Of a stretch of 64,000 nt of DNA, positions 1 through 64,000 are shown in pieces. The position numbers and the translations under genes are program-made. A model generated the notes under the pieces. It did not search any database. It saw nothing but the letters and a program-made list of their open reading frames with translations, and had not been told where the DNA came from. Source of the DNA: Gracilinanus agilis (Eukaryota); contig NC_058133.1 of the NCBI RefSeq assembly GCF_016433145.1, positions 212,644,132-212,708,131 of the forward strand, in the 5' to 3' direction. Every line of letters starts with the position of its first letter. Positions within the stretch are counted from its first letter, which is position 1.

Positions 1-220
1 TATTCTTTTATTTATTTTTCTTTCTTTCATTCTTTTTTGTTGTTGTTGTTTGTGACAAGCAAGGCCAATGTGGATTTTTTTTTTCACGATTACACATATT
101 TGTGATGGGTTTTGTTTTTCTCGACTTCTCATTGGCTAGGGAAGGAGGAAAAGAGAGGGAAAGAATTTGGAACTAGAAATAAAATTAAGTTGAACTGACT
201 TTTTTTTAAATGCCAACTAA

Positions 221-422
221 TTTTTTAACCTTTACCTTCTGTCTTAGAATTTAATACCAAGTATTGGTTCCATAATAGAAGAGTGCTAAGGACTAGAAAG
301 CAGGGGTTAAGTGACTTGCCCAGAATCACATAGCTAGGAAGTGTCTGAGATCAAATTTGAACCCTGGGCTCCCAAATCTCTAGGCCTAGCTCTCAATCCG
401 CTGAGCCACCTAGCTGCCCCCC
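221..422 (-). mobile_element. Opossum-type tRNA-derived SINE (SINE-1-like) with degenerate target-site duplication
   Basis: Reverse complement of the ggggcagctaggtggctcag...ccttggaaccaat...aaggt consensus; flanks aaatgccaacta / aaatgctaacta. Confidence 0.85.
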
Positions 423-1354
423 AAAAATGCTAACTATTGATAAGGAAATGACAGAAACAAATTGACATTTGTTTAATTATTTCCCATTCCATACAAATTA
501 TTTTAAAACTAGTAAATTTTGTTGATGCCTTTTGTTTTTATATCACTGTCATTTCTAGATTTACATCCATCCCCACTTCCATATTCCCATTGCCTTCCCA
601 CACTTGGGAAATAAATGTTTCCTGGTAACAATGGACAGTTAACTATAAACAACTGATCCTATGCACCAGTCTGAATGCAAGATTGTGCCTTGAGGGTCTC
701 TTACTTCTTGTCTGATGGGAGAAAGTATGTTTTATTGTCTATTTTCTAGGACCATCATTTTTTTTTCAATTACTGAGAGTCCCTGTTGCTTTTAGTGTCT
801 TTCTATATATGTTGCAAGCATTGGGTTCTTTTGATTTGATTTATTTCACTCTGCATAAGTTTGAATAAATTTTCTACCTTCCTCTTAAGATTCTTCATAT
901 TAGGGTTTTTCTTACCCCAGAATAATATACTATTACATCATTACCATAATTTGTTCAATCATCTTCTGACTGATGGGTGCTCATTTTGTTCTCAGTTCTT
1001 TGCTACCATAAAAAAATTAATGCTATGAGTATTTTGGTATAATTTGGAATTTTGCCTCTCTCTTTGACCTTAATATACATGCCTGATAGTGGGATTGCTG
1101 GGTCAAAGAGCAAGGGGAAGTTGGAGCAGCTAGGTAGCATTGTGGATAAAGTGCAAGGCCTGAAGGAACTGGGTTCAAATGTGACCCCAGATACTTCCCA
1201 GCTTTATGACCTTGGGCAAGTCACTTAACCCCCATTGTCTAGTCCTTACTCATGCTAAAACAGAAGGTAATGGTTTCAAAAAAAGAGAGTAAGGGAGTCA
1301 CCTTCTTGCATATCATCCTTGTTTAGTTTCTTTCTTTCTCTAATAGTTTTAGAA

Positions 1355-1573
1355 CAGGGGCTCTAAATTTTGGGTCCCCAGACAGATACCAGGGTTCCAT
1401 GAATTTGGATGTTAAAAAAATTACATTTTTCTTTTTGCTATCCTAGAACTGAAATTCAGCATTTCTTTCAATTGTGAATGTAGGCAACATACATTACTCT
1501 GAGAAGGGGTCCCAAGGCTTCACTAGACTATCAAACGGGTACTGACACAAAGGAGGTTAAGTAAGAATCCCTG
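1355..1573. mobile_element. Ancient hAT-Charlie-type non-autonomous DNA transposon (Charlie4-like); related relics at about 2980-3575 and 18520-18710
   Basis: caggggctct...agaatccctg termini; internal aaggggtcc...cttcactagact...tgacacaaa..ggttaag motif; degenerate 8-nt flanks ttttagaa/ttttacac. Family name from memory. Confidence 0.6.
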
Positions 1574-1884
1574 TTTTACACTGTATACAACAACGTCAAT
1601 ATCAGAATGATAGTCAACTGTGAAAAACTTCGCTACTCTTGTCAATACCATGATCCACTGTTCCAAAGGACTCAAGATGAAAAATGCTATCTACCTCCAA
1701 AGAGAAATGATGAACTCCAAGTGCAGATTTTTTTTAATTTTATTTTTTATTGTCATGCAAAACACACTTCCATAATGGCTGTTGTAAGAGCAAACTCATA
1801 CAAAACCCAAACTCCAAAATAAAACCAAAGATACAGTGATGTGAAGATGACTCCAACAGTTCTTCCTCTGGAGGTGGAGAGCAT

Positions 1885-2225
1885 CCTTTGTCATAAGTCT
1901 TTCAGGATTGTTCCAGATCATTCTATTGCTGAGAGGAGCCAAGTTTTCACAGATAATCATCATCCAATATTGCTGTTACTGTGTACAATGTGTTCCCAGG
2001 TCTGCTTATATTGCTCTGCATCAGATTCCGCATATCTTTCCAGCTTTTTCTGAAATTATCTTGTTTATCATTTCTTAAAGCACAATAGTATTCCATCACC
2101 AACATATACCACAATTTGTTCAGCCATTCCCCAAATGATGGACATCCCCTCAATTTCCAGTTCTTTGCCACCACAAAAAGAATAGCTATAAATATATTTG
2201 TATGAGTAGGTCGTTTCCCTTTTTT
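1885..2225 (-). mobile_element. Marsupial L1 3' region fragment
   Basis: gcatcctttgtcataagtc...cagccattccccaaatgatggacatccc...tttgccaccacaaaaagaatagctataaat pattern typical of antisense L1. Confidence 0.7.
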
Positions 2226-2724
2226 TTATTATACAAGTGCAGATTAAAGAATATTTTTTACTTTATTTTCTTGAGTTATGGTTAATGTGGAAATATATTT
2301 TATAAGACTTCATATGTATAATGAGTATTGTATTTCTTGTCTTCTCAAGGGGAAAGGAGAGAATTTGGAAATGAAAATAAAAATAATTTAACAACCAAAA
2401 AACCAAAATTCTTGTATCTTAGGGAATATTGAAGGGCTGCGGTGGTGAGGAGAGCATCGGTGATCCAGAAAGGTGTTATAGAATTAAAGAGAAAAACTCT
2501 TTAGCTTTGGTAGCATTAGAAAACTACTCTCATTTGTTCATGCCACTTTCTGACTTTGGTGACCTATGTGTGTTTGGCACCCCAAGACTGCATATACAAT
2601 AGGATCTTAGCTCTATAGCTGCCTAGAGAACAACTAAGGATTCAAAAGTAAAAAGGAAAAAAAGAAAGAAACTAGGAAGGGAATTTAGTCCTTATAACCC
2701 TTTAGCTGACCCGATGATGAGCCT

Positions 2725-2741
2725 TATATAGAACTCACCTG
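2725..2741 (+). promoter_or_regulatory. TATA-like box (TATATAGA, 2725-2732) and E-box (CACCTG, 2736-2741) upstream of the CPSF4L ATG
   Basis: Motifs lie 50-65 nt before the ATG, and there is no CpG island at this promoter. Motif match only. Confidence 0.35.
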
Positions 2742-2789
2742 TAGGGTTTCTAGGTTAAGGCTAAGGTTTCCCCAGGGAGAAGGCTCAAG

Positions 2790-2892
2790 ATGCAGGAACT
2801 CATTGCTGGGTTGGAAAAAATGACCTTTAATCTTGAGGATGATGTGGAGAACCAGAGAGGTGTTGGGTATCTGCCCTTCCCAGGAATGGACA
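2790..2892 (+). CDS. CPSF4L: CPSF4-like protein, coding exon 1 (103 nt): MQELIAGLEKMTFNLEDDVENQRGVGYLPFPGMD(K)
   Basis: ATG at 2790 (caagATGc); donor a|GTAAGT at 2893. Peptide matches the CPSF30/CPSF4 N-terminus (MQEIIA...LPFPGMDK, recalled), and 103 nt is the CPSF4 exon-1 coding size. Confidence 0.93.
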
Positions 2893-3125
2893 GTAAGTTG
2901 GGGGTGGGAGGAATGTAACAACTGGCCACTCTTCTATGGGAGGGGGCCCTTCCCTTCTTTCAATATGCTTTTTAACCTATAGCAAAGGTTCTTAAGCTTC
3001 GGTCCATGAATTTTAAAGCAAAATTATATAATAATAATAATAACATAATAATAATAAAATTAAATTACATCTAAATATACAATATAGAAATCATAGTTAG
3101 CATTTTTTAAAAATTCAATTGTATG

Positions 3126-3322
3126 GAGGCAGCTAGATCACTCAGTAGATTAAGAGCCAGGCCTAGAGATCTGAGGTCTTGGATTCAAATCTGCCCTCAA
3201 ACATATCTTAGCTGTATAACCCTGGGAAGGCCATTTAACCCCCATTGCCTAGCCCTTAGCACTCTTCTACCTTGCAACCAATACACAGTATTGATTCTAA
3301 GACAGAAAGAAAGTGAGGGTTT
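3126..3322 (+). mobile_element. SINE-1-like element inserted in a hAT relic
   Basis: Full SINE consensus; accounts for ORFs 3123..3494 and 3197..3430. Confidence 0.85.
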
Positions 3323-4121
3323 CCCAGAAAACAACCCCCCAAAATTCAGTTTTATTTTACTTTTGGTTCCAAATTTTCTCTCTCCCTTATTCCTCTCCCA
3401 CATACCCCTTGAGAAGGCAAGAAAAAACAAAGCCCATCATGAATCTATCTTTGTGATTCTTTGTTATCCTAGGTGTTTTATCTTATATATTTAAAAGCAT
3501 TATTCCATGAACAAGGTCCATACCTTTGCCAGACTGCCAAAGGAGTCTATGATACTTTAAAAGGTTAAGAATTTCTGGACCAGATTAGCCTTTCTCTTTC
3601 ATCCTTTCTTCTTATGTCCCAGTCCACACTAATCAGAAAGTGGGAAGGTTGAGTCTAAAGGCCATCTGGTCCAATCTAGGATTTTAAAAATAGCCCTTTT
3701 ACTCCGGCGCTTGGATCTGACCTCTTGTCTTCCCCAAGGCTCTGGAAAGATGGGGCCAGAAACTACACAGCCATTTTCCATATGGGATATTCTGAAAATC
3801 GTAAGAGCAAAGGTAATTACAATAAAGAACTAATCCTTGAAGCTAGGCCTCTTGACTCCCCAGCTCAGGGCTCCCACACTGTTAGGTGAGGGAGAGAAGA
3901 GAAAAAAGAGAAGTATAGGAAATTGGGGAGGGGGGAACATTTGGAAAAGAGCTGTAGTATTGTGGTGATTTGATGCCTGCCACAAATTAGCTCCATTTGT
4001 GGGATTCTCTAGGTCCTTATGCTCTGAGAGAGTCAGATTTTTCCTTTTTTTTCTTTTTTAAGCATGAGAGGTAAGGACAGGAACAAACTGCACAACTTGT
4101 TATTTTCTTCTTTTCTTCTAG

Positions 4122-4172
4122 AATCAGGGGTGGCTGTATGCACCTTCTTTCTTAAAGGCTTCTGTGAGAAAG
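4122..4172 (+). CDS. CPSF4L: CPSF4L coding exon 2 (51 nt): (K)SGVAVCTFFLKGFCEK(G), first half of CCCH finger 1
   Basis: Polypyrimidine tract + ttctAG at 4120-4121; donor g|GTGAGT at 4173; phase 1/1 keeps the frame. Confidence 0.95.
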
Positions 4173-5196
4173 GTGAGTTCAAAAGAAATAGATTTGGTCT
4201 CAGATTGGCCTCCTAGCTGTGTGACCCTGGGCAAGTCACTTAACCCCCATTGCCTAGCCCTTACTGCTCTTCTGCCTTGGAACCAATAGCCAGTATTGAT
4301 TCTAAGATGAAAGATTAGGGTTAAAAAAAAAAAAGTCTCCCCTTCAAGGGGCATCTACTGAAGCCTGGATGTGACCTAGATGGTCAAGGGTCGGCTTACT
4401 GGGAGGGAGAGGGTGCATGGAATTTTCCCAGTAGCACCCAGTGCTATAGGTGACCAGGTATCACTTAGGTTGTAACTGCTCTGAGGAGCCAAAGCCTAAC
4501 TCTGAAGGAGGTATACCGGTCAGTAGCTTACATGGAGAGGGAGACAGATAAAGTAAGCAAATGTTGGAGGGGGATAAGTTGGTTGTGTTGGAAACAATTG
4601 GTTTTGGTAGGGAGGATGGCACAATGGATAGAGCAATAGACCTGGAGTCAGGAAGGCTTGGGGTTCTAAATATATTGTTTCTGCCTCAGTCTCTCCATTT
4701 ATAAAATGGGGATATTAATAGTACCTATCTCTCAATGAGGATATTTGTAAAGCTCTTTGCAAACCTTAAAGCATTATGCAAATGAAAGCCATTGTCATAT
4801 CTCTCCCCTGTCCCCTGATCATATTCTCTGAGATCAGGCCACAGCAACTCCCTAGAGAGCCTTAATTCTCACTTTGGATACTGCTGCCCTACAGGACGAC
4901 TTGGCCATAGTGTCTGAAATTCAGCTGTTAGCCCCACAGTGTAGGTGCAACAACAAGCTGATAATATTTTATCAGATCTGTTTAACATGGAGGGACTGAT
5001 CTCCAAAGAACATTATTGGGTATGTGAAAGAAAGGCAGAGGAGAAAATATGAGAAATATTCAAGACAAACCAAGTTACAGTACCTCCCGAGGCCATCCCT
5101 AGATGGTGAATTGAGAAGATAATAAAGGAAACCTTAAAGAACATTTAGCTAATAGTTGAGAAAGAAGCAGAGTTCTGTATAAAAAGTAAGCTCCAT

Positions 5197-5434
5197 NNNN
5201 NNNNNNNNNNNNNNNNNNNNNNNNNNNNNNNNNNNNNNNNNNNNNNNNNNNNNNNNNNNNNNNNNNNNNNNNNNNNNNNNNNNNNNNNNNNNNNNNNNNN
5301 NNNNNNNNNNNNNNNNNNNNNNNNNNNNNNNNNNNNNNNNNNNNNNNNNNNNNNNNNNNNNNNNNNNNNNNNNNNNNNNNNNNNNNNNNNNNNNNNNNNN
5401 NNNNNNNNNNNNNNNNNNNNNNNNNNNNNNNNNN
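5197..5434. other. Assembly gap (238 N) in CPSF4L intron 2
   Basis: Run of n. The exons on either side splice in frame with CPSF4-identical sizes, so no coding exon needs to be hidden here. Confidence 0.99.
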
Positions 5435-6099
5435 TGTCTGGCATTTATTAGGTATTAGATAAATACATATTGATTGAATAAGCAGTTAAAAGGAGAAGAC
5501 TGACCTAAACATGACTATGTGATAATGAAATTATTTCTTTTGTGTCCATCCAATGCTTATTGAGTCTATTCTATACAGAGCTTGGTGAATGAGGTATCAT
5601 TCCAGTAGTAAAGAAATTTGCCATCTACTGTGGGAGATAATGGGACATTATCATGTAAAGAAGAGCCTAAATACTTGAGAAAAATATGAACAAGGAGCTA
5701 TAAGAATTAGAGGAAGAAAGGATTACATCCAGCTAGCTGGACAATGAAAGGTTCATAGAGCAAGCAACATTTTAGATGATCTTAAAGGATAGGTAAGATT
5801 TCAATAGGCTGAGATTGGGATTGGGGGGGGGGAGGGTTGGTGTGGAGAGAGGAGAGGAGAGGGAGCAGGGAACATGAGCAGATTCACAGAGCTAGGAGAG
5901 CCCAAAATGGATTAGGAGAAGAATGAGACAAGGCTGGAAAGAGATGCTCCAGATAATGAGGATCCTTGATTATGATGATGATGACTGTAACTAGCATTTA
6001 TATAACTAGCATTTATAACTTTAAGGTTTGCAAAGTGCTTTACATATGTTACCTCATTTGATTCTTACAATAACCCCAAAGAGGTAGATTCTATTATTA

Positions 6100-6745
6100 T
6101 TTGATCTCTTTGGGATACAGACCTAGTAGTGGTATTACTGGTTCTAAGGACATGCACAGTTTTATGGTCCTTTGGACATGGTTTCAAATTGCTCTCCAGA
6201 ATGGTTGTATTAGTGTCCCAGTTTCCCCCAGCCCTTCCAAAATTTATCATTTTCCTTTTTCATCATATTAATACTTAAGGGTTATTTTAATTTGCATATC
6301 TCTAATTGTGATAGGAAACATTTTTATACGACTATTGATAGTTTTAATTTCTTCATCTGAAAACTGCTTGTTCATATCTTTTGACCATTTATCAATTGGG
6401 GAATGACTTACAGTCTTATAAATTTGACTCAGTTCTCTATATATTTGAGAAATAAGGCCTTTGCCAGAGTCACATGCTATAAAATTTTTTCCCAGTTTGT
6501 TGTTTCCTTTCTAATCTTGGTTGCATGTGTTTTATTTACACAAAAATATTTTAATTTAATGTAATCAAAATTACCCATTTTCATCTCATAATGTTCTCTT
6601 TGTCTTATGTGGTCATAAATTCTTCCCTTATCCATAAGTCTGACTGGTAGATTATTCTGTTCTCCCCTAATTTCTAATTTGTTCCTGGTGTCAACATTTA
6701 TTTCTAAATCATGTATCCATTTTGACTTTATGTTGGTAGATGAGA
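6100..6745 (-). mobile_element. L1 ORF2 fragment (degenerate)
   Basis: Minus-strand ORF 6477..6809 contains L1 ORF2-like IKSKWIHDL...DYIKLKYFC..K...KIRKETTNWEKI. Confidence 0.85.
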
Positions 6746-8038
6746 GCTTTTTATTATGGCAATTAATCTGGCAACAGCTTATTGAATATACTAGAGTTGG
6801 AAATAGCAATTAGGCTATTGCAATAGTTCAGACAAGGGGTCATGAGGACCAGAATAAAGCTAGTAGCAGCAAAAAAAAAAAAAAAAAAAATAGAAAAGGA
6901 GCAGGTACAAAAGACTGGGATAGACCTGAGCCTGAGTGACTCAGAATGATGATGGGGTTCACTGAGAAGCCAGCAAACAGAAGCAGGTTTTGCAAAAAGT
7001 TAATGAGTTCAGTTTTCATAATGATGTCCCTCTGGTACCTCAGACTCAGCCAGATAGAAATGTCTTGCAGCAATTGGAAATCTGAGTCAGTAACCATAGA
7101 AAGCAGAGAGGGCTTTGGGGTGGGTGAGATTGCCTAATCTATTCCTACCTCCCCTTCGAGGGCCCTTTCATCTCACCCCACATCCCTTTCTTGTTCTTAG
7201 AACAGCCATTTCCAAAATGATTTTACAATAGTCTAGGGGTCTATAGAGGGCTATAAGTACACTGTGGCATTTAGCAATATCGCCCCATTTGGGGAACATC
7301 TGGGCTGCAGCTGGAAGTCACCTTGCCAGTCCCACACCACTTACATTTTAATGTGTTCCATAACTACTTGGGGGGGCCTTATTAATAGAAAATTCTTGTA
7401 TACAGTACTGGTATTAGCACTCTCAAGATTATTTGTACTTTAATAACTAGTGCAGATAGAAGACCCACATGAATGAAACTGTACTGGTGCAAAAAGGCTG
7501 GTGCAAAAGAAATAGTTAGGGAGCCTTCCCAGCACCCCTCAAATGACATCAGTTAGGTGGGTCCCCTATTCCTGAGAATACATCTACTGGAAAACTTAAG
7601 AATTTCAGTATTCCTCTTGTTGTAAGCAATACAAAAAAGAGTTTCAATTTAAATGATTGGCCATGAACTGTAATATTACCAGGTAAAATCTAATCTGAAG
7701 TTTTATAAATTAGGCCTACTCTAATAATGTTGGGTTTAAATATGCAGTGGACAGGATTACTTCCCCTCTCCTTCTCCACCCCACCCCTAGCTTCTCATGT
7801 TCTCTTTTCCTTTTTTTCAGGCATCTTCTTCCCTCTAATCCTCCCCCCATGAAATCTAAACCTCTCAATGAGAGGAAATCCAAGTATAGTTGTAGGAGGG
7901 AGATTGGTAAGAAGGGGCAATTGATGTTAGAACATCCCTACTCTTCTCACAAAATTGTGATATCATTTGGGGGAGTAGGAGAAAGTGAGCCTACCCTAGA
8001 GATAAGCATGCTTTTGGGGGTTCATCTGCATTTTCTAG

Positions 8039-8191
8039 GCCACCTCTGTCCCTTTCGGCATGATGACGGGGAGAAGACAGTAGTGTGCAAACACTGGCTT
8101 CGGGGGCTTTGTAAGAAGAGCGACCAATGCAAATTTCTGCACCAATATGACATCACCAAGATGCCTGAGTGCTACTTCTACTCCAAATTTG
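8039..8191 (+). CDS. CPSF4L: CPSF4L coding exon 3 (153 nt): (G)HLCPFRHDDGEKTVVCKHWLRGLCKKSDQCKFLHQYDITKMPECYFYSKF(G), ZF1 end, ZF2, ZF3 start
   Basis: ttttctAG acceptor at 8037-8038; g|GTAATT donor at 8192; lies inside ORF 7747..8277; hallmark CPSF30 ZF2 sequence. Confidence 0.97.
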
Positions 8192-8530
8192 GTAATTTAC
8201 CTTTTGGGGATCCAAGATTTACCTGGCTAGTGCTCTATTCTTTAGTACTCTTTAGTACTCTACTAAGGAGGGTCTGAATAATAAACTTAAGAGAGTCTCA
8301 ATGAAATTTGATCCTGAGAAAAGAAAGGAAAAGAAGGAGAATTGGGGGAAGGGTTGACACACTTTTCAAGGAGGAAAAGTGCATCCCAGGATGCCCAGAC
8401 CTGCTAGGTAGAATTTCCTAAGGACTCGGGTCATGGCTACTTCCTCTCCCCACCTCTCACAGAAATGTAAACCACAGTTTATCCCACAGAACATGTGGGG
8501 CATGTCTTGTCTCCTTAGGAAAAGTTGGAG

Positions 8531-8532
<2 letters not shown>

Positions 8533-8585
<53 letters not shown>
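8533..8585 (+). repeat. (GT)26 microsatellite
   Basis: Perfect dinucleotide run, counted directly. Confidence 0.98.
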
Positions 8586-8588
<3 letters not shown>

Positions 8589-8804
8589 AAAACCAAAATA
8601 TGGCTTAGGAATCTTCCCTGTAGTTCTTTACAATGCCATCTGGTCATATTAGCATAGTGAAATAGAAAGCTTGAAGAATCTAGTCAGAAGCATTGGATTC
8701 GAATCCCAGCTCTGCCATTTGCTATTTTAGTGACCTTGAGAAACCACTTCTCTCGTGGTCTCAGTTTCCTCATCTGTAAAAAAAGTGACTAAAGTCTGCT
8801 GTAT

Positions 8805-9140
8805 TTTTTTTTATTTTAAATTTACTTTAAAAAAATTTTTTCCATGGTTCCATGATTCATGTGGCTTCCCTTCCCTCTTCCCTCCCCCCTCCCAGAGTTG
8901 ACAAACAATTCTACTGGGTTATACATGTATTATCACTCCAAACTATTTCCTTATTATTTATTTTTGTAATAGAGTAATCTTTTAAAACCAAAATCCCAAA
9001 TCATATACCCATATATACAAGTGATAAATCATATGTTTTCCTTCTGTGTCTCTACTCCCACAGTTCTTTCTCTAGATGTGGATAGCATTCTTTTCATAAG
9101 TCCCTCAGAATTGTCCTGGATCATTGCTATTAGTTCTGCT
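8805..9140 (-). mobile_element. L1 3' UTR/tail fragment
   Basis: T-rich tail then ccctcccctcttcctccccc...gtggatagcattcttttcataagtcc...gaattgtcctggatcattg. Confidence 0.7.
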
Positions 9141-12100
9141 ATATTTTTTAAAGCATGATTTCTGTCCACTTTGCTAACAATTTAAATATTTTTAAAAAGT
9201 AATTATTACTGATACTTATAATTGATTCTATGGCAGAAGAGTTTAAAACAGGGCGAGGACAGCTAGGTGGCTCAATGTCACCACTGATCCATGAAGTACT
9301 TTCTGGGTTCATCTGATTTGACTTTTTCCCTATATGCCTTCTGAGGATTTTTGTTAAATAAAGGCATGTCAACCCCCTCCAAGCCCTTACAGGTTCAGGA
9401 GTACCAATCCTCGTCTAGAAGAAGTGGAGCAGGGTTTCCTCAAATGCAAATTAGGGATAATAATAGTACTTACCTTGCAGGATTTCTGTGAAGATCAAAT
9501 GAGATAACATTTATAAGGCTCTTAGCATAGTGCCTGGCACACAGTAGGCATTTAATAAATGCGTGTTTCCTTCCCTCTATCCTGGGTGTGGACCTGACTT
9601 ATAAAAGGAGAATTGGACTTTCCCCAAAGCATATTGGCTCATTGTCCCTAGGAGAAAATCTCTCTTTTTTCAAAACTCTTATCTTCTGTCTTAGAATCAA
9701 TAATGTGTATTGGTTCCATGGCAGAAGAGCGCCAAGGGCCAGGCAATGGAGGTTAAGTGACTTGCCCAGGGTCACATAGCAGGGAAGTGTCTGCGGCCAG
9801 ATTAAGAAAATCTCTTAAATAAAGCCTGAGGATGGCTCATGACTAGGGTCTCCCCAAAAAGGGACTAGTGGGGCCCTTTCTGGAAAAGCTACTTGATATA
9901 CAAAGCCACTATTAAGTATAGGGTAGCTGGTTATTTTCCACCAAAAAAAGAAATGCTTCAAATACCAAAGATTCATAAGTACATGGTAATAAATACTTAA
10001 AACATGACACAAGAGCCTATCACTGATTATATTCTCCTAGGAGATAAAGACCATTTTGTGGGTCTTCTGTCTTGGAATGGATACAGTATGTTAGTTCCAA
10101 GGCAGAAGAGTGGTAAGGGCTAGACAGTTGGAGTTAAGTGACTTGCCCAGGGTCACATAGCTGGTAAATGTCTGTGGCCAGATTTGAACCCATCTGTAGG
10201 CCTGGCTTTCTAGACACTGACCATCTAGCTGCCCCCCTCAGAGGTTTTTTAACTTCGAAGATAGCCTCCAAGGCTGGACATGTCCATCTTCCAGGATCGA
10301 TGGTTGCTGGTCAAATGCCTGTGTTCAGGGAAGGAACAAAAGGCAAAGAGGCTGACAGAGTCTTGAGGTCCTTTCTCAGGCTTGCCTAGAGATCATTATA
10401 GATCACCATTTTCATGTGTTGGAGTTGTGAGCTTTTGTGGCAACTGGAGGAACGTCGGGGAGTGCATTTCTCCTCAGCTGGAAATCTGAGAGAAGGCACT
10501 GGATCCATCCAAAGTGTCAAGTGCTCAGAAGAGACTGGAAGCAGTTTCTCTTCGTTCTTCTATAGCCTCCTGAGGGGGGAGAGGTCTCTTCACAAGCATT
10601 TCTCCCCTAACTCCGATGGCAAAATTTCTCATGCAACCCCTAGTCATGGGGATCAGTCTAGAGTTGCTGTATCATCTCAGCAAAGCAAAGAGTATATCAT
10701 TCAGCAGGAAGCCAACAGACATGTTTATCCCAACGGAGCCAGAGTGGATGCCCAGCTCCATGGGAGATTCCCCAGTCCAGCGGATTCTTGTTACAGGAAA
10801 GATTGTCATGAGAAATCAGACTTAAGGATCGTCCAACCCAGTTATCCTCTTGCCAACAGCATTTATAGAAGCATAGATTTAGAGCTGGAAAGAGATCCGA
10901 GAAGCCATCTAAACCAAACTTCTCATTTTATAGATGAGGAAACTAAGGTCTACCTAAGAAGAGTCAGTGACTTGTCCAAAATCACATAGTAAGCATCAGA
11001 AATAGGATTTGAACAAGGATGTCTGGTGGCAGGGCTTGGGGCCCCAATCTTAAAAATGAATCATATCTTTGACTTTCTTTGAAGACTTTTGAAGCTTTAT
11101 CATTCATAAAGGTCTGTTCTTTTGTTTTTATAACTTATTAATATATGATCCTTGGTGTCTTATCCAAAGCATCCTACTTCTCCCATTCATTAAGATGACC
11201 AGAGAGGCAGCTTTATATAAGGAATACAGAGCTTTCCTTGAAACCAGGAAGATCTGAGTTCAACTCCCTCTTGTGATACCAACTGTCTGTGTGACCCTAG
11301 GCAAGTTAATTTCTCAGTGCTCTAAGCAACTTCCTAACACTGCATCCCATAACCAGATGTATAGAAGGAATACGCCCAGGAATTACACCAAAGAAATCAC
11401 AGATCCAGTTCCATTTATATGAAATTTTCTTAGCTTTCTATTTTGGGGGAGGAAGAAGAGTCCATGAGAATGGGTGGTGTGGGGTAGAGAGAGTAGGGGC
11501 TGTCTCTGGCCTTTCTGAATCTGTCTACCCACAAAAGATGTTTGTCATTAGCAGCCACTTTTTCACCAGGATGTAATGTCTGGGGGAAATGGTATGTTAG
11601 CACCACCTTCTGATGATAGGTGAGAACTGCATAACCAAGCATCCTCAGAGGTAGAAGAGGGAAAACAAGGAAGAAATCCTTGATACCCAGACTTTGTTCT
11701 CTAAAATACTGAGCCAGGCCTCAGAAGATAACTTTTTGCCTTCACTAATTGATTGTTTCCCCAGAGTAGCACCACACAACACAGGGTTCTGTTCAACAGA
11801 TGCCTCACTGGAATGATGTCTTACATTATGGTTCTGGCTCTGCCACTAATTGCCTCACCTTAGAAGTCCCTTAATTTCCCTAGGTCTCTTTTTCCCTCTG
11901 TAAAATGAGGAGATTGAACTCAGTAGTGCTGTAGAGGTGTGAGAGAAAGGCAATGACTGGTAGGACTTTAATTTGAAGGGTAATGGCTAGCGGAACATAT
12001 TTTCCCCCCAAATAAATCCAGTTCCCATGAGAGGCGAGAACTGGACTTTTGAATCACTGGACATGGAGCACTTGGGTCTACAATTTTCCTATGGGAGGGG

Positions 12101-12677
12101 AAAGCTAGGTAGTACAGGGGGTAGAGTGTAGGGCTTGAGTCAAGAAGACCCGAGTTCAAATATGGCCACAGACATTTCTTTGATATATGACTTTGACCTC
12201 CTTCAGGCTCAGTTTCCTCATCAATGAGGATAATAACAGTACCTACCTCACAGGATTGCTGTGATCAAATTACATGACACCTAAAGTGTTTTGCAAACCT
12301 TAAATTAATTAATTGAACTGTAAACGTCAATATGTGATATTCACTTATTATGCCATATCATCAGAGGGACTTCATTATCCTTTACGTAGGCAAGGAGCCA
12401 AGAGACTAGCCATAAGAACTTGGGTCTAATATTGCAGTAGGCCAGCAGAACAGATTAGTAGGGTTCTTCGTTTTTCTGGGAAGGGGTTAGGGCTAGGCAT
12501 ACTTCTATAACAGATGTGGAAATACCTTGGTATTGCTTAATGGGCAAAAGGAAAAAAGAAGTCATGGTGGGCTTTCATATGTAAGGACCCAGATTAATCT
12601 AAATGGGGATGGGGATGAAATGAGAGGAAAATATCTAAGAGCTGGGCATAATGTAGCAATGACTGGTACTATTTCAG

Positions 12678-12773
12678 GAGAATGCAGCAATAAAGAATGC
12701 CTTTTTCTTCATGCTAATCCAGCCTCCAAGATCCGAGACTGTCCCTGGTATGACCAAGGTTTCTGTAAGTATG
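12678..12773 (+). CDS. CPSF4L: CPSF4L coding exon 4 (96 nt): (G)ECSNKECLFLHANPASKIRDCPWYDQGFCKY(G)
   Basis: tttcAG acceptor at 12676-12677; g|GTAAGG donor at 12774; lies inside ORF 12527..12850. Confidence 0.97.
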
Positions 12774-13262
12774 GTAAGGCTTCGGCTGACAGAGGAGCTC
12801 AGCTTTTCTTCTCTACTAGGTGGGGAGGGAGAAGAGTGATTAATTGCTGAAATTCCTCTTGTCCATGACATCAACTCTCAGATAAGAACGGAAATATTTC
12901 CAACCTCTTTTATCCCTACCAATAGAAAGGAATATACATAATTTTCAGTTGTGCATAACACCTTCATGAAAACTGACCATGTATGAAGATATATAAGCCT
13001 CACAAACAAATGCAAAAATATCTTTTATGATTCAATTCTGTGAAAAACTAAATTCAACAAAGAGCTACTAAACAAAAGATTAAAAACAAATCAAAAGGGT
13101 GGAGCTTGGGGGGTGAAGGGGAAAGTAAGAGCATGAATTATGTAACCATGTTGACTTTTCTAAAAATAAATATTAATAAATGTTTTTTTTTAAATGCTCC
13201 CAATAAAGCAAGAAAAAGTATAATGGTGAGAAAAAAAAACAACAAATCAAAAGCTAACTATA

Positions 13263-13756
13263 AGGGGGCAGCTGGGTAGCTCAGTGGATTGAGAGCCAGG
13301 CCTAGAGATGGGAGGTTCTAGGCTTAAATCTGGCCTCAGACACGTCCCAGCTGTGTGATCCTGGGCAAGTCACTTGACTCCCATTGCCTACCCTTATCAC
13401 TCTTCTGCCTTGGAGCCAATAAGGCAAAGACAAGAAGCCAAGACAGAAGGTAAGGATTTAAAATTTTTTAAAAAATTGTTTTTAATTTTAAAAATCTAAC
13501 TATATTGGGAGCAGCTGGGTAGTTCAGTGGATTGAGGGCCAGGCCTAGAGATGAGAGGTCCTAGGTTCAAATATAGCCTCAGACACTTCCTAGATGTGTA
13601 ACCCTGAGCAAGTCACTTAACCCCCCATTATCTAGCCCTTACTGCTCTTCTGCCTTGGAACCAACACATAGTATTGATTCCAAGATGGAAGGTAAAGGTT
13701 TAAAAAACAAACCAACCAACAAACCAACAAACAAACAAATAAATAAATAAATAAAT
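13263..13756 (+). mobile_element. Two head-to-tail SINE-1-like elements (about 13263-13490 and 13507-13756)
   Basis: Two full consensus copies; (g/t)ctaactata motif before, between and after; AAAC/AAAT tail. Confidence 0.9.
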
Positions 13757-14660
13757 AAGCTAACTATATTAATCCTAAAGAACTGGCAAGTCAAAGGACA
13801 AAACAATAGGTAATGTTATTAAAGACAATGTCATGAGTGACAACACACCAAGATGTAGGGCTTGCGGCCAAAGCACTCCTAAGGCAGAAAATTTATATTT
13901 CTTATATCTCTATCTCCAATTCTCTCAGGTCCCTAACTTTTATAATGGCAAATACCACTACTTTATCAAAAATCTTTCTTCCAACCATGGATGGATGATT
14001 TTGTTTTTGTCTTTTAAAACCTTTACCTTCTTAGTATTAGTTCTAATTCAGAAGAGTGATAAGGGCTAGACAATCAGGGTTAAGGGAGTTGCTCAAGGTC
14101 AGACAGCTAGGAAGTATCTGAGGCCACATTTGAACCCAATCCCTCCTGATTCAAAGCCTGATGCTCTATGCACTAAGCCACTTCACTCCTCTTTATTTAA
14201 TCTTAAGCATTAGGTTATTTCTCTTGGGCATCATTAGCTTCTAAGCACAGCTTATCCACCTCTGCTAGCTTCAGAAAACCTCTCATTTCTCAGTTAGCAT
14301 TGCTAGCTGTGTGGGTGGTGTTAGGAACTTCTAGACTGATAGACAGAGGGGGATGTCATGAAGCAGGTGGGACAATGTTCCAGGTTCAAATGGCCCCAAA
14401 GGCAATAAGCCTGCCTTTTATTTCTCACCATCAAAGTTCAAGCTCCATTTACTGTGACTATCGACAGTCCCTCCTGGTGTCCTATTTGAATAACATGAAT
14501 GAAGACACCAGCACCCAGGTGATCATTATTGAGAGGGCAGGAAATTACTTGGGCTCAGTGGTCATCCATCCATTGCAAATTCCTATCCACCTTAAAGTCC
14601 ATTCTTCCTGTCTGTATTAGGGCTGAGTTGCCTAAGGTGTTAATGTTCTTGGCCCAGCAG

Positions 14661-14754
14661 GTCTTCTGTGTAAATTCCGCCATACCAGAAGAGTGCTGTG
14701 TACCAACTACCTAGTTGGCTTCTGTCCAGAGGGACCTGGTTGCAAATTCACACA
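14661..14754 (+). CDS. CPSF4L: CPSF4L coding exon 5 (94 nt): (G)[30 protein letters not shown](H), ZF4 end and ZF5
   Basis: CAGCAG tandem acceptor at 14655-14660; ca|GTATGT donor at 14755; matches CPSF30 ZF5 ([19 protein letters not shown], recalled). Confidence 0.95.
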
Positions 14755-15222
14755 GTATGTATTTCCCTTAAATCATCAGTTCACACCAGAAGGCTGCTTT
14801 AGCCCATCACTGATTCCTGCTTTCTAATCCCCAAAGGACAGAGGCATTCTATACCTTTGATAGCTCATATTATACTCAATTGTGTCCACTAGCTAAGCCC
14901 CCCCCCAAAATTTCTCATTCTTCCAAAGTAGCCCTTTCTACTGACAGACTATAGTAGGGGTTTTCTTGTTACTCCTGATATCTTGATTAAATAAAATTCT
15001 TCATTATGGACCCTGAAAACAGCAGCAGAGAAATCTAGTTGCCAAGCCCCCAGCTATGCTGACAGCATAAGTTCTTTTTTCCTTGTCCTGGGTGGGAATC
15101 CTTTCCTTTCAGAGTCTGGAAATGTGAAGTTTACAGTAGCCTTTGGTGTTGAGAACATTATTAAGCTGGAGTTGGGTGTGACATATTGGTACTTTAATTG
15201 CTTCTTCATATCTTCTTCTCAG

Positions 15223-15265
15223 CCCCAAGATGACTCTGTTATTGCATAACACAAGTCACTCAAAG
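15223..15265 (+). CDS. CPSF4L: CPSF4L coding exon 6 (43 nt): (H)PKMTLLLHNTSHSK
   Basis: Long pyrimidine tract + tctcAG at 15221-15222; aag|GTAAGA donor at 15266. It completes the ZF5 His codon (phase 2 in, phase 0 out), as CPSF4 exon 6 does. Confidence 0.8.
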
Positions 15266-15472
15266 GTAAGAACTAGAAAGGGGTATGTGTCAGCCATGCT
15301 CACCTCATTTAAATTTCCTACCATCACTATGTTCTCCAGGAGTTCCTAACCCTAGATAAATGGTACCTATTTCCCTATGAAAAAGGTGACATTCCTAAAG
15401 ACTATTGTACTTTTTTTAGCATGTGTTGTGTCCAATTTGCTAGCCATTTTAATATTTTTTAATGTCATTATT

Positions 15473-15670
15473 TGGAGCACCTAGGTGGCTCTGTAGCTTA
15501 AGAACTAGGCCTGGAGATGAAAAGTCCTGGGTTCAAATCTAGCCTTAGATGCTTCCTAGCTGTGTGACCCTGGGCAAGTCATTTCACCCCCATTGCCAGC
15601 TCTTACTGCTCTTCTGCCTTAGAACCAATACACTGCATTGATTCTAAGATAGAAAGTAAGAGGTTTTTTT
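15473..15670 (+). mobile_element. SINE-1-like element
   Basis: Full consensus match. Confidence 0.85.
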
Positions 15671-16753
15671 AATGTCTTTATTGATCCTATATATCATTTA
15701 AGATGTTTGTTAAATGCTTTATTTATCCTTATCCCAGTCCTCGTGGGTTCAAGAGTGACAGTCCTTTTGGAGGTGGAAAGGGGCCAGGAGCTTCAGTTTA
15801 GCATACCAAACACCAAAGAGAACCTAAATCTGGCTCTGTTTGACAAGAAAGAGAAGGGACTTTTTCTGATGATGGACAGGAAAAATGAGGGCAGGTAAAG
15901 AGAAGAATGAAAGCAAAGGCCTAAAAAATGTGATGTGGTAGAAAAGATAAAATGGTGCATTTAGAATCAGGTGTCTGAGTTCAAATCCCAACTCTTATTT
16001 ATCACTTGTGAGATCATAGACAATCACTTAGCCTTTTCTGGATGTTTCCTTGGTTGTTGTTCTTTGTACACTAAAAGAATCAAAATGGCATCACTTGGTG
16101 ATGTCTTTGGCTTATGTATACATTGGATTTAAGTGAAGCAGAGTTACACAAAGTTACCAGCCTTACTTTCTCTTCCAGAGTCATCAAAGTCCAGGGGCCA
16201 TATAAAAATAAAAGCGCCTGCTTCCTTAGTTGCAAAAACAAAGAGGCTGGACTAGATGACCATCCAGACCCTGTGCAGCTCTAAATCTGCAGGACACTAC
16301 GTACATATAGTATCCAAGTCCATATGGATTATTTCTATGGTAGATTTCCAAGAGAGGAGAGAGACAGATTGTTGGCCTAGCAGCAGATGTAACTCCTATA
16401 GGAGGAACACTGGCATGGCAAAATGGGAGGCATCCATGGCACCTTCTGCCTTAAAAGGGGAAACCCTATAAAGCAGGTAGCAATACCTATGACTGGAGAT
16501 TGCTGACATAAGGTGGAAAAGCTCTCTTTCAAGCCCAAGGAACTTGCCAGTCCACTCAACTTCTGAAGAAGTAAAATAAATGTAATCACTTTCTCCCCCA
16601 CCCACTTTTCCTCTGTATAAATCAGCAAATAACTAGTTTTTACAAGCTTGGCTTTAAATCTAAAAACTTCATCATCCTCTGAACAGAGAACCATGCCCTA
16701 ACCTAGAGTTCTTTGATTCATTTCAATTTTTGTCTTTCCTTTTTTGCTTTCAG

Positions 16754-16837
16754 AATGTAAGTCAACTACAAAGGCCAACACAACTTGCTTCCATTGTGGA
16801 AATGTGTTCTGAGCACAGTCAGCAAGAGAGCCACTAG
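16754..16837 (+). CDS. CPSF4L: CPSF4L terminal coding exon: NVSQLQRPTQLASIVEMCSEHSQQESH*
   Basis: Very strong acceptor (ttttgtctttccttttttgctttcAG, 16752-16753); phase 0; TAG at 16835-16837; LQR motif aligns loosely with CPSF4 exon 7. Total CDS is 624 nt = 207 aa. Confidence 0.7.
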   Translation, partial: NVSQLQRPTQLASIVEMCSEHSQQESH

Positions 16838-17316
16838 CTAAATTTCCAAGCAAAATCAGTGAACCCTCTGCAGCAGTTCATTTGCTTTAGGATGGGTATT
16901 GAGGCCAAGAAGATTTTTCTTCCTTTCATGTTGAAAACCAGAAGTATGTTTTGATCATTGATCTGGATAGGAATAATTCCCTATGTGTAACAAGGGAGGA
17001 AAAAACTGTACTTGAGCTTAAGGATATAAGGTATGTCTTGGGGAGAAGGTAGATACAGGCAAATCAAATCCTCAAGATGCCTGAAAGTTGTCATCACCAG
17101 TGTAATCTTGTCTTCATATCTCCTGCCAAATGCTTACTTGCTTTAAAAAAAAGGCATTCCCAAGTTAGTGAAAGTTATTATTCTCTTCAAATTATTATTA
17201 CGTTGAACTATAGCTATATAGGGCCTTTGGGAACTTGGGGTGATCAAGCACCTTGAACTTCATTCTTGGTGCTAACATCTATCTTGAGAAGAGAAAAATG
17301 TTAAAACAAGGAATCT

Positions 17317-17322
17317 AATAAA
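17317..17322 (+). promoter_or_regulatory. Candidate CPSF4L poly(A) signal AATAAA
   Basis: First AATAAA I found after the stop codon (about 480 nt downstream), followed by U/GU-containing sequence. Confidence 0.55.
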
Positions 17323-18770
17323 TTCTTATGATGTGAGATACCAAATTGCATAGGGTTTTCTGAGCTTACAGAATGGAGGGAAAGAAGAATCTTTTGTTTT
17401 CTTGACCTTCCATTTTATTCACTTTTTAAGTCCCAGATAGTAACTTTTATGCTTCTCTTTTCTACCTGGCATCACTGCCCACCCTATGGTCCTTGAAAAT
17501 CCTTTTTGAGTGAATATGAATGTGAGATTTTGGGATGCTGACACCATGTACTCTCAAAGTTTATTGTTGTTGTTTTGGTTTTTTCCTAGCTGATTACAGC
17601 ATCACATTTTGGCAGGAAATACAAATTGTATAAGAATCCAAATATGCTCTCATGGGTTCTGCTGGGGTTTCATTATGCAGTGGGGGTGGGAGGACTCTTA
17701 ACATGTTTGAAGAAGAAATTAAGCCCATCAAATCTTTCCTTTCAGCTTGGAGGAAGGGGCCATTTTGCTAGTGAACACAAGAAGAATCAACCAACAGTGT
17801 TCTTCAGAAAATAACAGAATATCTGAGTGACTAGACGACCTTTGTGAGCAAATAATCCCCAATAATCTTAGCATATATGATATTCAATGTAACATTTGTT
17901 TATTGTTTAAATTAATGTAATTTAATGAGGTAAAATCACTAAAGTCTGAATAGCATGAAAAGTAAATGCTTCATCTTTTTCTCTTTTCCAATAAGTGAAT
18001 GAACCTCAAACAGTAAAACAGAATGAAGGCAAAATGCCTGAATCTGATTGTTGTTGACTTATATATTGAATTATATATTCATTCATATATATTAATATGT
18101 ATATAATATATATTCAACATGTTGAAAGGAAGAAATCATAAAAACTAAGAAAATCCAAATGATTTCATATTTTATGTGGTTCTTTTTTTTGTGAGCCAAA
18201 TCTGTCATATGGGACTAGAAATGCTTCTAAGTGCTGGCAAAGTCTCATAATCTACTCTAGCTAATACAAAAGCTACCTTCAGCATGATGAAGGCACTTGG
18301 CATTCATTCTAAGTATAATGGTACATACTTCAAGCTCCAATTGTGTTTCATCTTAAAGATGATGTGCACATGGAAGATTAATTTGTATCATTCATGACTT
18401 TACGTTAGGGATGGGGCTGCATCTGTGATTTCATTGGCACAGGGAACTTCTGGATGAGGAAACTCCCTTCCACCAATGTAGGTTGGCATTTTCTCTGAAA
18501 CTTACTGCCCGAGAACAAAGGTGAGCTGGAGATTCATCTGGTCTATTAATTTGCAACTTTTAATATTTTGATAACTGTATTTCAACAGAATTTTGTTTCT
18601 TTTGTAATTCAATGCACTTATTTTTTTTGCATTTTAAAACATTCTGAGAAGCGATGCACTTCATTAGATTCTCAGAGATCCATGACACAAAAATGATTAA
18701 GAATTTTTGCCTTAGAAAGTTGCCTAGTGTGGGTGTGGTGAAAAATGCTTGTAATCCCTAATGCTGGGAG

Positions 18771-18890
18771 GGAGGGAGGAAGGAAGACAGGAAGGAAACA
18801 AGGGAGGGAGGGGGGAAGGAGGGAAAAAAGGAGGGAAAGAAGGAAGGCGGGAAGGAAAGAAGGTTGGTAGGCAGGTGGAGGGGGTGGGAA
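18771..18890 (+). repeat. Purine-rich (GGA/GGAA) low-complexity tract
   Basis: Nearly pure A/G run between the CPSF4L and C17orf80 3' ends. Confidence 0.85.
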
Positions 18891-20492
18891 GATGTTATGT
18901 GATTTTCCCAGGCTAGCACAATATCCATCAGAGGTATGATTTGAACCTAGGTCTGGCTCAGATGCCAGCTCTCTATCTACTATACTATGGTATCAAACTC
19001 AAATAGAAATGGAGCTTTATTGGATGTGTATTGTCTTAAAACTGCAAATTAACATTATACATTTTTTATTTATTTTGTTAAACATTTTCCAACTATACTT
19101 TAATCTGGTCAGGGCCATTACAATTAAAGGTTCTGTACTAGACCATTATGCCTTTTTACTTTTATGATATAGGAGTTATAGGGAGTAAAAATGTTATAAG
19201 AAGTAGTATATGCTGGCTTCTGTAGGAAAGGCTTTATGGAAAAGGTAGAACTTGAGTAAATCCCTGAAGGACAATGGAATTGGGGTCAACAAAATAGTGG
19301 AAAGGGGTACAGTATATTTGAGGGACAATGAGGATTCTGACTGGTTAAGAAGAAAAATCATGAGGTGTGGCTAGATGACACAGTGGATAGAGTCAGGCCT
19401 AGAGTTGGGAGGACCTGGAATCAAATCTGACCTCAGATACTTCCTAGCTTTGTGACTGGCAATTCACTTAATTCTGCATTGCAAGTCCTTGCCATTCTTC
19501 TGTCATAGAATTGATACTAAGACATTTTTATAGTTTGTAGTTGAAACTAATGGGTTGTTTTTTTTAATCACATTGGGAAGTAGCAAGAGATAATAGTGCT
19601 ACTCTGTTATCTAGAGATGGCCCTGACTAGCAGAGTGAAATAATTTAGATATCACTCTGTTGGGGTATATAAGATTTATGAGGAGTAGAGTGATATGATG
19701 AAGGTAGAACTTTTTGAAGACTGTGTACAGGATGGATTTGAAAGGAAAGAGAATCGCAACAATGAGACCAATTAGGCTGTAGCAATTATCCAGGCATAAG
19801 ATAAAGATCTGGACTTGTACAGTGTTAGTGAGGATGGAAAGGATTTTTCCTTTAAAATAACTCAGATCATCCTTTGAACTTGAAATATCAGAGTAGGTAT
19901 ATAACTTAATATAAGGGAGAATTAAAAATAATAGCTTTGAAATCCTGGTGGTTGTATCAATGGAAAGGAATTGATATGGACTTGCGGAAAGGTAAAGAAA
20001 ATGTTATTTTGGACATGTTGAGTATGAGCTGATGACTCCAGGTAGAGCTTTCTGTTGGCAACTAGCATATAGTGGTGATTAGTTAAGATGTGAATGAATG
20101 GATTATAAGGGCAGAAGAGTATGCAGTTTCGTTTAGACTGAAAGCAACTTCGTTTTTATCAACTAAATGTATCACATCTGTCCTGATGAAAATCTGGCTA
20201 CTTACTGACAAACTTTCCATGACATCATTAGATATGGGTTTCTTTTCTGTAAAAGCAAAATACTAACAAATCCACGGGGATATTCCTTCCTTTAAGATGT
20301 TAGCTTTGTTAAACAGAGGCAGCTACCTGGCAAAAACTGTTATGAATATACCCTCTAATAAATCCTATGATGTGTGAACTAGAGTGTAAATAGTTTTTTT
20401 TAGTACTGAAGTAGACTTCTAATGTCACATTCATGGCTAAGCACTTAAGTTTAGCAGTCAGTCTATCTTATATGCTTAAAAATAACATTTTA

Positions 20493-20704
20493 GGGGGCAG
20501 CTGGGTGGCTCAGTGACTTGAGAGCCAGGCCTAGAAATGGGAGATCTTGGGTTCAAACCCGGCCTCGGATACTTCCTAACTTGTGTGACCCTGGACAAAT
20601 CACTTAAAACCCATTGCCTAGCACTTACCACTCTTCTGCCTTGGAACCAATACATGATATTGATTCTAAGATGGAAGGTAAGGGTTTAAAAAAATAATAA
20701 ATAA
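20493..20704 (+). mobile_element. SINE-1-like element with 15-nt TSD aaaaataacatttta
   Basis: Consensus match with the direct repeat on both sides. Confidence 0.9.
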
Positions 20705-21336
20705 TAAAAATAACATTTTATATCTTAACCCTTAGCATTTAATGCATTAAAGTTCCCTAAGACAGTTAAGCTGTATGTTCTGGTAGAACATGTGGTTTTT
20801 GCTTGTTTGTTTGTTTGTTTTGAGAGGCACCTAGCTAAAACAATATTTTCTTTAGCCTGACAAAACCAGAAATTCCCAACACTGATCACTCCTTTGGGCC
20901 AAGAGATTGTCTTGAAAAGACCCTTATTTAAAATACAAACGTTAGATCTAGGACAAGGTAAAACTTTAGCATTATTGTTGACTTATAAAAGGCAACAGAA
21001 AGGTGCTAGAGGAAGGTGGGTAAAGGAGTGTTGCAAATGAATTATGTAGGTGGGAAACTGGGAGCTCCAAAGTGTTTTCTTTAAGGATTATTTCAGAAAT
21101 TTCTGGTCTAGAGAGAATGAAGATGAAGTTTTCCTAATATGGAAATCTCTTAAGGAATTATGGATGAGGCTGGTATTGGTGGTCTAGGTCTGAACTAAAT
21201 TCTAAGATAAAACATCAATTTTCTTGGCCATGCCTTAGTAAGAATTAGAATTACCACAATTTATCTCTTCTTTTTAAAACTAGGACTCCAACACACATGT
21301 TAACTGTAATACAGTACCAAAGTAATATAATGAATA

Positions 21337-21342
21337 TTTATT
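21337..21342 (-). promoter_or_regulatory. C17orf80 poly(A) signal AATAAA
   Basis: Plus-strand tttatt about 300 nt past the stop; GU-rich gtgtgttgg lies downstream on the minus strand. Confidence 0.7.
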
Positions 21343-21644
21343 GCTTTTCTACTCCACACCCTCCATTCAGGTTAGCCAAGGAAGTCAGTCTGTGTGCTCA
21401 GGCACAACTTTAGTTTAACTATTTTCTTTTCAGAAATCTCTAATTAACAAAATCCTGACAATGAGAATAATGTCTCAGCACTAATTTTTTAAATTATATT
21501 TTTAAAATATGGTTCAGGAACTTTGCTATTCCCTCTCTCCTCTTCTGAAGTAAAATATTAAGCTTTTACATGAATTACAGTGATTCTCACTGTGTTTCTC
21601 CCAATCTATCAGAACTCCTCTTGACACGATGCATGGTTTCCTGA

Positions 21645-21673
21645 TCAGTACTGCTTGCGCCAATGCTGCAGCT
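21645..21673 (-). CDS. C17orf80: C17orf80 terminal coding exon (29 nt): (K)LQHWRKQY*
   Basis: Long pyrimidine tract then cccaaAG (plus 21674-21675); phase 1; TGA ends at 21645. Total CDS is 1707 nt = 568 aa. Confidence 0.85.
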
Positions 21674-22442
21674 CTTTGGGTAGAGAAGGGAAAAACAAGG
21701 AAGGTTTGAGAAGCAACAATTATTGACCATCAAAGGAAGTAAAGTCCTTTGGTACAAGTTGAGATTCAAAATCCCAGATTAAGCTTTTCTTTCAGCCTAG
21801 ACCCCAAACAGCTCATGAAATCAAAAGCTCAAATGATATTTTGTCCCTCACATCATACTTCCCTTTGTAAACTACCTCTGACAGGGGAGAAAAAGAGTGG
21901 TAGAGTGGGGAATGTATTGACAAAGTTAGGAAGCTTGATTAGTAGGAAATGCCAGGCTTACAAATGATCACTATCTGTCTTCTGACTTGAAGGTCCAGAG
22001 CCATACTCAGGCATGGTCATCTAGAGTTTTTACTTTTAGCCTCTAATCTGGACTCAGTCTAGATCTAGAAAGAGTTCATTTAGCTATGTCCAAATGTGAA
22101 GCCTGAAGTGACTACTTCTTTGCTTTAGGGGCAAATCACTGCTGCCTAAAGAACTGAAGGTTTATGCATCAAAGGACCTAAAAAAAGTGAATGGGCAGGT
22201 GCAGTTGTGATCAAAATATTTAGCAGGTGGGAGAAGCCATATGAGTATTATTAGATCAGAGTACTGAAGATGCTAGAAAGCTACTGAGGGGCAAAGGCAC
22301 CTTGTATATATAAACTTTGTAGAAAAGGAAAGGTCAAAAGTGCAGGGCATTCCTTGGTAAGCAGAGGAGTTGTTCCCTAATATTTAACTGTGTCTGTGAT
22401 TCAAGGGTTTATAATTCAAGCCCAAAAGCCAGGAAGTCTTAC

Positions 22443-22556
22443 TCAGGTGCTTGAAACTCCAGCTGTAGCAAAGGACACAGTATCCAGCAAAGAGCATTGT
22501 GATGCCACCGACGCTACCCTTCTTCAAGTTGTTATATTTTTGGTATTTAATCCAGG
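22443..22556 (-). CDS. C17orf80: C17orf80 coding exon 3 (114 nt): (A)WIKYQKYNNLKKGSVGGITMLFAGYCVLCYSWSFKHL, transmembrane segment
   Basis: ttctttttaaaCAG acceptor (plus 22557-22559); a|GTAAGA donor at 22442; phase 1/1; hydrophobic GITMLFAGYCVLCYSW stretch. Confidence 0.92.
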
Positions 22557-23038
22557 CTGTTTAAAAAGAAGCATGAGTCTACTTGTTAGTGAACTCTAAT
22601 TCTGGAATTTATTTTCCAAAGTCTTTTCTCTCAGGCCATTGGCCTGGGAAATGAACATATACTTCCAGAAAGTACTCCCAGAATGTTAGACTAAGTAAAG
22701 GACCTTAAATAACAATAATCTAGTCCCTTCAAATGCTGAGAAAGGCTCCAAAGTAGTTTTAGTCTTCCTTAGGAGCTAAGGTCAAGCATTTCATGGGGAA
22801 ACATCTTTATATAATATGAGGCTTGAGATGATCTATAGGTATCAGTCAATCAATATAGGTATCTACAGGTTACAAGTTTTCATGCTAATTCACATCCAAG
22901 AATAGATAGAAACAGGGTCAGGTTGTTGTACACAAAATGACAAATCCAGTGGCATAAATACCACAGATATAGAATGACTTATAAAGTTTATAAAATCATC
23001 TAAACCCAGTAACTGAATCATCATCAATCCAGTCTCAC

Positions 23039-23167
23039 CTTTTTGAACTGTTCCCAGCAGCCCCATTAAAGAGAAGTTGGACATTGCAAGCCAGGATGGA
23101 AGGTTTCCAATCTTTATATCCAATAGACTTTTTTCCAAAAGTGGAACTATGGATGCAAACAGAACTT
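23039..23167 (-). CDS. C17orf80: C17orf80 coding exon 2 (129 nt): (E)VLFASIVPLLEKSLLDIKIGNLPSWLAMSNFSLMGLLGTVQK
   Basis: cattttaCAG acceptor (plus 23168-23170); g|GTGAGA donor at 23038; phase 1/1. Confidence 0.9.
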
Positions 23168-26100
23168 CTGTAAAATGTCATCCGATTTTGACTTCTTTGC
23201 CCTAGAAATCTAATTTCATTCTCTCCTCCCACCAGATTTTCACAGAAGAGGGACAATTTGATAACTAAGGTGGTGAAAGTTCCCCAAGATGGGCTAGAGC
23301 GTAGTCATATTCTAGGCAATAAAAAATGGCTTAGGCAACACATTGGACATCTATCATGTAAACCCTGGCACAAAATCCTTTCCAAAGATTTGAGAACAAC
23401 ATTTTCAACAGGCTGGGGTTTCCATGAACTGTGACAGTAGACTTTGGCCTATTAAGGAATCTCATAATTCTTATATATTGAGTAATTTTGCAGTTATGTC
23501 AGTTTTGTTTTGCCCACATCACAGTTATCTCAGTTGAAATTTCCAATATGCCCATCCCCTCACCCTGTAGTCTCCCTTGTATGCTCTCAACACCTTCTTC
23601 AAATCTATATTTTTCATTTGTCTCATCTCAATGCCACTCAAGTCCTTGTCCTCATACCATACCAAGCTCTTTCCCTACAGCCTCAACTAACTGAGCACCA
23701 AGCAACCTCTCAACTTCTTAGTAGATCAAATATTTAGAGTTGGAAAAGACCTGAACAATCATCTCAGATCAATCTTCATATTTTAAAGATGAAGGAGTGA
23801 AGCCCAGAGGTTAAGTGACTTAACCAAATGGTCACCCAGGTAGTAAATGGCAGAGCTAGGATTCCGTCCCAGGTTCTCTGACCTGTGGAGTCCTATCGAG
23901 TTGCCTGAGCCACAGAAAGATGTAGTAATTTGCCAGGGTCACAGAGCTCATGAGTATCAGAGGCAAAAGCCAACATCATCATCAACACTTTACCTAAAAC
24001 AATATTACTTTAATGTACTACAGCATTAAGAAATGCTGTTGGTCATTATATTTTCTACACAGCTAAGCTATTTCACTTTCACTTAACTAGTAACCATTAC
24101 TTTTTCTATCTTATTTCCATCTGGAAATCAAGCCAGCAATTATTTCCTATCCATATATCATACATGATGCATACATAAATAAATGCAGATGCATCAACTT
24201 TGCAAAGGAGAAGTTTGTTTTTCCTGGACCTAGATTCATCTTTGTCCTACATCCTTTTTAACCACATGAAATAAGTAGAAAGCATTTTCCTTTGATAACT
24301 TATGATCCAATCTTGTCTATGGCAAATTACTATCAGCAGCATCATAGCTGGAAATTGTGTAAATTAATTCAATAAGGTATAGTGTGATATCTCTGAAGAA
24401 CTTCACAGGGCAGATAAAAACTACTAGGCAAGAACAAGTTATCATCAAAAGTCACAATGAAGAAAGTTATGATGAGCTCCAAGAAATATGACCTGAAACC
24501 ATGACAGTGGCAGAAATGAAACTAGCCAGATGAGAAAAGAGTCAATGGGAAAAGGAAGACTATATCTTGGAGAGTGTGTGTTTGTTGTCTGTCTGTCTGT
24601 CTGTGTCTGTCTGTGTAACAATTTTATTACAAAGGCCAAGAATATCCCAGCTCCCAGATCTCTTCCAATCATGTGTGCCTTACTGAATCAAACTATGGGC
24701 CCCATTTCCATTTTCATAACCGCTACTGATTACTTAAACTTTGCAACCTGTTTACTCCCTTGGGACAATACAGAACTGCCACATTTTCTAACTGCCAATG
24801 CATTTTGCCTTTCCTATCTCATGGTCGCTCAACTCTTGGCATTTGAGTCCTTTCTCTAGATTCCAATAAAAGCAATATGCACATTAAGTATACAGACCAA
24901 CCTAAATATACCACTCTGCAAGGTGACCTGGGACCTACAGTAGGAAATGGAACACCTAGCCTGACCCCCTAATTCTCTGTCACTGGCCTGATCTCTCCTG
25001 CAGTGATTTTTTTTTAAATCAGACTCTAGGAGCACAGCCTTAGCAATGACACATTGTACCAGGAATTTCTTCCCTCTATTAAGCTTTGAAAAGCCTGATA
25101 CCCTTTTTCTGTGCATTCCACTTAGAGCCTAGTCTCCTACCCTCGAATTATCTGGGTCCTAAGAAGTTGCCTATATATCCTAAGTTCTAGAAGCCTGGGC
25201 TCCTGGATTCTAAAACACATCCACAGAGTCCCTTTGGATCCAGGAGCCCTGAATGTCACCAAATCCCAAAAATAATTTCTTTGATCTTAAACCTGTTCTT
25301 GTTGAAAAAAATCTCAGAACCATGCACATTCCCTCTGAATCTTCTCTTTTTCTTGAGCCTTGGACACTTATTTTTTCTAAGTCCTGCCTTTATATCTTTC
25401 TAAGCCTATAAAAACTAGGGTTTGTTTGATTTTTCTGAACTTCTGGGAGTGGTCCCTGGACCCTATCTCTTCTGACCTATGATCTATGACCAACCAAGTC
25501 TGCCTCTCTATATCCAAGCCTCTGCAAACTTAACTCGCATTTTTCTGGAACCAAAAGAAGCTTCTTTCATTCACTAAAAATTTCCTTCTGTTCCTGCTCA
25601 CCAAAATTACAGGAACAGGTTTTGGTACTTCCCTAACCCCAGCAAGACACTAACTTGGCAGAATCATGAAATCTAGCTTCAGTTAGTCCTTCATGATCCA
25701 CCTGGCCTGAATGCTCCTAGAAAGAATTAACTAGTCTCCAAGGTTTTTGTTCTACTCTGAACTCACTTTTCAATCTCTTAAAATTCCAAGGCCATTGCTC
25801 CACCAAAACTGTTCTCTCCTTACTCTTTATAGTTTTCTTTGCTAGTTTATCATTCATCTTTTGTTTCCTAAGCATGAATATCACTCAAAATTCTCTTCTT
25901 CTTCAAAATACTCTTTCCTTGATATCTACCAATTTCTAAACAGTAGTACTACCCAAGGAATCAATCAGTATTAGCCTTTTGAAATGGCAATGCCTCCAGA
26001 GGTGTCAGCCTATTACCCACTAAGAGATGTTTCTAATCCTTGCATATATTCTAAACAAATCAACTTGGTTTATAGAGGAGCCAATGATCACTGTCAATAA

Positions 26101-26523
26101 AGTCCCATGGGTCAGCACTGACCTCTAAATCAACCAGTTATAAAATCAAACTGAAGTTCCAGAATTTTTGAAGGTATTAGTTATTTAGGAGTAGCCCCTG
26201 CACCTGCTACCACAGTTCCTGAGTTTCCACCAGAATCCAAGATGGAAAAGATCCCATCTTTCTCAATGTTGATCCAAAAACATGAGAACTTGCTGTGATG
26301 GCACCAAAGTTAACCTTGGTTAACCTAGAGCAGGTATCAGAAACCATCAAAATGATCTAAGAATGAGACATAAAAGGAAGTTATTCTGTCTCAGTGGAGA
26401 AACTTGGTCTTCTTTAGAAATCAAGCTATATATATGATATCACCACACTGTAAGTGGATAGGGGTTTGATTAAAGTTTTGATTAAAGCATCTGCTGAGAG
26501 TTCCCTCAAAAATATGTATGGCA

Positions 26524-26716
26524 GGGGCAGCTGGGTAGCTCAGTGGAGTGAGAGTCAGGCCTAGAGACAGGAGGTCCTAGGTTCAAACCCGGCCTCAGCC
26601 ACTTCCCAGCTGTGTGACCCTGGGCAAGTCACTTGACCCCCATTGCCCACCCTTACCAATCTTCCACCTATGAGACAATATACCAAAGTACAAGGGTTTA
26701 AAAAAAAAATTTTTTT
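26524..26716 (+). mobile_element. Young SINE-1 subfamily copy (ccaatcttccacctatgagacaat tail) with 13-nt TSD aatatgtatggca
   Basis: TSD at 26511-26523 and 26717-26729. Confidence 0.95.
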
Positions 26717-29011
26717 AATATGTATGGCATTAAGTGCAGTTTCCAACTCAAATATTTGAATATTAATAGGACTCTAATTAGAAAAGATAAAGAATATGGT
26801 TTTAGTCCCCTACCTTGGAATTCATTTTTGTTTGTTTTGTTTTAAACCATATTATTCCATCTTAGAGTCAATATTGTAAATTGGTTCCAAGGTAGAAAAG
26901 TGATAAGGGCTGTGGGGGTTAGGCAATGGGGGTTAAATGACTTGCCTAGGGTCACACAGCTAGGAAATGTCTAAGGCCAGATTTAAACCCAGGACCTCCC
27001 GTCTCTAGGCCTGGCTCTCAATCAACTGAACCACCTAGATAACCTCTACCATGTAGTCTTTAATAAAGATCCAATCTGGTTTAGAGGAATAATTTGTCTG
27101 TTCATGACCTGTTTAATCTTATAATTTTGACCTCTTGACCTGCTCTAGTAAATGAAGGGGATTAGGGAAAGGCATACAGCTCTAGTCATTGTATTCATAA
27201 GCCTGAAGAATTATCTTCCTACTTCGATGTTTAAAGAGATCATCTCTATTCCAATCCAGTTACCAAGACTGAGCAGAAAGACCTTTACCTAAAAAAGGAA
27301 ATTTGACAATAACAATAACAATGACAATAACAATAACAACAATAATAATAATAGCTAACATTTATAAAGTGCTTACTATGTGCCAGGCACTGATAAGTAC
27401 TTGACAATTATCTCATTTTATCCTCATGACAATCCTGACTGGTAACTACCATTAACTCTACAAAGGGTGTTAGAACTCACAAAAAGGAGTCCCTTTCCCT
27501 GTTATAGGTAAACTATCACATATATTTACTATATAGTGAGGAAAAGTGGAAAGGAATTGGTAGTAGAGAGATTTGAGTTCTAGTCCTGCCTCCAGTATCA
27601 TGAACTATATGACCTGGAATAAATAATTACACTTTTCTGTACTTACTTATCTATGAAACAGGAGGAACACAACTGGTCCTGCTTGCATTATAGGGATAAT
27701 TTCATGATCAAATTGAAATAATTTATGTAGAAAAACTGCAAAGAGCTAATCAAATGTAAGAGAGCAGTATTATCAATAACATGGTGTTTTAAAAAGAGTT
27801 TAGGATCAAAACTTCAAAAGATGTATTATGTCAGAATCTTTGATATCTGTAGGTCCCAAGGGAAGACCTCCTCAGGAAGGTGAAAAAAATGACATTGGCT
27901 ATTAGTCTTCCTTTAATAATAAAACACCAAAATATAGACATTTGCTCTGTGGACTAAAATGTGGTAAATGTAAAAAAATGTGGTGCTTTGGAGGAGAGTA
28001 CAATCAAGTAAATAGCTCTTTAGGGGGAAAAAAAATCTTTGGTATTTCTAGAAAGCAAGAAATAGCTCAGATCTAAAATAGTACTTAAGGAGTATAAAGT
28101 ATTTTCCTTCCTTACAACAACTTTAAAAGGACAGCATTATAAATATTATCCCTATTAAGAAACTGAAGTTCTTAGAAGTTATTACCCAAGGTCACATGTG
28201 AAATACGTATTGGAGCTAGGATTCAAACCCAGCTTTCTTGGTCTCTAAGTACAATCCTTCTTCCTCCTCTTGAACCAAGTTATAAGAATTAACTTGGTTC
28301 AAACCTAATTATGAATTCCCTAAAATTTCTGCCAAAATGAAACAGAGGTATCTAAGAACATCGATGAAGAATCTTAGACCATAGACAGTACTTTGAAGCT
28401 TCTGATCAGGACCTGATAGAATAGTTCTTTTAAGGAAAACCAGGAAACTCTTTTGATTACAACTGCATAGTTTGGTCCAATTTCTAAAGGCATAGCTGTA
28501 TGAAAAGTTAAGGTCCAAGTTTAACAAGTAAGGAGTTGTTATCAGTTGACTAATTCATGAATCCCATATCTAGCTCTTCCAATTGGTTGTACTTATTTGG
28601 GAACTGACCCTAAAAGAAGGAGCAAATAAGAAGTCTCTGCCTCAGAAAAGGTCAGGCTTGATAGAAGTCCTATATTTTTTTTTTATCCAGGTGCTCTCTA
28701 ATTAGGGGGCCCAGATCCCTACTCCAAATAAGTTTGTGCCACATTCCACATTCATACTGTATACCCAGTATTTACTTTTCCTTCTCCTCCTCGTCCCTTA
28801 TTGATATTACCTGTCGTGGCTCTGGAAAATGGGCATAAGACTACTATTGTTTAAGGGGCAATAATAATTCTGTCAGCCACCTAAACTATCAGTGTGGAAA
28901 GGAGTGAAATCAGTAAAAATATAAATAAGAATTCAAAACTTTATTTGCTATCTACATCAATATAGAAACTTTTCAGAAGGGTTAAATATTTTAAATAATC
29001 TACTTATTTAC

Positions 29012-30446
29012 CATTTAAGAATCCTTCCATTTCTGGGAAGTTGTGGTGAGGTTTCTGGATATTAGTATTCCTCTGCTTAGGTTTCCTTGGTAATACTTTC
29101 AAATGTAGATACCCAGGATAAAGTTCTGGAAACCACTCTAGGCCCAGGGACCTATGTGGGCTCTTGTTGCCAGAGGCTTTGCCATGACCACTGGTTAAGT
29201 TTTTAGGAGCATCATGCCAGTCTGGGTTTATAGGTTGTTGATCAGAATCAGACTCTGAAGAAATTGATCTTTTACTTTCCGGTGGATTGTCTTGAATGAA
29301 CTGAGCCTGGTACTCATCTTCCTCTTCTTGTAGATATCTTAAAACCAAAGCAGAGAGACTTTGGTTACCAAATTCTGCCAAAGAAAGAAACTTTTCATTA
29401 GTTGGCCCCCTTGAAGACAACAAAGCTATATCATCATCATCATCATGGTAAGGTATCTTCTCCATAGCTAAGTCACTGTTATTCACATGCTTCCTAGGGC
29501 CATCTCTCACATAATCCAATTTCAGTACTTCTGCCTTAGGTGATTTATTAAAGTCTTCGAATCCTCTATTCAAACTCCCCTTTCTAGTTGCATCTAGCCC
29601 ACAGTGAAACTCCTTTTTCTTTGCTCCACGTTTGATGTGATAGTTCTCCATTCCCCCAATTTGGAGTGCCTTATACAAGTTATCTGTGAGGGGTGGTCCT
29701 ATGTTTCTTCTCTGGGTCTCAGAATTATTGACACTGGATGAGGTTTCTGAGATGGGGTCACTAGTTTTGGGGCCTCTCTCATTGTTTTGTAAAGTTGTAG
29801 AAGGATTTTGACTTCTTTCAAGACTAGGAAAACTTTGATTACTGAAAGACAAATCTAATGTTTCTGTCAGCATTTTCTGTCCTGGCTGCTCAATTTTGAT
29901 ATAATTGTGGAAGCTTGAAGAATATCTTTTATCTTCTTTAATAGAAGAACATTCAGAAGAGCTGCTTTCCCAATTTTCTGAAGGACTTTTGCTCTTGTCT
30001 TCCTTTGATTTGGGTAAATATTTTGTAAATTTTTTTGTTGCAGAAAGCTGAAGCCCATTCTTATCCGGAAAAAAAACCTTCCCTGGTCTAGGAGGAGTCT
30101 GTGTTATCTGGGGTGTATGTTTAATTTCCTTCTTCATGTCTTTACTTGTCTGCACATTGGTTCCCATTTTGAAGGCAGCAATATGTGGTTTATCTTTTAT
30201 GAGGTTTGTGTTTCTTCTCTTCCTTTGACTTTCTTTACATGCCTCTTCACCATCAGCATTAGCTTTGGCTGATTTTTTCCATAGCTCCTTTATTTTGGGG
30301 GCTTGGAGGACTGCTGCCTTGGAAGTAATGTTTGAATCAGAAAGAATAGGCCTTATCTTCTTACAGTAAGGCAAATGAGACTTTAATCGTTTAAATTGTT
30401 TCATACAGTAGGGACATAGCTCCATTTTGGTTAAGATGTCAGCCAT
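29012..30446 (-). CDS. C17orf80: C17orf80 (MTNAP1, mitochondrial nucleoid-associated protein) giant first coding exon, 1435 coding nt: MADILTKMELCPYCMKQFKRLKSHLPYCKK...GLEWFPELYPGYLHLKVLP...EMEGFLN
   Basis: ORF 29004..30548(-). Acceptor ctaatCAG|gaagATG puts the exon start at 30450 and the ATG at 30446. Donor aatg|GTAAAT at 29011. N-terminal CPYC..FKRLKSHLPYCK and the GLEWFPELYPGY motif match human C17orf80 (recalled). Confidence 0.93.
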
Positions 30447-31091
30447 CTTCCTGATTAGAAATATAAATGTGAATTTTATTATTATACAGAAAACAAACTT
30501 CCTTTTCATCCATTCAATTAAGTGTCTATTCATTCTCATCTTAAACATTAAGGAAATTAATTGGGATTTAATGACGATTCATTTTGCATTTTCGTGGAGG
30601 TAGAAAATAAATCGGTGGTTTAGTTTTTGTTTTAAAAATAAACTCAACCCTCTGCCTCTAACCTCAATGAGGAATTTTATATTTTTTCCTAAGGTCTTGT
30701 GGGAATCAACATCTACAGAAATTGATTAAGAGAATTTCCTTTTCACCCACAGTCTACCTTCAGTAAAATACTTAAGTGCCTTAGAGAGAAAAAAAGGATA
30801 AAAATCTTAAACTAATGAATGAGTAGATACATGAAAAAGGAAGAGAAAAATATATTTAAAACACAAACTAAACATGGGATTTATCATTAAGCAGTGAAGT
30901 ACACCAGCAGATATCAAGTAAACATTAAGACTTTAAGAATTATTAAATTTTCTTATTTAAAACATTAAATGCTATTATAACCAACTAAAAACTTTCTTAG
31001 TAATATTCATCTTTACATTAATACACATGAAGATTTTTAATAGCCCATCATTTCATCATTCAAGATGGAAAGAGAAGTATATGCCCTAAGA

Positions 31092-31512
31092 CAGTGATGG
31101 CAAACCTTTTAGTGATGGAGTGCTGGGCCCCACCCCCTCAGACCTTATGCCATGCCCCTCCTCACCACTGAATGCCAGGTGTGCCCTGCCCCCCCCCCCA
31201 ATTACCCCACACAGAGGAGAATGGAAGCACTCTCATTGGGCTGCTGGGTGGAGGGGCAGGTGATGTGAAAAAATGTCATCAGACACGGTGAAGAGGGGGA
31301 AGGGAGCAATTCCACCTGAGTCCCTCTGGCTTTTTAGTAATGAAGTGTGTGGGGGTGGGGGGCAATGTGCCCACAGAGAGCACTCTGCATGCCATCTTTT
31401 TTTTTTTTTTAAACCCTTACCTTCCATCTTGGAGTCAATACTGTGTATTGGCTCCAAGGCAGAAGAGTCTGCATGCCATCTTTGGCACCCATGCCATAGG
31501 TTCACCCTATGA
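31092..31512 (+). mobile_element. hAT-type MITE (cagtgatggcaaacct terminus, OposCharlie/OC1-like) interrupted by a SINE tail
   Basis: Left TIR cagtgatggcaaacct; degenerate right TIR aggttcaccctatg; internal cattgggctgctggg...ggtgatgtga core shared with other copies. Confidence 0.7.
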
Positions 31513-31809
31513 TTATAAAGCTGAATGGTATCAAGTTTTGGAATAGCAGATACCCTACTCTGATAAGTAATTAGTTTTGTGACACTGGACAAATTGCTTA
31601 ACTACTATGGGACCTAATTTCTCATCTATAAAATGAAAAGATTAAACTAGATAATTCCTAAGGTCTCTATTAACTTTAATATTGATTCAGGGATCCCAGG
31701 ATTTACAGATACTTATGTTTTCACATCAGTGGCATTTTTTCCCTCACCCAGATTTTCCAAATTTAAGGTGCAAATTTCTTTTGCCAATTATCATAATCAT
31801 TCCTTTTTT

Positions 31810-32002
31810 CTTTTCTTTTTTTTTTAAACCCTTGTACTTTGGTGTATTGTCTCATAGGTGGAAGATTGGTAAGGGTAGGCAATGGGGGTCAAGTGACTTG
31901 CCCAGGGTCACACAGCTAGGAAGTGGCTGAGGCCAGGTTTGAACCTAGGACCTCCTGTCTCTAGGCCTGACTCTCACTCCACTGAGCTACCCAGCTGCCC
32001 CC
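31810..32002 (-). mobile_element. Young SINE-1 subfamily copy with TSD tcattccttttt
   Basis: Reverse complement differs from the 26524 copy at only 4 positions by my alignment; TSD at 31797 and 32003. Confidence 0.95.
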
Positions 32003-33476
32003 TCATTCCTTTTTTCTTTAAGCAAAAACACATATCTAATCTATGTAAGGTATCATGGCTATAATTATTTCCAATTCAAAGGCAAGGATAAATGTTCTAC
32101 AGCTAGAAAATAGACAGTGGAGCAAGCAACTTAAATGAGAAATATAACAAAACCAGACAGACCAATCAATTCATTTATCAAAGTAATTCTATAACCCCTT
32201 CCTGGGTATCAAGTTAAAAAAAAAAAAAAACACTGCTGCCAAGAAAAAATGAGGTAGGAAAGGAACTTGGGAATAGTTTTTGGGGAAAAAAATAAGCTTG
32301 TTTTCCCAAGTGAAGATTTTCTCACAGATATTCAGTAGGTCTTTATTTAAATGCCCTATTATAAATAATGCTTCAAAATTACAAGTTGTGTAAGATTTAA
32401 GATTTGCAAAATGCTTTGAAATTGCCATCTTTTTCATTTTATTCCTACAACAATCCTGAGTAGAGACTGTTGTATACCCACTTTATAGATGAAGAAAAAT
32501 GAGGTTGAATTTAAGAAATTTATCCACAGTCACACCATTAACAAGTATCTGAGGCAGAATTTGAATTAAGGTCCTATCTCACTCCAAGTTCTACACACTA
32601 TCCACCATTTCCTTACTCTATCCTTACTAAAATATTGCCATCTGAGGCTACAGTCAACTTTCTATTATCCTTCACAACCTTCTCACCAAATGCCTCATCT
32701 CCCAAACCAAATGCCCCTGAAACAGCTTCTTGTTCTTTCTGATTGGTGACTGGTTTCTTGGTTAGGTATTGCAGAAAAAGCCCAGACATGTTTCAGTTCA
32801 CTATCCTCTCCAAACTAAAATAGCACAAATCATGATCAGATCAACTTTCTCAATGTTTCTGGATAGAATAGGTCAATCTCTTTCCCCAGTGGGTCCATTT
32901 GCCATTCCTATAACTTATCAGAGCAACGTGTTCTTGGGTCACCACTGCTCTATATGTATAGCTATCTGCCTTTAAAATGTAAGCTTCTTGAGAGCATGGA
33001 CTGTTTTGGCTTTTAATTTTTCATTCACGTACCAAGTTTGTTTTTTCAAACCTTTACCTTCTATCCTAGGAATAACTCTAAGACAGAAAGGCAAGAGCTA
33101 GGCAAACGGGTTAAGTGACTTGCCTACAGTCACACAGCTAGGAAGTGTCTGAAGCCAGATTTGAACCCAGGTCCTCCCCACTCCAGATCTGGTATGATCT
33201 ATGCTACCTAGCTGCTTCTTCAGCAAGTTTTAACAGCAAGGTTTCTTCTTGCCTTCCTCAGCATTCTTCCTATTCATCTTTTCCTAAATTATATTGGTCT
33301 ATTCTTGGAAAATTAAAACTAATTTCACCTGATGGCCAAGGAAATCATAATTAGGAAGATTACATCTAAATACAGAGAATAAGTGTACTTATGCCAGCTA
33401 AGTAGAATTTATTTTATATGGTCAGCTCTTGCTCTTTCACTATCACCAACTACCAAACATTTATTAAGCACTTAAG

Positions 33477-33678
33477 TAGTGATTGCAAACCTTTTGGAGA
33501 CCAAGTACCCAAAATGCAAATCTCACTAGTCATGTGATCCCACACCACACCCCTTAACCCTAGATAGGGGAGGGGAGGAAATACTTCCATTGGGCTGCTG
33601 GGCAGAAGGGTGGGTGATGTGAGAAATGTCCTTGGTCACTCCTGAAGAGGGGGAAGGAAGCAGCCCCATGGATTCACC
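33477..33678 (+). mobile_element. Partial copy of the same hAT-type MITE family
   Basis: tagtgattgcaaacctttt terminus and the shared internal core. Confidence 0.6.
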
Positions 33679-34760
33679 AACAGGGACCTATGTCCCAGAC
33701 AGGTTCTAAGACCAAAAAATCCAACAGTACATAGTCTCAAGGATTTCATTCTATTGGTGAAGACCACCCACTTTATGGATAGCATGCTGACATCATCTCC
33801 ATTATCAAGGAAAAATCCTTATATTTTTCTGTTTTTCTTCCCTTCCCTACATAAATTCCCTCACCCCATTTTCTTTCCTCCCCTCATCAAGTGATTCTTG
33901 AACTTCTTGTTGCTTCATGGAATCTAGCATTTTCAACCCCTCCCTTCTTTTCATTTTTTTTCCCTCCAATTTCATTCTCCCATTCATTTTCTATCTATTC
34001 TAAGGAAGGGAGGGGAGTACAAGTAACAACTGTGATGGAAAGAACGTAGGCTTTGGAGTATGTAAATCTGGGTTCGAGTACTGGTTTTGTTGTTACCTTG
34101 TGCAAGTCACATCTCACTGGGCCTCGATTTTCCCATATACAATGTTACTTACAAAGTTCTTTCTAGTTCTAAAGCCTAGGGCCCTAAAGAGCCTTCTCAG
34201 GTCTAGGATCCCTTCCTGTTTTGTAGGTTCATGGCTTCTACAAATCCACTGCCAGGGGAAGGCTGTTCTCAGCTTCGGGGAGTGGAAGGGGGATGGTTCT
34301 CAGAACCTGGACCACCCCCGGCTTTAAACTCTCAGGAAAGCGAGAGCTAAGATTCCAGGGGAGCTTGGCGATCAGCCCTCAGGGCTCCTCAGAACTCAGG
34401 CTTTCACTCTGAAGCCTCCCAGTTTCTCTTTTCGAGAATTTTGGAATCCCTGAAGCGTCTTCCCTTCAGGGAAACTCCATCTGCTACCTCCAGCTGCTCC
34501 TAAGGGGACTACAAAAAGGCCACCTCCCTCGTCGGCTGTCTTTTCAACTGCCTGATGGTTATGAACGTTTTCCTTTTCCAATCCCGCCCCATCACAAATT
34601 TAACTCCATTATTTATGCCAACCTTATGGATTTCGTGCGTATTTGTAACTTGGGAATGTGATCTGGGCGCACAATTTTCAGGAGAAGAACAGGCGAAAAT
34701 CCCGGGCACCCACATACAAAGACCTGTCTCTGCTCTTCCCCCACCTTTCCTGAAAGGTGA

Positions 34761-35410
<650 letters not shown>

Positions 35411-38349
35411 TTAGGCCCCTGGCTTCTTTAGTGAGAACTAAACATGACCCTGTCATCGGATTTTGGTGGACATAGTTCTTTTGCTTAGGGAAGAATAGCG
35501 TTGTTTCCTTGATGTCAGAACAAGAAGTTATGCTTTATACTGCAATGGGAGACTTAAGTGAAACCCAAGGAAGGTCTTCGATAATGAGGTAGAGAGTTAA
35601 AGAGGGGAAGTGGTGGATTATTTTCCTGGGACAGTATTAAGAGGAGAGGATCAGCTGTCCTGGGGTTAGTAGTATTTAGAATACACTCTTCTGGGTCTAG
35701 CCCGAGGTGCTAGGCTTTCTGGATCCTCTTCTTCAGTTTGATTAAGGCAGACAGGCTCAAGAATCAAGCTAGATTTTTTTCTTTGCCCTCTTTCTGTTAC
35801 TTTTATCCACATAATCTATTATCCTTGATGAACTACCTCTACACCAAGAGAGTTCTTAGAGAATCAAAGAATTTATGGTGACCACTACAGTGCCTTACAG
35901 TCTCGTGTTTATTTGGAGCTGAGGGTTGATGGGAGGATACCACAGAATGAACTAGAAAAAAAAATTCAGGTGCTTTTGAAATCAAGATCATTCTGTTGGT
36001 GCAGATTTTTTTAAATGGAAGACACTTTAGAGATCATCTACTCAGATTCCTTTTACAGATGAGAAAACTAGGCCCAGAAAGATGAGGTGCCCTAAAAATA
36101 ACAGTACTAGAACCAAGGATAGAAATACTTGGTAAACTAAGGTCATATTTTCATTGAATAGCAAGTGTTATCAAACTTGGTATTTGTTAGTTATTTTTTC
36201 TTTTTATTAACTACAAAATTAACAGTGCTCATATACTCACTAATGCTATTTCCCTCCTTACTCTAAACCCTTAAAATCAGTTCCTAGAATTATAGTCCTT
36301 CTATTTGGCCCAGCTTCCAGACAAGTAAAAACCTGAAGTCCAGGTGATTGACACATGGATGGTTGATCAGAAAGAGAGGCTAGGAGGCCAAGGATTGAAT
36401 TGGGGGCATATAGAGACTTGTATAGAAAGAGAGGGTCATTTTAGGTCAGGAATGTCATACTGTGATGCTATCATAAATAGAATCAAGCCACATTCTGTAG
36501 TAAGTGGTGCAAGTCTTTTTACTACAGTACTGTTCCCAAAGGGTAGTTTTATGTGTTGGTTTTCGGTTGGGTCACTTTCCTTGTTCTTGAAAATTCAGAC
36601 ATTTTCAACAGAAAAGATCTCTCTCCTTCAACCTACTTCTGCTGCCATGTGAGAAATACACCTTTGGATACACCTGAAACTAATTTTTACCATGAAATAA
36701 ATGATTTTGGCTTACCCTAAATTTGCCTGGATTTCCCCTCACACCAATAAGTGTCAAGAGTAGCACTTTCTTAGGGCTTGACTACTGACCTTTTCCCCCA
36801 CTTGATGATAATTAATACTCTGTACTCTGATGTGGCTTCCACCTCTAAGTTCAAGATATTACAAGTATAGTATTTCTCACACCACCCCTGAGAGGAAGGA
36901 AGGAAGGAAAGCAGGGACTATTATTCTATTTTTTAACTAAATAATTGAGTCTCAGAAAGAAGATTTGACCCACAGAAAATTGGTAACAGCTGAAAATATT
37001 CATTTCCACTGGACCAGGCAGAAATTGAAATCATTATCTGTATTAACAGGTTTTTGCATTTAAGAGGGAAAACATAATTAATAGAGAGATTCAGGACTCA
37101 GCCTCTTATTATTCTAAAGTTTTTGTACACATTTCTAAGATCAGGAACTATAGTGGCAGGCCACCAAATTTGGAGATTACACAGCAAGAGTACAAGACAC
37201 TATATATGCCCAATATTAAAGAGTTAGTTTTTTTTGTTTGTTTTAATCCTTACTGTCTGTCTTAGTATCAATTCTAAGACAGAAAAGTGGCAGTTGAAGT
37301 TAAATGACTTGCCCAAAGTCACATAGCTAAGAACGATCTGAGGCCCAGTTTAAATCCTAGTCCTTCCAACTCTAGACCTGGGCAATCTATCCCACTTTGC
37401 TACCTAGTTGCCCCGGATTAAAGAATCTTCGAAAAGACTTCATCTCCCCACCCCAGTTTTTAGTTTCCTAGCAATAGGAGTTGAACTTTATATAATTCTT
37501 CATTACTATAAAAACAGGCCGGATCTAGAGCAAAGTTAGCTTAAACCTATATGGTAGGTTTTTCCTACTATAATTTGTTTCTCAGCAACTATTTAGAATT
37601 CCAGTAGAGATACTTTTTCTAACAGTTGTGGCCCGTATGGAGTACATACACGTTCTTGTCTCTTGTTTATTTACATTTCTTCCAGAACTCTTGATTTTAA
37701 GAAGAGTTTGAGCTGTACTTAAAAAGTATTATCAATGAGCTTTGAAAAACATAATCTTTCCCCCCCCTCAAAATAATCCAGTGAAGTAACAATTATGTCA
37801 TAATACTAGCTAGTACAAGCAAACTTGAATAATTGGGTTCATAAGAGAAGAGTCTACCTTTTTTAGTTTTTGTCATAGTGCCACTGTAAAGTGTTTTAAG
37901 GGTAAATAGTGATTGGCAGCCACACCTGGCTTAACTGCCATCACATGGAAGGAAGGGAGTAAAATTAGTTAACATGGGATTGTAATTTCAGGAATTTAAA
38001 AAAAAAGATGAACCTAATTAGGTAGATATTGATCATTAGCTATTAACAGCTTGCTCTTAAATATATTTGTGGTAGTTATTTAAAATTTTTTCAAACTTAT
38101 CTTCAGAACTGAATCTAATTAACTTAAAACTTAGTTTTGTTCAGTGTTGCTACTTTCATACAGATAACATTTTGGTTTTTTTTTTTTAATCGATGACTAG
38201 TAATATGTTTTAAATCATCCTACTATCAATTGGATTATTCAAGTTTTGGAGGATGTTTTAGGGAAGAAAGTAAAATATTTATGTGTTCTTATTTACACTT
38301 GGGAAGTGACTGGATCAATAATTGGCTAATTTTTTTCTCTTGTGTGTGA

Positions 38350-38493
<144 letters not shown>

Positions 38494-41183
38494 TAAATCC
38501 ACATTAAAAGTGCAACCAAAAGAAATATAACAATTATTCAGAGAAATAAACATGAAAATAGTTTCACTTGAAAATATCTTAAAATCCAGTTTGCTTTCTG
38601 CCTTTCTTTGTTGGCATGTAGTAGTTTGCTAATGACATTTAAACATCTAATCATTGTTTAGCTAGTATAGGACTAGACCTGATGTTTCTGGGGAATTTTT
38701 CTAATAAAAAAACTTTTTTTTTTAAACTTGGATAGCCATTTTGAGAACAGCTTTAAGAGTAATAAAGAAAATTCTTCAAAATATAAGAATTTAGGACATA
38801 CTAGAAGCTTTGAAACAATAATCTCCTGGACACATATCTAAGCCAAGCTTATTGAAAGTTGTGGTTTGTGTGTGGATAATAAACTAAATTTCTTTGGGAA
38901 AGACTGGTCTGCTTTGAGAAATAGAAGCTTACATTAAATCAGTTTTGTTATAATGAAATAAAGTTTGAACTCTTGATAATACAGGTAAAATCATATGAAG
39001 ACAAAAACACAACAGCACAGAAAAAAGGGTGGGAGGGCACCCTCTTTATAAAGGTTTTCTAAGTCACAGGCCATTTAAGATAATTCTTTCAACAGAATAT
39101 AGCATAAAGTTGGATATTGTTTAGCTCATTGTAAATGAATTTGATTTGTAATCAAAGACTTCCTTGATATAATTATTATGAGTTGATTGTATTAAGTCAG
39201 AGAGTAAGTAATAAAAGCTCAAAGGCTACTTGGTCCAGAAATTAATAGGTAAATGCAGGTTAGAAACACTATCTAGGGGCTGAGTCCCCATAGTCTTCTA
39301 GAGTTCTTATCCTTTTTTGTCCACCACCTTTCTCCCTATACCCATTCCCCTCCTTTTGGCCCCCACGTCTTCACGTGCCACTTTGGATAATGCTAATGCT
39401 CTTATGCCTTAGTTTCTATTTTCATTTCCTGTGTATATGTCATATTCCCCTATTAATATGTTCCTTTAGGGCTTATCTAAAAATTTACTATCTCCCCTGG
39501 TGTTTAGAGCACTGCTATGCACGATGAACTTTTGGTGCTCAGTACACATAAAGTGAATTTATTGAACAGAAAGTGACTGAGTGAATTGGTTGGAATAGAG
39601 CAATGTGATTTTTCGTGAAAGGGGGACCAGTTACTAGGGAAATTAAGCTAGACTAGTCTAGTGGTGGTTGCAAGAGCACTTGTGTTAGAAACTGGAATAA
39701 TAGTCATTCAAATTCCACTCTGAAGTTCCTTTCAATTAGGCAGGCAAAATTTTGTTAGAAATGAGTTGACCTTTTGTCAGTGGGACTTTTCTGTTTTTCA
39801 GCACTGGTATCAGTTTTTTGCTTCTTCCACATAGTGATGTGTTTACATTGAATCAAAGATACTGATTAGGGGACCTAATTTTTTTTAATTGTATTTATCA
39901 TTTGTTACCTATTATCTTTTCTTCATGTTATATTTTGGAGCTAGGATTTCTGATCTATTGCTTCAAGAGAAGTAGAAGCAAAACCTGAGAAGTCAACTCT
40001 TTAATTTTGTTTTTGTAGAATTTAAATCAAGGAAGCAAAGGAGAAATAATGCCATCTATTTTTTGGCTCACACATTTAATACCCAGATACTTTTGAGCCT
40101 CTTGTAGTTGTTCTTGTCACTATCTGTCTAGAGACTGAACCAGGGTTTTTTCACTTAGGCCAATACAAAAATGTTCCTAATGAGAGTCATTAAAATGAGA
40201 CAAGGAGAGAATAGATGAAATTAATAGGTAATCCAAAATTTGGACAGTATCTATTAGATTCCCCATCCTTCCCCTGACTTTTACCAGAGGTCCTAAACTG
40301 GGTCAAATTACCCAAATGCTTCTCACAGAAAAATATTTGCCACCAGAAAGGATCAAGGAGAGGAAAAACTGGAGAAGGGTGATCCTCCCATTATCATGGG
40401 AGAATTAAGAATCAACTACTTGACTTGCTTCCATTTGCAGTTCATCTTTATGTTGATTGTATAAGGAAAACTGGCCACATTAACACTTTTTGGGAGAAGG
40501 GTGATATTTAAAGGGAGAAAATATTATGGCTTTTTTCTCTTTAGGTTGCTTTCACTTCATTTTCCACTTTAAGACAGTTATATTTTTACCTTTTAGCCTG
40601 AAGATTTGTTTATTTTTGAGTACATGTATTTATATAATAGAAAGTTTGAGGATTTTATCACATTTATTTGACTTAAACATGTCTTAATAATTGAGTTAAT
40701 AGATCTGGATTTTAAAAAATGTTATTGATTTAACCTCTGTTTCAGTGTCTGGTATAGTTAGTTTCTCCATTTGCCAAATGGTTGTAGAGTGTGCTCCTCA
40801 GGCTGAGGAGTCTGTAAGCTGCTTTCCTGGATTAAATGTTATATCAGGAGAAACTTTAGCACCGGCAAAATCCTTATGTGTATTTTCTCTTGCCCCTTCT
40901 CTCTCCCATCCCCCTCTTCTCGCCTTTCAGCAATATACAATATTGCCCTATTAGTTCTAGAAGGTATTCAAAGGTAATCTGAAATTTTTGTGAGAAGAGT
41001 CAAATTGGTTTGCACAGAGCCATCCTATTTGCTAAATTTAAAAAGTGCTGCTTTTTGTAAGGGATAAATTGAGTCTTTCCCACTTGTAGCAGTTGAATAT
41101 CTTGATTATGCTCCCTTGGGCAGAGAATAATTTACCCACATAATTGCCCTCTCTTTTAAAGTATCTTTGAATATTATGGTATA

Positions 41184-41538
41184 CAGTTATGGTGAACTTA
41201 TGGCACACAAAGCACTCTCTATGGGTGAACTCAGCCACCCTCCCCACCCCCAGAATCTGTTAATAGAAAGGCAGAGGACCTCAAGGGCAAAGCTGTTCCC
41301 CCTCCCCCTCTCCACTGTGCCTAAGACATTTTTTCATATCACCCACCCCTCTGCCCAGCAGACCAATGGGAGCGCATGGGGGTAAGGTGGGCAGCTCACA
41401 GGCACCTGAGCACTTGGGCCACTCTTCCTCCCCCTCCCTACACTCACTGAGGACATTCCTCACTTCGCCCACCCCTCCATCCCTATGTGGGGTGGGAAGG
41501 GCCCTGGCACTCCATCTCTAAAAGGTTTGTCACCGCTG
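41184..41538 (-). mobile_element. hAT-type MITE, same family, both TIRs present
   Basis: cagttatggtgaacttatggcac ... aaaaggtttgtcaccgctg. Confidence 0.7.
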
Positions 41539-44500
41539 GCATATACTCTTGGCTGACTAGATACCAACAAATCTTAGTTTCTCACTGGAAAAAAAACAAG
41601 AAACTGAAGCCAAATAGTTTCTCCAAAGCTGCAAGTCTGGAGACTTCAGGGCATACTTTAACTTTATATCAGTTTTTCCTAAACCAATTTGGCCATGCAA
41701 AGCTGTAGTGCTTGAACTATATTGACAGCCAGTTCTTTTGTTTAACTCTTTTAAGCAAGCATTTGATTCTTGAGAGCTGGTTGTACAGGGCTATATGTGT
41801 CCAGAAATAACTGGCTTAAGAATAAAAGAAAATAAAATTATTTTTAAAAGAAATGAAATAAATTGACAGAACTCACAAATGTTGATATGGGGATAAAGAA
41901 TATCCTCCTGGTCTTAGGAAGTTGAGGGTAGAAAGAAAGAAGAAATTTTAAAGTATTTTCATAACAAAATTTGATAGAATAATTGTTTTTAATACATAAT
42001 TTAGAAGGAAAATTAAAAGCATCAGAATTGTAATTGAGCCCCTGTTTATGTTGTAAAGAACATCATTTAGAAAATGGTGTTTTTCTAGTTTGTGTGCATT
42101 AGATCCTGAGATTTTACTTCACATACCTTATTTGTGGTTTTTTAATATATTGTGAAATCTTGACTAGATTAAATTTATGCTAAGATAACTTACACTTATG
42201 GTGGGCTAAATTAAGCATAGTATTAATTTTTAGCTTTCCTCTACTTTTACAAGAATTCCTATCAGTGGTATATGTTATGTTGGAAAAAAAAAGAAATTTC
42301 CTTCTGGAATTGCATATGATTATTGATTTAGGGACAGAAAGTACTTGTTTTCCCTAGTGAGTGACCATAGTGTTTATTAAAATCTGTATTAGGTCTAGAA
42401 AATGTAAATTCTATGTCAATGTTAAATAAATCCATGCACAACATTGATATCCTCCTCTCTTCCCCCTACCCCCATAATCCTTTCTCTTAAGTCAAATAAT
42501 GACACATATCTAGTTCTTTAAATCTCTAAACACTTGATGTTATTTCATTTGACTCTCACAACCCTGAGATATGATGACTATTAGAGTCATAGGGTAATAA
42601 TGAATCAAAAGCTAGAGGGAATCTCAGAGGCCATCTAGTCCAGTTCCTATACTACAGATGAAGAAACTAAGGCTTAGAGAAGTTAAAGTGAATTGTTCAC
42701 AATCATTTAGCTAATAAGTCCTGAAGGTGATCGATTTGAACCCAGACCTTTTTGACTTCAGTTCCACCACTCAGTGCACCTCACACAAGGCTATTGGTTA
42801 AAAATCCACGATATATTGTGGCTCTCACTTTTTAGAGCACTATAATGAGGAATTCTGATACCCAGGACAGATATAGCTGGTCTGAGATGTGGGTTGGTAA
42901 AGAAGCAAGACCAGCATCTAAGGGGTAAAAACCATTCTTTTGTGGTTGAGGAATATTGGAGAAAAAAGGCCCTGCAAGTTGAGGAACTGGGAGACTGGAT
43001 CTTCAGATGGGACCAGGTTTAAAGTGGTGAGATCAGATATGTAGTTTATTGAAGAGGAGGAGGAAGGTCCAAAGAATAACAGCAACAAGGATCTAGAGAC
43101 ATCCTAAAGTAAACTTTGAAGGAGGAGAGATTGTCGCTCAACAGCAGTAGCAATAAAAAGAGTTTTAAGGTGGCAGTGGAGAGGAAGGAGTGTGCCCAAT
43201 CCTTCTTTGGCATGCGTGCACCCTACGTTGACTTCGGGAGAGAGCTAGGTTTCAGCAAACTCCAGAAGGTGGAATAAGTGAGAGGAAGGGATCATAGAAT
43301 CATAAATTTCCTAGAAAGGACCTTAAAGGTCATTTAGTCTAATCTCTTTATTTTTTATTAAAGAAATTGACTAAGAAAGGTGAAGTGATGATTTGCTGAA
43401 GTCACCTATAGTCTCTGGGGCACTGCAACAGGAAATTTTCTGAGGGCACAAGAGAAAGGCAAAGAAGGGGAAAGGATAATGATTAGGAGAAAACTAGGGC
43501 TGTTTAGTAAAGGCGTGGAGGAGGCCATAGAGGGGGTGTTGGTGGTGAATTGTTTTCAGTGATACTCTTCTCAGATGGTTCTGCACTCATCCTGGCTGTT
43601 ATAAGGCCCCAGGCCAGACAGTCCTTGTTTGGAAGGTGAGTGGTACAATATGCTTTTGTGAGAAAGCACTCCCAAAGGAAGCCTAAAATGGTCATAAGCC
43701 TTGGAAAGACAGTAGTCTAGTACTGAGCAACAAAAGAAATGGAAGCCTGAAGCCAGTCACTTGACTGGGACTAAGATTGCGGTAGAGGGCAAAGGAGGTA
43801 TGTTGTTGGCTTGTGATGTTGGCCTCTTCGGGCTGTACAATCACCCACCTCAATAGTTCTGACTTTTTCTTCATCAATATACTCTAGGTGCTAACACCAA
43901 AGCTTATTAATTTATTTGATTTGTATCTTTCTTCATTTTAAACCAGAAATATTCTTTACTCTGCCTTTAATCAGTCTGTGAAATATCTGAATTTTCTTAT
44001 GTAATCTTTCTCTCTGATACATAGTGATACTTCAAGATTTCTGCTTTTAAAAGGTATGAGCTGTGCTTGTTGTCACACTGTAACCTGAATGTCTATTTCT
44101 TCATCATCCGTAACTGACTTGCTGAGATCTTTCATTTTGATTTAAAACATCACAGTTTGCAAACAACCTGGGAATGAACAATGAGAGGCAAAGAAGAATA
44201 GAAGGGACTTACCTCAAGCTTCTGCCTTGCCCCTTCCTTTCCCAGTGGAGAAAAACAACTATTGATGTCACAATCTCAGCATTCTAAGGACATTCTTTCT
44301 GTGAAAAATAAAGAACAAGTAAACCAAAACTTAGGAATGGCATGATTCCAAATTTTCATGAATTTTTCACTAGTATGAACTACACCTATTTGTTGGGTTT
44401 GTTTTTTCAAACAGTTATAGTTTTAGCTAATGACTGTAACAGTGATAAGAATATGAAAAATCAGTTCTTTTAAGGCTTCTGATGGCCCTAGCCATCTCTC

Positions 44501-44940
44501 ATGACTAGCAATGAATTTGAAAACAAGAGCAAAGAAAATTGGTAAAACCAGCAAGAGTTTGGGTTTGTCTTTCTAGTGGCGAGTTTCTAAGGTTTTTACA
44601 AATAGGAATCAGTTTCTAAGAAAAGATTAATTTTTAAAAATAGAAACTATTTTAACGGATGGTCTAATTTCATTAACTCCTTATTTTCAAACTGTGGTTA
44701 TGATTCAAGTCCTTGGAGTGTTAGTAATATATATTACACCCACTCAGAATACATTAAACCATACTAAAATTTATTAGGATTTTTAGTTATCATCTGATGC
44801 CTTGTTTTTACCTCATACTCATTTCTTTGGAATATATTCATCCCATTCCATCAGGTTTCCCCTTGTAACAGAGATCAAAAAAGAAAAATAATTTAGAGAA
44901 ACCAACCCTAAAACATCAGCTACATTTGACAGTATATGTC

Positions 44941-45171
44941 CATGTTGGTGGACCTATAGCACATGTACCAAGCCTACCTGAGAGGACTGCTCCCTTCCCC
45001 CTCTCCACATGTGCCTAAGAACTTTGCTCACATGACCAGCCCCTCTGCCCACCAGCCCAGTGGTGAGAGCACTTCCTCCCTCTGGGGTAAGGCAGGGGGC
45101 TCACATGTGGCATGAGGATTGCAGTTTGGGCACTTGGACTCTTATGGTCTCTAAAAGGTTCCCCATTATTG
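44941..45171 (-). mobile_element. hAT-type MITE, same family, shorter copy
   Basis: ggtggacctatagcacatgtacca ... aaaaggttccccattattg. Confidence 0.6.
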
Positions 45172-46000
45172 ATATATGTGATATTACACATTTATAGTCT
45201 TTTACCTCTGCAGTGAAGGGAAAGAAGTTTCATTTTCTTAACTCTTCTCTGGGGCCAAGCTTAGTCCTTAATTAAATGGAGTTTTGTTTCATTTTATTGT
45301 TTTTTCACATATTTTCTGGTTTGGAAATATTCTTATATTTCTCTGAATTCTTAACATTTGTTATTTCCTATGGTGCACTAATTCCATTATCTTCACATAT
45401 CACAATGTGTTTAGTCATCCCTCAACCAGGAAGACCTACTTTGTTTCCAATTTTTTACTACAACAAAAAGTGCTGCAGTGAATATTTTGCATGCAAGACT
45501 TTCAATGTTGCAACTGATTATCACATGCTTGCTTGTTGTTAAAGGGTGAAGATGTTGCCAACATTTTTGTGCAGTTGAGAATCCCAGTTCTGAAATTGCT
45601 TCCTCCCTGCTCAGCCAGCTAGGGAGATGAGGTGGTGGTCATAGAGATAATACAATTTTAGAGTTGAAAAGGAGCATAGATATCGAATACTACATACCAT
45701 GTGTTTTTATAGATAAGGGAATTAAGACCTAGATATGTTAAATTATTTTCCCTGAGAAACACAAGTATCCCCATAAGTCATTGGATTACAGCTTTTAATT
45801 TTATATTATAGCTAAATTTCTTCCCTTTCTTCTGTAAGATTTAAATTAACATCTAATAACTCCCAAGTATTATATTTTATAAAGTTTATTAATACTCACT
45901 TGAAGTAGAAAGAAAAAATAAACTAAAAGAAATAGAAGTTCAAACCTAATTATCTAACAGAAAGTAACCACATGTGTAGTTTCTCCTGCCGCTTTCCTAG

Positions 46001-46063
46001 CTGCGATCAGAGGAAAAGAGAAAGGGGGCCGAGCAACACAAAACTTATGTCTGCCCTATGTTA
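46001..46063 (+). CDS. FAM104A: Second candidate in-frame FAM104A cassette exon (63 nt): LRSEEKRKGAEQHKTYVCPML
   Basis: tttctcctgccgctttcctAG acceptor; weaker tta|GTATGT donor; phase 0/0, open; sits in non-repeat sequence. Confidence 0.3.
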
Positions 46064-46249
46064 GTATGTAATGAATATACATAAATGGGATGCTGGGAGA
46101 GCGAGTCCCTGGGGAGCAGATCCTAATTACACATTTCCCTTGCTACTCTTACTATTTTAAAATTGTGGTCATCAGGTATGCCATTTACTAATTTAGATTA
46201 ATATACTTTGCATCAGTTAACAATTTATTTATTTATTTATTTGGTTGTT

Positions 46250-46451
46250 TTTTTAGGCCCTTACCTTCCATCTTGGAGTCAATACTGTGTATTGGCTCCA
46301 AGGCAGAAGAGTGGGTAAGGGCTAGGCAATGGGGGTCAGGTGACTTGCCCGGGGTCACACAGCTAGGAAGTATCTGAGGCCAGATTTGAACCTAGGACCC
46401 CCTCCCGTCTCTAGACCTGGCTCTCAATCCACAGAGCTACCCAGCTGCCCC
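46250..46451 (-). mobile_element. SINE-1-like element
   Basis: Full antisense consensus with a (TTTA)n tail. Confidence 0.9.
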
Positions 46452-46459
46452 CTTAACAG

Positions 46460-47460
46460 AAATTTATTAAATGAACCACTGCTATATTTGGCACTGGAGA
46501 CACAAAGAGAAACATGAAACTGTTTACACTGCATTAGTGAAAACTATGTGTACATATATGTTAAATGCAAAATAACAAGGTAATTTGGAGGTGGCATATG
46601 CCCTACCAGCTTCTTTGTATCGGGAAAGGTGGCGCTTGAGTTGCCTTTTAGAGAACATAAGGGAATCTATGAGACAGATTTAAGGAAGAAGTGCATTTGA
46701 GATAAGGAAGAGACCACTAGAGCAAAAACCAGAGATGGGAAATGAAGTACATAAGAGAAACTGTAAGAAAAGTCAGTTTGGCTGGACTCTAGTGTGCTTG
46801 GAGGAAAGTAATGTATAAATAAGCCTAGAAAGGTAAGTTGAGACCAGGTTATAGAGGGCTTTACGTGCCAAACAGAGGAGTATCTATTTGACCCCAAAAA
46901 TAATAAGGAGCCACTGAAGTGTATATAGGAGATAGTACATTATCAGACCTGCACTTCAGGAAAACTACTTTGGCAACTTTGTAGAGAGTGGGTCAAAGTG
47001 GAGAGAAGAAGACTGGATATGCAAGGATAAACTACTAGTACAGTAGTTTAGGTAACTGATGACGAAATCTTGAATTAAGGTAGTGTTGTAAATAAGATAA
47101 GTGAGGGATCCTGAGGAACTAGAAACAAAACCTGGCAGGATTGTATAGAAGTAGTAATAAGGAGTGTGGGATTCAAGATATGATACCAAAGGTTATGTAC
47201 CTTTGAGTAACTGGAAGAATGGTGTTAACAGAAATAGGGAATATGGAAGGAAATACAATAAAATTTTTGGACATGTTGAGTTTGAAATGCCTGTGAGATA
47301 TCCATTTTGGAATATCCAGTGTGCAGTTGACGATTGAGTTAGGATCAGAGCTAGGGAAACAAATGTTAGCTCAATGTATAAACCTGGGTTTTTTTGTTTT
47401 GTTTTGTTTTGGCAGTGATGATAATTAAACCTATGAAAGTTAATAAAGTCTCCAAGTGAA
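46460..47460 (-). mobile_element. L2 LINE fragment; further L2 relics at about 47770-48050, 49000-49400, 53960-54400, 63085-63420
   Basis: Antisense L2 3' end (atttattaaatgaacc...ggcactggaga) followed by the typical AG-rich antisense L2 body. Confidence 0.7.
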
Positions 47461-48059
47461 AGTATATAAGGCGCAGCTAGGTGGCTCAGTGGATTGAAAA
47501 CCAGGCCTAGAGGCAGGAGGTGTCCTGGGTTCAAATTTGACCCCAGATACTTCCTAGCTGTGTGATTCTGGGCAAGTCACTTAACCCATTTTTCCTAGCC
47601 CTTTACTGCTTTTCTGCCTTAGAACCAATACACAGTATTGATCTAAGATGGAAGGTATGGGTTTAAAATATATATAGGGAGGAGGGGAGCATATGAACCA
47701 AACCTAGAATATGCCCAGAGAGGGTGTGATTTTGAATGAAGAGCTATTAAAGGAAATTGAGGAATAGTCAGTCTGTAAGCAGGAAAGTACCTACTATGTG
47801 CTGGGCACTATGTTATGTGAGGAGGATACAAAGAAAAGCAAAAGAGTTTCTACCCTTGAACTCACAGTCTAACAGAAGAAACAACAAAGAAACAAAATAT
47901 ATAAAAATAAGACAGCAAGAGAAGTAAGAAAATACTGTGTATAGGAATCCCAGAGAGGAGAATATTTAGGAGGAGCCAGTGGCTATCAGTGTGAAATATT
48001 GAAGAGAAAGGAAGAAAAATGAGAATTGAGAAAGACTGTCAGATTTGGCAAGTAAGATA

Positions 48060-48450
48060 CTGTTAACAAAAAAAAGGAAAATGACAAATTGGAGAGGCTG
48101 CATGAAAATGGGTATGTTAACATACTGTTGGTGGAGTTGTAAACTGGTCCAGCTATTCTGGAAAGTAATTTAGAACTATACACAGAAGGTTGCTAAGTTG
48201 TATGTGTATGTTTTGACCCAGAAATGCTGCTAGTAATCTTAAAGGTCAAAGGAGAGAAAGGACCAATATATATACTAAAAAATTTGTAGTGGCAAAGAAC
48301 TAAAACTAAGGTAGGCATTGATTGGGGAATGACAGAACAAATTATGTGGATATAATAGAATAATAGTGGTAAGAAATGAAATTACTGGTTTCAGAGAAAC
48401 TTGGAAAGATATGTATGAATTGATGCAAAGTGAGCATGACCAGAACAATT
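48060..48450 (+). mobile_element. L1 ORF2 3' end fragment
   Basis: ttggagaggctg...catactgttggtggagttgtaaactggtccagctattctggaaagtaattt pattern. Confidence 0.75.
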
Positions 48451-49833
48451 TATACAACTTAGTTGTTTAGCTTTGTTTTAAACCTCCTGTCAAAGTTGGT
48501 TGAAGTCAGTTGCTTCACTTAATCCAGTTTCTGTCATTGTGTTAGAACTGAGTTCATATACAGCATGTGCCCTAAGGTTCGGAAACTATTTTCCTTCCAG
48601 TTGAAGCCTCCATGAATAAAAAAGTTCGTTTTTTTAAGGGGGGGAAGGAAGTACTGAGACAAAAAATTTTTTTTAACAAATACACCAAATATCATAAAGA
48701 CAAAACTTTGAAAGATTTAATAGAATTTCAAACAGTGTAGTGACCAATAACAATTCCAGAAAACTGATAAAGTATGCCACTTCAGTCAGGCTGAAGGTGC
48801 AGAGTGGGACACAATTTTTTTTTGGATGTGGTCTCGGTGGAAAATTGTCTTGCTTGACCATGCATATTTGTTACAGGGGTTTTGTTTTTGTTTTTCTAGT
48901 AATAATAGCATATGTGAAAAGGAGAGAAAATGAATTTTAGAAAAGAGATCATTGCTATCTTTGGAGAGGGTAATTTCAGTTAGATAAGATTGGAGGCCAG
49001 AGTGCAAGTATCATGAGAACGAATGGGTATAGGCAGCCTCTCCCTGGAGTTTAGCAATGAAGGAAAGAGATACGGAACAATAGATCATAAGGATGGTAGA
49101 ATTTGGTCAGTGTTGTTTTTTTTTTTTCCTTTAAAGGATGGAGGATACTGGCAGGTGTGTGGGAGGCAGAAAAAAAGAAATAAAGAGATAATGAAGTTTC
49201 GAGAGGAAAGGGATGATTGTGGGGGTAATCTGCTAGAAAAGATGAGGTCAAGGCTACATATAGAAAGAAGACACTTTTCTTTGAGTCTAGAGTACAGGAA
49301 GATGAAGTAAAGGAAGGTTATAAAATGTGGAGAAAAAGGAAAGAAACTCATGACTTTGATTTTTCTCAGTAAAGTAATTGGTGAGATTATGGGGTAGGAC
49401 TTACTGGTACAAGAGACTTGAGAGAAGAGAAGACATGATTTTGGAACACTGTGGAGGGGTCAAAACTTTGTCCTGTTGGGATTAGATAATAAACCAAGTC
49501 ACCATGGTTGCCCAGCTTTCTCCAGCTCCATCCAACAGCTCATGAATGAAAAAGAGGTAAGAGTAATCCATAATTGGAGTTTGGTATGGGTTGAGCTACA
49601 AAATGTCAAAGGAACAAGGAAATTGACAAGAGGTGGAAGGAGAAATGGAGTGAAGGGAAATTATAATAAGATAAAGAAATTTCAGTTTTTGATCATGAAA
49701 GTGAAACACTTATGGATCATTGTATGATTGTTGGTGTTACCATTCCTGTATGCAGCTGGAGTGAATTGTAGGCCACGAATGTTGAGTAGTTTAAGAAACT
49801 GAAAAGTTGGGATATTAGAACACATCATGTGTT

Positions 49834-50441
49834 GTTGTTGTTTTAAACCCTTACCTTCTGACTTAGAATCAATACTGTGAATTTGTTTCCAGACTTCTAG
49901 AACAGTGGTAAGAGCTAGGCAATGGGGGTTAATTGACTTGCCCAGAATCATACAGCTAGGAAATATCCGAGGTCAGATTTGAACCCAGGACCTCCCATCT
50001 TCAGGGTTCTATCCACTTAGCCACCCCTTAAATGCTTGCTTTCTTTTTTAAAACCTTACTTTTGTCTTAGTAACATTTCTAAGACATAAGGACAAGAGCT
50101 AGGCAAAAGTTACTTGCCTTGGGTCACACATCTAAGAAGTTTCTGGGTGTAGATTTGAACCCAAGACCCTCCCATCCTCAGGCCTGACGCTCTTCTTATC
50201 TACTGAGGCACCTAGCTGCCCCATCAGCTTTTTTTTTTTTTTTTTTTTTTTTTAAACTTGACCTTCTGTCTTAGAATTGATACTGTGTATTGATTCCAAG
50301 GCAGAAGAGTGGTATGAGTTAGGTAATCGGAGTTAAGTGAGGTGCCCAGGGTCGCACTTCTAGGAAGTGTCTGAGGTGCAGTTCTCAGAACCTACCATCT
50401 CTGGGCCTGGCTCTCAATCCACTGAGCTACTTAACTGCCCC
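49834..50441 (-). mobile_element. Cluster of three antisense SINE-1-like elements
   Basis: Consensus copies at about 49834-50028, 50047-50222 and 50245-50441. Confidence 0.85.
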
Positions 50442-51204
50442 ACCAATATGTTTTGATATAAGTTCATATAAGGTTATTTTATGCTTCTCTGATTTCTTCA
50501 GTCACTAATTATGCAGTAATATTCCATTACATTTACAAACCCCATTTGTTCATGCACATTCTGCATTTGGGAGCATTTACCTTGTTTCCAGCTGAACTGT
50601 ATAATCTTAATGGCATAATATTGTCAATTTTTAAGTTTTACCTTTTTAAACCATTAGGAATTTGGGAAATGCTAGTAGGGGTTTTCTCAAATTCTCTCTT
50701 TAATAGTAAGTAGAATTTGTGGGGTCTCAGTTTGCTTTAAGCTTTTTCACCTAATCCAATTTCTGTGGTTGTCTCATTGCATTACTTAATGAGTTCATTG
50801 TATTGATATCAGAGATATATAGTATCTGTACAAGGATTAGGAAACTTTTTCCCTCTAGTTGAAGACCACACAAATAAAAATCACTTTAATTTAGAGAAAG
50901 ATAAAATATTCTACTTTAAAATTAATAATAAGGAACCAAAAAAACTTTAGTAAATACATTTTTTTAAGTATTCGATTCTCTCTTGTGGCTGATTAGAGTA
51001 GAGAAAAAAGGATAAAGGAAAGCAAGAATGAAGTAAAATTTCCATGTTTAAAGCTTGTGCCCCAAAGACTGTTGAAATGAAGGATTCACTATTTAACAAA
51101 AACTGTTAAGAAAACCAAAAAAGCATTCTGGCAGAAATTGGGCATAGTGCAGCATTTCACATCATATACCAAGATATAAGCTTCAGATGGATATATGACT
51201 TCAG

Positions 51205-51450
51205 GCAGGGAGGTGGGGGGAAGTGGATATAGCCCTGGGTGCGGTCAAGAAGACTTCAGTTCAAATCCAGAGGTGGATACTTACCCAGCTTGTGTATGAC
51301 CCTGGACACATCACTTAACCCTGTTTGCCTTATTCTCTCATCCGTAAAATGATCTGGAAAAGGAAATGGCAAACTATTCCAGTATCTTTACTAAGGAAAC
51401 CCTAAATGGATGCTCAAAAGAGTGAGACATGACTGAACAGCAACAACAGA
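51205..51450 (+). mobile_element. MAR1-like CORE-SINE with RTE-type tail
   Basis: CORE domain plus ggaaatggcaaactattccagtatcttt...gacatgactgaacagcaacaac tail. Confidence 0.7.
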
Positions 51451-52129
51451 AACAGGTTAATTAGATTTTTTTTTTAAGATGTCATAGAAAACCCGTTAGA
51501 GGAAAAGGGAGGAAAATACTTTCCTTTCTGGAGCTGTGTCTAGGGAAAGAAGAGTTAATGACTGAATTTGGGGGTGTTTAAATTCATAATTTTAAAAATT
51601 AATTGAAAACTTAAAAAGAATTAAACCATCATTCTCAGAATTACAGGCATATTTTGGATTTCCCTTCATTCCAGAAGGTATAGTTATTAGGAATAATATG
51701 AATCTGTTTTATTTTTTACAAGTGCTTATCTGTCCCTGCCACTGGCCCTGTCTAATATACTATGAATTCCTTGAAAAGCAGAGTGTAGGTTTAATAAAAT
51801 GCTTGTTGACTTACCCTCCACCTCCTTATAGAATAATTAACCCCACTTCCCCCTCAAAACAACAACAACAAACAACCATACAATATGCACAGATCCAATA
51901 AGGCAGTTTTCCATACTGACCATGTTTAAATATACATGCCTCTTTGTGGACTTCAGTTCTATCACCACTTTGGCAGGATTCATTTTCATTTCTGTGGACT
52001 TGGTGGATTATTGTATTAACCAGAATTCTTTTAAGATTGTTTTAATGTTATTAGTATATAAATTGTCCTAGTTCTGCGCACTTCAGGTCCTAGAGGTTTT
52101 GCCAGTTTCCTCTCATTGTCATTTTTTTA

Positions 52130-52660
52130 ATAGTACAATAATATTCCATAATTTGTTCTGCTGTTCTCCCCATTTAGTTTCCCATTTAGGGCTTCTATGA
52201 AAAGAGTCATAACTATTTTTGTGTATATAAGCCCTTTTCTTCTTCCTTTAATCTCTTTGGAATGTAATATGGGCCTAGTTGGTAGTATAGTTGAGTTAAA
52301 GGGGTGTGTATGCACAATTTAGTGACTTTTTTCCAGATTGCTTTCTAGAAAAACTGAATCAATTTACACCACCTCCAATAGTGCATACCATGTTTTATAT
52401 AGTCCTTCCAACATTTGTCATTTTCTTTATTTGTCATCTTTGCCAGTTTGATAGGTATATGTTGTAATCTTGAGTCATTTTAATTTGCGTTTCTCTAATT
52501 ATTAGTGATTTGGAGCATTTTTACTACTCTTCATATCCTTTGACTATCTATTGGAAAATGGCTTTTAGCCATATGAATTTGAATTAATTACTTATAATCT
52601 TGAATGAGACTTATCAGAGAAACTTGCTGCAAAGGTATTTTTTCCCAGTAACCTTCCTCT
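52130..52660 (-). mobile_element. L1 fragment
   Basis: ttccagattgctttctagaa...tagtccttccaacatttgtcatttt...ttaatttgcgtttctctaattattagtgatttggagcattttt pattern. Confidence 0.75.
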
Positions 52661-53200
52661 TTTTCCCCCAATTAATTTTTAATGGGTCTCTTTCTAACTG
52701 ATAATACCATTCATTATATAAACCTTGAGGATGATTACCTTTTTGAGGATCTGATTTATGATCTCACATTTCAATATTCTATATTTTTCTTCATATCTAT
52801 TGCTTGTATGAATTTATAGAAAATTCTTTTTCACAATTCAGCCTCTCCAATTCTTGCTCTACCACAGAGGTATCAGGAAAATAATTCATCAGGTATGATA
52901 GACATTAAACTTTAATTACAGTTTCAGAGAACTTTGGAATAGCCTATCATTTCTACCAAGAACTCATGAGTAATGGAATATGCATGTTGATCAGAATATT
53001 ATTTTAAACCTCTCCCTATAATCACTTTGCTCTTGAGGTGAGAAGATTTCTGTACTATATACTTCATGACTTTTAGCAGAAGTCATACATAAGAATAAAA
53101 CTAAGAAAACTAATTGTGTGGCTTGTTAATCCAGTAGTGGTACTTCTGAGATTCTCAACATAAGAGCTTTGGGCTTTTAAACAATATTAATACACAGTTA

Positions 53201-53389
53201 AGGGGGCAGCTGGGTAGCTCAGTGGATTGAGAGCCAGGCCTAGAGATGGGAGGTCCTGGTTTCAAATCCGGCCTCAGACACTTCCCAGCTGTGTGACCCT
53301 GGGCGAGTCACTTGACCCCCATTGCCTACCCTTACCACTCTTCCACCTATGAGTCAATGCACAGAAGTTAAGGGTTTAAAATAAAAAAA
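53201..53389 (+). mobile_element. Young SINE-1 copy with 12-nt TSD aatacacagtta
   Basis: TSD at 53189-53200 and 53390-53401. Confidence 0.93.
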
Positions 53390-54414
53390 AATACACAGTT
53401 ACATAAAAATCACCCTTTCATTTTGGAAGAAGGAACAAATCTAACATTGACAAATAAGAGTGCAGACTGAAAAACTTTTCTGTGACCTCACAGTTATTAG
53501 GTTGTAGTAGGAATTCATTGGTAGTTAGCTCTTAAAATTCCCTCCCTTCCCCTTAGGCCTTTAGAATTCAGTTTCTTGCTGGAGGACATCTCCGAGACCT
53601 GAGTCAAATACTATTCAGTGCTTGGATACGAAGACTTAGAACTAAAAGAGTGACTTTCCTCCAGAAGCTTGGGGGGGGGGGGGTGATTAACAAAGAAACA
53701 AGTAATTTCAAGGTAATTTGAAGAGAGAAGAGACCAGACAGCTTGGGAGACACATCAGGAAGAATGTCATGAAGAACAGCAATAGGGTAAGTATCCTGAG
53801 ATGATTTATTTCAGTAATGGTTAGTAAGTCCACTATACAAGTTACTGTTCTCCCCACTCCCAGCTAATTAAATGTCTTCTTTTGGTAGCTCTTGGTATTG
53901 AAGTGGCCTTGATCATTTTTATACAACAGATACATTCTTAGAACTAGGAATTAAGTAAAACCTATTTTGGTTTTTACTCTTTCACTGTCCTCCAAACTTC
54001 TCAGTATCTTTATTTACTTCCTCTCCTATCCTCTGGTCACTGAAGTATCCCTGATCTTCATTAGAAAGTCATCTCTGCTTTCTAAGACCTTCCTCCAACA
54101 GTCATTTTTTTCTTTCTTTAGTTCTGTCCCAATACTGGCTCTTCACTATTTTATAACTACAAGAACCATCAAGTCTTGCCCATCTTAAAAACAAAACCAT
54201 TTGCCCCATCCACTTATTGTCTCAATTCACTTCCCCTTTCACTGCTAAATTTTTTGGGGAAAGTCCACATCCCAGGTTTTCTCCATATTCACTACCTTAC
54301 TTTTATCCATTCTAATTACTAGCCTTCACTAATCCACTGAAACTGCTCCCTAGTTACAAAACCCTTAGCTTTTTTTCAGTCCTCATTCCCTTTGAAAGCC
54401 TATCATCCTCTCCT

Positions 54415-54503
54415 ACAGAGAGAGAGGAGAGAGAGGAGAGAGAGTGTGAGAGAGTGTGAGAGAGGAGTGAGAGTGTGAGAGTGTGTGTGTCTGTCTGTCT
54501 GTC
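54415..54503 (+). repeat. Compound (GA)n/(GT)n/(GTCT)n microsatellite
   Basis: Seen directly. Confidence 0.9.
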
Positions 54504-55827
54504 TTTGGCCCTCTAAACTGCCCTTAGAAACATCCAACAGGTTATGAGAAGGCTCCAGCAGCAAGTGAACTTTTACAAAATTTCTTGCTATAATCATGTA
54601 ATCTCAGTCACTCCAAAACCTTTAATTACTGCCTCTCTGTAAATCATTCTTAAGCCTTGTATTCCTAGTCCTGCCCTCTTCTGGCTTTCAGATCTATATT
54701 CCCAATTGTGGGTCATTTGTCAAGTACCTCTCACTCAAAACATGAAGTAGGAAATGGACAAGACTAAAAATCAGAAGATCATGAATAAGCAAGTCACTCA
54801 ACCTCTCTTAAGTCTGTTTCTCAATCTATAAAATGGAAAGATTCTCAGAAATTCCTGGGTTCCATCAAAGTTCATTCAGTTCAAGCAATTGAAAGACCTT
54901 TCTCAATTAGTATTACATTAACTTGTATTTACTTTGTATATATTTTAGACCAGCTTATATGCATACATATTGTTTCCCCTGATAGAATTGTAAGCTCCTT
55001 TAGGGAAGGGAATAGTTTGTATTTGTTTGTATTCTCAATGTCATTAATAAATATTTGTTTATTGATTGGAAAGCCCACACTAGGTGACCTCTAAAGTCTC
55101 TTTCACCTCTACACACATGATCTTAGATATAAGACAGAACTTATGTTTTCCCTTAAGCTTTTCATTTGCTTATTTCACTCGGCAATTCCTTTCTCAAACT
55201 TGACCACTTTGTTCTGTGACATTTTGCCTAGTTCTTCCATTTTTGAACTTTTGTGGGTAGGGAGTAGAGTAGTCTTTTTTAGTCTTTAATCCCCTCATAT
55301 AATTTATATTTGATCATTTATATAGTGCTTTAAGTTTGGCAAAGTACTTGATCTTATTTGATTTTCACATTATGTAGGGTCTTATCCCTATTTTACAGAT
55401 AAGGAAACTGAAGTAAAGACAGGTTAAGTGGCTTGCCCATCAGAAGCTGCAAGATTTGAACTTGGGCCTTCCAGCTTCCAGGACTATCTCACTGCACCAC
55501 CTGTTGTTCACCATATTGTTACAATTCTACCTGCATAATATGTCCTTTCTTCTGATCCTACAGTCATCACTGTTGGTTGTAACTAGTGTAATTTCCCCTC
55601 CTCTCCTTTTATCTATTCCTTACTAACACTGCCCGAAAATTATTTTCATGCCTAGGTCATGTCATTTTATTATTCATTAACTCTGAATTGCCTAAAAAGT
55701 AAAATCTTGGCCTTTGAGGTGCTTAACCTCTACCCTCTTGTTCTTTCCACCTCCATACTCTTGTGCATGGTATTCTCTTTGTCCAGAATGTATGCTTACC
55801 TTCTGCTTATTGTTCCTTATTCTTTTT

Positions 55828-56021
55828 TTTTAAATCTTTAATCTTCTGTTTTAGAATTAATACTAAGTATTGGTTCCAAGGGGAGAGTGTAAGGGCTAGG
55901 CATTTGGAGTTAAGTGATTTGACCAGGGTCACACAGCTAAGGGAGTGTTTGAAGAAAGATTTGAACCCAGGACTTCCCAGCTTTAAGCCTGGCTCTTTAT
56001 CCACTAAGCAACCTACCTGCC
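55828..56021 (-). mobile_element. SINE-1-like element
   Basis: Antisense consensus; accounts for ORFs 55763..56152 and 55807..56004. Confidence 0.85.
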
Positions 56022-57024
56022 CTGTAATTCACATAGTATTTCTTTTATTCACTAAGCTTTTCCTGCATCTCTTATCATTCAGCTATCATTTCATGCATCA
56101 CCTCTGTAATTGTCTAACTATGTATCATAGTTGCATTTGTCTACAATTGTAAACTCCATGATAGTGACTGATTTTCTGTAGCTTTGCATGTTGTGGATCC
56201 TTAATAAATGTTTGATGATTTGTACCAATTTGGGGTTAAAGACAATTCTGAATTAGCAAAAATTTAGACCTATAATGCACATTGCTCTTAAATCCTTAAT
56301 TGGTTTCAGGAAAACATTACAGATAAAGTAAGTCATACTTAGTACCACAGGAACAGTGTTACAAATGAGTGATTGAATTGGGCTATAATGTATTATGTGA
56401 AATGTTTAAATGGTGAAAGTGTTTGTTGGGGAAACTTTTATTGGGGGGGCATGCTTGTAGAGAGTATTTTTAAAGGAATGACAAAAGGTTTCATAAGATT
56501 ATAAATACCTTAAAAATAATTCTAAGTGTAGTAGCTTTATTATTTTCACATAATTCCTGGGGAAAATTGTTTATCAAATAGAAGATATTAATAGACCTTT
56601 CTTTTCATAGATTTAAAAATATTTAGATACATTTATTTTTGTATGCAACAGAAATTGCTAGTTTCAAAGATTAAATGTTTTCCCCAGTCTTAATTATGCT
56701 AGTGTAATAAATTATGATTTTTTCATAGTTTAAGGACCATGTTATGAATTCAGAAATAGTTTCTCTAAGTTAATGAGATCTTCTGTCATGGAGTATTTTG
56801 TGATGCTCGGGGGTATGACTTAAAATTAATTCATGTTGGAGTTTATTCAGGAATATTTTGTTTTTACTTATTCAGATCTTTCTTCTTTTACAATTTTGAA
56901 ATAGGTGTTGCCTTTTCACCAAGAAGTGCCAAATTTGTCATTACAATTGTAAACTTTGCTATATTATAATTTTAAGATGAAAGCTTGATTAGAAACTGAT
57001 TATAGTTCTCACCTTAATTTTCAG

Positions 57025-57087
57025 ACAGCACCCGTAACGAAAAACAGTAAAGAAAACAGACTAAGAGGAAACAAAGTGTTCTGTGCG
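57025..57087 (+). CDS. FAM104A: Candidate in-frame FAM104A cassette exon (63 nt): TAPVTKNSKENRLRGNKVFCA
   Basis: ttctcac branch-like motif + cttaattttcAG; donor gcg|GTGGGT; phase 0/0 with no stop; retained CpGs. Confidence 0.55.
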
Positions 57088-58505
57088 GTGGGTTTCTTAT
57101 CCAGTGTAGCAAACTTACTTTGTGACTACTATTCATTAACCCAGGGGCCTGTTCAAACAGAGGCTCTAGCAGACATACTTCTAGGATATATATTTTCCTA
57201 TAGGGAAAATGTTGTTTTATTTTGACTTATTAACTTATAAATTATTATATATAAAGGCCAGCTATATATGAACTTCATTTTTACAGCTAACAATACTGTC
57301 ACTTCTTAGGGTGGACACATTCTTCAGTCTGTCTTCAGATGGCCTAATAATTATTTTCTTGAGCTTAAAAAAAAGAACTTTTATCTTCATCTTTCTAAAT
57401 TGCTTGGCTCTGGCTTCTTGTAGAAAAAATGGGTGTGACACATGTTGACTAGATTCAGCTGACTGGTGGAACAAGAGTTTTGTTCTGTTATTAGGATGTC
57501 ATTTTCCTAATATTGTCATCCATGCTATTACAGATGGTCATGCTTATACGTTGAACTTTGACATAATTAGAACTTATTAGTTTAATTATACTTCTGTAGA
57601 TGTCATTTTAAAATTAAATGGTAGAGCAGCAAAAACAAGGGTTTCTTTAAATATCCTCATTTTTGCCTGTCTCAAGGAACTCAAAGGAATTTAGATTGCA
57701 AGAGGGTCAAGAATTTAAAATTCCTTTGTGTATAGGATCATTATTAAAATTCTAAATTTCTTAAGTTTTCTTCTCTTGCTGTGTTGCTAGATTGACATGC
57801 TTTAAGGTTTTTGTTATTGGTTTGTGTTATGTTTTGAATCTTAGGAACGGAATAAATGTTCCTAACCTAGTTACCTTAAGGTTATTTAAGAAGCAATAAT
57901 AATCAAATTTTGAAATGAGTTCTGTTGGAACACCTCTCTTCAGAGACCTAACATTGAGAATAAAGTCTGATAACGATTGTTCCATATGACCGCAGGAGGC
58001 ACTGAATCAACTGAGTTCATTTAGTAAGGCAGGAGGGAGGAAACAGGTGGCAAATTTAACACCAAACAGGAATGCCAATTTTTTAGACAGACTCCTGAAA
58101 TTATATTAAAGACTGAGCAAAATACACTTCTTACATTAGTGTAGTACATTATAGTTCATGAACAGGTAAGAACTTCAAAATTGTAGCAAAAATCGCTTTT
58201 TTCACTTTGACTCGCACTTTTTTTTTTTTTTTTTTTTTTGCTTCTTTCTTTCCCTTCCTTCCTTTCTTCTCTTTTTTGATGATGGTTAAGATGTTCCTGA
58301 CACCATATCCTGGCCTCAATGGTTGACAGCTTCCCTGGAGGCCCAGAATTTCCTTTCTACACAGAAGTTGAAATGGGTGGAAAAATAGTACATCAGAAGT
58401 GTTAAGGGGAAACACATGGGTTCTTCTAAATGTTCTGAGGATAAGAGAACATGCAAAGGTAATATTGCCGTTAACCTTTTTCTCTCTTTTTCTCTTGTTT
58501 TCTAG

Positions 58506-58751
<246 letters not shown>

Positions 58752-59486
58752 TGAACTAGCAGTTCCTTGCCTTCTGTGAAGGGACAGCACTGTGCAGATT
58801 TGATATTTCAACTTAAAAAGTTTGTTAAAAAATTGCACAAAATATGCCTGTTGGCTTTTCAGTCTACATTTGAAATGACAGGGTAGCAGGCATTTGTTTA
58901 CTTGTGGTTTTGCTGCACTATTGCAATGTCAGAGGGGCTTTGAAGCCATTTTTATGGGATTCTTTTCAGGGTGGGTGTCATCCCAGTGAAGGTGACGGTA
59001 GGAGGAAACTGCATCTGCATGTTAAGAGTCCGTACTGGCTCCATTTCACATTTGGAAACAAATTGGAAACTTACTATTTTGTGCAAGGAGTCCTTTTAAA
59101 ATCTTGGGGGGGGGGGTCTTCAAATTTTAAAGATTTTTTAAAAAATTCGGTAAACTAGTAAAGACTAGTTTGCATGATAAACATTAGTTTTCTTTCCCAA
59201 AGTATAAAAGAGCTTGCTTCTGGCTTGGACTGAAGCTGGCTACCATACTACCTCTCAGTATGCAGATGTCCTATTGAAATTAATTTCCTCTGTTACAGGG
59301 GGAGAAAAACTAGAGCAAGCTTATTAGATTAGACTTTGTAAGATGGAAACACCCTCCCTACAGTCTGTCTTCTCTTCCCTATCTAAAGTGTTTGCATTTC
59401 CAGGGAGAGTGTCTTTTTGACACCTCCTTGAATCCCAATTATTTCTATGATACCATTATTCCTCCAAAGGCTAGATTTTTAAGGCT

Positions 59487-59492
59487 TTTATT
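59487..59492 (-). promoter_or_regulatory. Candidate COG1 poly(A) signal AATAAA
   Basis: Plus-strand tttatt about 385 nt past the COG1 stop, with a UGUA element upstream on the minus strand. Confidence 0.55.
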
Positions 59493-59873
59493 GGCAAACA
59501 CTGCACAGTTTTGAAAGACAAGAAGTTGTACTGTATTTGTAACCTTTGTCTTGGACACAAATGTACATTAGCAGCTTAAATGATCTCGTGATAATTCCAC
59601 CCTGTGGTGTCTAGTAAGGCACAGATGATTAACGATAAAGACTAAGCAACCTGAGCTGGTGTTTAAGGTAACAGGTACTGTAGAAACTGTGTGTTAGCTT
59701 AGGTTCAATTTCATATTTGAAGTACCTTCTCATAGTCACTAGGGGGCCACATTCCCTCATTGAAACCACAAAAATTGATGGAACTTAGAAACAAATTAGC
59801 AGAGGCACTAATAAATACATGGTAATATTTATTTAGAAAAGGAGGGGTACGTCCTGATAAAAATTGCTTCGTT

Positions 59874-60017
59874 TTATTTAGTCATGTTAGCAAGCCAACT
59901 AAGTGTGAAACGAGATGATGGGGTAGATGTGTCTTCCTCTTCTGTGACAGACTGTCTGAACAAGGAACCAGGACGCATCATGACATCATCTGCTCTGGGG
60001 AGTGTTGGAAGTACAAC
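59874..60017 (-). CDS. COG1: COG1 terminal coding exon: VVLPTLPRADDVMMRPGSLFRQSVTEEEDTSTPSSRFTLSWLANMTK*
   Basis: atggCAG acceptor (plus 60018-60020); phase 0; matches the human COG1 C-terminus (PGSLFRQLVSEED...WLSSMTK, recalled). Confidence 0.93.
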   Translation of the reverse strand, partial: VVLPTLPRADDVMMRPGSLFRQSVTEEEDTSTPSSRFTLSWLANMTK

Positions 60018-61071
60018 CTGCCATTAGATTTAAAGGAAAGTGCCTTAGATTCTATAGGAGATTCTCTTACCTGCTTACCCACCTCCAGTCTTCTGTTCTG
60101 AAAGCCACCCAGCACATAAAACTATTGATGTTGCTAGTGAGAAGACCTTTCCCCTATAGTTAAGGTTAGAGAAAGTCTATTTGAAAGAACCACTTTGCTT
60201 GACTGGTATTCACTTTTACTTAGGTGACAGAACTAGTAAGTCAAACTTTTAAGGAAAAGAACAAGCTTAATTAAATACACTTCCTTTCAACTGCTCACTC
60301 CTTTAGTGTGAATAGGATTTGCCACAGATACCTGAAGAAATTTAATGTTATGAGGAAGTTATGGCACCAGAGGTAAAACAGCTTTGGAATAGGCATAATT
60401 TTTTTTTTGTCTTAAATTGTCTTAAATTTTTGCTAATTTGAGAGCATTAGAAGCCCTTCCCTCAGAAATTCTTTCTTGGAGGGAAAGTTGTATATTATAT
60501 TCTCTAATCCTCTCACCACCACCCTTTAAAAAAAAAAATCTGTCAGATCTAAAAAATTTTAGGATGTTTTCTTAGGAAGTTTCTAAGTTTTAGGAAGCAG
60601 GTCCTAACCAGGTGGGTCTACAGAGAATGGGGAAAGAATATATTAACATCTGTTTTTTAGTTATAGATACAGGGCAAACAGCTACATATGAAGGGAAAAG
60701 AACTGGTTTGAGTTTTGAAATACCCTAGTAAGACTGGTGCAGGCTTTATTGGATAGCAAACAGCTTGGAAAGGGATTAAGTTTCTTGTTTCCTCCTAACT
60801 AAAGTTGTAGAGGATGAAACCATGACTAGGACAAAAGAAGTTTTTCTGTTTTCCAAATGAGTACAACAATTTCAAGGGGCTGGTTATGTAACTCCAGCCC
60901 CCCTCCCTAGTATGCTAAATAAAACTCCATCTTGTCTTTTGCAGAATTTTCTATAGTATTAGCAGCCCAAAATACTATCACACCACTATGAGGCTGCTCT
61001 GTCTAAACTCAATCATCTTTTTAAACATCTCAGCTTAATCTAGTAAGATCTTGTACTTGTATCGCACCAAC

Positions 61072-61077
61072 ATTAAA
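61072..61077 (+). promoter_or_regulatory. Candidate distal FAM104A poly(A) signal ATTAAA (AATAAA alternatives at 59810-59815 and 60918-60923)
   Basis: Hexamer followed by GU/U-rich gcatgttgtcatttagttctttctt. Confidence 0.5.
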
Positions 61078-61184
61078 TGCAGCATTAGTGCATGTTGTCA
61101 TTTAGTTCTTTCTTCCCCAAAAGGCTCTATGGAAAATGGGGAGGGAGAGCCACTGGACAGAGGTTCCAACCTGCGCTCACTAAC

Positions 61185-61263
61185 CTGGTCTTTGGGTTCT
61201 GTGCTTCGGCTAGAGGACTTAGCCTTTCGCGTGCTAGTCGTGCTAAGTGGAAGAAGTCCAAAC
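61185..61263 (-). CDS. COG1: COG1 penultimate coding exon (79 nt): (R)FGLLPLSTTSTRKAKSSSRSTEPKDQ
   Basis: ttttCAG acceptor; cag|GTTAGT donor; lies inside ORF 61098..61313(-). Confidence 0.94.
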
Positions 61264-61344
61264 CTGAAAAATGAAACAAAGAAGGTCTCAGAAGAGTAAC
61301 TAGGAAACCCCAAGGCATAGATATGAAGTCCCTTATGAGCTTAC

Positions 61345-61454
61345 CTGATCTGACTGGATGCCAGTGGCAGTATGTTATGGGGTTCTTGGGAGTTGAAAGC
61401 ACTGCTCCGGGTAGAAAACTGATTGTCTGTTCCAGTTAGCAATCCAAATAGAAC
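61345..61454 (-). CDS. COG1: COG1 coding exon (110 nt): VLFGLLTGTDNQFSTRSSAFNSQEPHNILPLASSQI(R)
   Basis: ctcccCAG acceptor; ag|GTAAGC donor; an 81-nt intron follows. Confidence 0.95.
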
Positions 61455-61940
61455 CTGGGGAGTAGGGGTGGGGGAGGAGAATGGGACACACAGGAAAATT
61501 AACATGATGATCTTTTATTTATTGCCTTCTTAAAGTATGGAAATATTCTTTTAGGTTAAAAATTGCCTCTGATAAACTTTTCTTCTGCTTTGAGTTGAAT
61601 AGAATACTAGGCTCTACCCTTAAAAGTGATTTCTTTTCCTACCACTGATCAAAGGAAGTTATTTGTATTTTATTAAGCTTCCCTTGCTGCAATTTTTAAA
61701 GGTTAATCTTTATTTCCAGCCACTTGGGGAGGATTTTGTAATGATCATCTGAGTTAAGATTTAACTTGACCTGCCTCAAGCTTACTACCTGCTATAACAT
61801 GGAGCCTACATATAACTAGAATTTCCTCCACCTTTCTGAGAGGCAACTGCCGACATAACTGCCAAATGCTTTGACTTGTTTATTTTGCAACCTGAACTTC
61901 CCCCACACTGGGCTTACAGCTAGTTCCCATCTTGGCTTAC

Positions 61941-62049
61941 TGAGGTTCGTTGCACCAGGCGATTAAGGTTGCTATTTAAGTGTGGTGTAAAGACATCTAG
62001 GTCAAATGGATCTATGAGACCTTCTAAGAAGTCTGTTACTTTTTCAATT
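61941..62049 (-). CDS. COG1: COG1 coding exon (109 nt): (R)IEKVTDFLEGLIDPFDLDVFTPHLNSNLNRLVQRTS
   Basis: ttctcttcCAG acceptor; tca|GTAAGC donor; conserved IDPFDLDVF motif; lies inside ORF 61920..62117(-). Confidence 0.96.
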
Positions 62050-62545
62050 CTGGAAGAGAAAAAATTGGAATTAGAATTGCTTTTCTTAAAAGAAAACTCT
62101 TTAAAAAAAACTATCATACAAACAACCTCTACATGTGCTAGAAAAAACCCAGTACTGGGATTTGTTTTACTTGTTTTTGCTTTTTAAATGGAAGCTTACT
62201 TTCTTCCCACAGTTGGCTGCAGAGTAGCCTCCACAATTTTATAATTAATCTCAGACTTGGACTAAAATATTCCTGAGGTCAGATCACAGACCGACATGAA
62301 GTTAATTTTTGGGGAAAGAGCCAGATTATACCCTATGGACTTGGGATGGTTGAGATTCAGATAATCTTATTTTCTCTCCACACCTACCACACTGTTAAGC
62401 CTGGATTAGTCAGATTCCACATGACCATTAGCAATATGGGCGCTTAGTTTTCAAAGCAAAAATAATTAACATCCAACTTGACCTCTTTACCTCCACCACC
62501 ACACCCACCCTTCCCCCAAAAGACTTTTAGGAATGGTAAAGCTAC

Positions 62546-62673
62546 CTGGAGTCCTGTTTACTTCGACCACTTTTTACCTCTTCAGTCTTGACTGTCAGCA
62601 CAATGTTGAGATAACGCAAATCATAAAGTAGTTGCAGTGCTCTGTTCTGAGTCATTGGGAATGTACCTTCTTT
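62546..62673 (-). CDS. COG1: COG1 coding exon (128 nt): KEGTFPMTQNRALQLLYDLRYLNIVLTVKTEEVKSGRSKQDS(R); upstream exons lie beyond the window
   Basis: tttgCAG acceptor; ag|GTAGCT donor; conserved ALQLLYDLRYL motif. Confidence 0.94.
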
Positions 62674-64000
62674 CTGCAAATTGTTTTTCCCCAAAACCAA
62701 GAGGAATGAGATGTTATATGGGCATACTGAACAGGTTTATTAACCTAACGGTCTCCAAAATTGAAAGGGTGGGGTCACCCTAAAGGGCCCAAGGTGGAGG
62801 TATAGTCAACAAGATGCAGCAAGGGAAAACAATGTTGCATGCCTTCGATAGCCAGTTACAGAGTTGGCCTGCTCCCAACATCATTATTGCTTACCTGTAT
62901 TCCTCTATCCTACCTCACCCCTTCTCTACTATGTACCCTTTTGAGCCACATGTCATTACTGAGGAGAAATGAGATTTAGATCTCCACACATGCTCCTGGG
63001 AAAATGCCATAACCCCATTCACCCTATTATCTAGGGCAGTGAGCCACACAATGGGAAGGAATGGATGAATTATGAAAGACCAAATATTGCCTTTTCTTCC
63101 TCCAAACCCAGCTCTCTTCCTACTTCCCAGTTATTGTCGGCACCACCTTCTTCCTAGTCAACTTGGTTTACAACCTGGCATCCTTGGCTCCCAAGATTTC
63201 CCTCCCACTGTTATATCCAATCATTTACATACTTTGATGTTTCTACTACTTCCACATCTTTTTGATCTTTCCCTATTACCTGGACCACTGCGGCAGCCTC
63301 AAACCTTTTCCCCTCTCCAATCATCTGCCACATAAATGCTAGTGATTTTCTAAATGCTTCAGATCTGAGCATGTCAAAAGCACCCTTTCTTGATCAACTC
63401 CAATAGCTCACTTGGCCTTTGGGTTCAAATATTTCATCCATTTCACCCCCTTCTAAGATACCTATTTTTTGTGTAAGTTTCATAATGTACAATAATTGCA
63501 CATGTACATAATTTTTTACAATTAAGTGAATCTACACATACTTTGTGTGCTTAACAATTTTTTGCTGATAAGCATGAGCAATTAAAAGTTTGGAGTTCAC
63601 TGCTAACCAATCCAGAATTAAGCCTTGGGCAAGTTAAATTTTGCTCTTAATTTAGTTCAACTTAAAAGTTAGATCCATCAATTTATAATAGACTGAAGGC
63701 TGATAGCTATAGCCTTCTACTTTAAAAGATAGGCATATCTAGTAAGTTCAGAGGGGGAGGGGACAAGCTAAATCTTGATAGTTCAAGAAAAGACTTTCAA
63801 CTAAAATTCCAAATTTCTAGATGAAAGAATTCTACCCACTTTCTTAACCTAGTACAAGTTAAAGGTTAGATCTTGGTCATAAAGTTTAAATCCTCCAATA
63901 TATAGTAGACTAAAGGCTTACACCCTTCTGCTATGAAAGACAGACACATTCTGGAAAAGGGGAGCTGGAAGTCCTAACTACCAATGAGAATTACCTGGTC

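Follow-up and report, generated by a model that had tools for sequence, protein, structure and literature searches.

The convergent gene pair CPSF4L and C17orf80 (MTNAP1) is very probably an ancient block copy, made at the DNA level, of the pair CPSF4 and ATP5MF, and the copying probably took place through an early vertebrate whole-genome duplication. In the window (the whole stretch of 64,000 nucleotides from Gracilinanus agilis that was analysed), CPSF4L on the plus strand and C17orf80 on the minus strand lie tail-to-tail with stop codons 4,807 bp apart, and the locus is arranged as follows.

2790 to 16837, plus strand: CPSF4L coding region, seven coding exons (2790-2892, 4122-4172, 8039-8191, 12678-12773, 14661-14754, 15223-15265 and 16754-16837, stop included), 207 aa, five CCCH zinc fingers
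5197 to 5434: assembly gap of 238 N, inside CPSF4L intron 2 (4173-8038)
16838 to 21644: convergent intergenic/3'-UTR interval between both stop codons, from the exon models
30446 to 21645, minus strand: C17orf80/MTNAP1, four coding exons (30446-29012, 23146-23039, 22556-22443 and 21673-21645)
29012 to 30446, minus strand: large first coding exon of MTNAP1, aa 1-478, with a CCHC zinc finger at the N terminus and an extended stretch of low conservation
21645 to 23146, minus strand: last three coding exons of MTNAP1, subunit-f-like domain with transmembrane helix
34501 to 35500: CpG island between C17orf80 (minus) and FAM104A/VCF1 (plus), GC 0.56-0.63, CpG observed/expected 0.7
38356 to 58975, plus strand: FAM104A/VCF1 exons (tblastx against quail FAM104), the conserved upstream neighbour of C17orf80
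59916 to 61472, minus strand: COG1 3' exons (tblastx against the 3' end of quail COG1)

Exon models with GT-AG introns, reconstructed on the window sequence, reproduced both annotated proteins exactly, and thereby bore out the original observation that a CPSF4 paralogue (plus) and C17orf80 (minus) converge here; the limits then given, 2790 and 30450, correspond closely to the two start codons (2790 and 30446). The large minus-strand open reading frame was 100% identical to the G. agilis 'C17orf80 homolog' (P0001) and the CCCH exon was 100% identical to the G. agilis CPSF4L protein (P0266). Since CPSF4L exons 2 and 3 join in frame and zinc finger 1 is complete, no coding sequence is hidden by the 238-N gap; this finger runs uninterrupted over the exon 2/3 junction with the spacing C-x7-C-x5-C-x3-H, as in human CPSF4. 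The CpG island is probably a shared divergent promoter of C17orf80 and FAM104A/VCF1. In elephant shark and quail, too, FAM104 and C17orf80 are head-to-head. A Monodelphis MTNAP1 isoform has its last exon past the 5' end of CPSF4L, at window positions 139 to 38.

The CCCH exon of CPSF4L matched human CPSF4 with an E value of 4e-36, Pfam zf-CCCH matches were present, and the five tandem CCCH zinc fingers of CPSF4 (CPSF30) are also found in the opossum protein. Five introns, identical in place and phase, are common to opossum CPSF4L and to both CPSF4L and CPSF4 of bowfin. Unlike CPSF4, opossum CPSF4L stops at residue 207 without the C-terminal CCHC zinc knuckle, which is present in both CPSF4L and CPSF4 of bowfin, and branch lengths in the tree show CPSF4L to be evolving much faster than CPSF4.

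For the other gene, the observation that its last three exons encode a subunit-f-like protein was confirmed: the segment they encode (aa 479-561) matches residues 10-92 of the 93 in human ATP synthase subunit f (8h9f_R), with an E value of 7.8e-23. PF10206 was recorded for the opossum C17orf80 protein and for its elephant-shark and quail orthologues, and PF28519 (MTNAP1_ZnF, precomputed) for the opossum protein; the 88-residue f-domain, used by itself as the query of a word-index search, returned zero candidates. The C-terminal 83 residues of opossum MTNAP1 can be aligned to subunit f from end to end, transmembrane helix included, whereas the 5-residue exon 1 of ATP5MF has as its counterpart in MTNAP1 a 478-residue exon that encodes a CCHC zinc finger. 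Opossum C17orf80 and the ATP5MF genes of Xenopus and seal have the three f-region introns in identical codons, each in phase 1: one splits the V of VP[LV], one the residue that follows [RQ]K, and one the K that follows H[LI]. The large exon of MTNAP1 ends where ATP5MF exon 1 ends, in the same codon and in phase 1. As ATP5MF intron positions and phases are kept, the exon 1/exon 2 intron among them, the gene is best read as a whole-gene copy in which the zinc-finger exon took the place of the 5-residue first exon. The three retained introns and the 478-aa exon agree with the earlier proposal of a duplicate of the entire ATP5MF gene carrying an N-terminal exon of about 480 aa. A retrocopy origin, considered for C17orf80 and CPSF4L alike, was ruled out by the conserved introns. 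Identity of the MTNAP1 f-domain to ATP5MF was 54-60% in non-mammals, 43% in opossum and 28-34% in eutherians; the closeness still seen in non-mammals is accounted for by MTNAP1 being a retained ATP5MF duplicate.

Gene order was compared in other animals. The order PTCD1 (minus), CPSF4 (plus), ATP5MF (minus) was found in bowfin and seal, and in Xenopus tropicalis ATP5MF and CPSF4 are convergent, so that the two genes are neighbours outside mammals as well, as had been anticipated. At the second locus the order was CPSF4L (plus), C17orf80 (minus), FAM104A (plus), COG1 (minus) in the opossum window; CDC42EP4, CPSF4L (plus), C17orf80 exons (minus), FAM104 in bowfin; and COG1, FAM104, C17orf80 (plus), CPSF4-like exons (minus) representing a decayed CPSF4L, CDC42EP4 in quail. 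Each convergent adjacency was therefore seen in three lineages (seal, Xenopus and bowfin for CPSF4/ATP5MF; opossum, quail and bowfin for CPSF4L/C17orf80), and because both pairs occur in bowfin and in tetrapods, both were present in the bony-vertebrate ancestor. The transmembrane exon of bowfin C17orf80 was not found by tblastn or motif scans of the locus; a Tc1/mariner-like open reading frame was noted in the interval scanned.

Elephant shark carries both ATP5MF and C17orf80. Within 10-kb flanks, its C17orf80 has no CPSF4L beside it and the neighbour of its ATP5MF is a galectin gene, not CPSF4; a 703-aa neighbour of ATP5MF was considered as PTCD1 and rejected. CPSF4 was likewise absent within 10 kb of ATP5MF in sawfish, and the cichlid C17orf80 locus had no CPSF4L in its 10-kb flanks. 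The comparison of gene order that had been proposed thus upheld both pairs in bony vertebrates and showed no adjacency at the elephant-shark and sawfish loci sampled (10-kb flanks); given these chondrichthyan loci, the pairing is traceable only to the bony-vertebrate ancestor, and the subunit-f duplication is older. In the nemertean Lineus longissimus no subunit-f neighbour was present within the 39-kb CPSF4 gene plus 10 kb, so the pair as it stood before duplication was not observed.

In the f-domain tree (86 columns; unrooted, on jawed-vertebrate sequences), all ATP5MF sequences, from sharks to mammals, were separated from all C17orf80 sequences by a split with support 80/47, and elephant-shark C17orf80 lay nearest to that split. 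No C17orf80 f-domain was nested within any ATP5MF lineage; placement inside a lineage-specific ATP5MF clade, named in advance as evidence against the duplication, was thus not what the tree gave. The subunit-f duplication appears to predate the jawed-vertebrate ancestor. In the CPSF4 tree, CPSF4L formed one clade (100/97) with bowfin basal, placed outside ray and bony-vertebrate CPSF4 and inside the invertebrate outgroups; the branch joining rays with bony-vertebrate CPSF4 had support 80/46, and a tree in which CPSF4L arose somewhat later, once sharks had split off, was not rejected (AU p 0.32). The trees are compatible with one early-vertebrate duplication per family. From these data we infer a single block event, and for the CPSF4 half a date before the jawed-vertebrate ancestor.

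Three other origins were weighed. Exon shuffling or retro-insertion could have brought three subunit-f exons into an existing zinc-finger gene, in which case C17orf80 would not descend from a duplicate of all of ATP5MF. Phase 1 in all f-region introns is favourable to exon shuffling, and zinc finger and f domain are found separately across eukaryotes (PMC10445727), but the large exon is still followed by the ATP5MF exon 1/exon 2 intron, unchanged in codon and phase, the retention of every internal intron excludes a retrocopy, and a CPSF4 paralogue on the expected side and in the expected orientation is left unexplained by a three-exon capture, which makes this origin very improbable. Still harder to credit are independent duplications of the two families with the paralogues brought tail-to-tail by chance rearrangement. 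Such a history would agree with the lack of adjacency at either locus in the sampled chondrichthyans, and with a CPSF4 tree that allows CPSF4L to arise after the shark split, whereas C17orf80 predates that split; against it, a convergent pairing of the paralogues among ~20,000 genes would be expected by chance at ~1 in 10,000 or less, and both pairs were already in place in bowfin and tetrapods.

A small segmental duplication of the two-gene block in a stem jawed vertebrate, with the copy inserted between CDC42EP4 and FAM104A, is unlikely, but has in its favour that the flanking genes of the two loci are not paralogous (PTCD1 versus CDC42EP4/FAM104/COG1) and that the shared genes shown are two only. 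Isolated pairs are, however, commonly left by the heavy duplicate loss that follows whole-genome duplication, and the timing window matches the expectation for early vertebrate duplications. With the original observation, SDK1/SDK2, ACTB/ACTG1 and RAC1/RAC3 had been put forward as other ohnolog pairs on chromosome 7 and 17q25. Chromosomes 7 and 17q are recognised as a paralogous set, with 7q22.1/17q pairs such as COL1A2 (7q22.1) and COL1A1 (17q21) (PMC2235844) and NPTX2 (7q22.1) and NPTX1 (17q25.3) (PMC7461825). The CPSF4/CPSF4L and ATP5MF/MTNAP1 pairs are candidate members of the HOX-linked early-vertebrate duplicates of chromosomes 7 and 17q, which they match in chromosome pairing and in time window, and they differ in that the MTNAP1 daughter is so altered in function and architecture that it was named an uncharacterised open reading frame.

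Under the preferred reading of a copied CPSF4-ATP5MF block, an ancestral vertebrate segment would have contained the two genes tail-to-tail and would have been copied at the DNA level together with its introns. This would have happened earlier than the last common ancestor of bony vertebrates, probably in one of the two whole-genome duplications of early vertebrates. One daughter block would have remained CPSF4-ATP5MF. In the other, the CPSF4 copy would have become the fast-evolving CPSF4L, losing its zinc knuckle in mammals, and the ATP5MF copy would have kept exons 2-4 while its 5-codon first exon gave way to a large one that encodes a disordered region as well as a CCHC zinc finger, yielding C17orf80/MTNAP1.

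The homology to subunit f had been noted as already reported, and it is on record: C17orf80 was described by Potter et al. (2023, J Cell Sci) as a gnathostome-specific nucleoid protein with a zinc finger and a subunit-f-like part (PMC10445727). Their report has the same f homology, with an HHpred E of 2.6e-15, and agrees on the taxonomic range, which reaches down to elephant shark (A0A4W3JPR0, our P0182), but its text does not contain 'duplicat', 'paralog' or 'CPSF4', and it has neither the shared introns nor the synteny of two genes (PMC10445727). No paper linking the two pairs was found when the accessible literature library was searched for CPSF4L, C17orf80/MTNAP1, ATP5MF/ATP5J2 and ohnologs, and the link is offered as a modest new point concerning a known kind of event. 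It would give MTNAP1, so far presented only as a 'young' domain combination of vertebrates, a concrete origin as a retained ATP5MF duplicate, and the barely studied CPSF4L a clear age and origin; the chromosome 7/17q paralogous regions would also gain a marker made up of two genes.

Recent work has shown a supporting role of MTNAP1/C17orf80 in the replication of mitochondrial DNA, and a neurodegenerative disorder has been linked to it (PMC10484793, PMC13035927). The protein is located at mitochondrial nucleoids with no ATP synthase (complex V) interaction detected (PMC10445727), and ATP synthase assembly is unchanged upon its knock-down (bioRxiv 10.1101/2025.11.15.688601). In published work the f-derived transmembrane helix serves as the inner-membrane anchor of this nucleoid-associated matrix protein; a membrane subunit of ATP synthase would thus have been turned into the membrane anchor of a nucleoid protein.

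A polyadenylation-factor gene and a subunit-f-type gene have been kept tail-to-tail in both daughters since at least the bony-vertebrate ancestor. Whether the layout itself is under constraint, for example through overlapping 3' ends or through an f-type gene that reads antisense through its partner, is doubtful, and we regard such a constraint as a speculative idea. Human ATP5MF-PTCD1 read-through transcripts presumably span CPSF4.

Both coding regions were reassembled from the window sequence using GT-AG introns, and the translations of the rebuilt models were exactly those of the two database proteins. These were G. agilis CPSF4L (P0266, 207 aa), to which the CCCH zinc-finger exon at 8039-8191 was 100% identical, and the G. 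agilis C17orf80 homolog (P0001, 561 aa), to which the minus-strand ORF 29004-30548 (514 codons) was 100% identical; the latter is titled 'uncharacterized protein C17orf80 homolog [Gracilinanus agilis]' in the database, while other species now use the name MTNAP1. The features of the window were as follows.

2790-2892, 4122-4172, 8039-8191, 12678-12773, 14661-14754, 15223-15265, 16754-16837 (+): CPSF4L coding exons, GT-AG model equal to P0266
5197-5434: sole N run of the window, in CPSF4L intron 2
30446-29012, 23146-23039, 22556-22443, 21673-21645 (-): C17orf80 coding exons, GT-AG model equal to P0001
34501-35500: the window's only CpG island, flanked by the 5' ends of C17orf80 (-) and FAM104A (+)
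Past C17orf80, plus strand: FAM104A/VCF1
Past C17orf80, minus strand: COG1 3' end

An interval of 4,807 bp separates the converging stop codons of CPSF4L and C17orf80, so the original prediction of a CPSF4 paralogue (+) and C17orf80 (-) lying tail to tail was right, and its limits (2790-30450) are essentially the two start codons. As the N run is intronic and zinc finger 1 is intact over the exon 2/3 junction, with the spacing of human CPSF4, the two-gene finding is unaffected by the gap. A (CA)n/(TG)n microsatellite at 8470-8560 in CPSF4L intron 3 yields spurious Cys-Val and His-Thr repeat ORFs. The CpG island is probably a bidirectional promoter for C17orf80 and FAM104A; the head-to-head order of FAM104 and C17orf80 is maintained from elephant shark to opossum.

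Residues 479-561 of opossum C17orf80, exactly the last three exons, were aligned with residues 10-92 (of 93) of human ATP synthase subunit f (E 7.8e-23), as predicted. A profile built from mammalian C17orf80 C-termini was searched against 1.8 billion representatives and matched two kinds of protein: short ATP5MF and many long proteins (300-900 residues) with an N-terminal C-x2-C-x9-H-x3-C finger and the f-domain at the extreme C-terminus. Cluster look-ups identified the long proteins as C17orf80/MTNAP1 in turtle, quail, gecko, gharial, frogs, axolotl, sturgeon, bonefish, cichlid and elephant shark, a spread in agreement with Potter et al. 2023 (PMC10445727), where the homology, which the prediction had given as already known, and the gnathostome range were reported. 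Identity of the f-domain to ATP5MF of the same or a related species was 54-60% in non-mammals, 43% in opossum and 28-34% in eutherians; that the marsupial domain is far nearer to ATP5MF points, on these sequence identities, to faster domain change in eutherians. In many mammalian C17orf80 isoforms (proteins P0001-P0120) the first f exon is skipped, or alternative tails follow the transmembrane exon.

All three introns of opossum C17orf80 are in phase 1: the large exon stops after the first base of a Val codon (G|TT), and the two exons that come after it stop at K + G| and HL + A|, respectively. Exon 1 of Xenopus ATP5MF is M-A-D-K-P + G|, followed by the Val-Pro-Leu start found in opossum C17orf80, and its introns 2 and 3 have the codons and phase of C17orf80, likewise in seal ATP5MF. 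Since codon and phase are the same, the intron after the tiny ATP5MF exon 1 was kept in C17orf80, and the big zinc-finger exon sits in the position of ATP5MF exon 1; the three shared introns fit the proposal that the whole ATP5MF gene was duplicated. Five intron positions and phases were common to opossum CPSF4L, bowfin CPSF4L and bowfin CPSF4 (four in phase 1, one in phase 2 inside the finger-5 His). A retrocopy origin of C17orf80 or CPSF4L is ruled out by the retained introns.

Neighbours at the loci of other species were compared within 10-kb flanks, giving the following gene orders.

CPSF4-ATP5MF pair, bowfin: PTCD1(-), CPSF4(+), ATP5MF(-), 3.6 kb tail to tail
CPSF4-ATP5MF pair, seal: PTCD1(-), CPSF4(+), ATP5MF(-), 1.8 kb
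CPSF4-ATP5MF pair, Xenopus tropicalis: ATP5MF(+), CPSF4(-), 3.4 kb
CPSF4L-C17orf80 pair, opossum: the G. agilis window
CPSF4L-C17orf80 pair, bowfin: CDC42EP4(+), CPSF4L(+), C17orf80 exons(-) (zinc finger, middle part, first f exon), FAM104(+)
CPSF4L-C17orf80 pair, quail: COG1, FAM104(-), C17orf80(+), three decayed CPSF4-like exons(-), CDC42EP4(-)

Since a ray-finned fish (bowfin) has the two convergent pairs side by side in its genome, as tetrapods do, both must have existed in the bony-vertebrate ancestor. The expected adjacency of CPSF4 and ATP5MF outside mammals held in Xenopus and bowfin but not within the 10-kb flanks in elephant shark, where ATP5MF has a galectin gene in place of CPSF4 and, on its other side, a gene other than PTCD1, or in sawfish, where nothing was found. 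No CPSF4-like exon was found within 10 kb downstream of elephant shark C17orf80 (FAM104 is head-to-head there), no CPSF4L at the cichlid C17orf80 locus and no subunit-f neighbour at nemertean CPSF4 (10-kb flanks each).

An unrooted f-domain tree was built from 36 sequences and 86 columns; one of its branches (80/47) parted all ATP5MF, sharks to mammals, from all C17orf80. Elephant-shark C17orf80 adjoined this split, which fits a root on that branch, and among the 36 sequences there was no sign of C17orf80 nesting in a lineage-specific ATP5MF clade, the case that would have spoken against the prediction. As elephant shark carries both genes, the subunit-f duplication is older than the jawed-vertebrate crown. 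The CPSF4 tree, with 38 sequences over 259 columns and its root on shrimp and nemertean, placed CPSF4L of bowfin, amphibians, turtles, birds and mammals in a single clade (100/97) whose branching mirrors the species tree; ray and bony-vertebrate CPSF4 were grouped (80/46), and the hagfish position was unresolved. An origin of CPSF4L after the ray split was not rejected (AU test, p 0.32), so the predicted coincidence of dates stands as compatibility, the CPSF4 date not being independently fixed to that of subunit f.

That a convergent CPSF4 + subunit-f block was duplicated once is highly probable, since this accounts together for the paired adjacency and orientation, the introns kept in both genes and the compatible ages, as predicted for C17orf80 copied together with CPSF4. 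Under this model chondrichthyans would have split CPSF4 from ATP5MF and would have lost or moved CPSF4L. It is very unlikely that the two genes were duplicated independently and that chance later brought the copies together; by order of magnitude, we estimate about 1 in 10,000 for the adjacency alone. The block may have been copied in a whole-genome or in a segmental duplication. Its timing agrees with that of the early vertebrate genome duplications, and SMURF1/SMURF2, BAIAP2L1/BAIAP2 and LMTK2/AATK are pairs between 7q21-22 and 17q24-25. The documented chromosome 7/17q paralogy (PMC2235844) and the duplicate pair NPTX2 (7q22.1) and NPTX1 (17q25.3) (PMC7461825) fit these duplications too; against the whole-genome route, the neighbours flanking the two pairs are not paralogous to each other.

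The f homology and gnathostome age of C17orf80 are already published (PMC10445727). Several orthologues carry the automatic UniRef name 'ATP synthase subunit f', and automated family resources probably group the genes already; what is new is therefore the explicit origin, as a shared-intron two-gene block, a fresh example of a well-known type of event. In the papers on C17orf80/MTNAP1 that were consulted no mention of duplication, paralogy or CPSF4 was found, nor, in the library searched, any paper joining these gene names together or with 'ohnolog', so the synteny-based origin appears undescribed, as had been supposed.

At the bowfin CPSF4L/C17orf80 locus (L006) a Tc1/mariner-like transposase ORF (17500-18310, -) lies immediately past the first f-like exon; the transmembrane exon was searched for at this locus and not found, no gene is called there, and the C17orf80 copy may be damaged or disrupted. 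At the quail C17orf80 locus (L002) degenerate CPSF4L-like exons without a called gene lie at 14396-15098 (-) in the C17orf80-CDC42EP4 interval (finger-2 exon ~41% identity; finger-5 Cys replaced by Tyr). Annotated CPSF4L (254-267 aa) is present in ostrich, kiwi, rhea and stork, which suggests that it decayed in galliforms. One Monodelphis C17orf80 isoform has a different C-terminal end (P0002, residues 564-596), which matched window 38-139 (-) with 91% identity. The exon there has a good polypyrimidine/AG acceptor and precedes the start codon of CPSF4L by 2.65 kb; with its terminal exon there, such an isoform would be spliced antisense over the entire CPSF4L. The end of this exon is rich in A, and the exon may derive from a repeat or be an artefact of gene prediction.

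Follow-up and report, generated by a model that had tools for sequence, protein, structure and literature searches.

The window, by which we mean the whole stretch of Gracilinanus agilis DNA analyzed here (GCF_016433145.1, NC_058133.1:212,644,132-212,708,131, forward strand, 64,000 nt), contains C17orf80 (MTNAP1) on the minus strand, whose exons were read from the reverse complement, and the CPSF4-like gene CPSF4L on the plus strand (Table 1). A search with the 514-codon open reading frame at 29004-30548 retrieved, with 100% identity, P0001 (561 aa; 'uncharacterized protein C17orf80 homolog [Gracilinanus agilis]'), along with more than 100 mammalian orthologues, many of which are named mitochondrial nucleoid-associated protein 1. 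The Monodelphis orthologue is 83% identical to P0001. By tblastn on the window, residues 1-478 of P0001 were located at 30446-29013, in the 1.4-kb main exon, and the remaining 83 residues fell on the three small exons designated A (479-514), B (515-552) and C (553-561). All introns between these exons are canonical (GT-AG) and of phase 1, i.e. the codon is split after its first base, and 5.9 kb of intron separate the main exon from exon A.

Table 1. Coding features of C17orf80 and CPSF4L in the window. Exons of C17orf80 are given in the order of transcription; a slash marks a splice border.
Feature	Position	Strand	Content	Phase or basis
C17orf80 main exon, coding part	30446..29012	-	residues 1-478 and first base of codon 479	tblastn of P0001, 100% identity
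C17orf80 main exon donor		-	AAT G/gtaaat	read directly
C17orf80 exon A	23146..23039, 108 nt	-	residues 479-514	phase 1 in and out
C17orf80 exon A splice sites		-	pyrimidine-rich acceptor ...ccatag/, donor /gtgagact	read directly
C17orf80 exon B	22556..22443, 114 nt	-	residues 515-552	phase 1 in and out
C17orf80 exon B splice sites		-	acceptor ...aaacag/, donor /gtaagact	read directly
C17orf80 exon C, terminal, coding part	21673..21645, 29 nt including TGA (21647-21645)	-	residues 553-561	
C17orf80 exon C acceptor		-	...cccaaag/	read directly
CPSF4L	2790..16834	+	seven coding exons	G. agilis CPSF4-like protein P0218 mapped
CPSF4L exons	2790-2906, 4121-4174, 8038-8193, 12677-12775, 14660-14752, 15224-15265, 16751-16834	+		

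Since P0001 maps exactly onto the main exon and exons A-C, the spliced model proposed in an earlier sequence-only reading of this DNA is identical to the annotated one, and the in-frame translations of exons A, B and C reproduce the peptide given there. The span of 21645-23167 which that reading had assigned to the three exons is right at its lower end, whereas its upper end overshoots exon A by 21 nt; positions 23147-23167 are the 3' end of the intron, and their in-frame reading, VLFASI, is used by no orthologue. In the comparisons below, exon-level searches were performed with the window sequence and whole-domain comparisons with the database protein P0001.

An N-terminal CCHC zinc finger (C-x2-C-x9-H-x3-C) is present in P0001, its residues C11, C14, H24 and C28 showing no variation among 30 orthologues, and a long disordered region comes after it. 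In the published work, orthologues of MTNAP1 are defined by the combination of this zinc finger with a domain resembling ATP synthase subunit f, a combination dated to jawed vertebrates (Potter et al. 2023, J Cell Sci, PMC10445727), and P0001 carries both. The gene in the window is accordingly an orthologue of MTNAP1/C17orf80 by sequence (100% identity) as well as by position (CPSF4L adjoining), and shares with the described protein the same zinc finger, a disordered middle and an f-like tail with one predicted transmembrane helix (PMC10445727; Wu et al. 2023, J Cell Biol, PMC10484793).

Together, exons A-C at the 3' end of the opossum C17orf80 coding sequence encode a near-complete copy of subunit f. 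In phmmer searches against the PDB, exon A alone retrieved only ATP synthase subunit f chains (best E = 9e-9), and exon B alone retrieved subunit f chains (best E = 4e-8) with unrelated proteins at E > 0.3 only. With P0001 as the query, seven distinct subunit f chains were matched at E = 4.4e-21 to 1e-17, well outside what chance would give, and the matches extend from positions 4-5 to 86-87 of chains that are 87-88 residues long. In the best alignment (E = 4.4e-21), V479-Q560 of P0001 were paired with residues 10-92 of the solved 93-residue human chain, giving 40 identities and one gap. This is exactly the count that the sequence-only reading had obtained by hand against the human protein, and its claim that the C-terminus is almost a complete subunit f thus stands. 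A comparable result was given by aardvark ATP5MF in BLASTP (38/84 identities, E = 5e-25). V479, with which exon A opens, is also precisely where the homology begins. The eight best database matches of exon A besides P0001, long proteins of 971-2531 residues matched in multiple stretches, we take to be leucine-rich-repeat look-alikes of L-x-x-L-x-x-G-N-L-P, and they were set aside. A likeness of A-S-I-V-P, read across the upstream border of exon A, to the subunit f start Met-Ala-Ser-Val-Val-Pro was judged to be a matter of chance; it sits inside the intron acceptor.

Regarding the comparison with subunit f (ATP5MF/ATP5J2) itself, identity reached 45-48% over 83 aligned residues for the bovine, ovine, porcine and human cryo-EM chains, and the predicted elements follow each other in the same order: N-terminal stretch, amphipathic helices fH1 and fH2, transmembrane helix and basic C-terminal tail. 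Exon A corresponds to ATP5MF exon 2 (108 nt, as deduced from isoforms), comprising the N-terminal stretch with fH1 and fH2, and exon B (114 nt) corresponds to ATP5MF exon 3 (117 nt), comprising the end of fH2 and the transmembrane helix. In-frame exon-skipped isoforms exist for both the f-like gene and ATP5MF. On the other hand, the f-like domain makes up residues 479-561 of 561 and lies behind about 478 residues, whereas subunit f is a free-standing protein of about 88-94 residues; the f-like module has no start codon and first exon (Met-Ala-Ser-) of its own, and it is one codon shorter in the link between fH2 and the transmembrane helix.

The Pfam profile of the subunit f/WRW family (PF10206) was also searched with P0001, which passed marginally (26.6 bits, gathering cutoff 26.5 bits), residues 483-553 being aligned to profile positions 27-98 of 102. 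Scores for Monodelphis, wombat and exon A alone were 26.1, 16.6 and 15.6 bits, respectively, and no match was given by exon B alone or by a 609-residue eutherian form of C17orf80 (P0031), which may be human. The marsupial P0001 thus differs from this eutherian form in reaching the PF10206 cutoff. PF10206 had already been assigned to P0001 by precomputed annotation, and some UniProt entries of the orthologue have been named automatically 'ATP synthase membrane subunit f'.

The homology of the C17orf80 tail to subunit f is therefore already known, both from the Pfam annotation and from an HHpred search in which the C-terminus was found homologous to ATP5MF with E = 2.6e-15 and the match "covers almost that complete protein" (Potter et al. 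2023, PMC10445727). Introns, synteny, paralogues and CPSF4 are not mentioned in that paper (PMC10445727). What is new here are the shared introns and the duplicated block described below, which we regard as sound but minor additions.

The sequence-only reading had further proposed that all three introns of the f-like exons are of phase 1 at positions equivalent to those of ATP5MF, and that the terminal exon has 29 coding nt. The window side of this comparison was read directly, and the exon borders of ATP5MF were inferred from pairs of protein isoforms and from genomic open reading frames that read through into introns, not from ATP5MF DNA. In ATP5MF isoform pairs of dog (P0168/P0162), tarsier (P0167/P0171) and walrus (P0187/P0180), the stretch from the Gly after QR to the Lys after KEL is replaced by Glu, and the same removal is seen in crocodile X2 (P0146), bat X2 (P0141) and the lemur long form (P0183). 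Replacement by Glu is the expected outcome if a 117-nt exon between two phase-1 introns is skipped, in which case the G of the Gly codon and the AG of the Lys codon are joined to GAG. The skipped isoforms end with QR-E-HERLRKYH, so that the terminal coding part of ATP5MF after the skip amounts to 2+24+3 = 29 nt, the same length as in exon C.

The individual introns could be placed by read-through forms. Regarding ATP5MF intron 2 (phase 1, after QR), hamster X2 (P0129) reads into the intron after Gln-Arg-Gly, and the genomic open reading frames P0134, P0145, P0152, P0207 and P0208 also enter it after QRG. Regarding intron 3 (phase 1, after KEL), a vole protein (P0130/P0151) shows the read-through KEL/SK, and the donor A/gtaag is common to this form, to KHL/SK in the window and to several read-through forms of C17orf80. 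Regarding intron 1 (phase 1, splitting the Val of Val-Pro), genomic open reading frames enter exon 2 as ..FS/VP or ..FL/VP; a Ser or Leu codon with A as its last base, followed by G/TN, is compatible with an AG acceptor and a phase-1 split of this Val, and the Leu case (..FL/VP) excludes phase 2 as the alternative for this intron. The lemur long form has six extra residues before this Val, which fits an upstream alternative acceptor of the same phase. An intron position two codons upstream, as could be read from a fox '-like' isoform (P0150, QR-E-LKHERL..), is contradicted by four other isoforms and by the vole read-through, the best explanation for P0150 being a cryptic acceptor or a retrocopy.

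Taken together, the coding lengths of ATP5MF and the window gene are 108 and 108, 117 and 114, and 29 and 29 nt, respectively, and the border columns of the alignment coincide for all introns. The evidence, though indirect on the ATP5MF side, is consistent across seven species and supports the view that the three phase-1 introns of the f-like gene lie at ATP5MF-equivalent positions; both the shared positions and the 29-nt terminal part are in this sense borne out.

A second line of evidence comes from the neighbouring gene. CPSF4L matches CPSF4 in the PDB with E = 9e-33 and is convergent with the f-like exons (tail to tail), its coding end being about 4.8 kb away from the C17orf80 stop codon. 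At human 7q22.1 the gene order is PTCD1, CPSF4 and ATP5J2, all three being on one BAC, an adjacency that was checked in human only. Human CPSF4 and ATP5MF are, we assume, likewise convergent, and the human C17orf80 locus presumably has CPSF4L as a neighbour, too. In a CPSF4 tree which was unrooted and had no outgroup, CPSF4 from rays to mammals formed one starred clade, and CPSF4L of amphibians, turtles, birds and mammals fell outside this clade with long branches. The tree thus fits a split of CPSF4 and CPSF4L in early vertebrates, though it does not prove one. The pairing of the neighbours CPSF4L and CPSF4 is a second argument for a duplicated block.

Based on these observations, we consider the following account to be probably correct. 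A two-gene block of CPSF4 and ATP5MF would have been duplicated at the DNA level early in jawed vertebrates, giving rise to CPSF4L and the f-like gene. The f-like duplicate would then have lost its own first exon (Met-Ala-Ser-Val), and its exons 2-4 would have been captured, via a phase-1 donor, by an upstream exon encoding the CCHC zinc finger and the disordered region; the order and the timing of these events are inferred. The inherited module, predicted to comprise the amphipathic helices fH1 and fH2, a single transmembrane helix and a short tail of basic character, would now act as a C-terminal anchor in the inner membrane for a protein that faces the matrix and is associated with nucleoids. 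Such a capture resembles classical exon shuffling with symmetric phase 1-1 exons, in that the module is bounded by phase-1 introns, was joined to a phase-1 donor and has internal exons each of which can be skipped in frame. It differs in that an OXPHOS membrane subunit takes the place of an extracellular domain, and in that here the sequence of events is reconstructed.

Duplication at the DNA level, not retroposition, had been the conclusion of the sequence-only reading as well, and the shared introns together with the CPSF4L/CPSF4 pairing bear it out. If the f-like part had instead been a retroposed ATP5MF mRNA which landed downstream of the zinc-finger exon and gained introns later, one could point to the many processed copies of ATP5MF, to several '-like' proteins and open reading frames with a translated 5' leader among the matches, and to the in-frame intron end A-S-I before V-P, which resembles Met-Ala-Ser-Val. 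However, introns would then have had to be gained three times independently, each at exactly the parental position and phase, A-S-I represents three residues in a splice acceptor that are present in no orthologous protein, and the paralogous neighbour CPSF4L speaks for a duplicated segment. Because the three phase-1 introns are shared and the homology starts exactly at the exon 2 border, retroposition is excluded for practical purposes. It is also highly improbable, if slightly less so, that exons A-C are a separate small paralogue of ATP5MF wrongly joined to the zinc-finger exon by gene prediction. The length of the intron upstream of exon A would be in favor of this; however, exon A is preceded by a pyrimidine-rich acceptor, with no initiator Met or first exon and no in-frame ATG before residue 500, and the same junction (Q, N or K, then V or A followed by P) is annotated in more than 100 mammals. 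Moreover, the human protein has been shown experimentally to carry both ends, by an antibody against the N-terminal part and by the membrane anchor at the C-terminus (PMC10445727).

We compared the f-like domain among 8 marsupial and 20 named eutherian orthologues, 10 ATP5MF proteins and 4 non-mammal-like fragments. The fH1 motif L-x-D-V-K-x-G-x-L-P-x-W is kept in the marsupials and in the non-mammal-like fragments; over the 13-residue motif of this first helix, identity to ATP5MF was 56% in marsupials, 66% in non-mammal-like fragments and 21% in eutherians. The better retention of LL.VK.GELPSW in marsupials that had been noticed against the human protein is thus confirmed for marsupials versus eutherians. 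By this alignment, eutherian C17orf80 has lost the first-helix motif of subunit f, in which it differs from the marsupial protein. Eutherian exon B is two to three codons shorter, and in primates the longest form of MTNAP1 uses another terminal exon. Outside the f-like domain, the remainder of the opossum protein shows about 30% identity to eutherians. In the transmembrane part, pairwise identity within the family was 0.84-0.86 for C17orf80 and 0.75 for ATP5MF.

Averaged over 19 residues, hydrophobicity is highest in the whole protein at residues 528-546, which align with the transmembrane helix of subunit f; the Kyte-Doolittle mean there, 1.34, is below the rule of thumb of 1.6, that of subunit f being 1.90. 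In the AF2 model, the mean pLDDT of 44.5 was too low for a fold search, and confidence was reached only at residues 1-30 and in a few helices. Within the f-like domain, helices were predicted at 505-518 and 531-560 with pLDDT of 50-70, and none was predicted for fH1.

As to function, the best-supported reading is that the f-like module anchors a nucleoid-associated matrix protein in the inner membrane; nucleoid association of C17orf80 is taken from published experiments in human cells, and so is its C-terminal membrane anchoring (PMC10445727). Reports disagree on the topology of the C-terminus: a C-terminal tag was located outside the matrix in that work (PMC10445727), whereas a 2026 preprint places the C-terminus inside the matrix. 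The sequence-only reading had suggested in addition that the domain may still dock on Fo or on the ATP synthase dimer. If it occupied the subunit f site, or bound the partners of f in Fo, it could couple nucleoids to ATP synthase or its dimers at least in marsupial-like lineages, and several observations are in line with this: subunit f is preserved almost in full, the fH1 motif is kept in marsupials and non-mammal-like fragments at 56-66% identity to ATP5MF, and the predicted transmembrane helix is more strongly constrained than would be required of a generic anchor. Within the bovine dimer, fH1 and fH2 surround cardiolipin headgroups on the matrix face, with the C-terminal tail at the surface of the proton inlet, and in a 2025 preprint knockdown in human cells altered cristae and cardiolipin species, the proposal there being that MTNAP1 may replace or sequester subunit f.

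On the other hand, human C17orf80 was found to have no interaction with ATP synthase, complex V was normal in the complexomes of knockout cells, and the protein comigrated with DNAJA3 at 2.5-3.5 MDa and did not comigrate with complex V (PMC10445727). ATP synthase assembly on blue-native PAGE was also the same after knockdown (2025 preprint), and an N-terminal extension of f by about 480 residues would have to fit beside the peripheral stalk. Docking on Fo is therefore not supported by these experiments, all of which were done in eutherian cells, and we consider it unlikely. There is a slight chance, suggested by the retained fH1, that marsupial or non-mammal-like MTNAP1 might insert at the subunit f site or compete for it, thereby linking nucleoids to rows of dimers; a loss of this contact in eutherians, if true, would explain the negative experiments in human cells. 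The reading as an inner-membrane anchor is the one that we retain.

These results add to the known homology, in the first place, a likely story of its origin, in which exons 2-4 of ATP5MF would have been captured through phase-1 junctions within a duplicated CPSF4-ATP5MF block. They also add that the predicted transmembrane helix of C17orf80 is more constrained than that of subunit f itself, and that the first amphipathic helix is eroded in eutherians, among them the species of all experiments so far, and not in marsupials and some other vertebrates. This erosion is a reason to retest the interaction with complex V in a non-eutherian system before it is dismissed, and it may also aid the reading of disease variants. 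If the docking were true, nucleoids would be linked to the cristae-shaping rows of ATP synthase dimers in those lineages that keep the fH1/fH2 surface.

CPSF4L runs convergently towards C17orf80 and neighbours its subunit f-like end, with about 4.8 kb between the two stop codons (see table below), and in human 7q22.1 CPSF4, the paralogue of CPSF4L, adjoins ATP5J2 (ATP5MF), the subunit f gene. Taken together, these two adjacencies suggest that CPSF4L and the f-like exons originated from a duplicated two-gene block. A run of Ns at window ~5150–5440, within a CPSF4L intron, is an assembly gap or a masked stretch.

Window positions of the two neighbouring genes
Feature	Window position	Strand
CPSF4L	2790-16834	+
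C17orf80, including the f-like end	21645-30446	-

Upstream of the C17orf80 main exon, a G+C-rich island (window 34000–36000; 52% G+C vs ~37% elsewhere) probably represents the promoter and 5′ untranslated exons. Long overlapping ORFs run through the island on both strands and appear compositional.

In the protein search with exon A, the first f-like exon, as the query, the eight top-scoring matches besides the annotated G. agilis homolog P0001 were proteins of 971–2531 residues (P0121–P0128), each with up to 11 matching stretches. These are probably leucine-rich repeats similar to the exon A segment L-x-x-I-K-I-G-N-L-P-S-W-L, and were set aside as spurious. A C17orf80-type exon A embedded between intron sequence was found in genomic ORFs from run assemblies (P0133, P0139, P0144, P0148 and P0153–P0156), and its motif, R-R-L-L/M-D-V-R-L-G/R-E-L-P-T/A-W-L, resembles subunit f more closely than every mammalian copy does; these ORFs probably represent MTNAP1 (C17orf80) of sauropsids or other non-mammals.

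The 3′ end varies among orthologues: primate long isoforms finish with a different terminal exon, of ~35 residues, in place of the ancestral one, which encodes 9 residues (K-L-Q-R-W-R-K type), and Monodelphis P0002 and several other models show read-through or alternative 3′ ends. Internal exons are also skipped. In-frame isoforms devoid of the transmembrane-helix exon are annotated for both C17orf80 (exon B; orthologues P0005, P0006 and P0011) and ATP5MF (P0162, P0171, P0180 and P0146); skipping of exon A (P0024–P0026 and others) is an additional feature of C17orf80. The inherited phase 1-1 exon structure permits a soluble form in both families.
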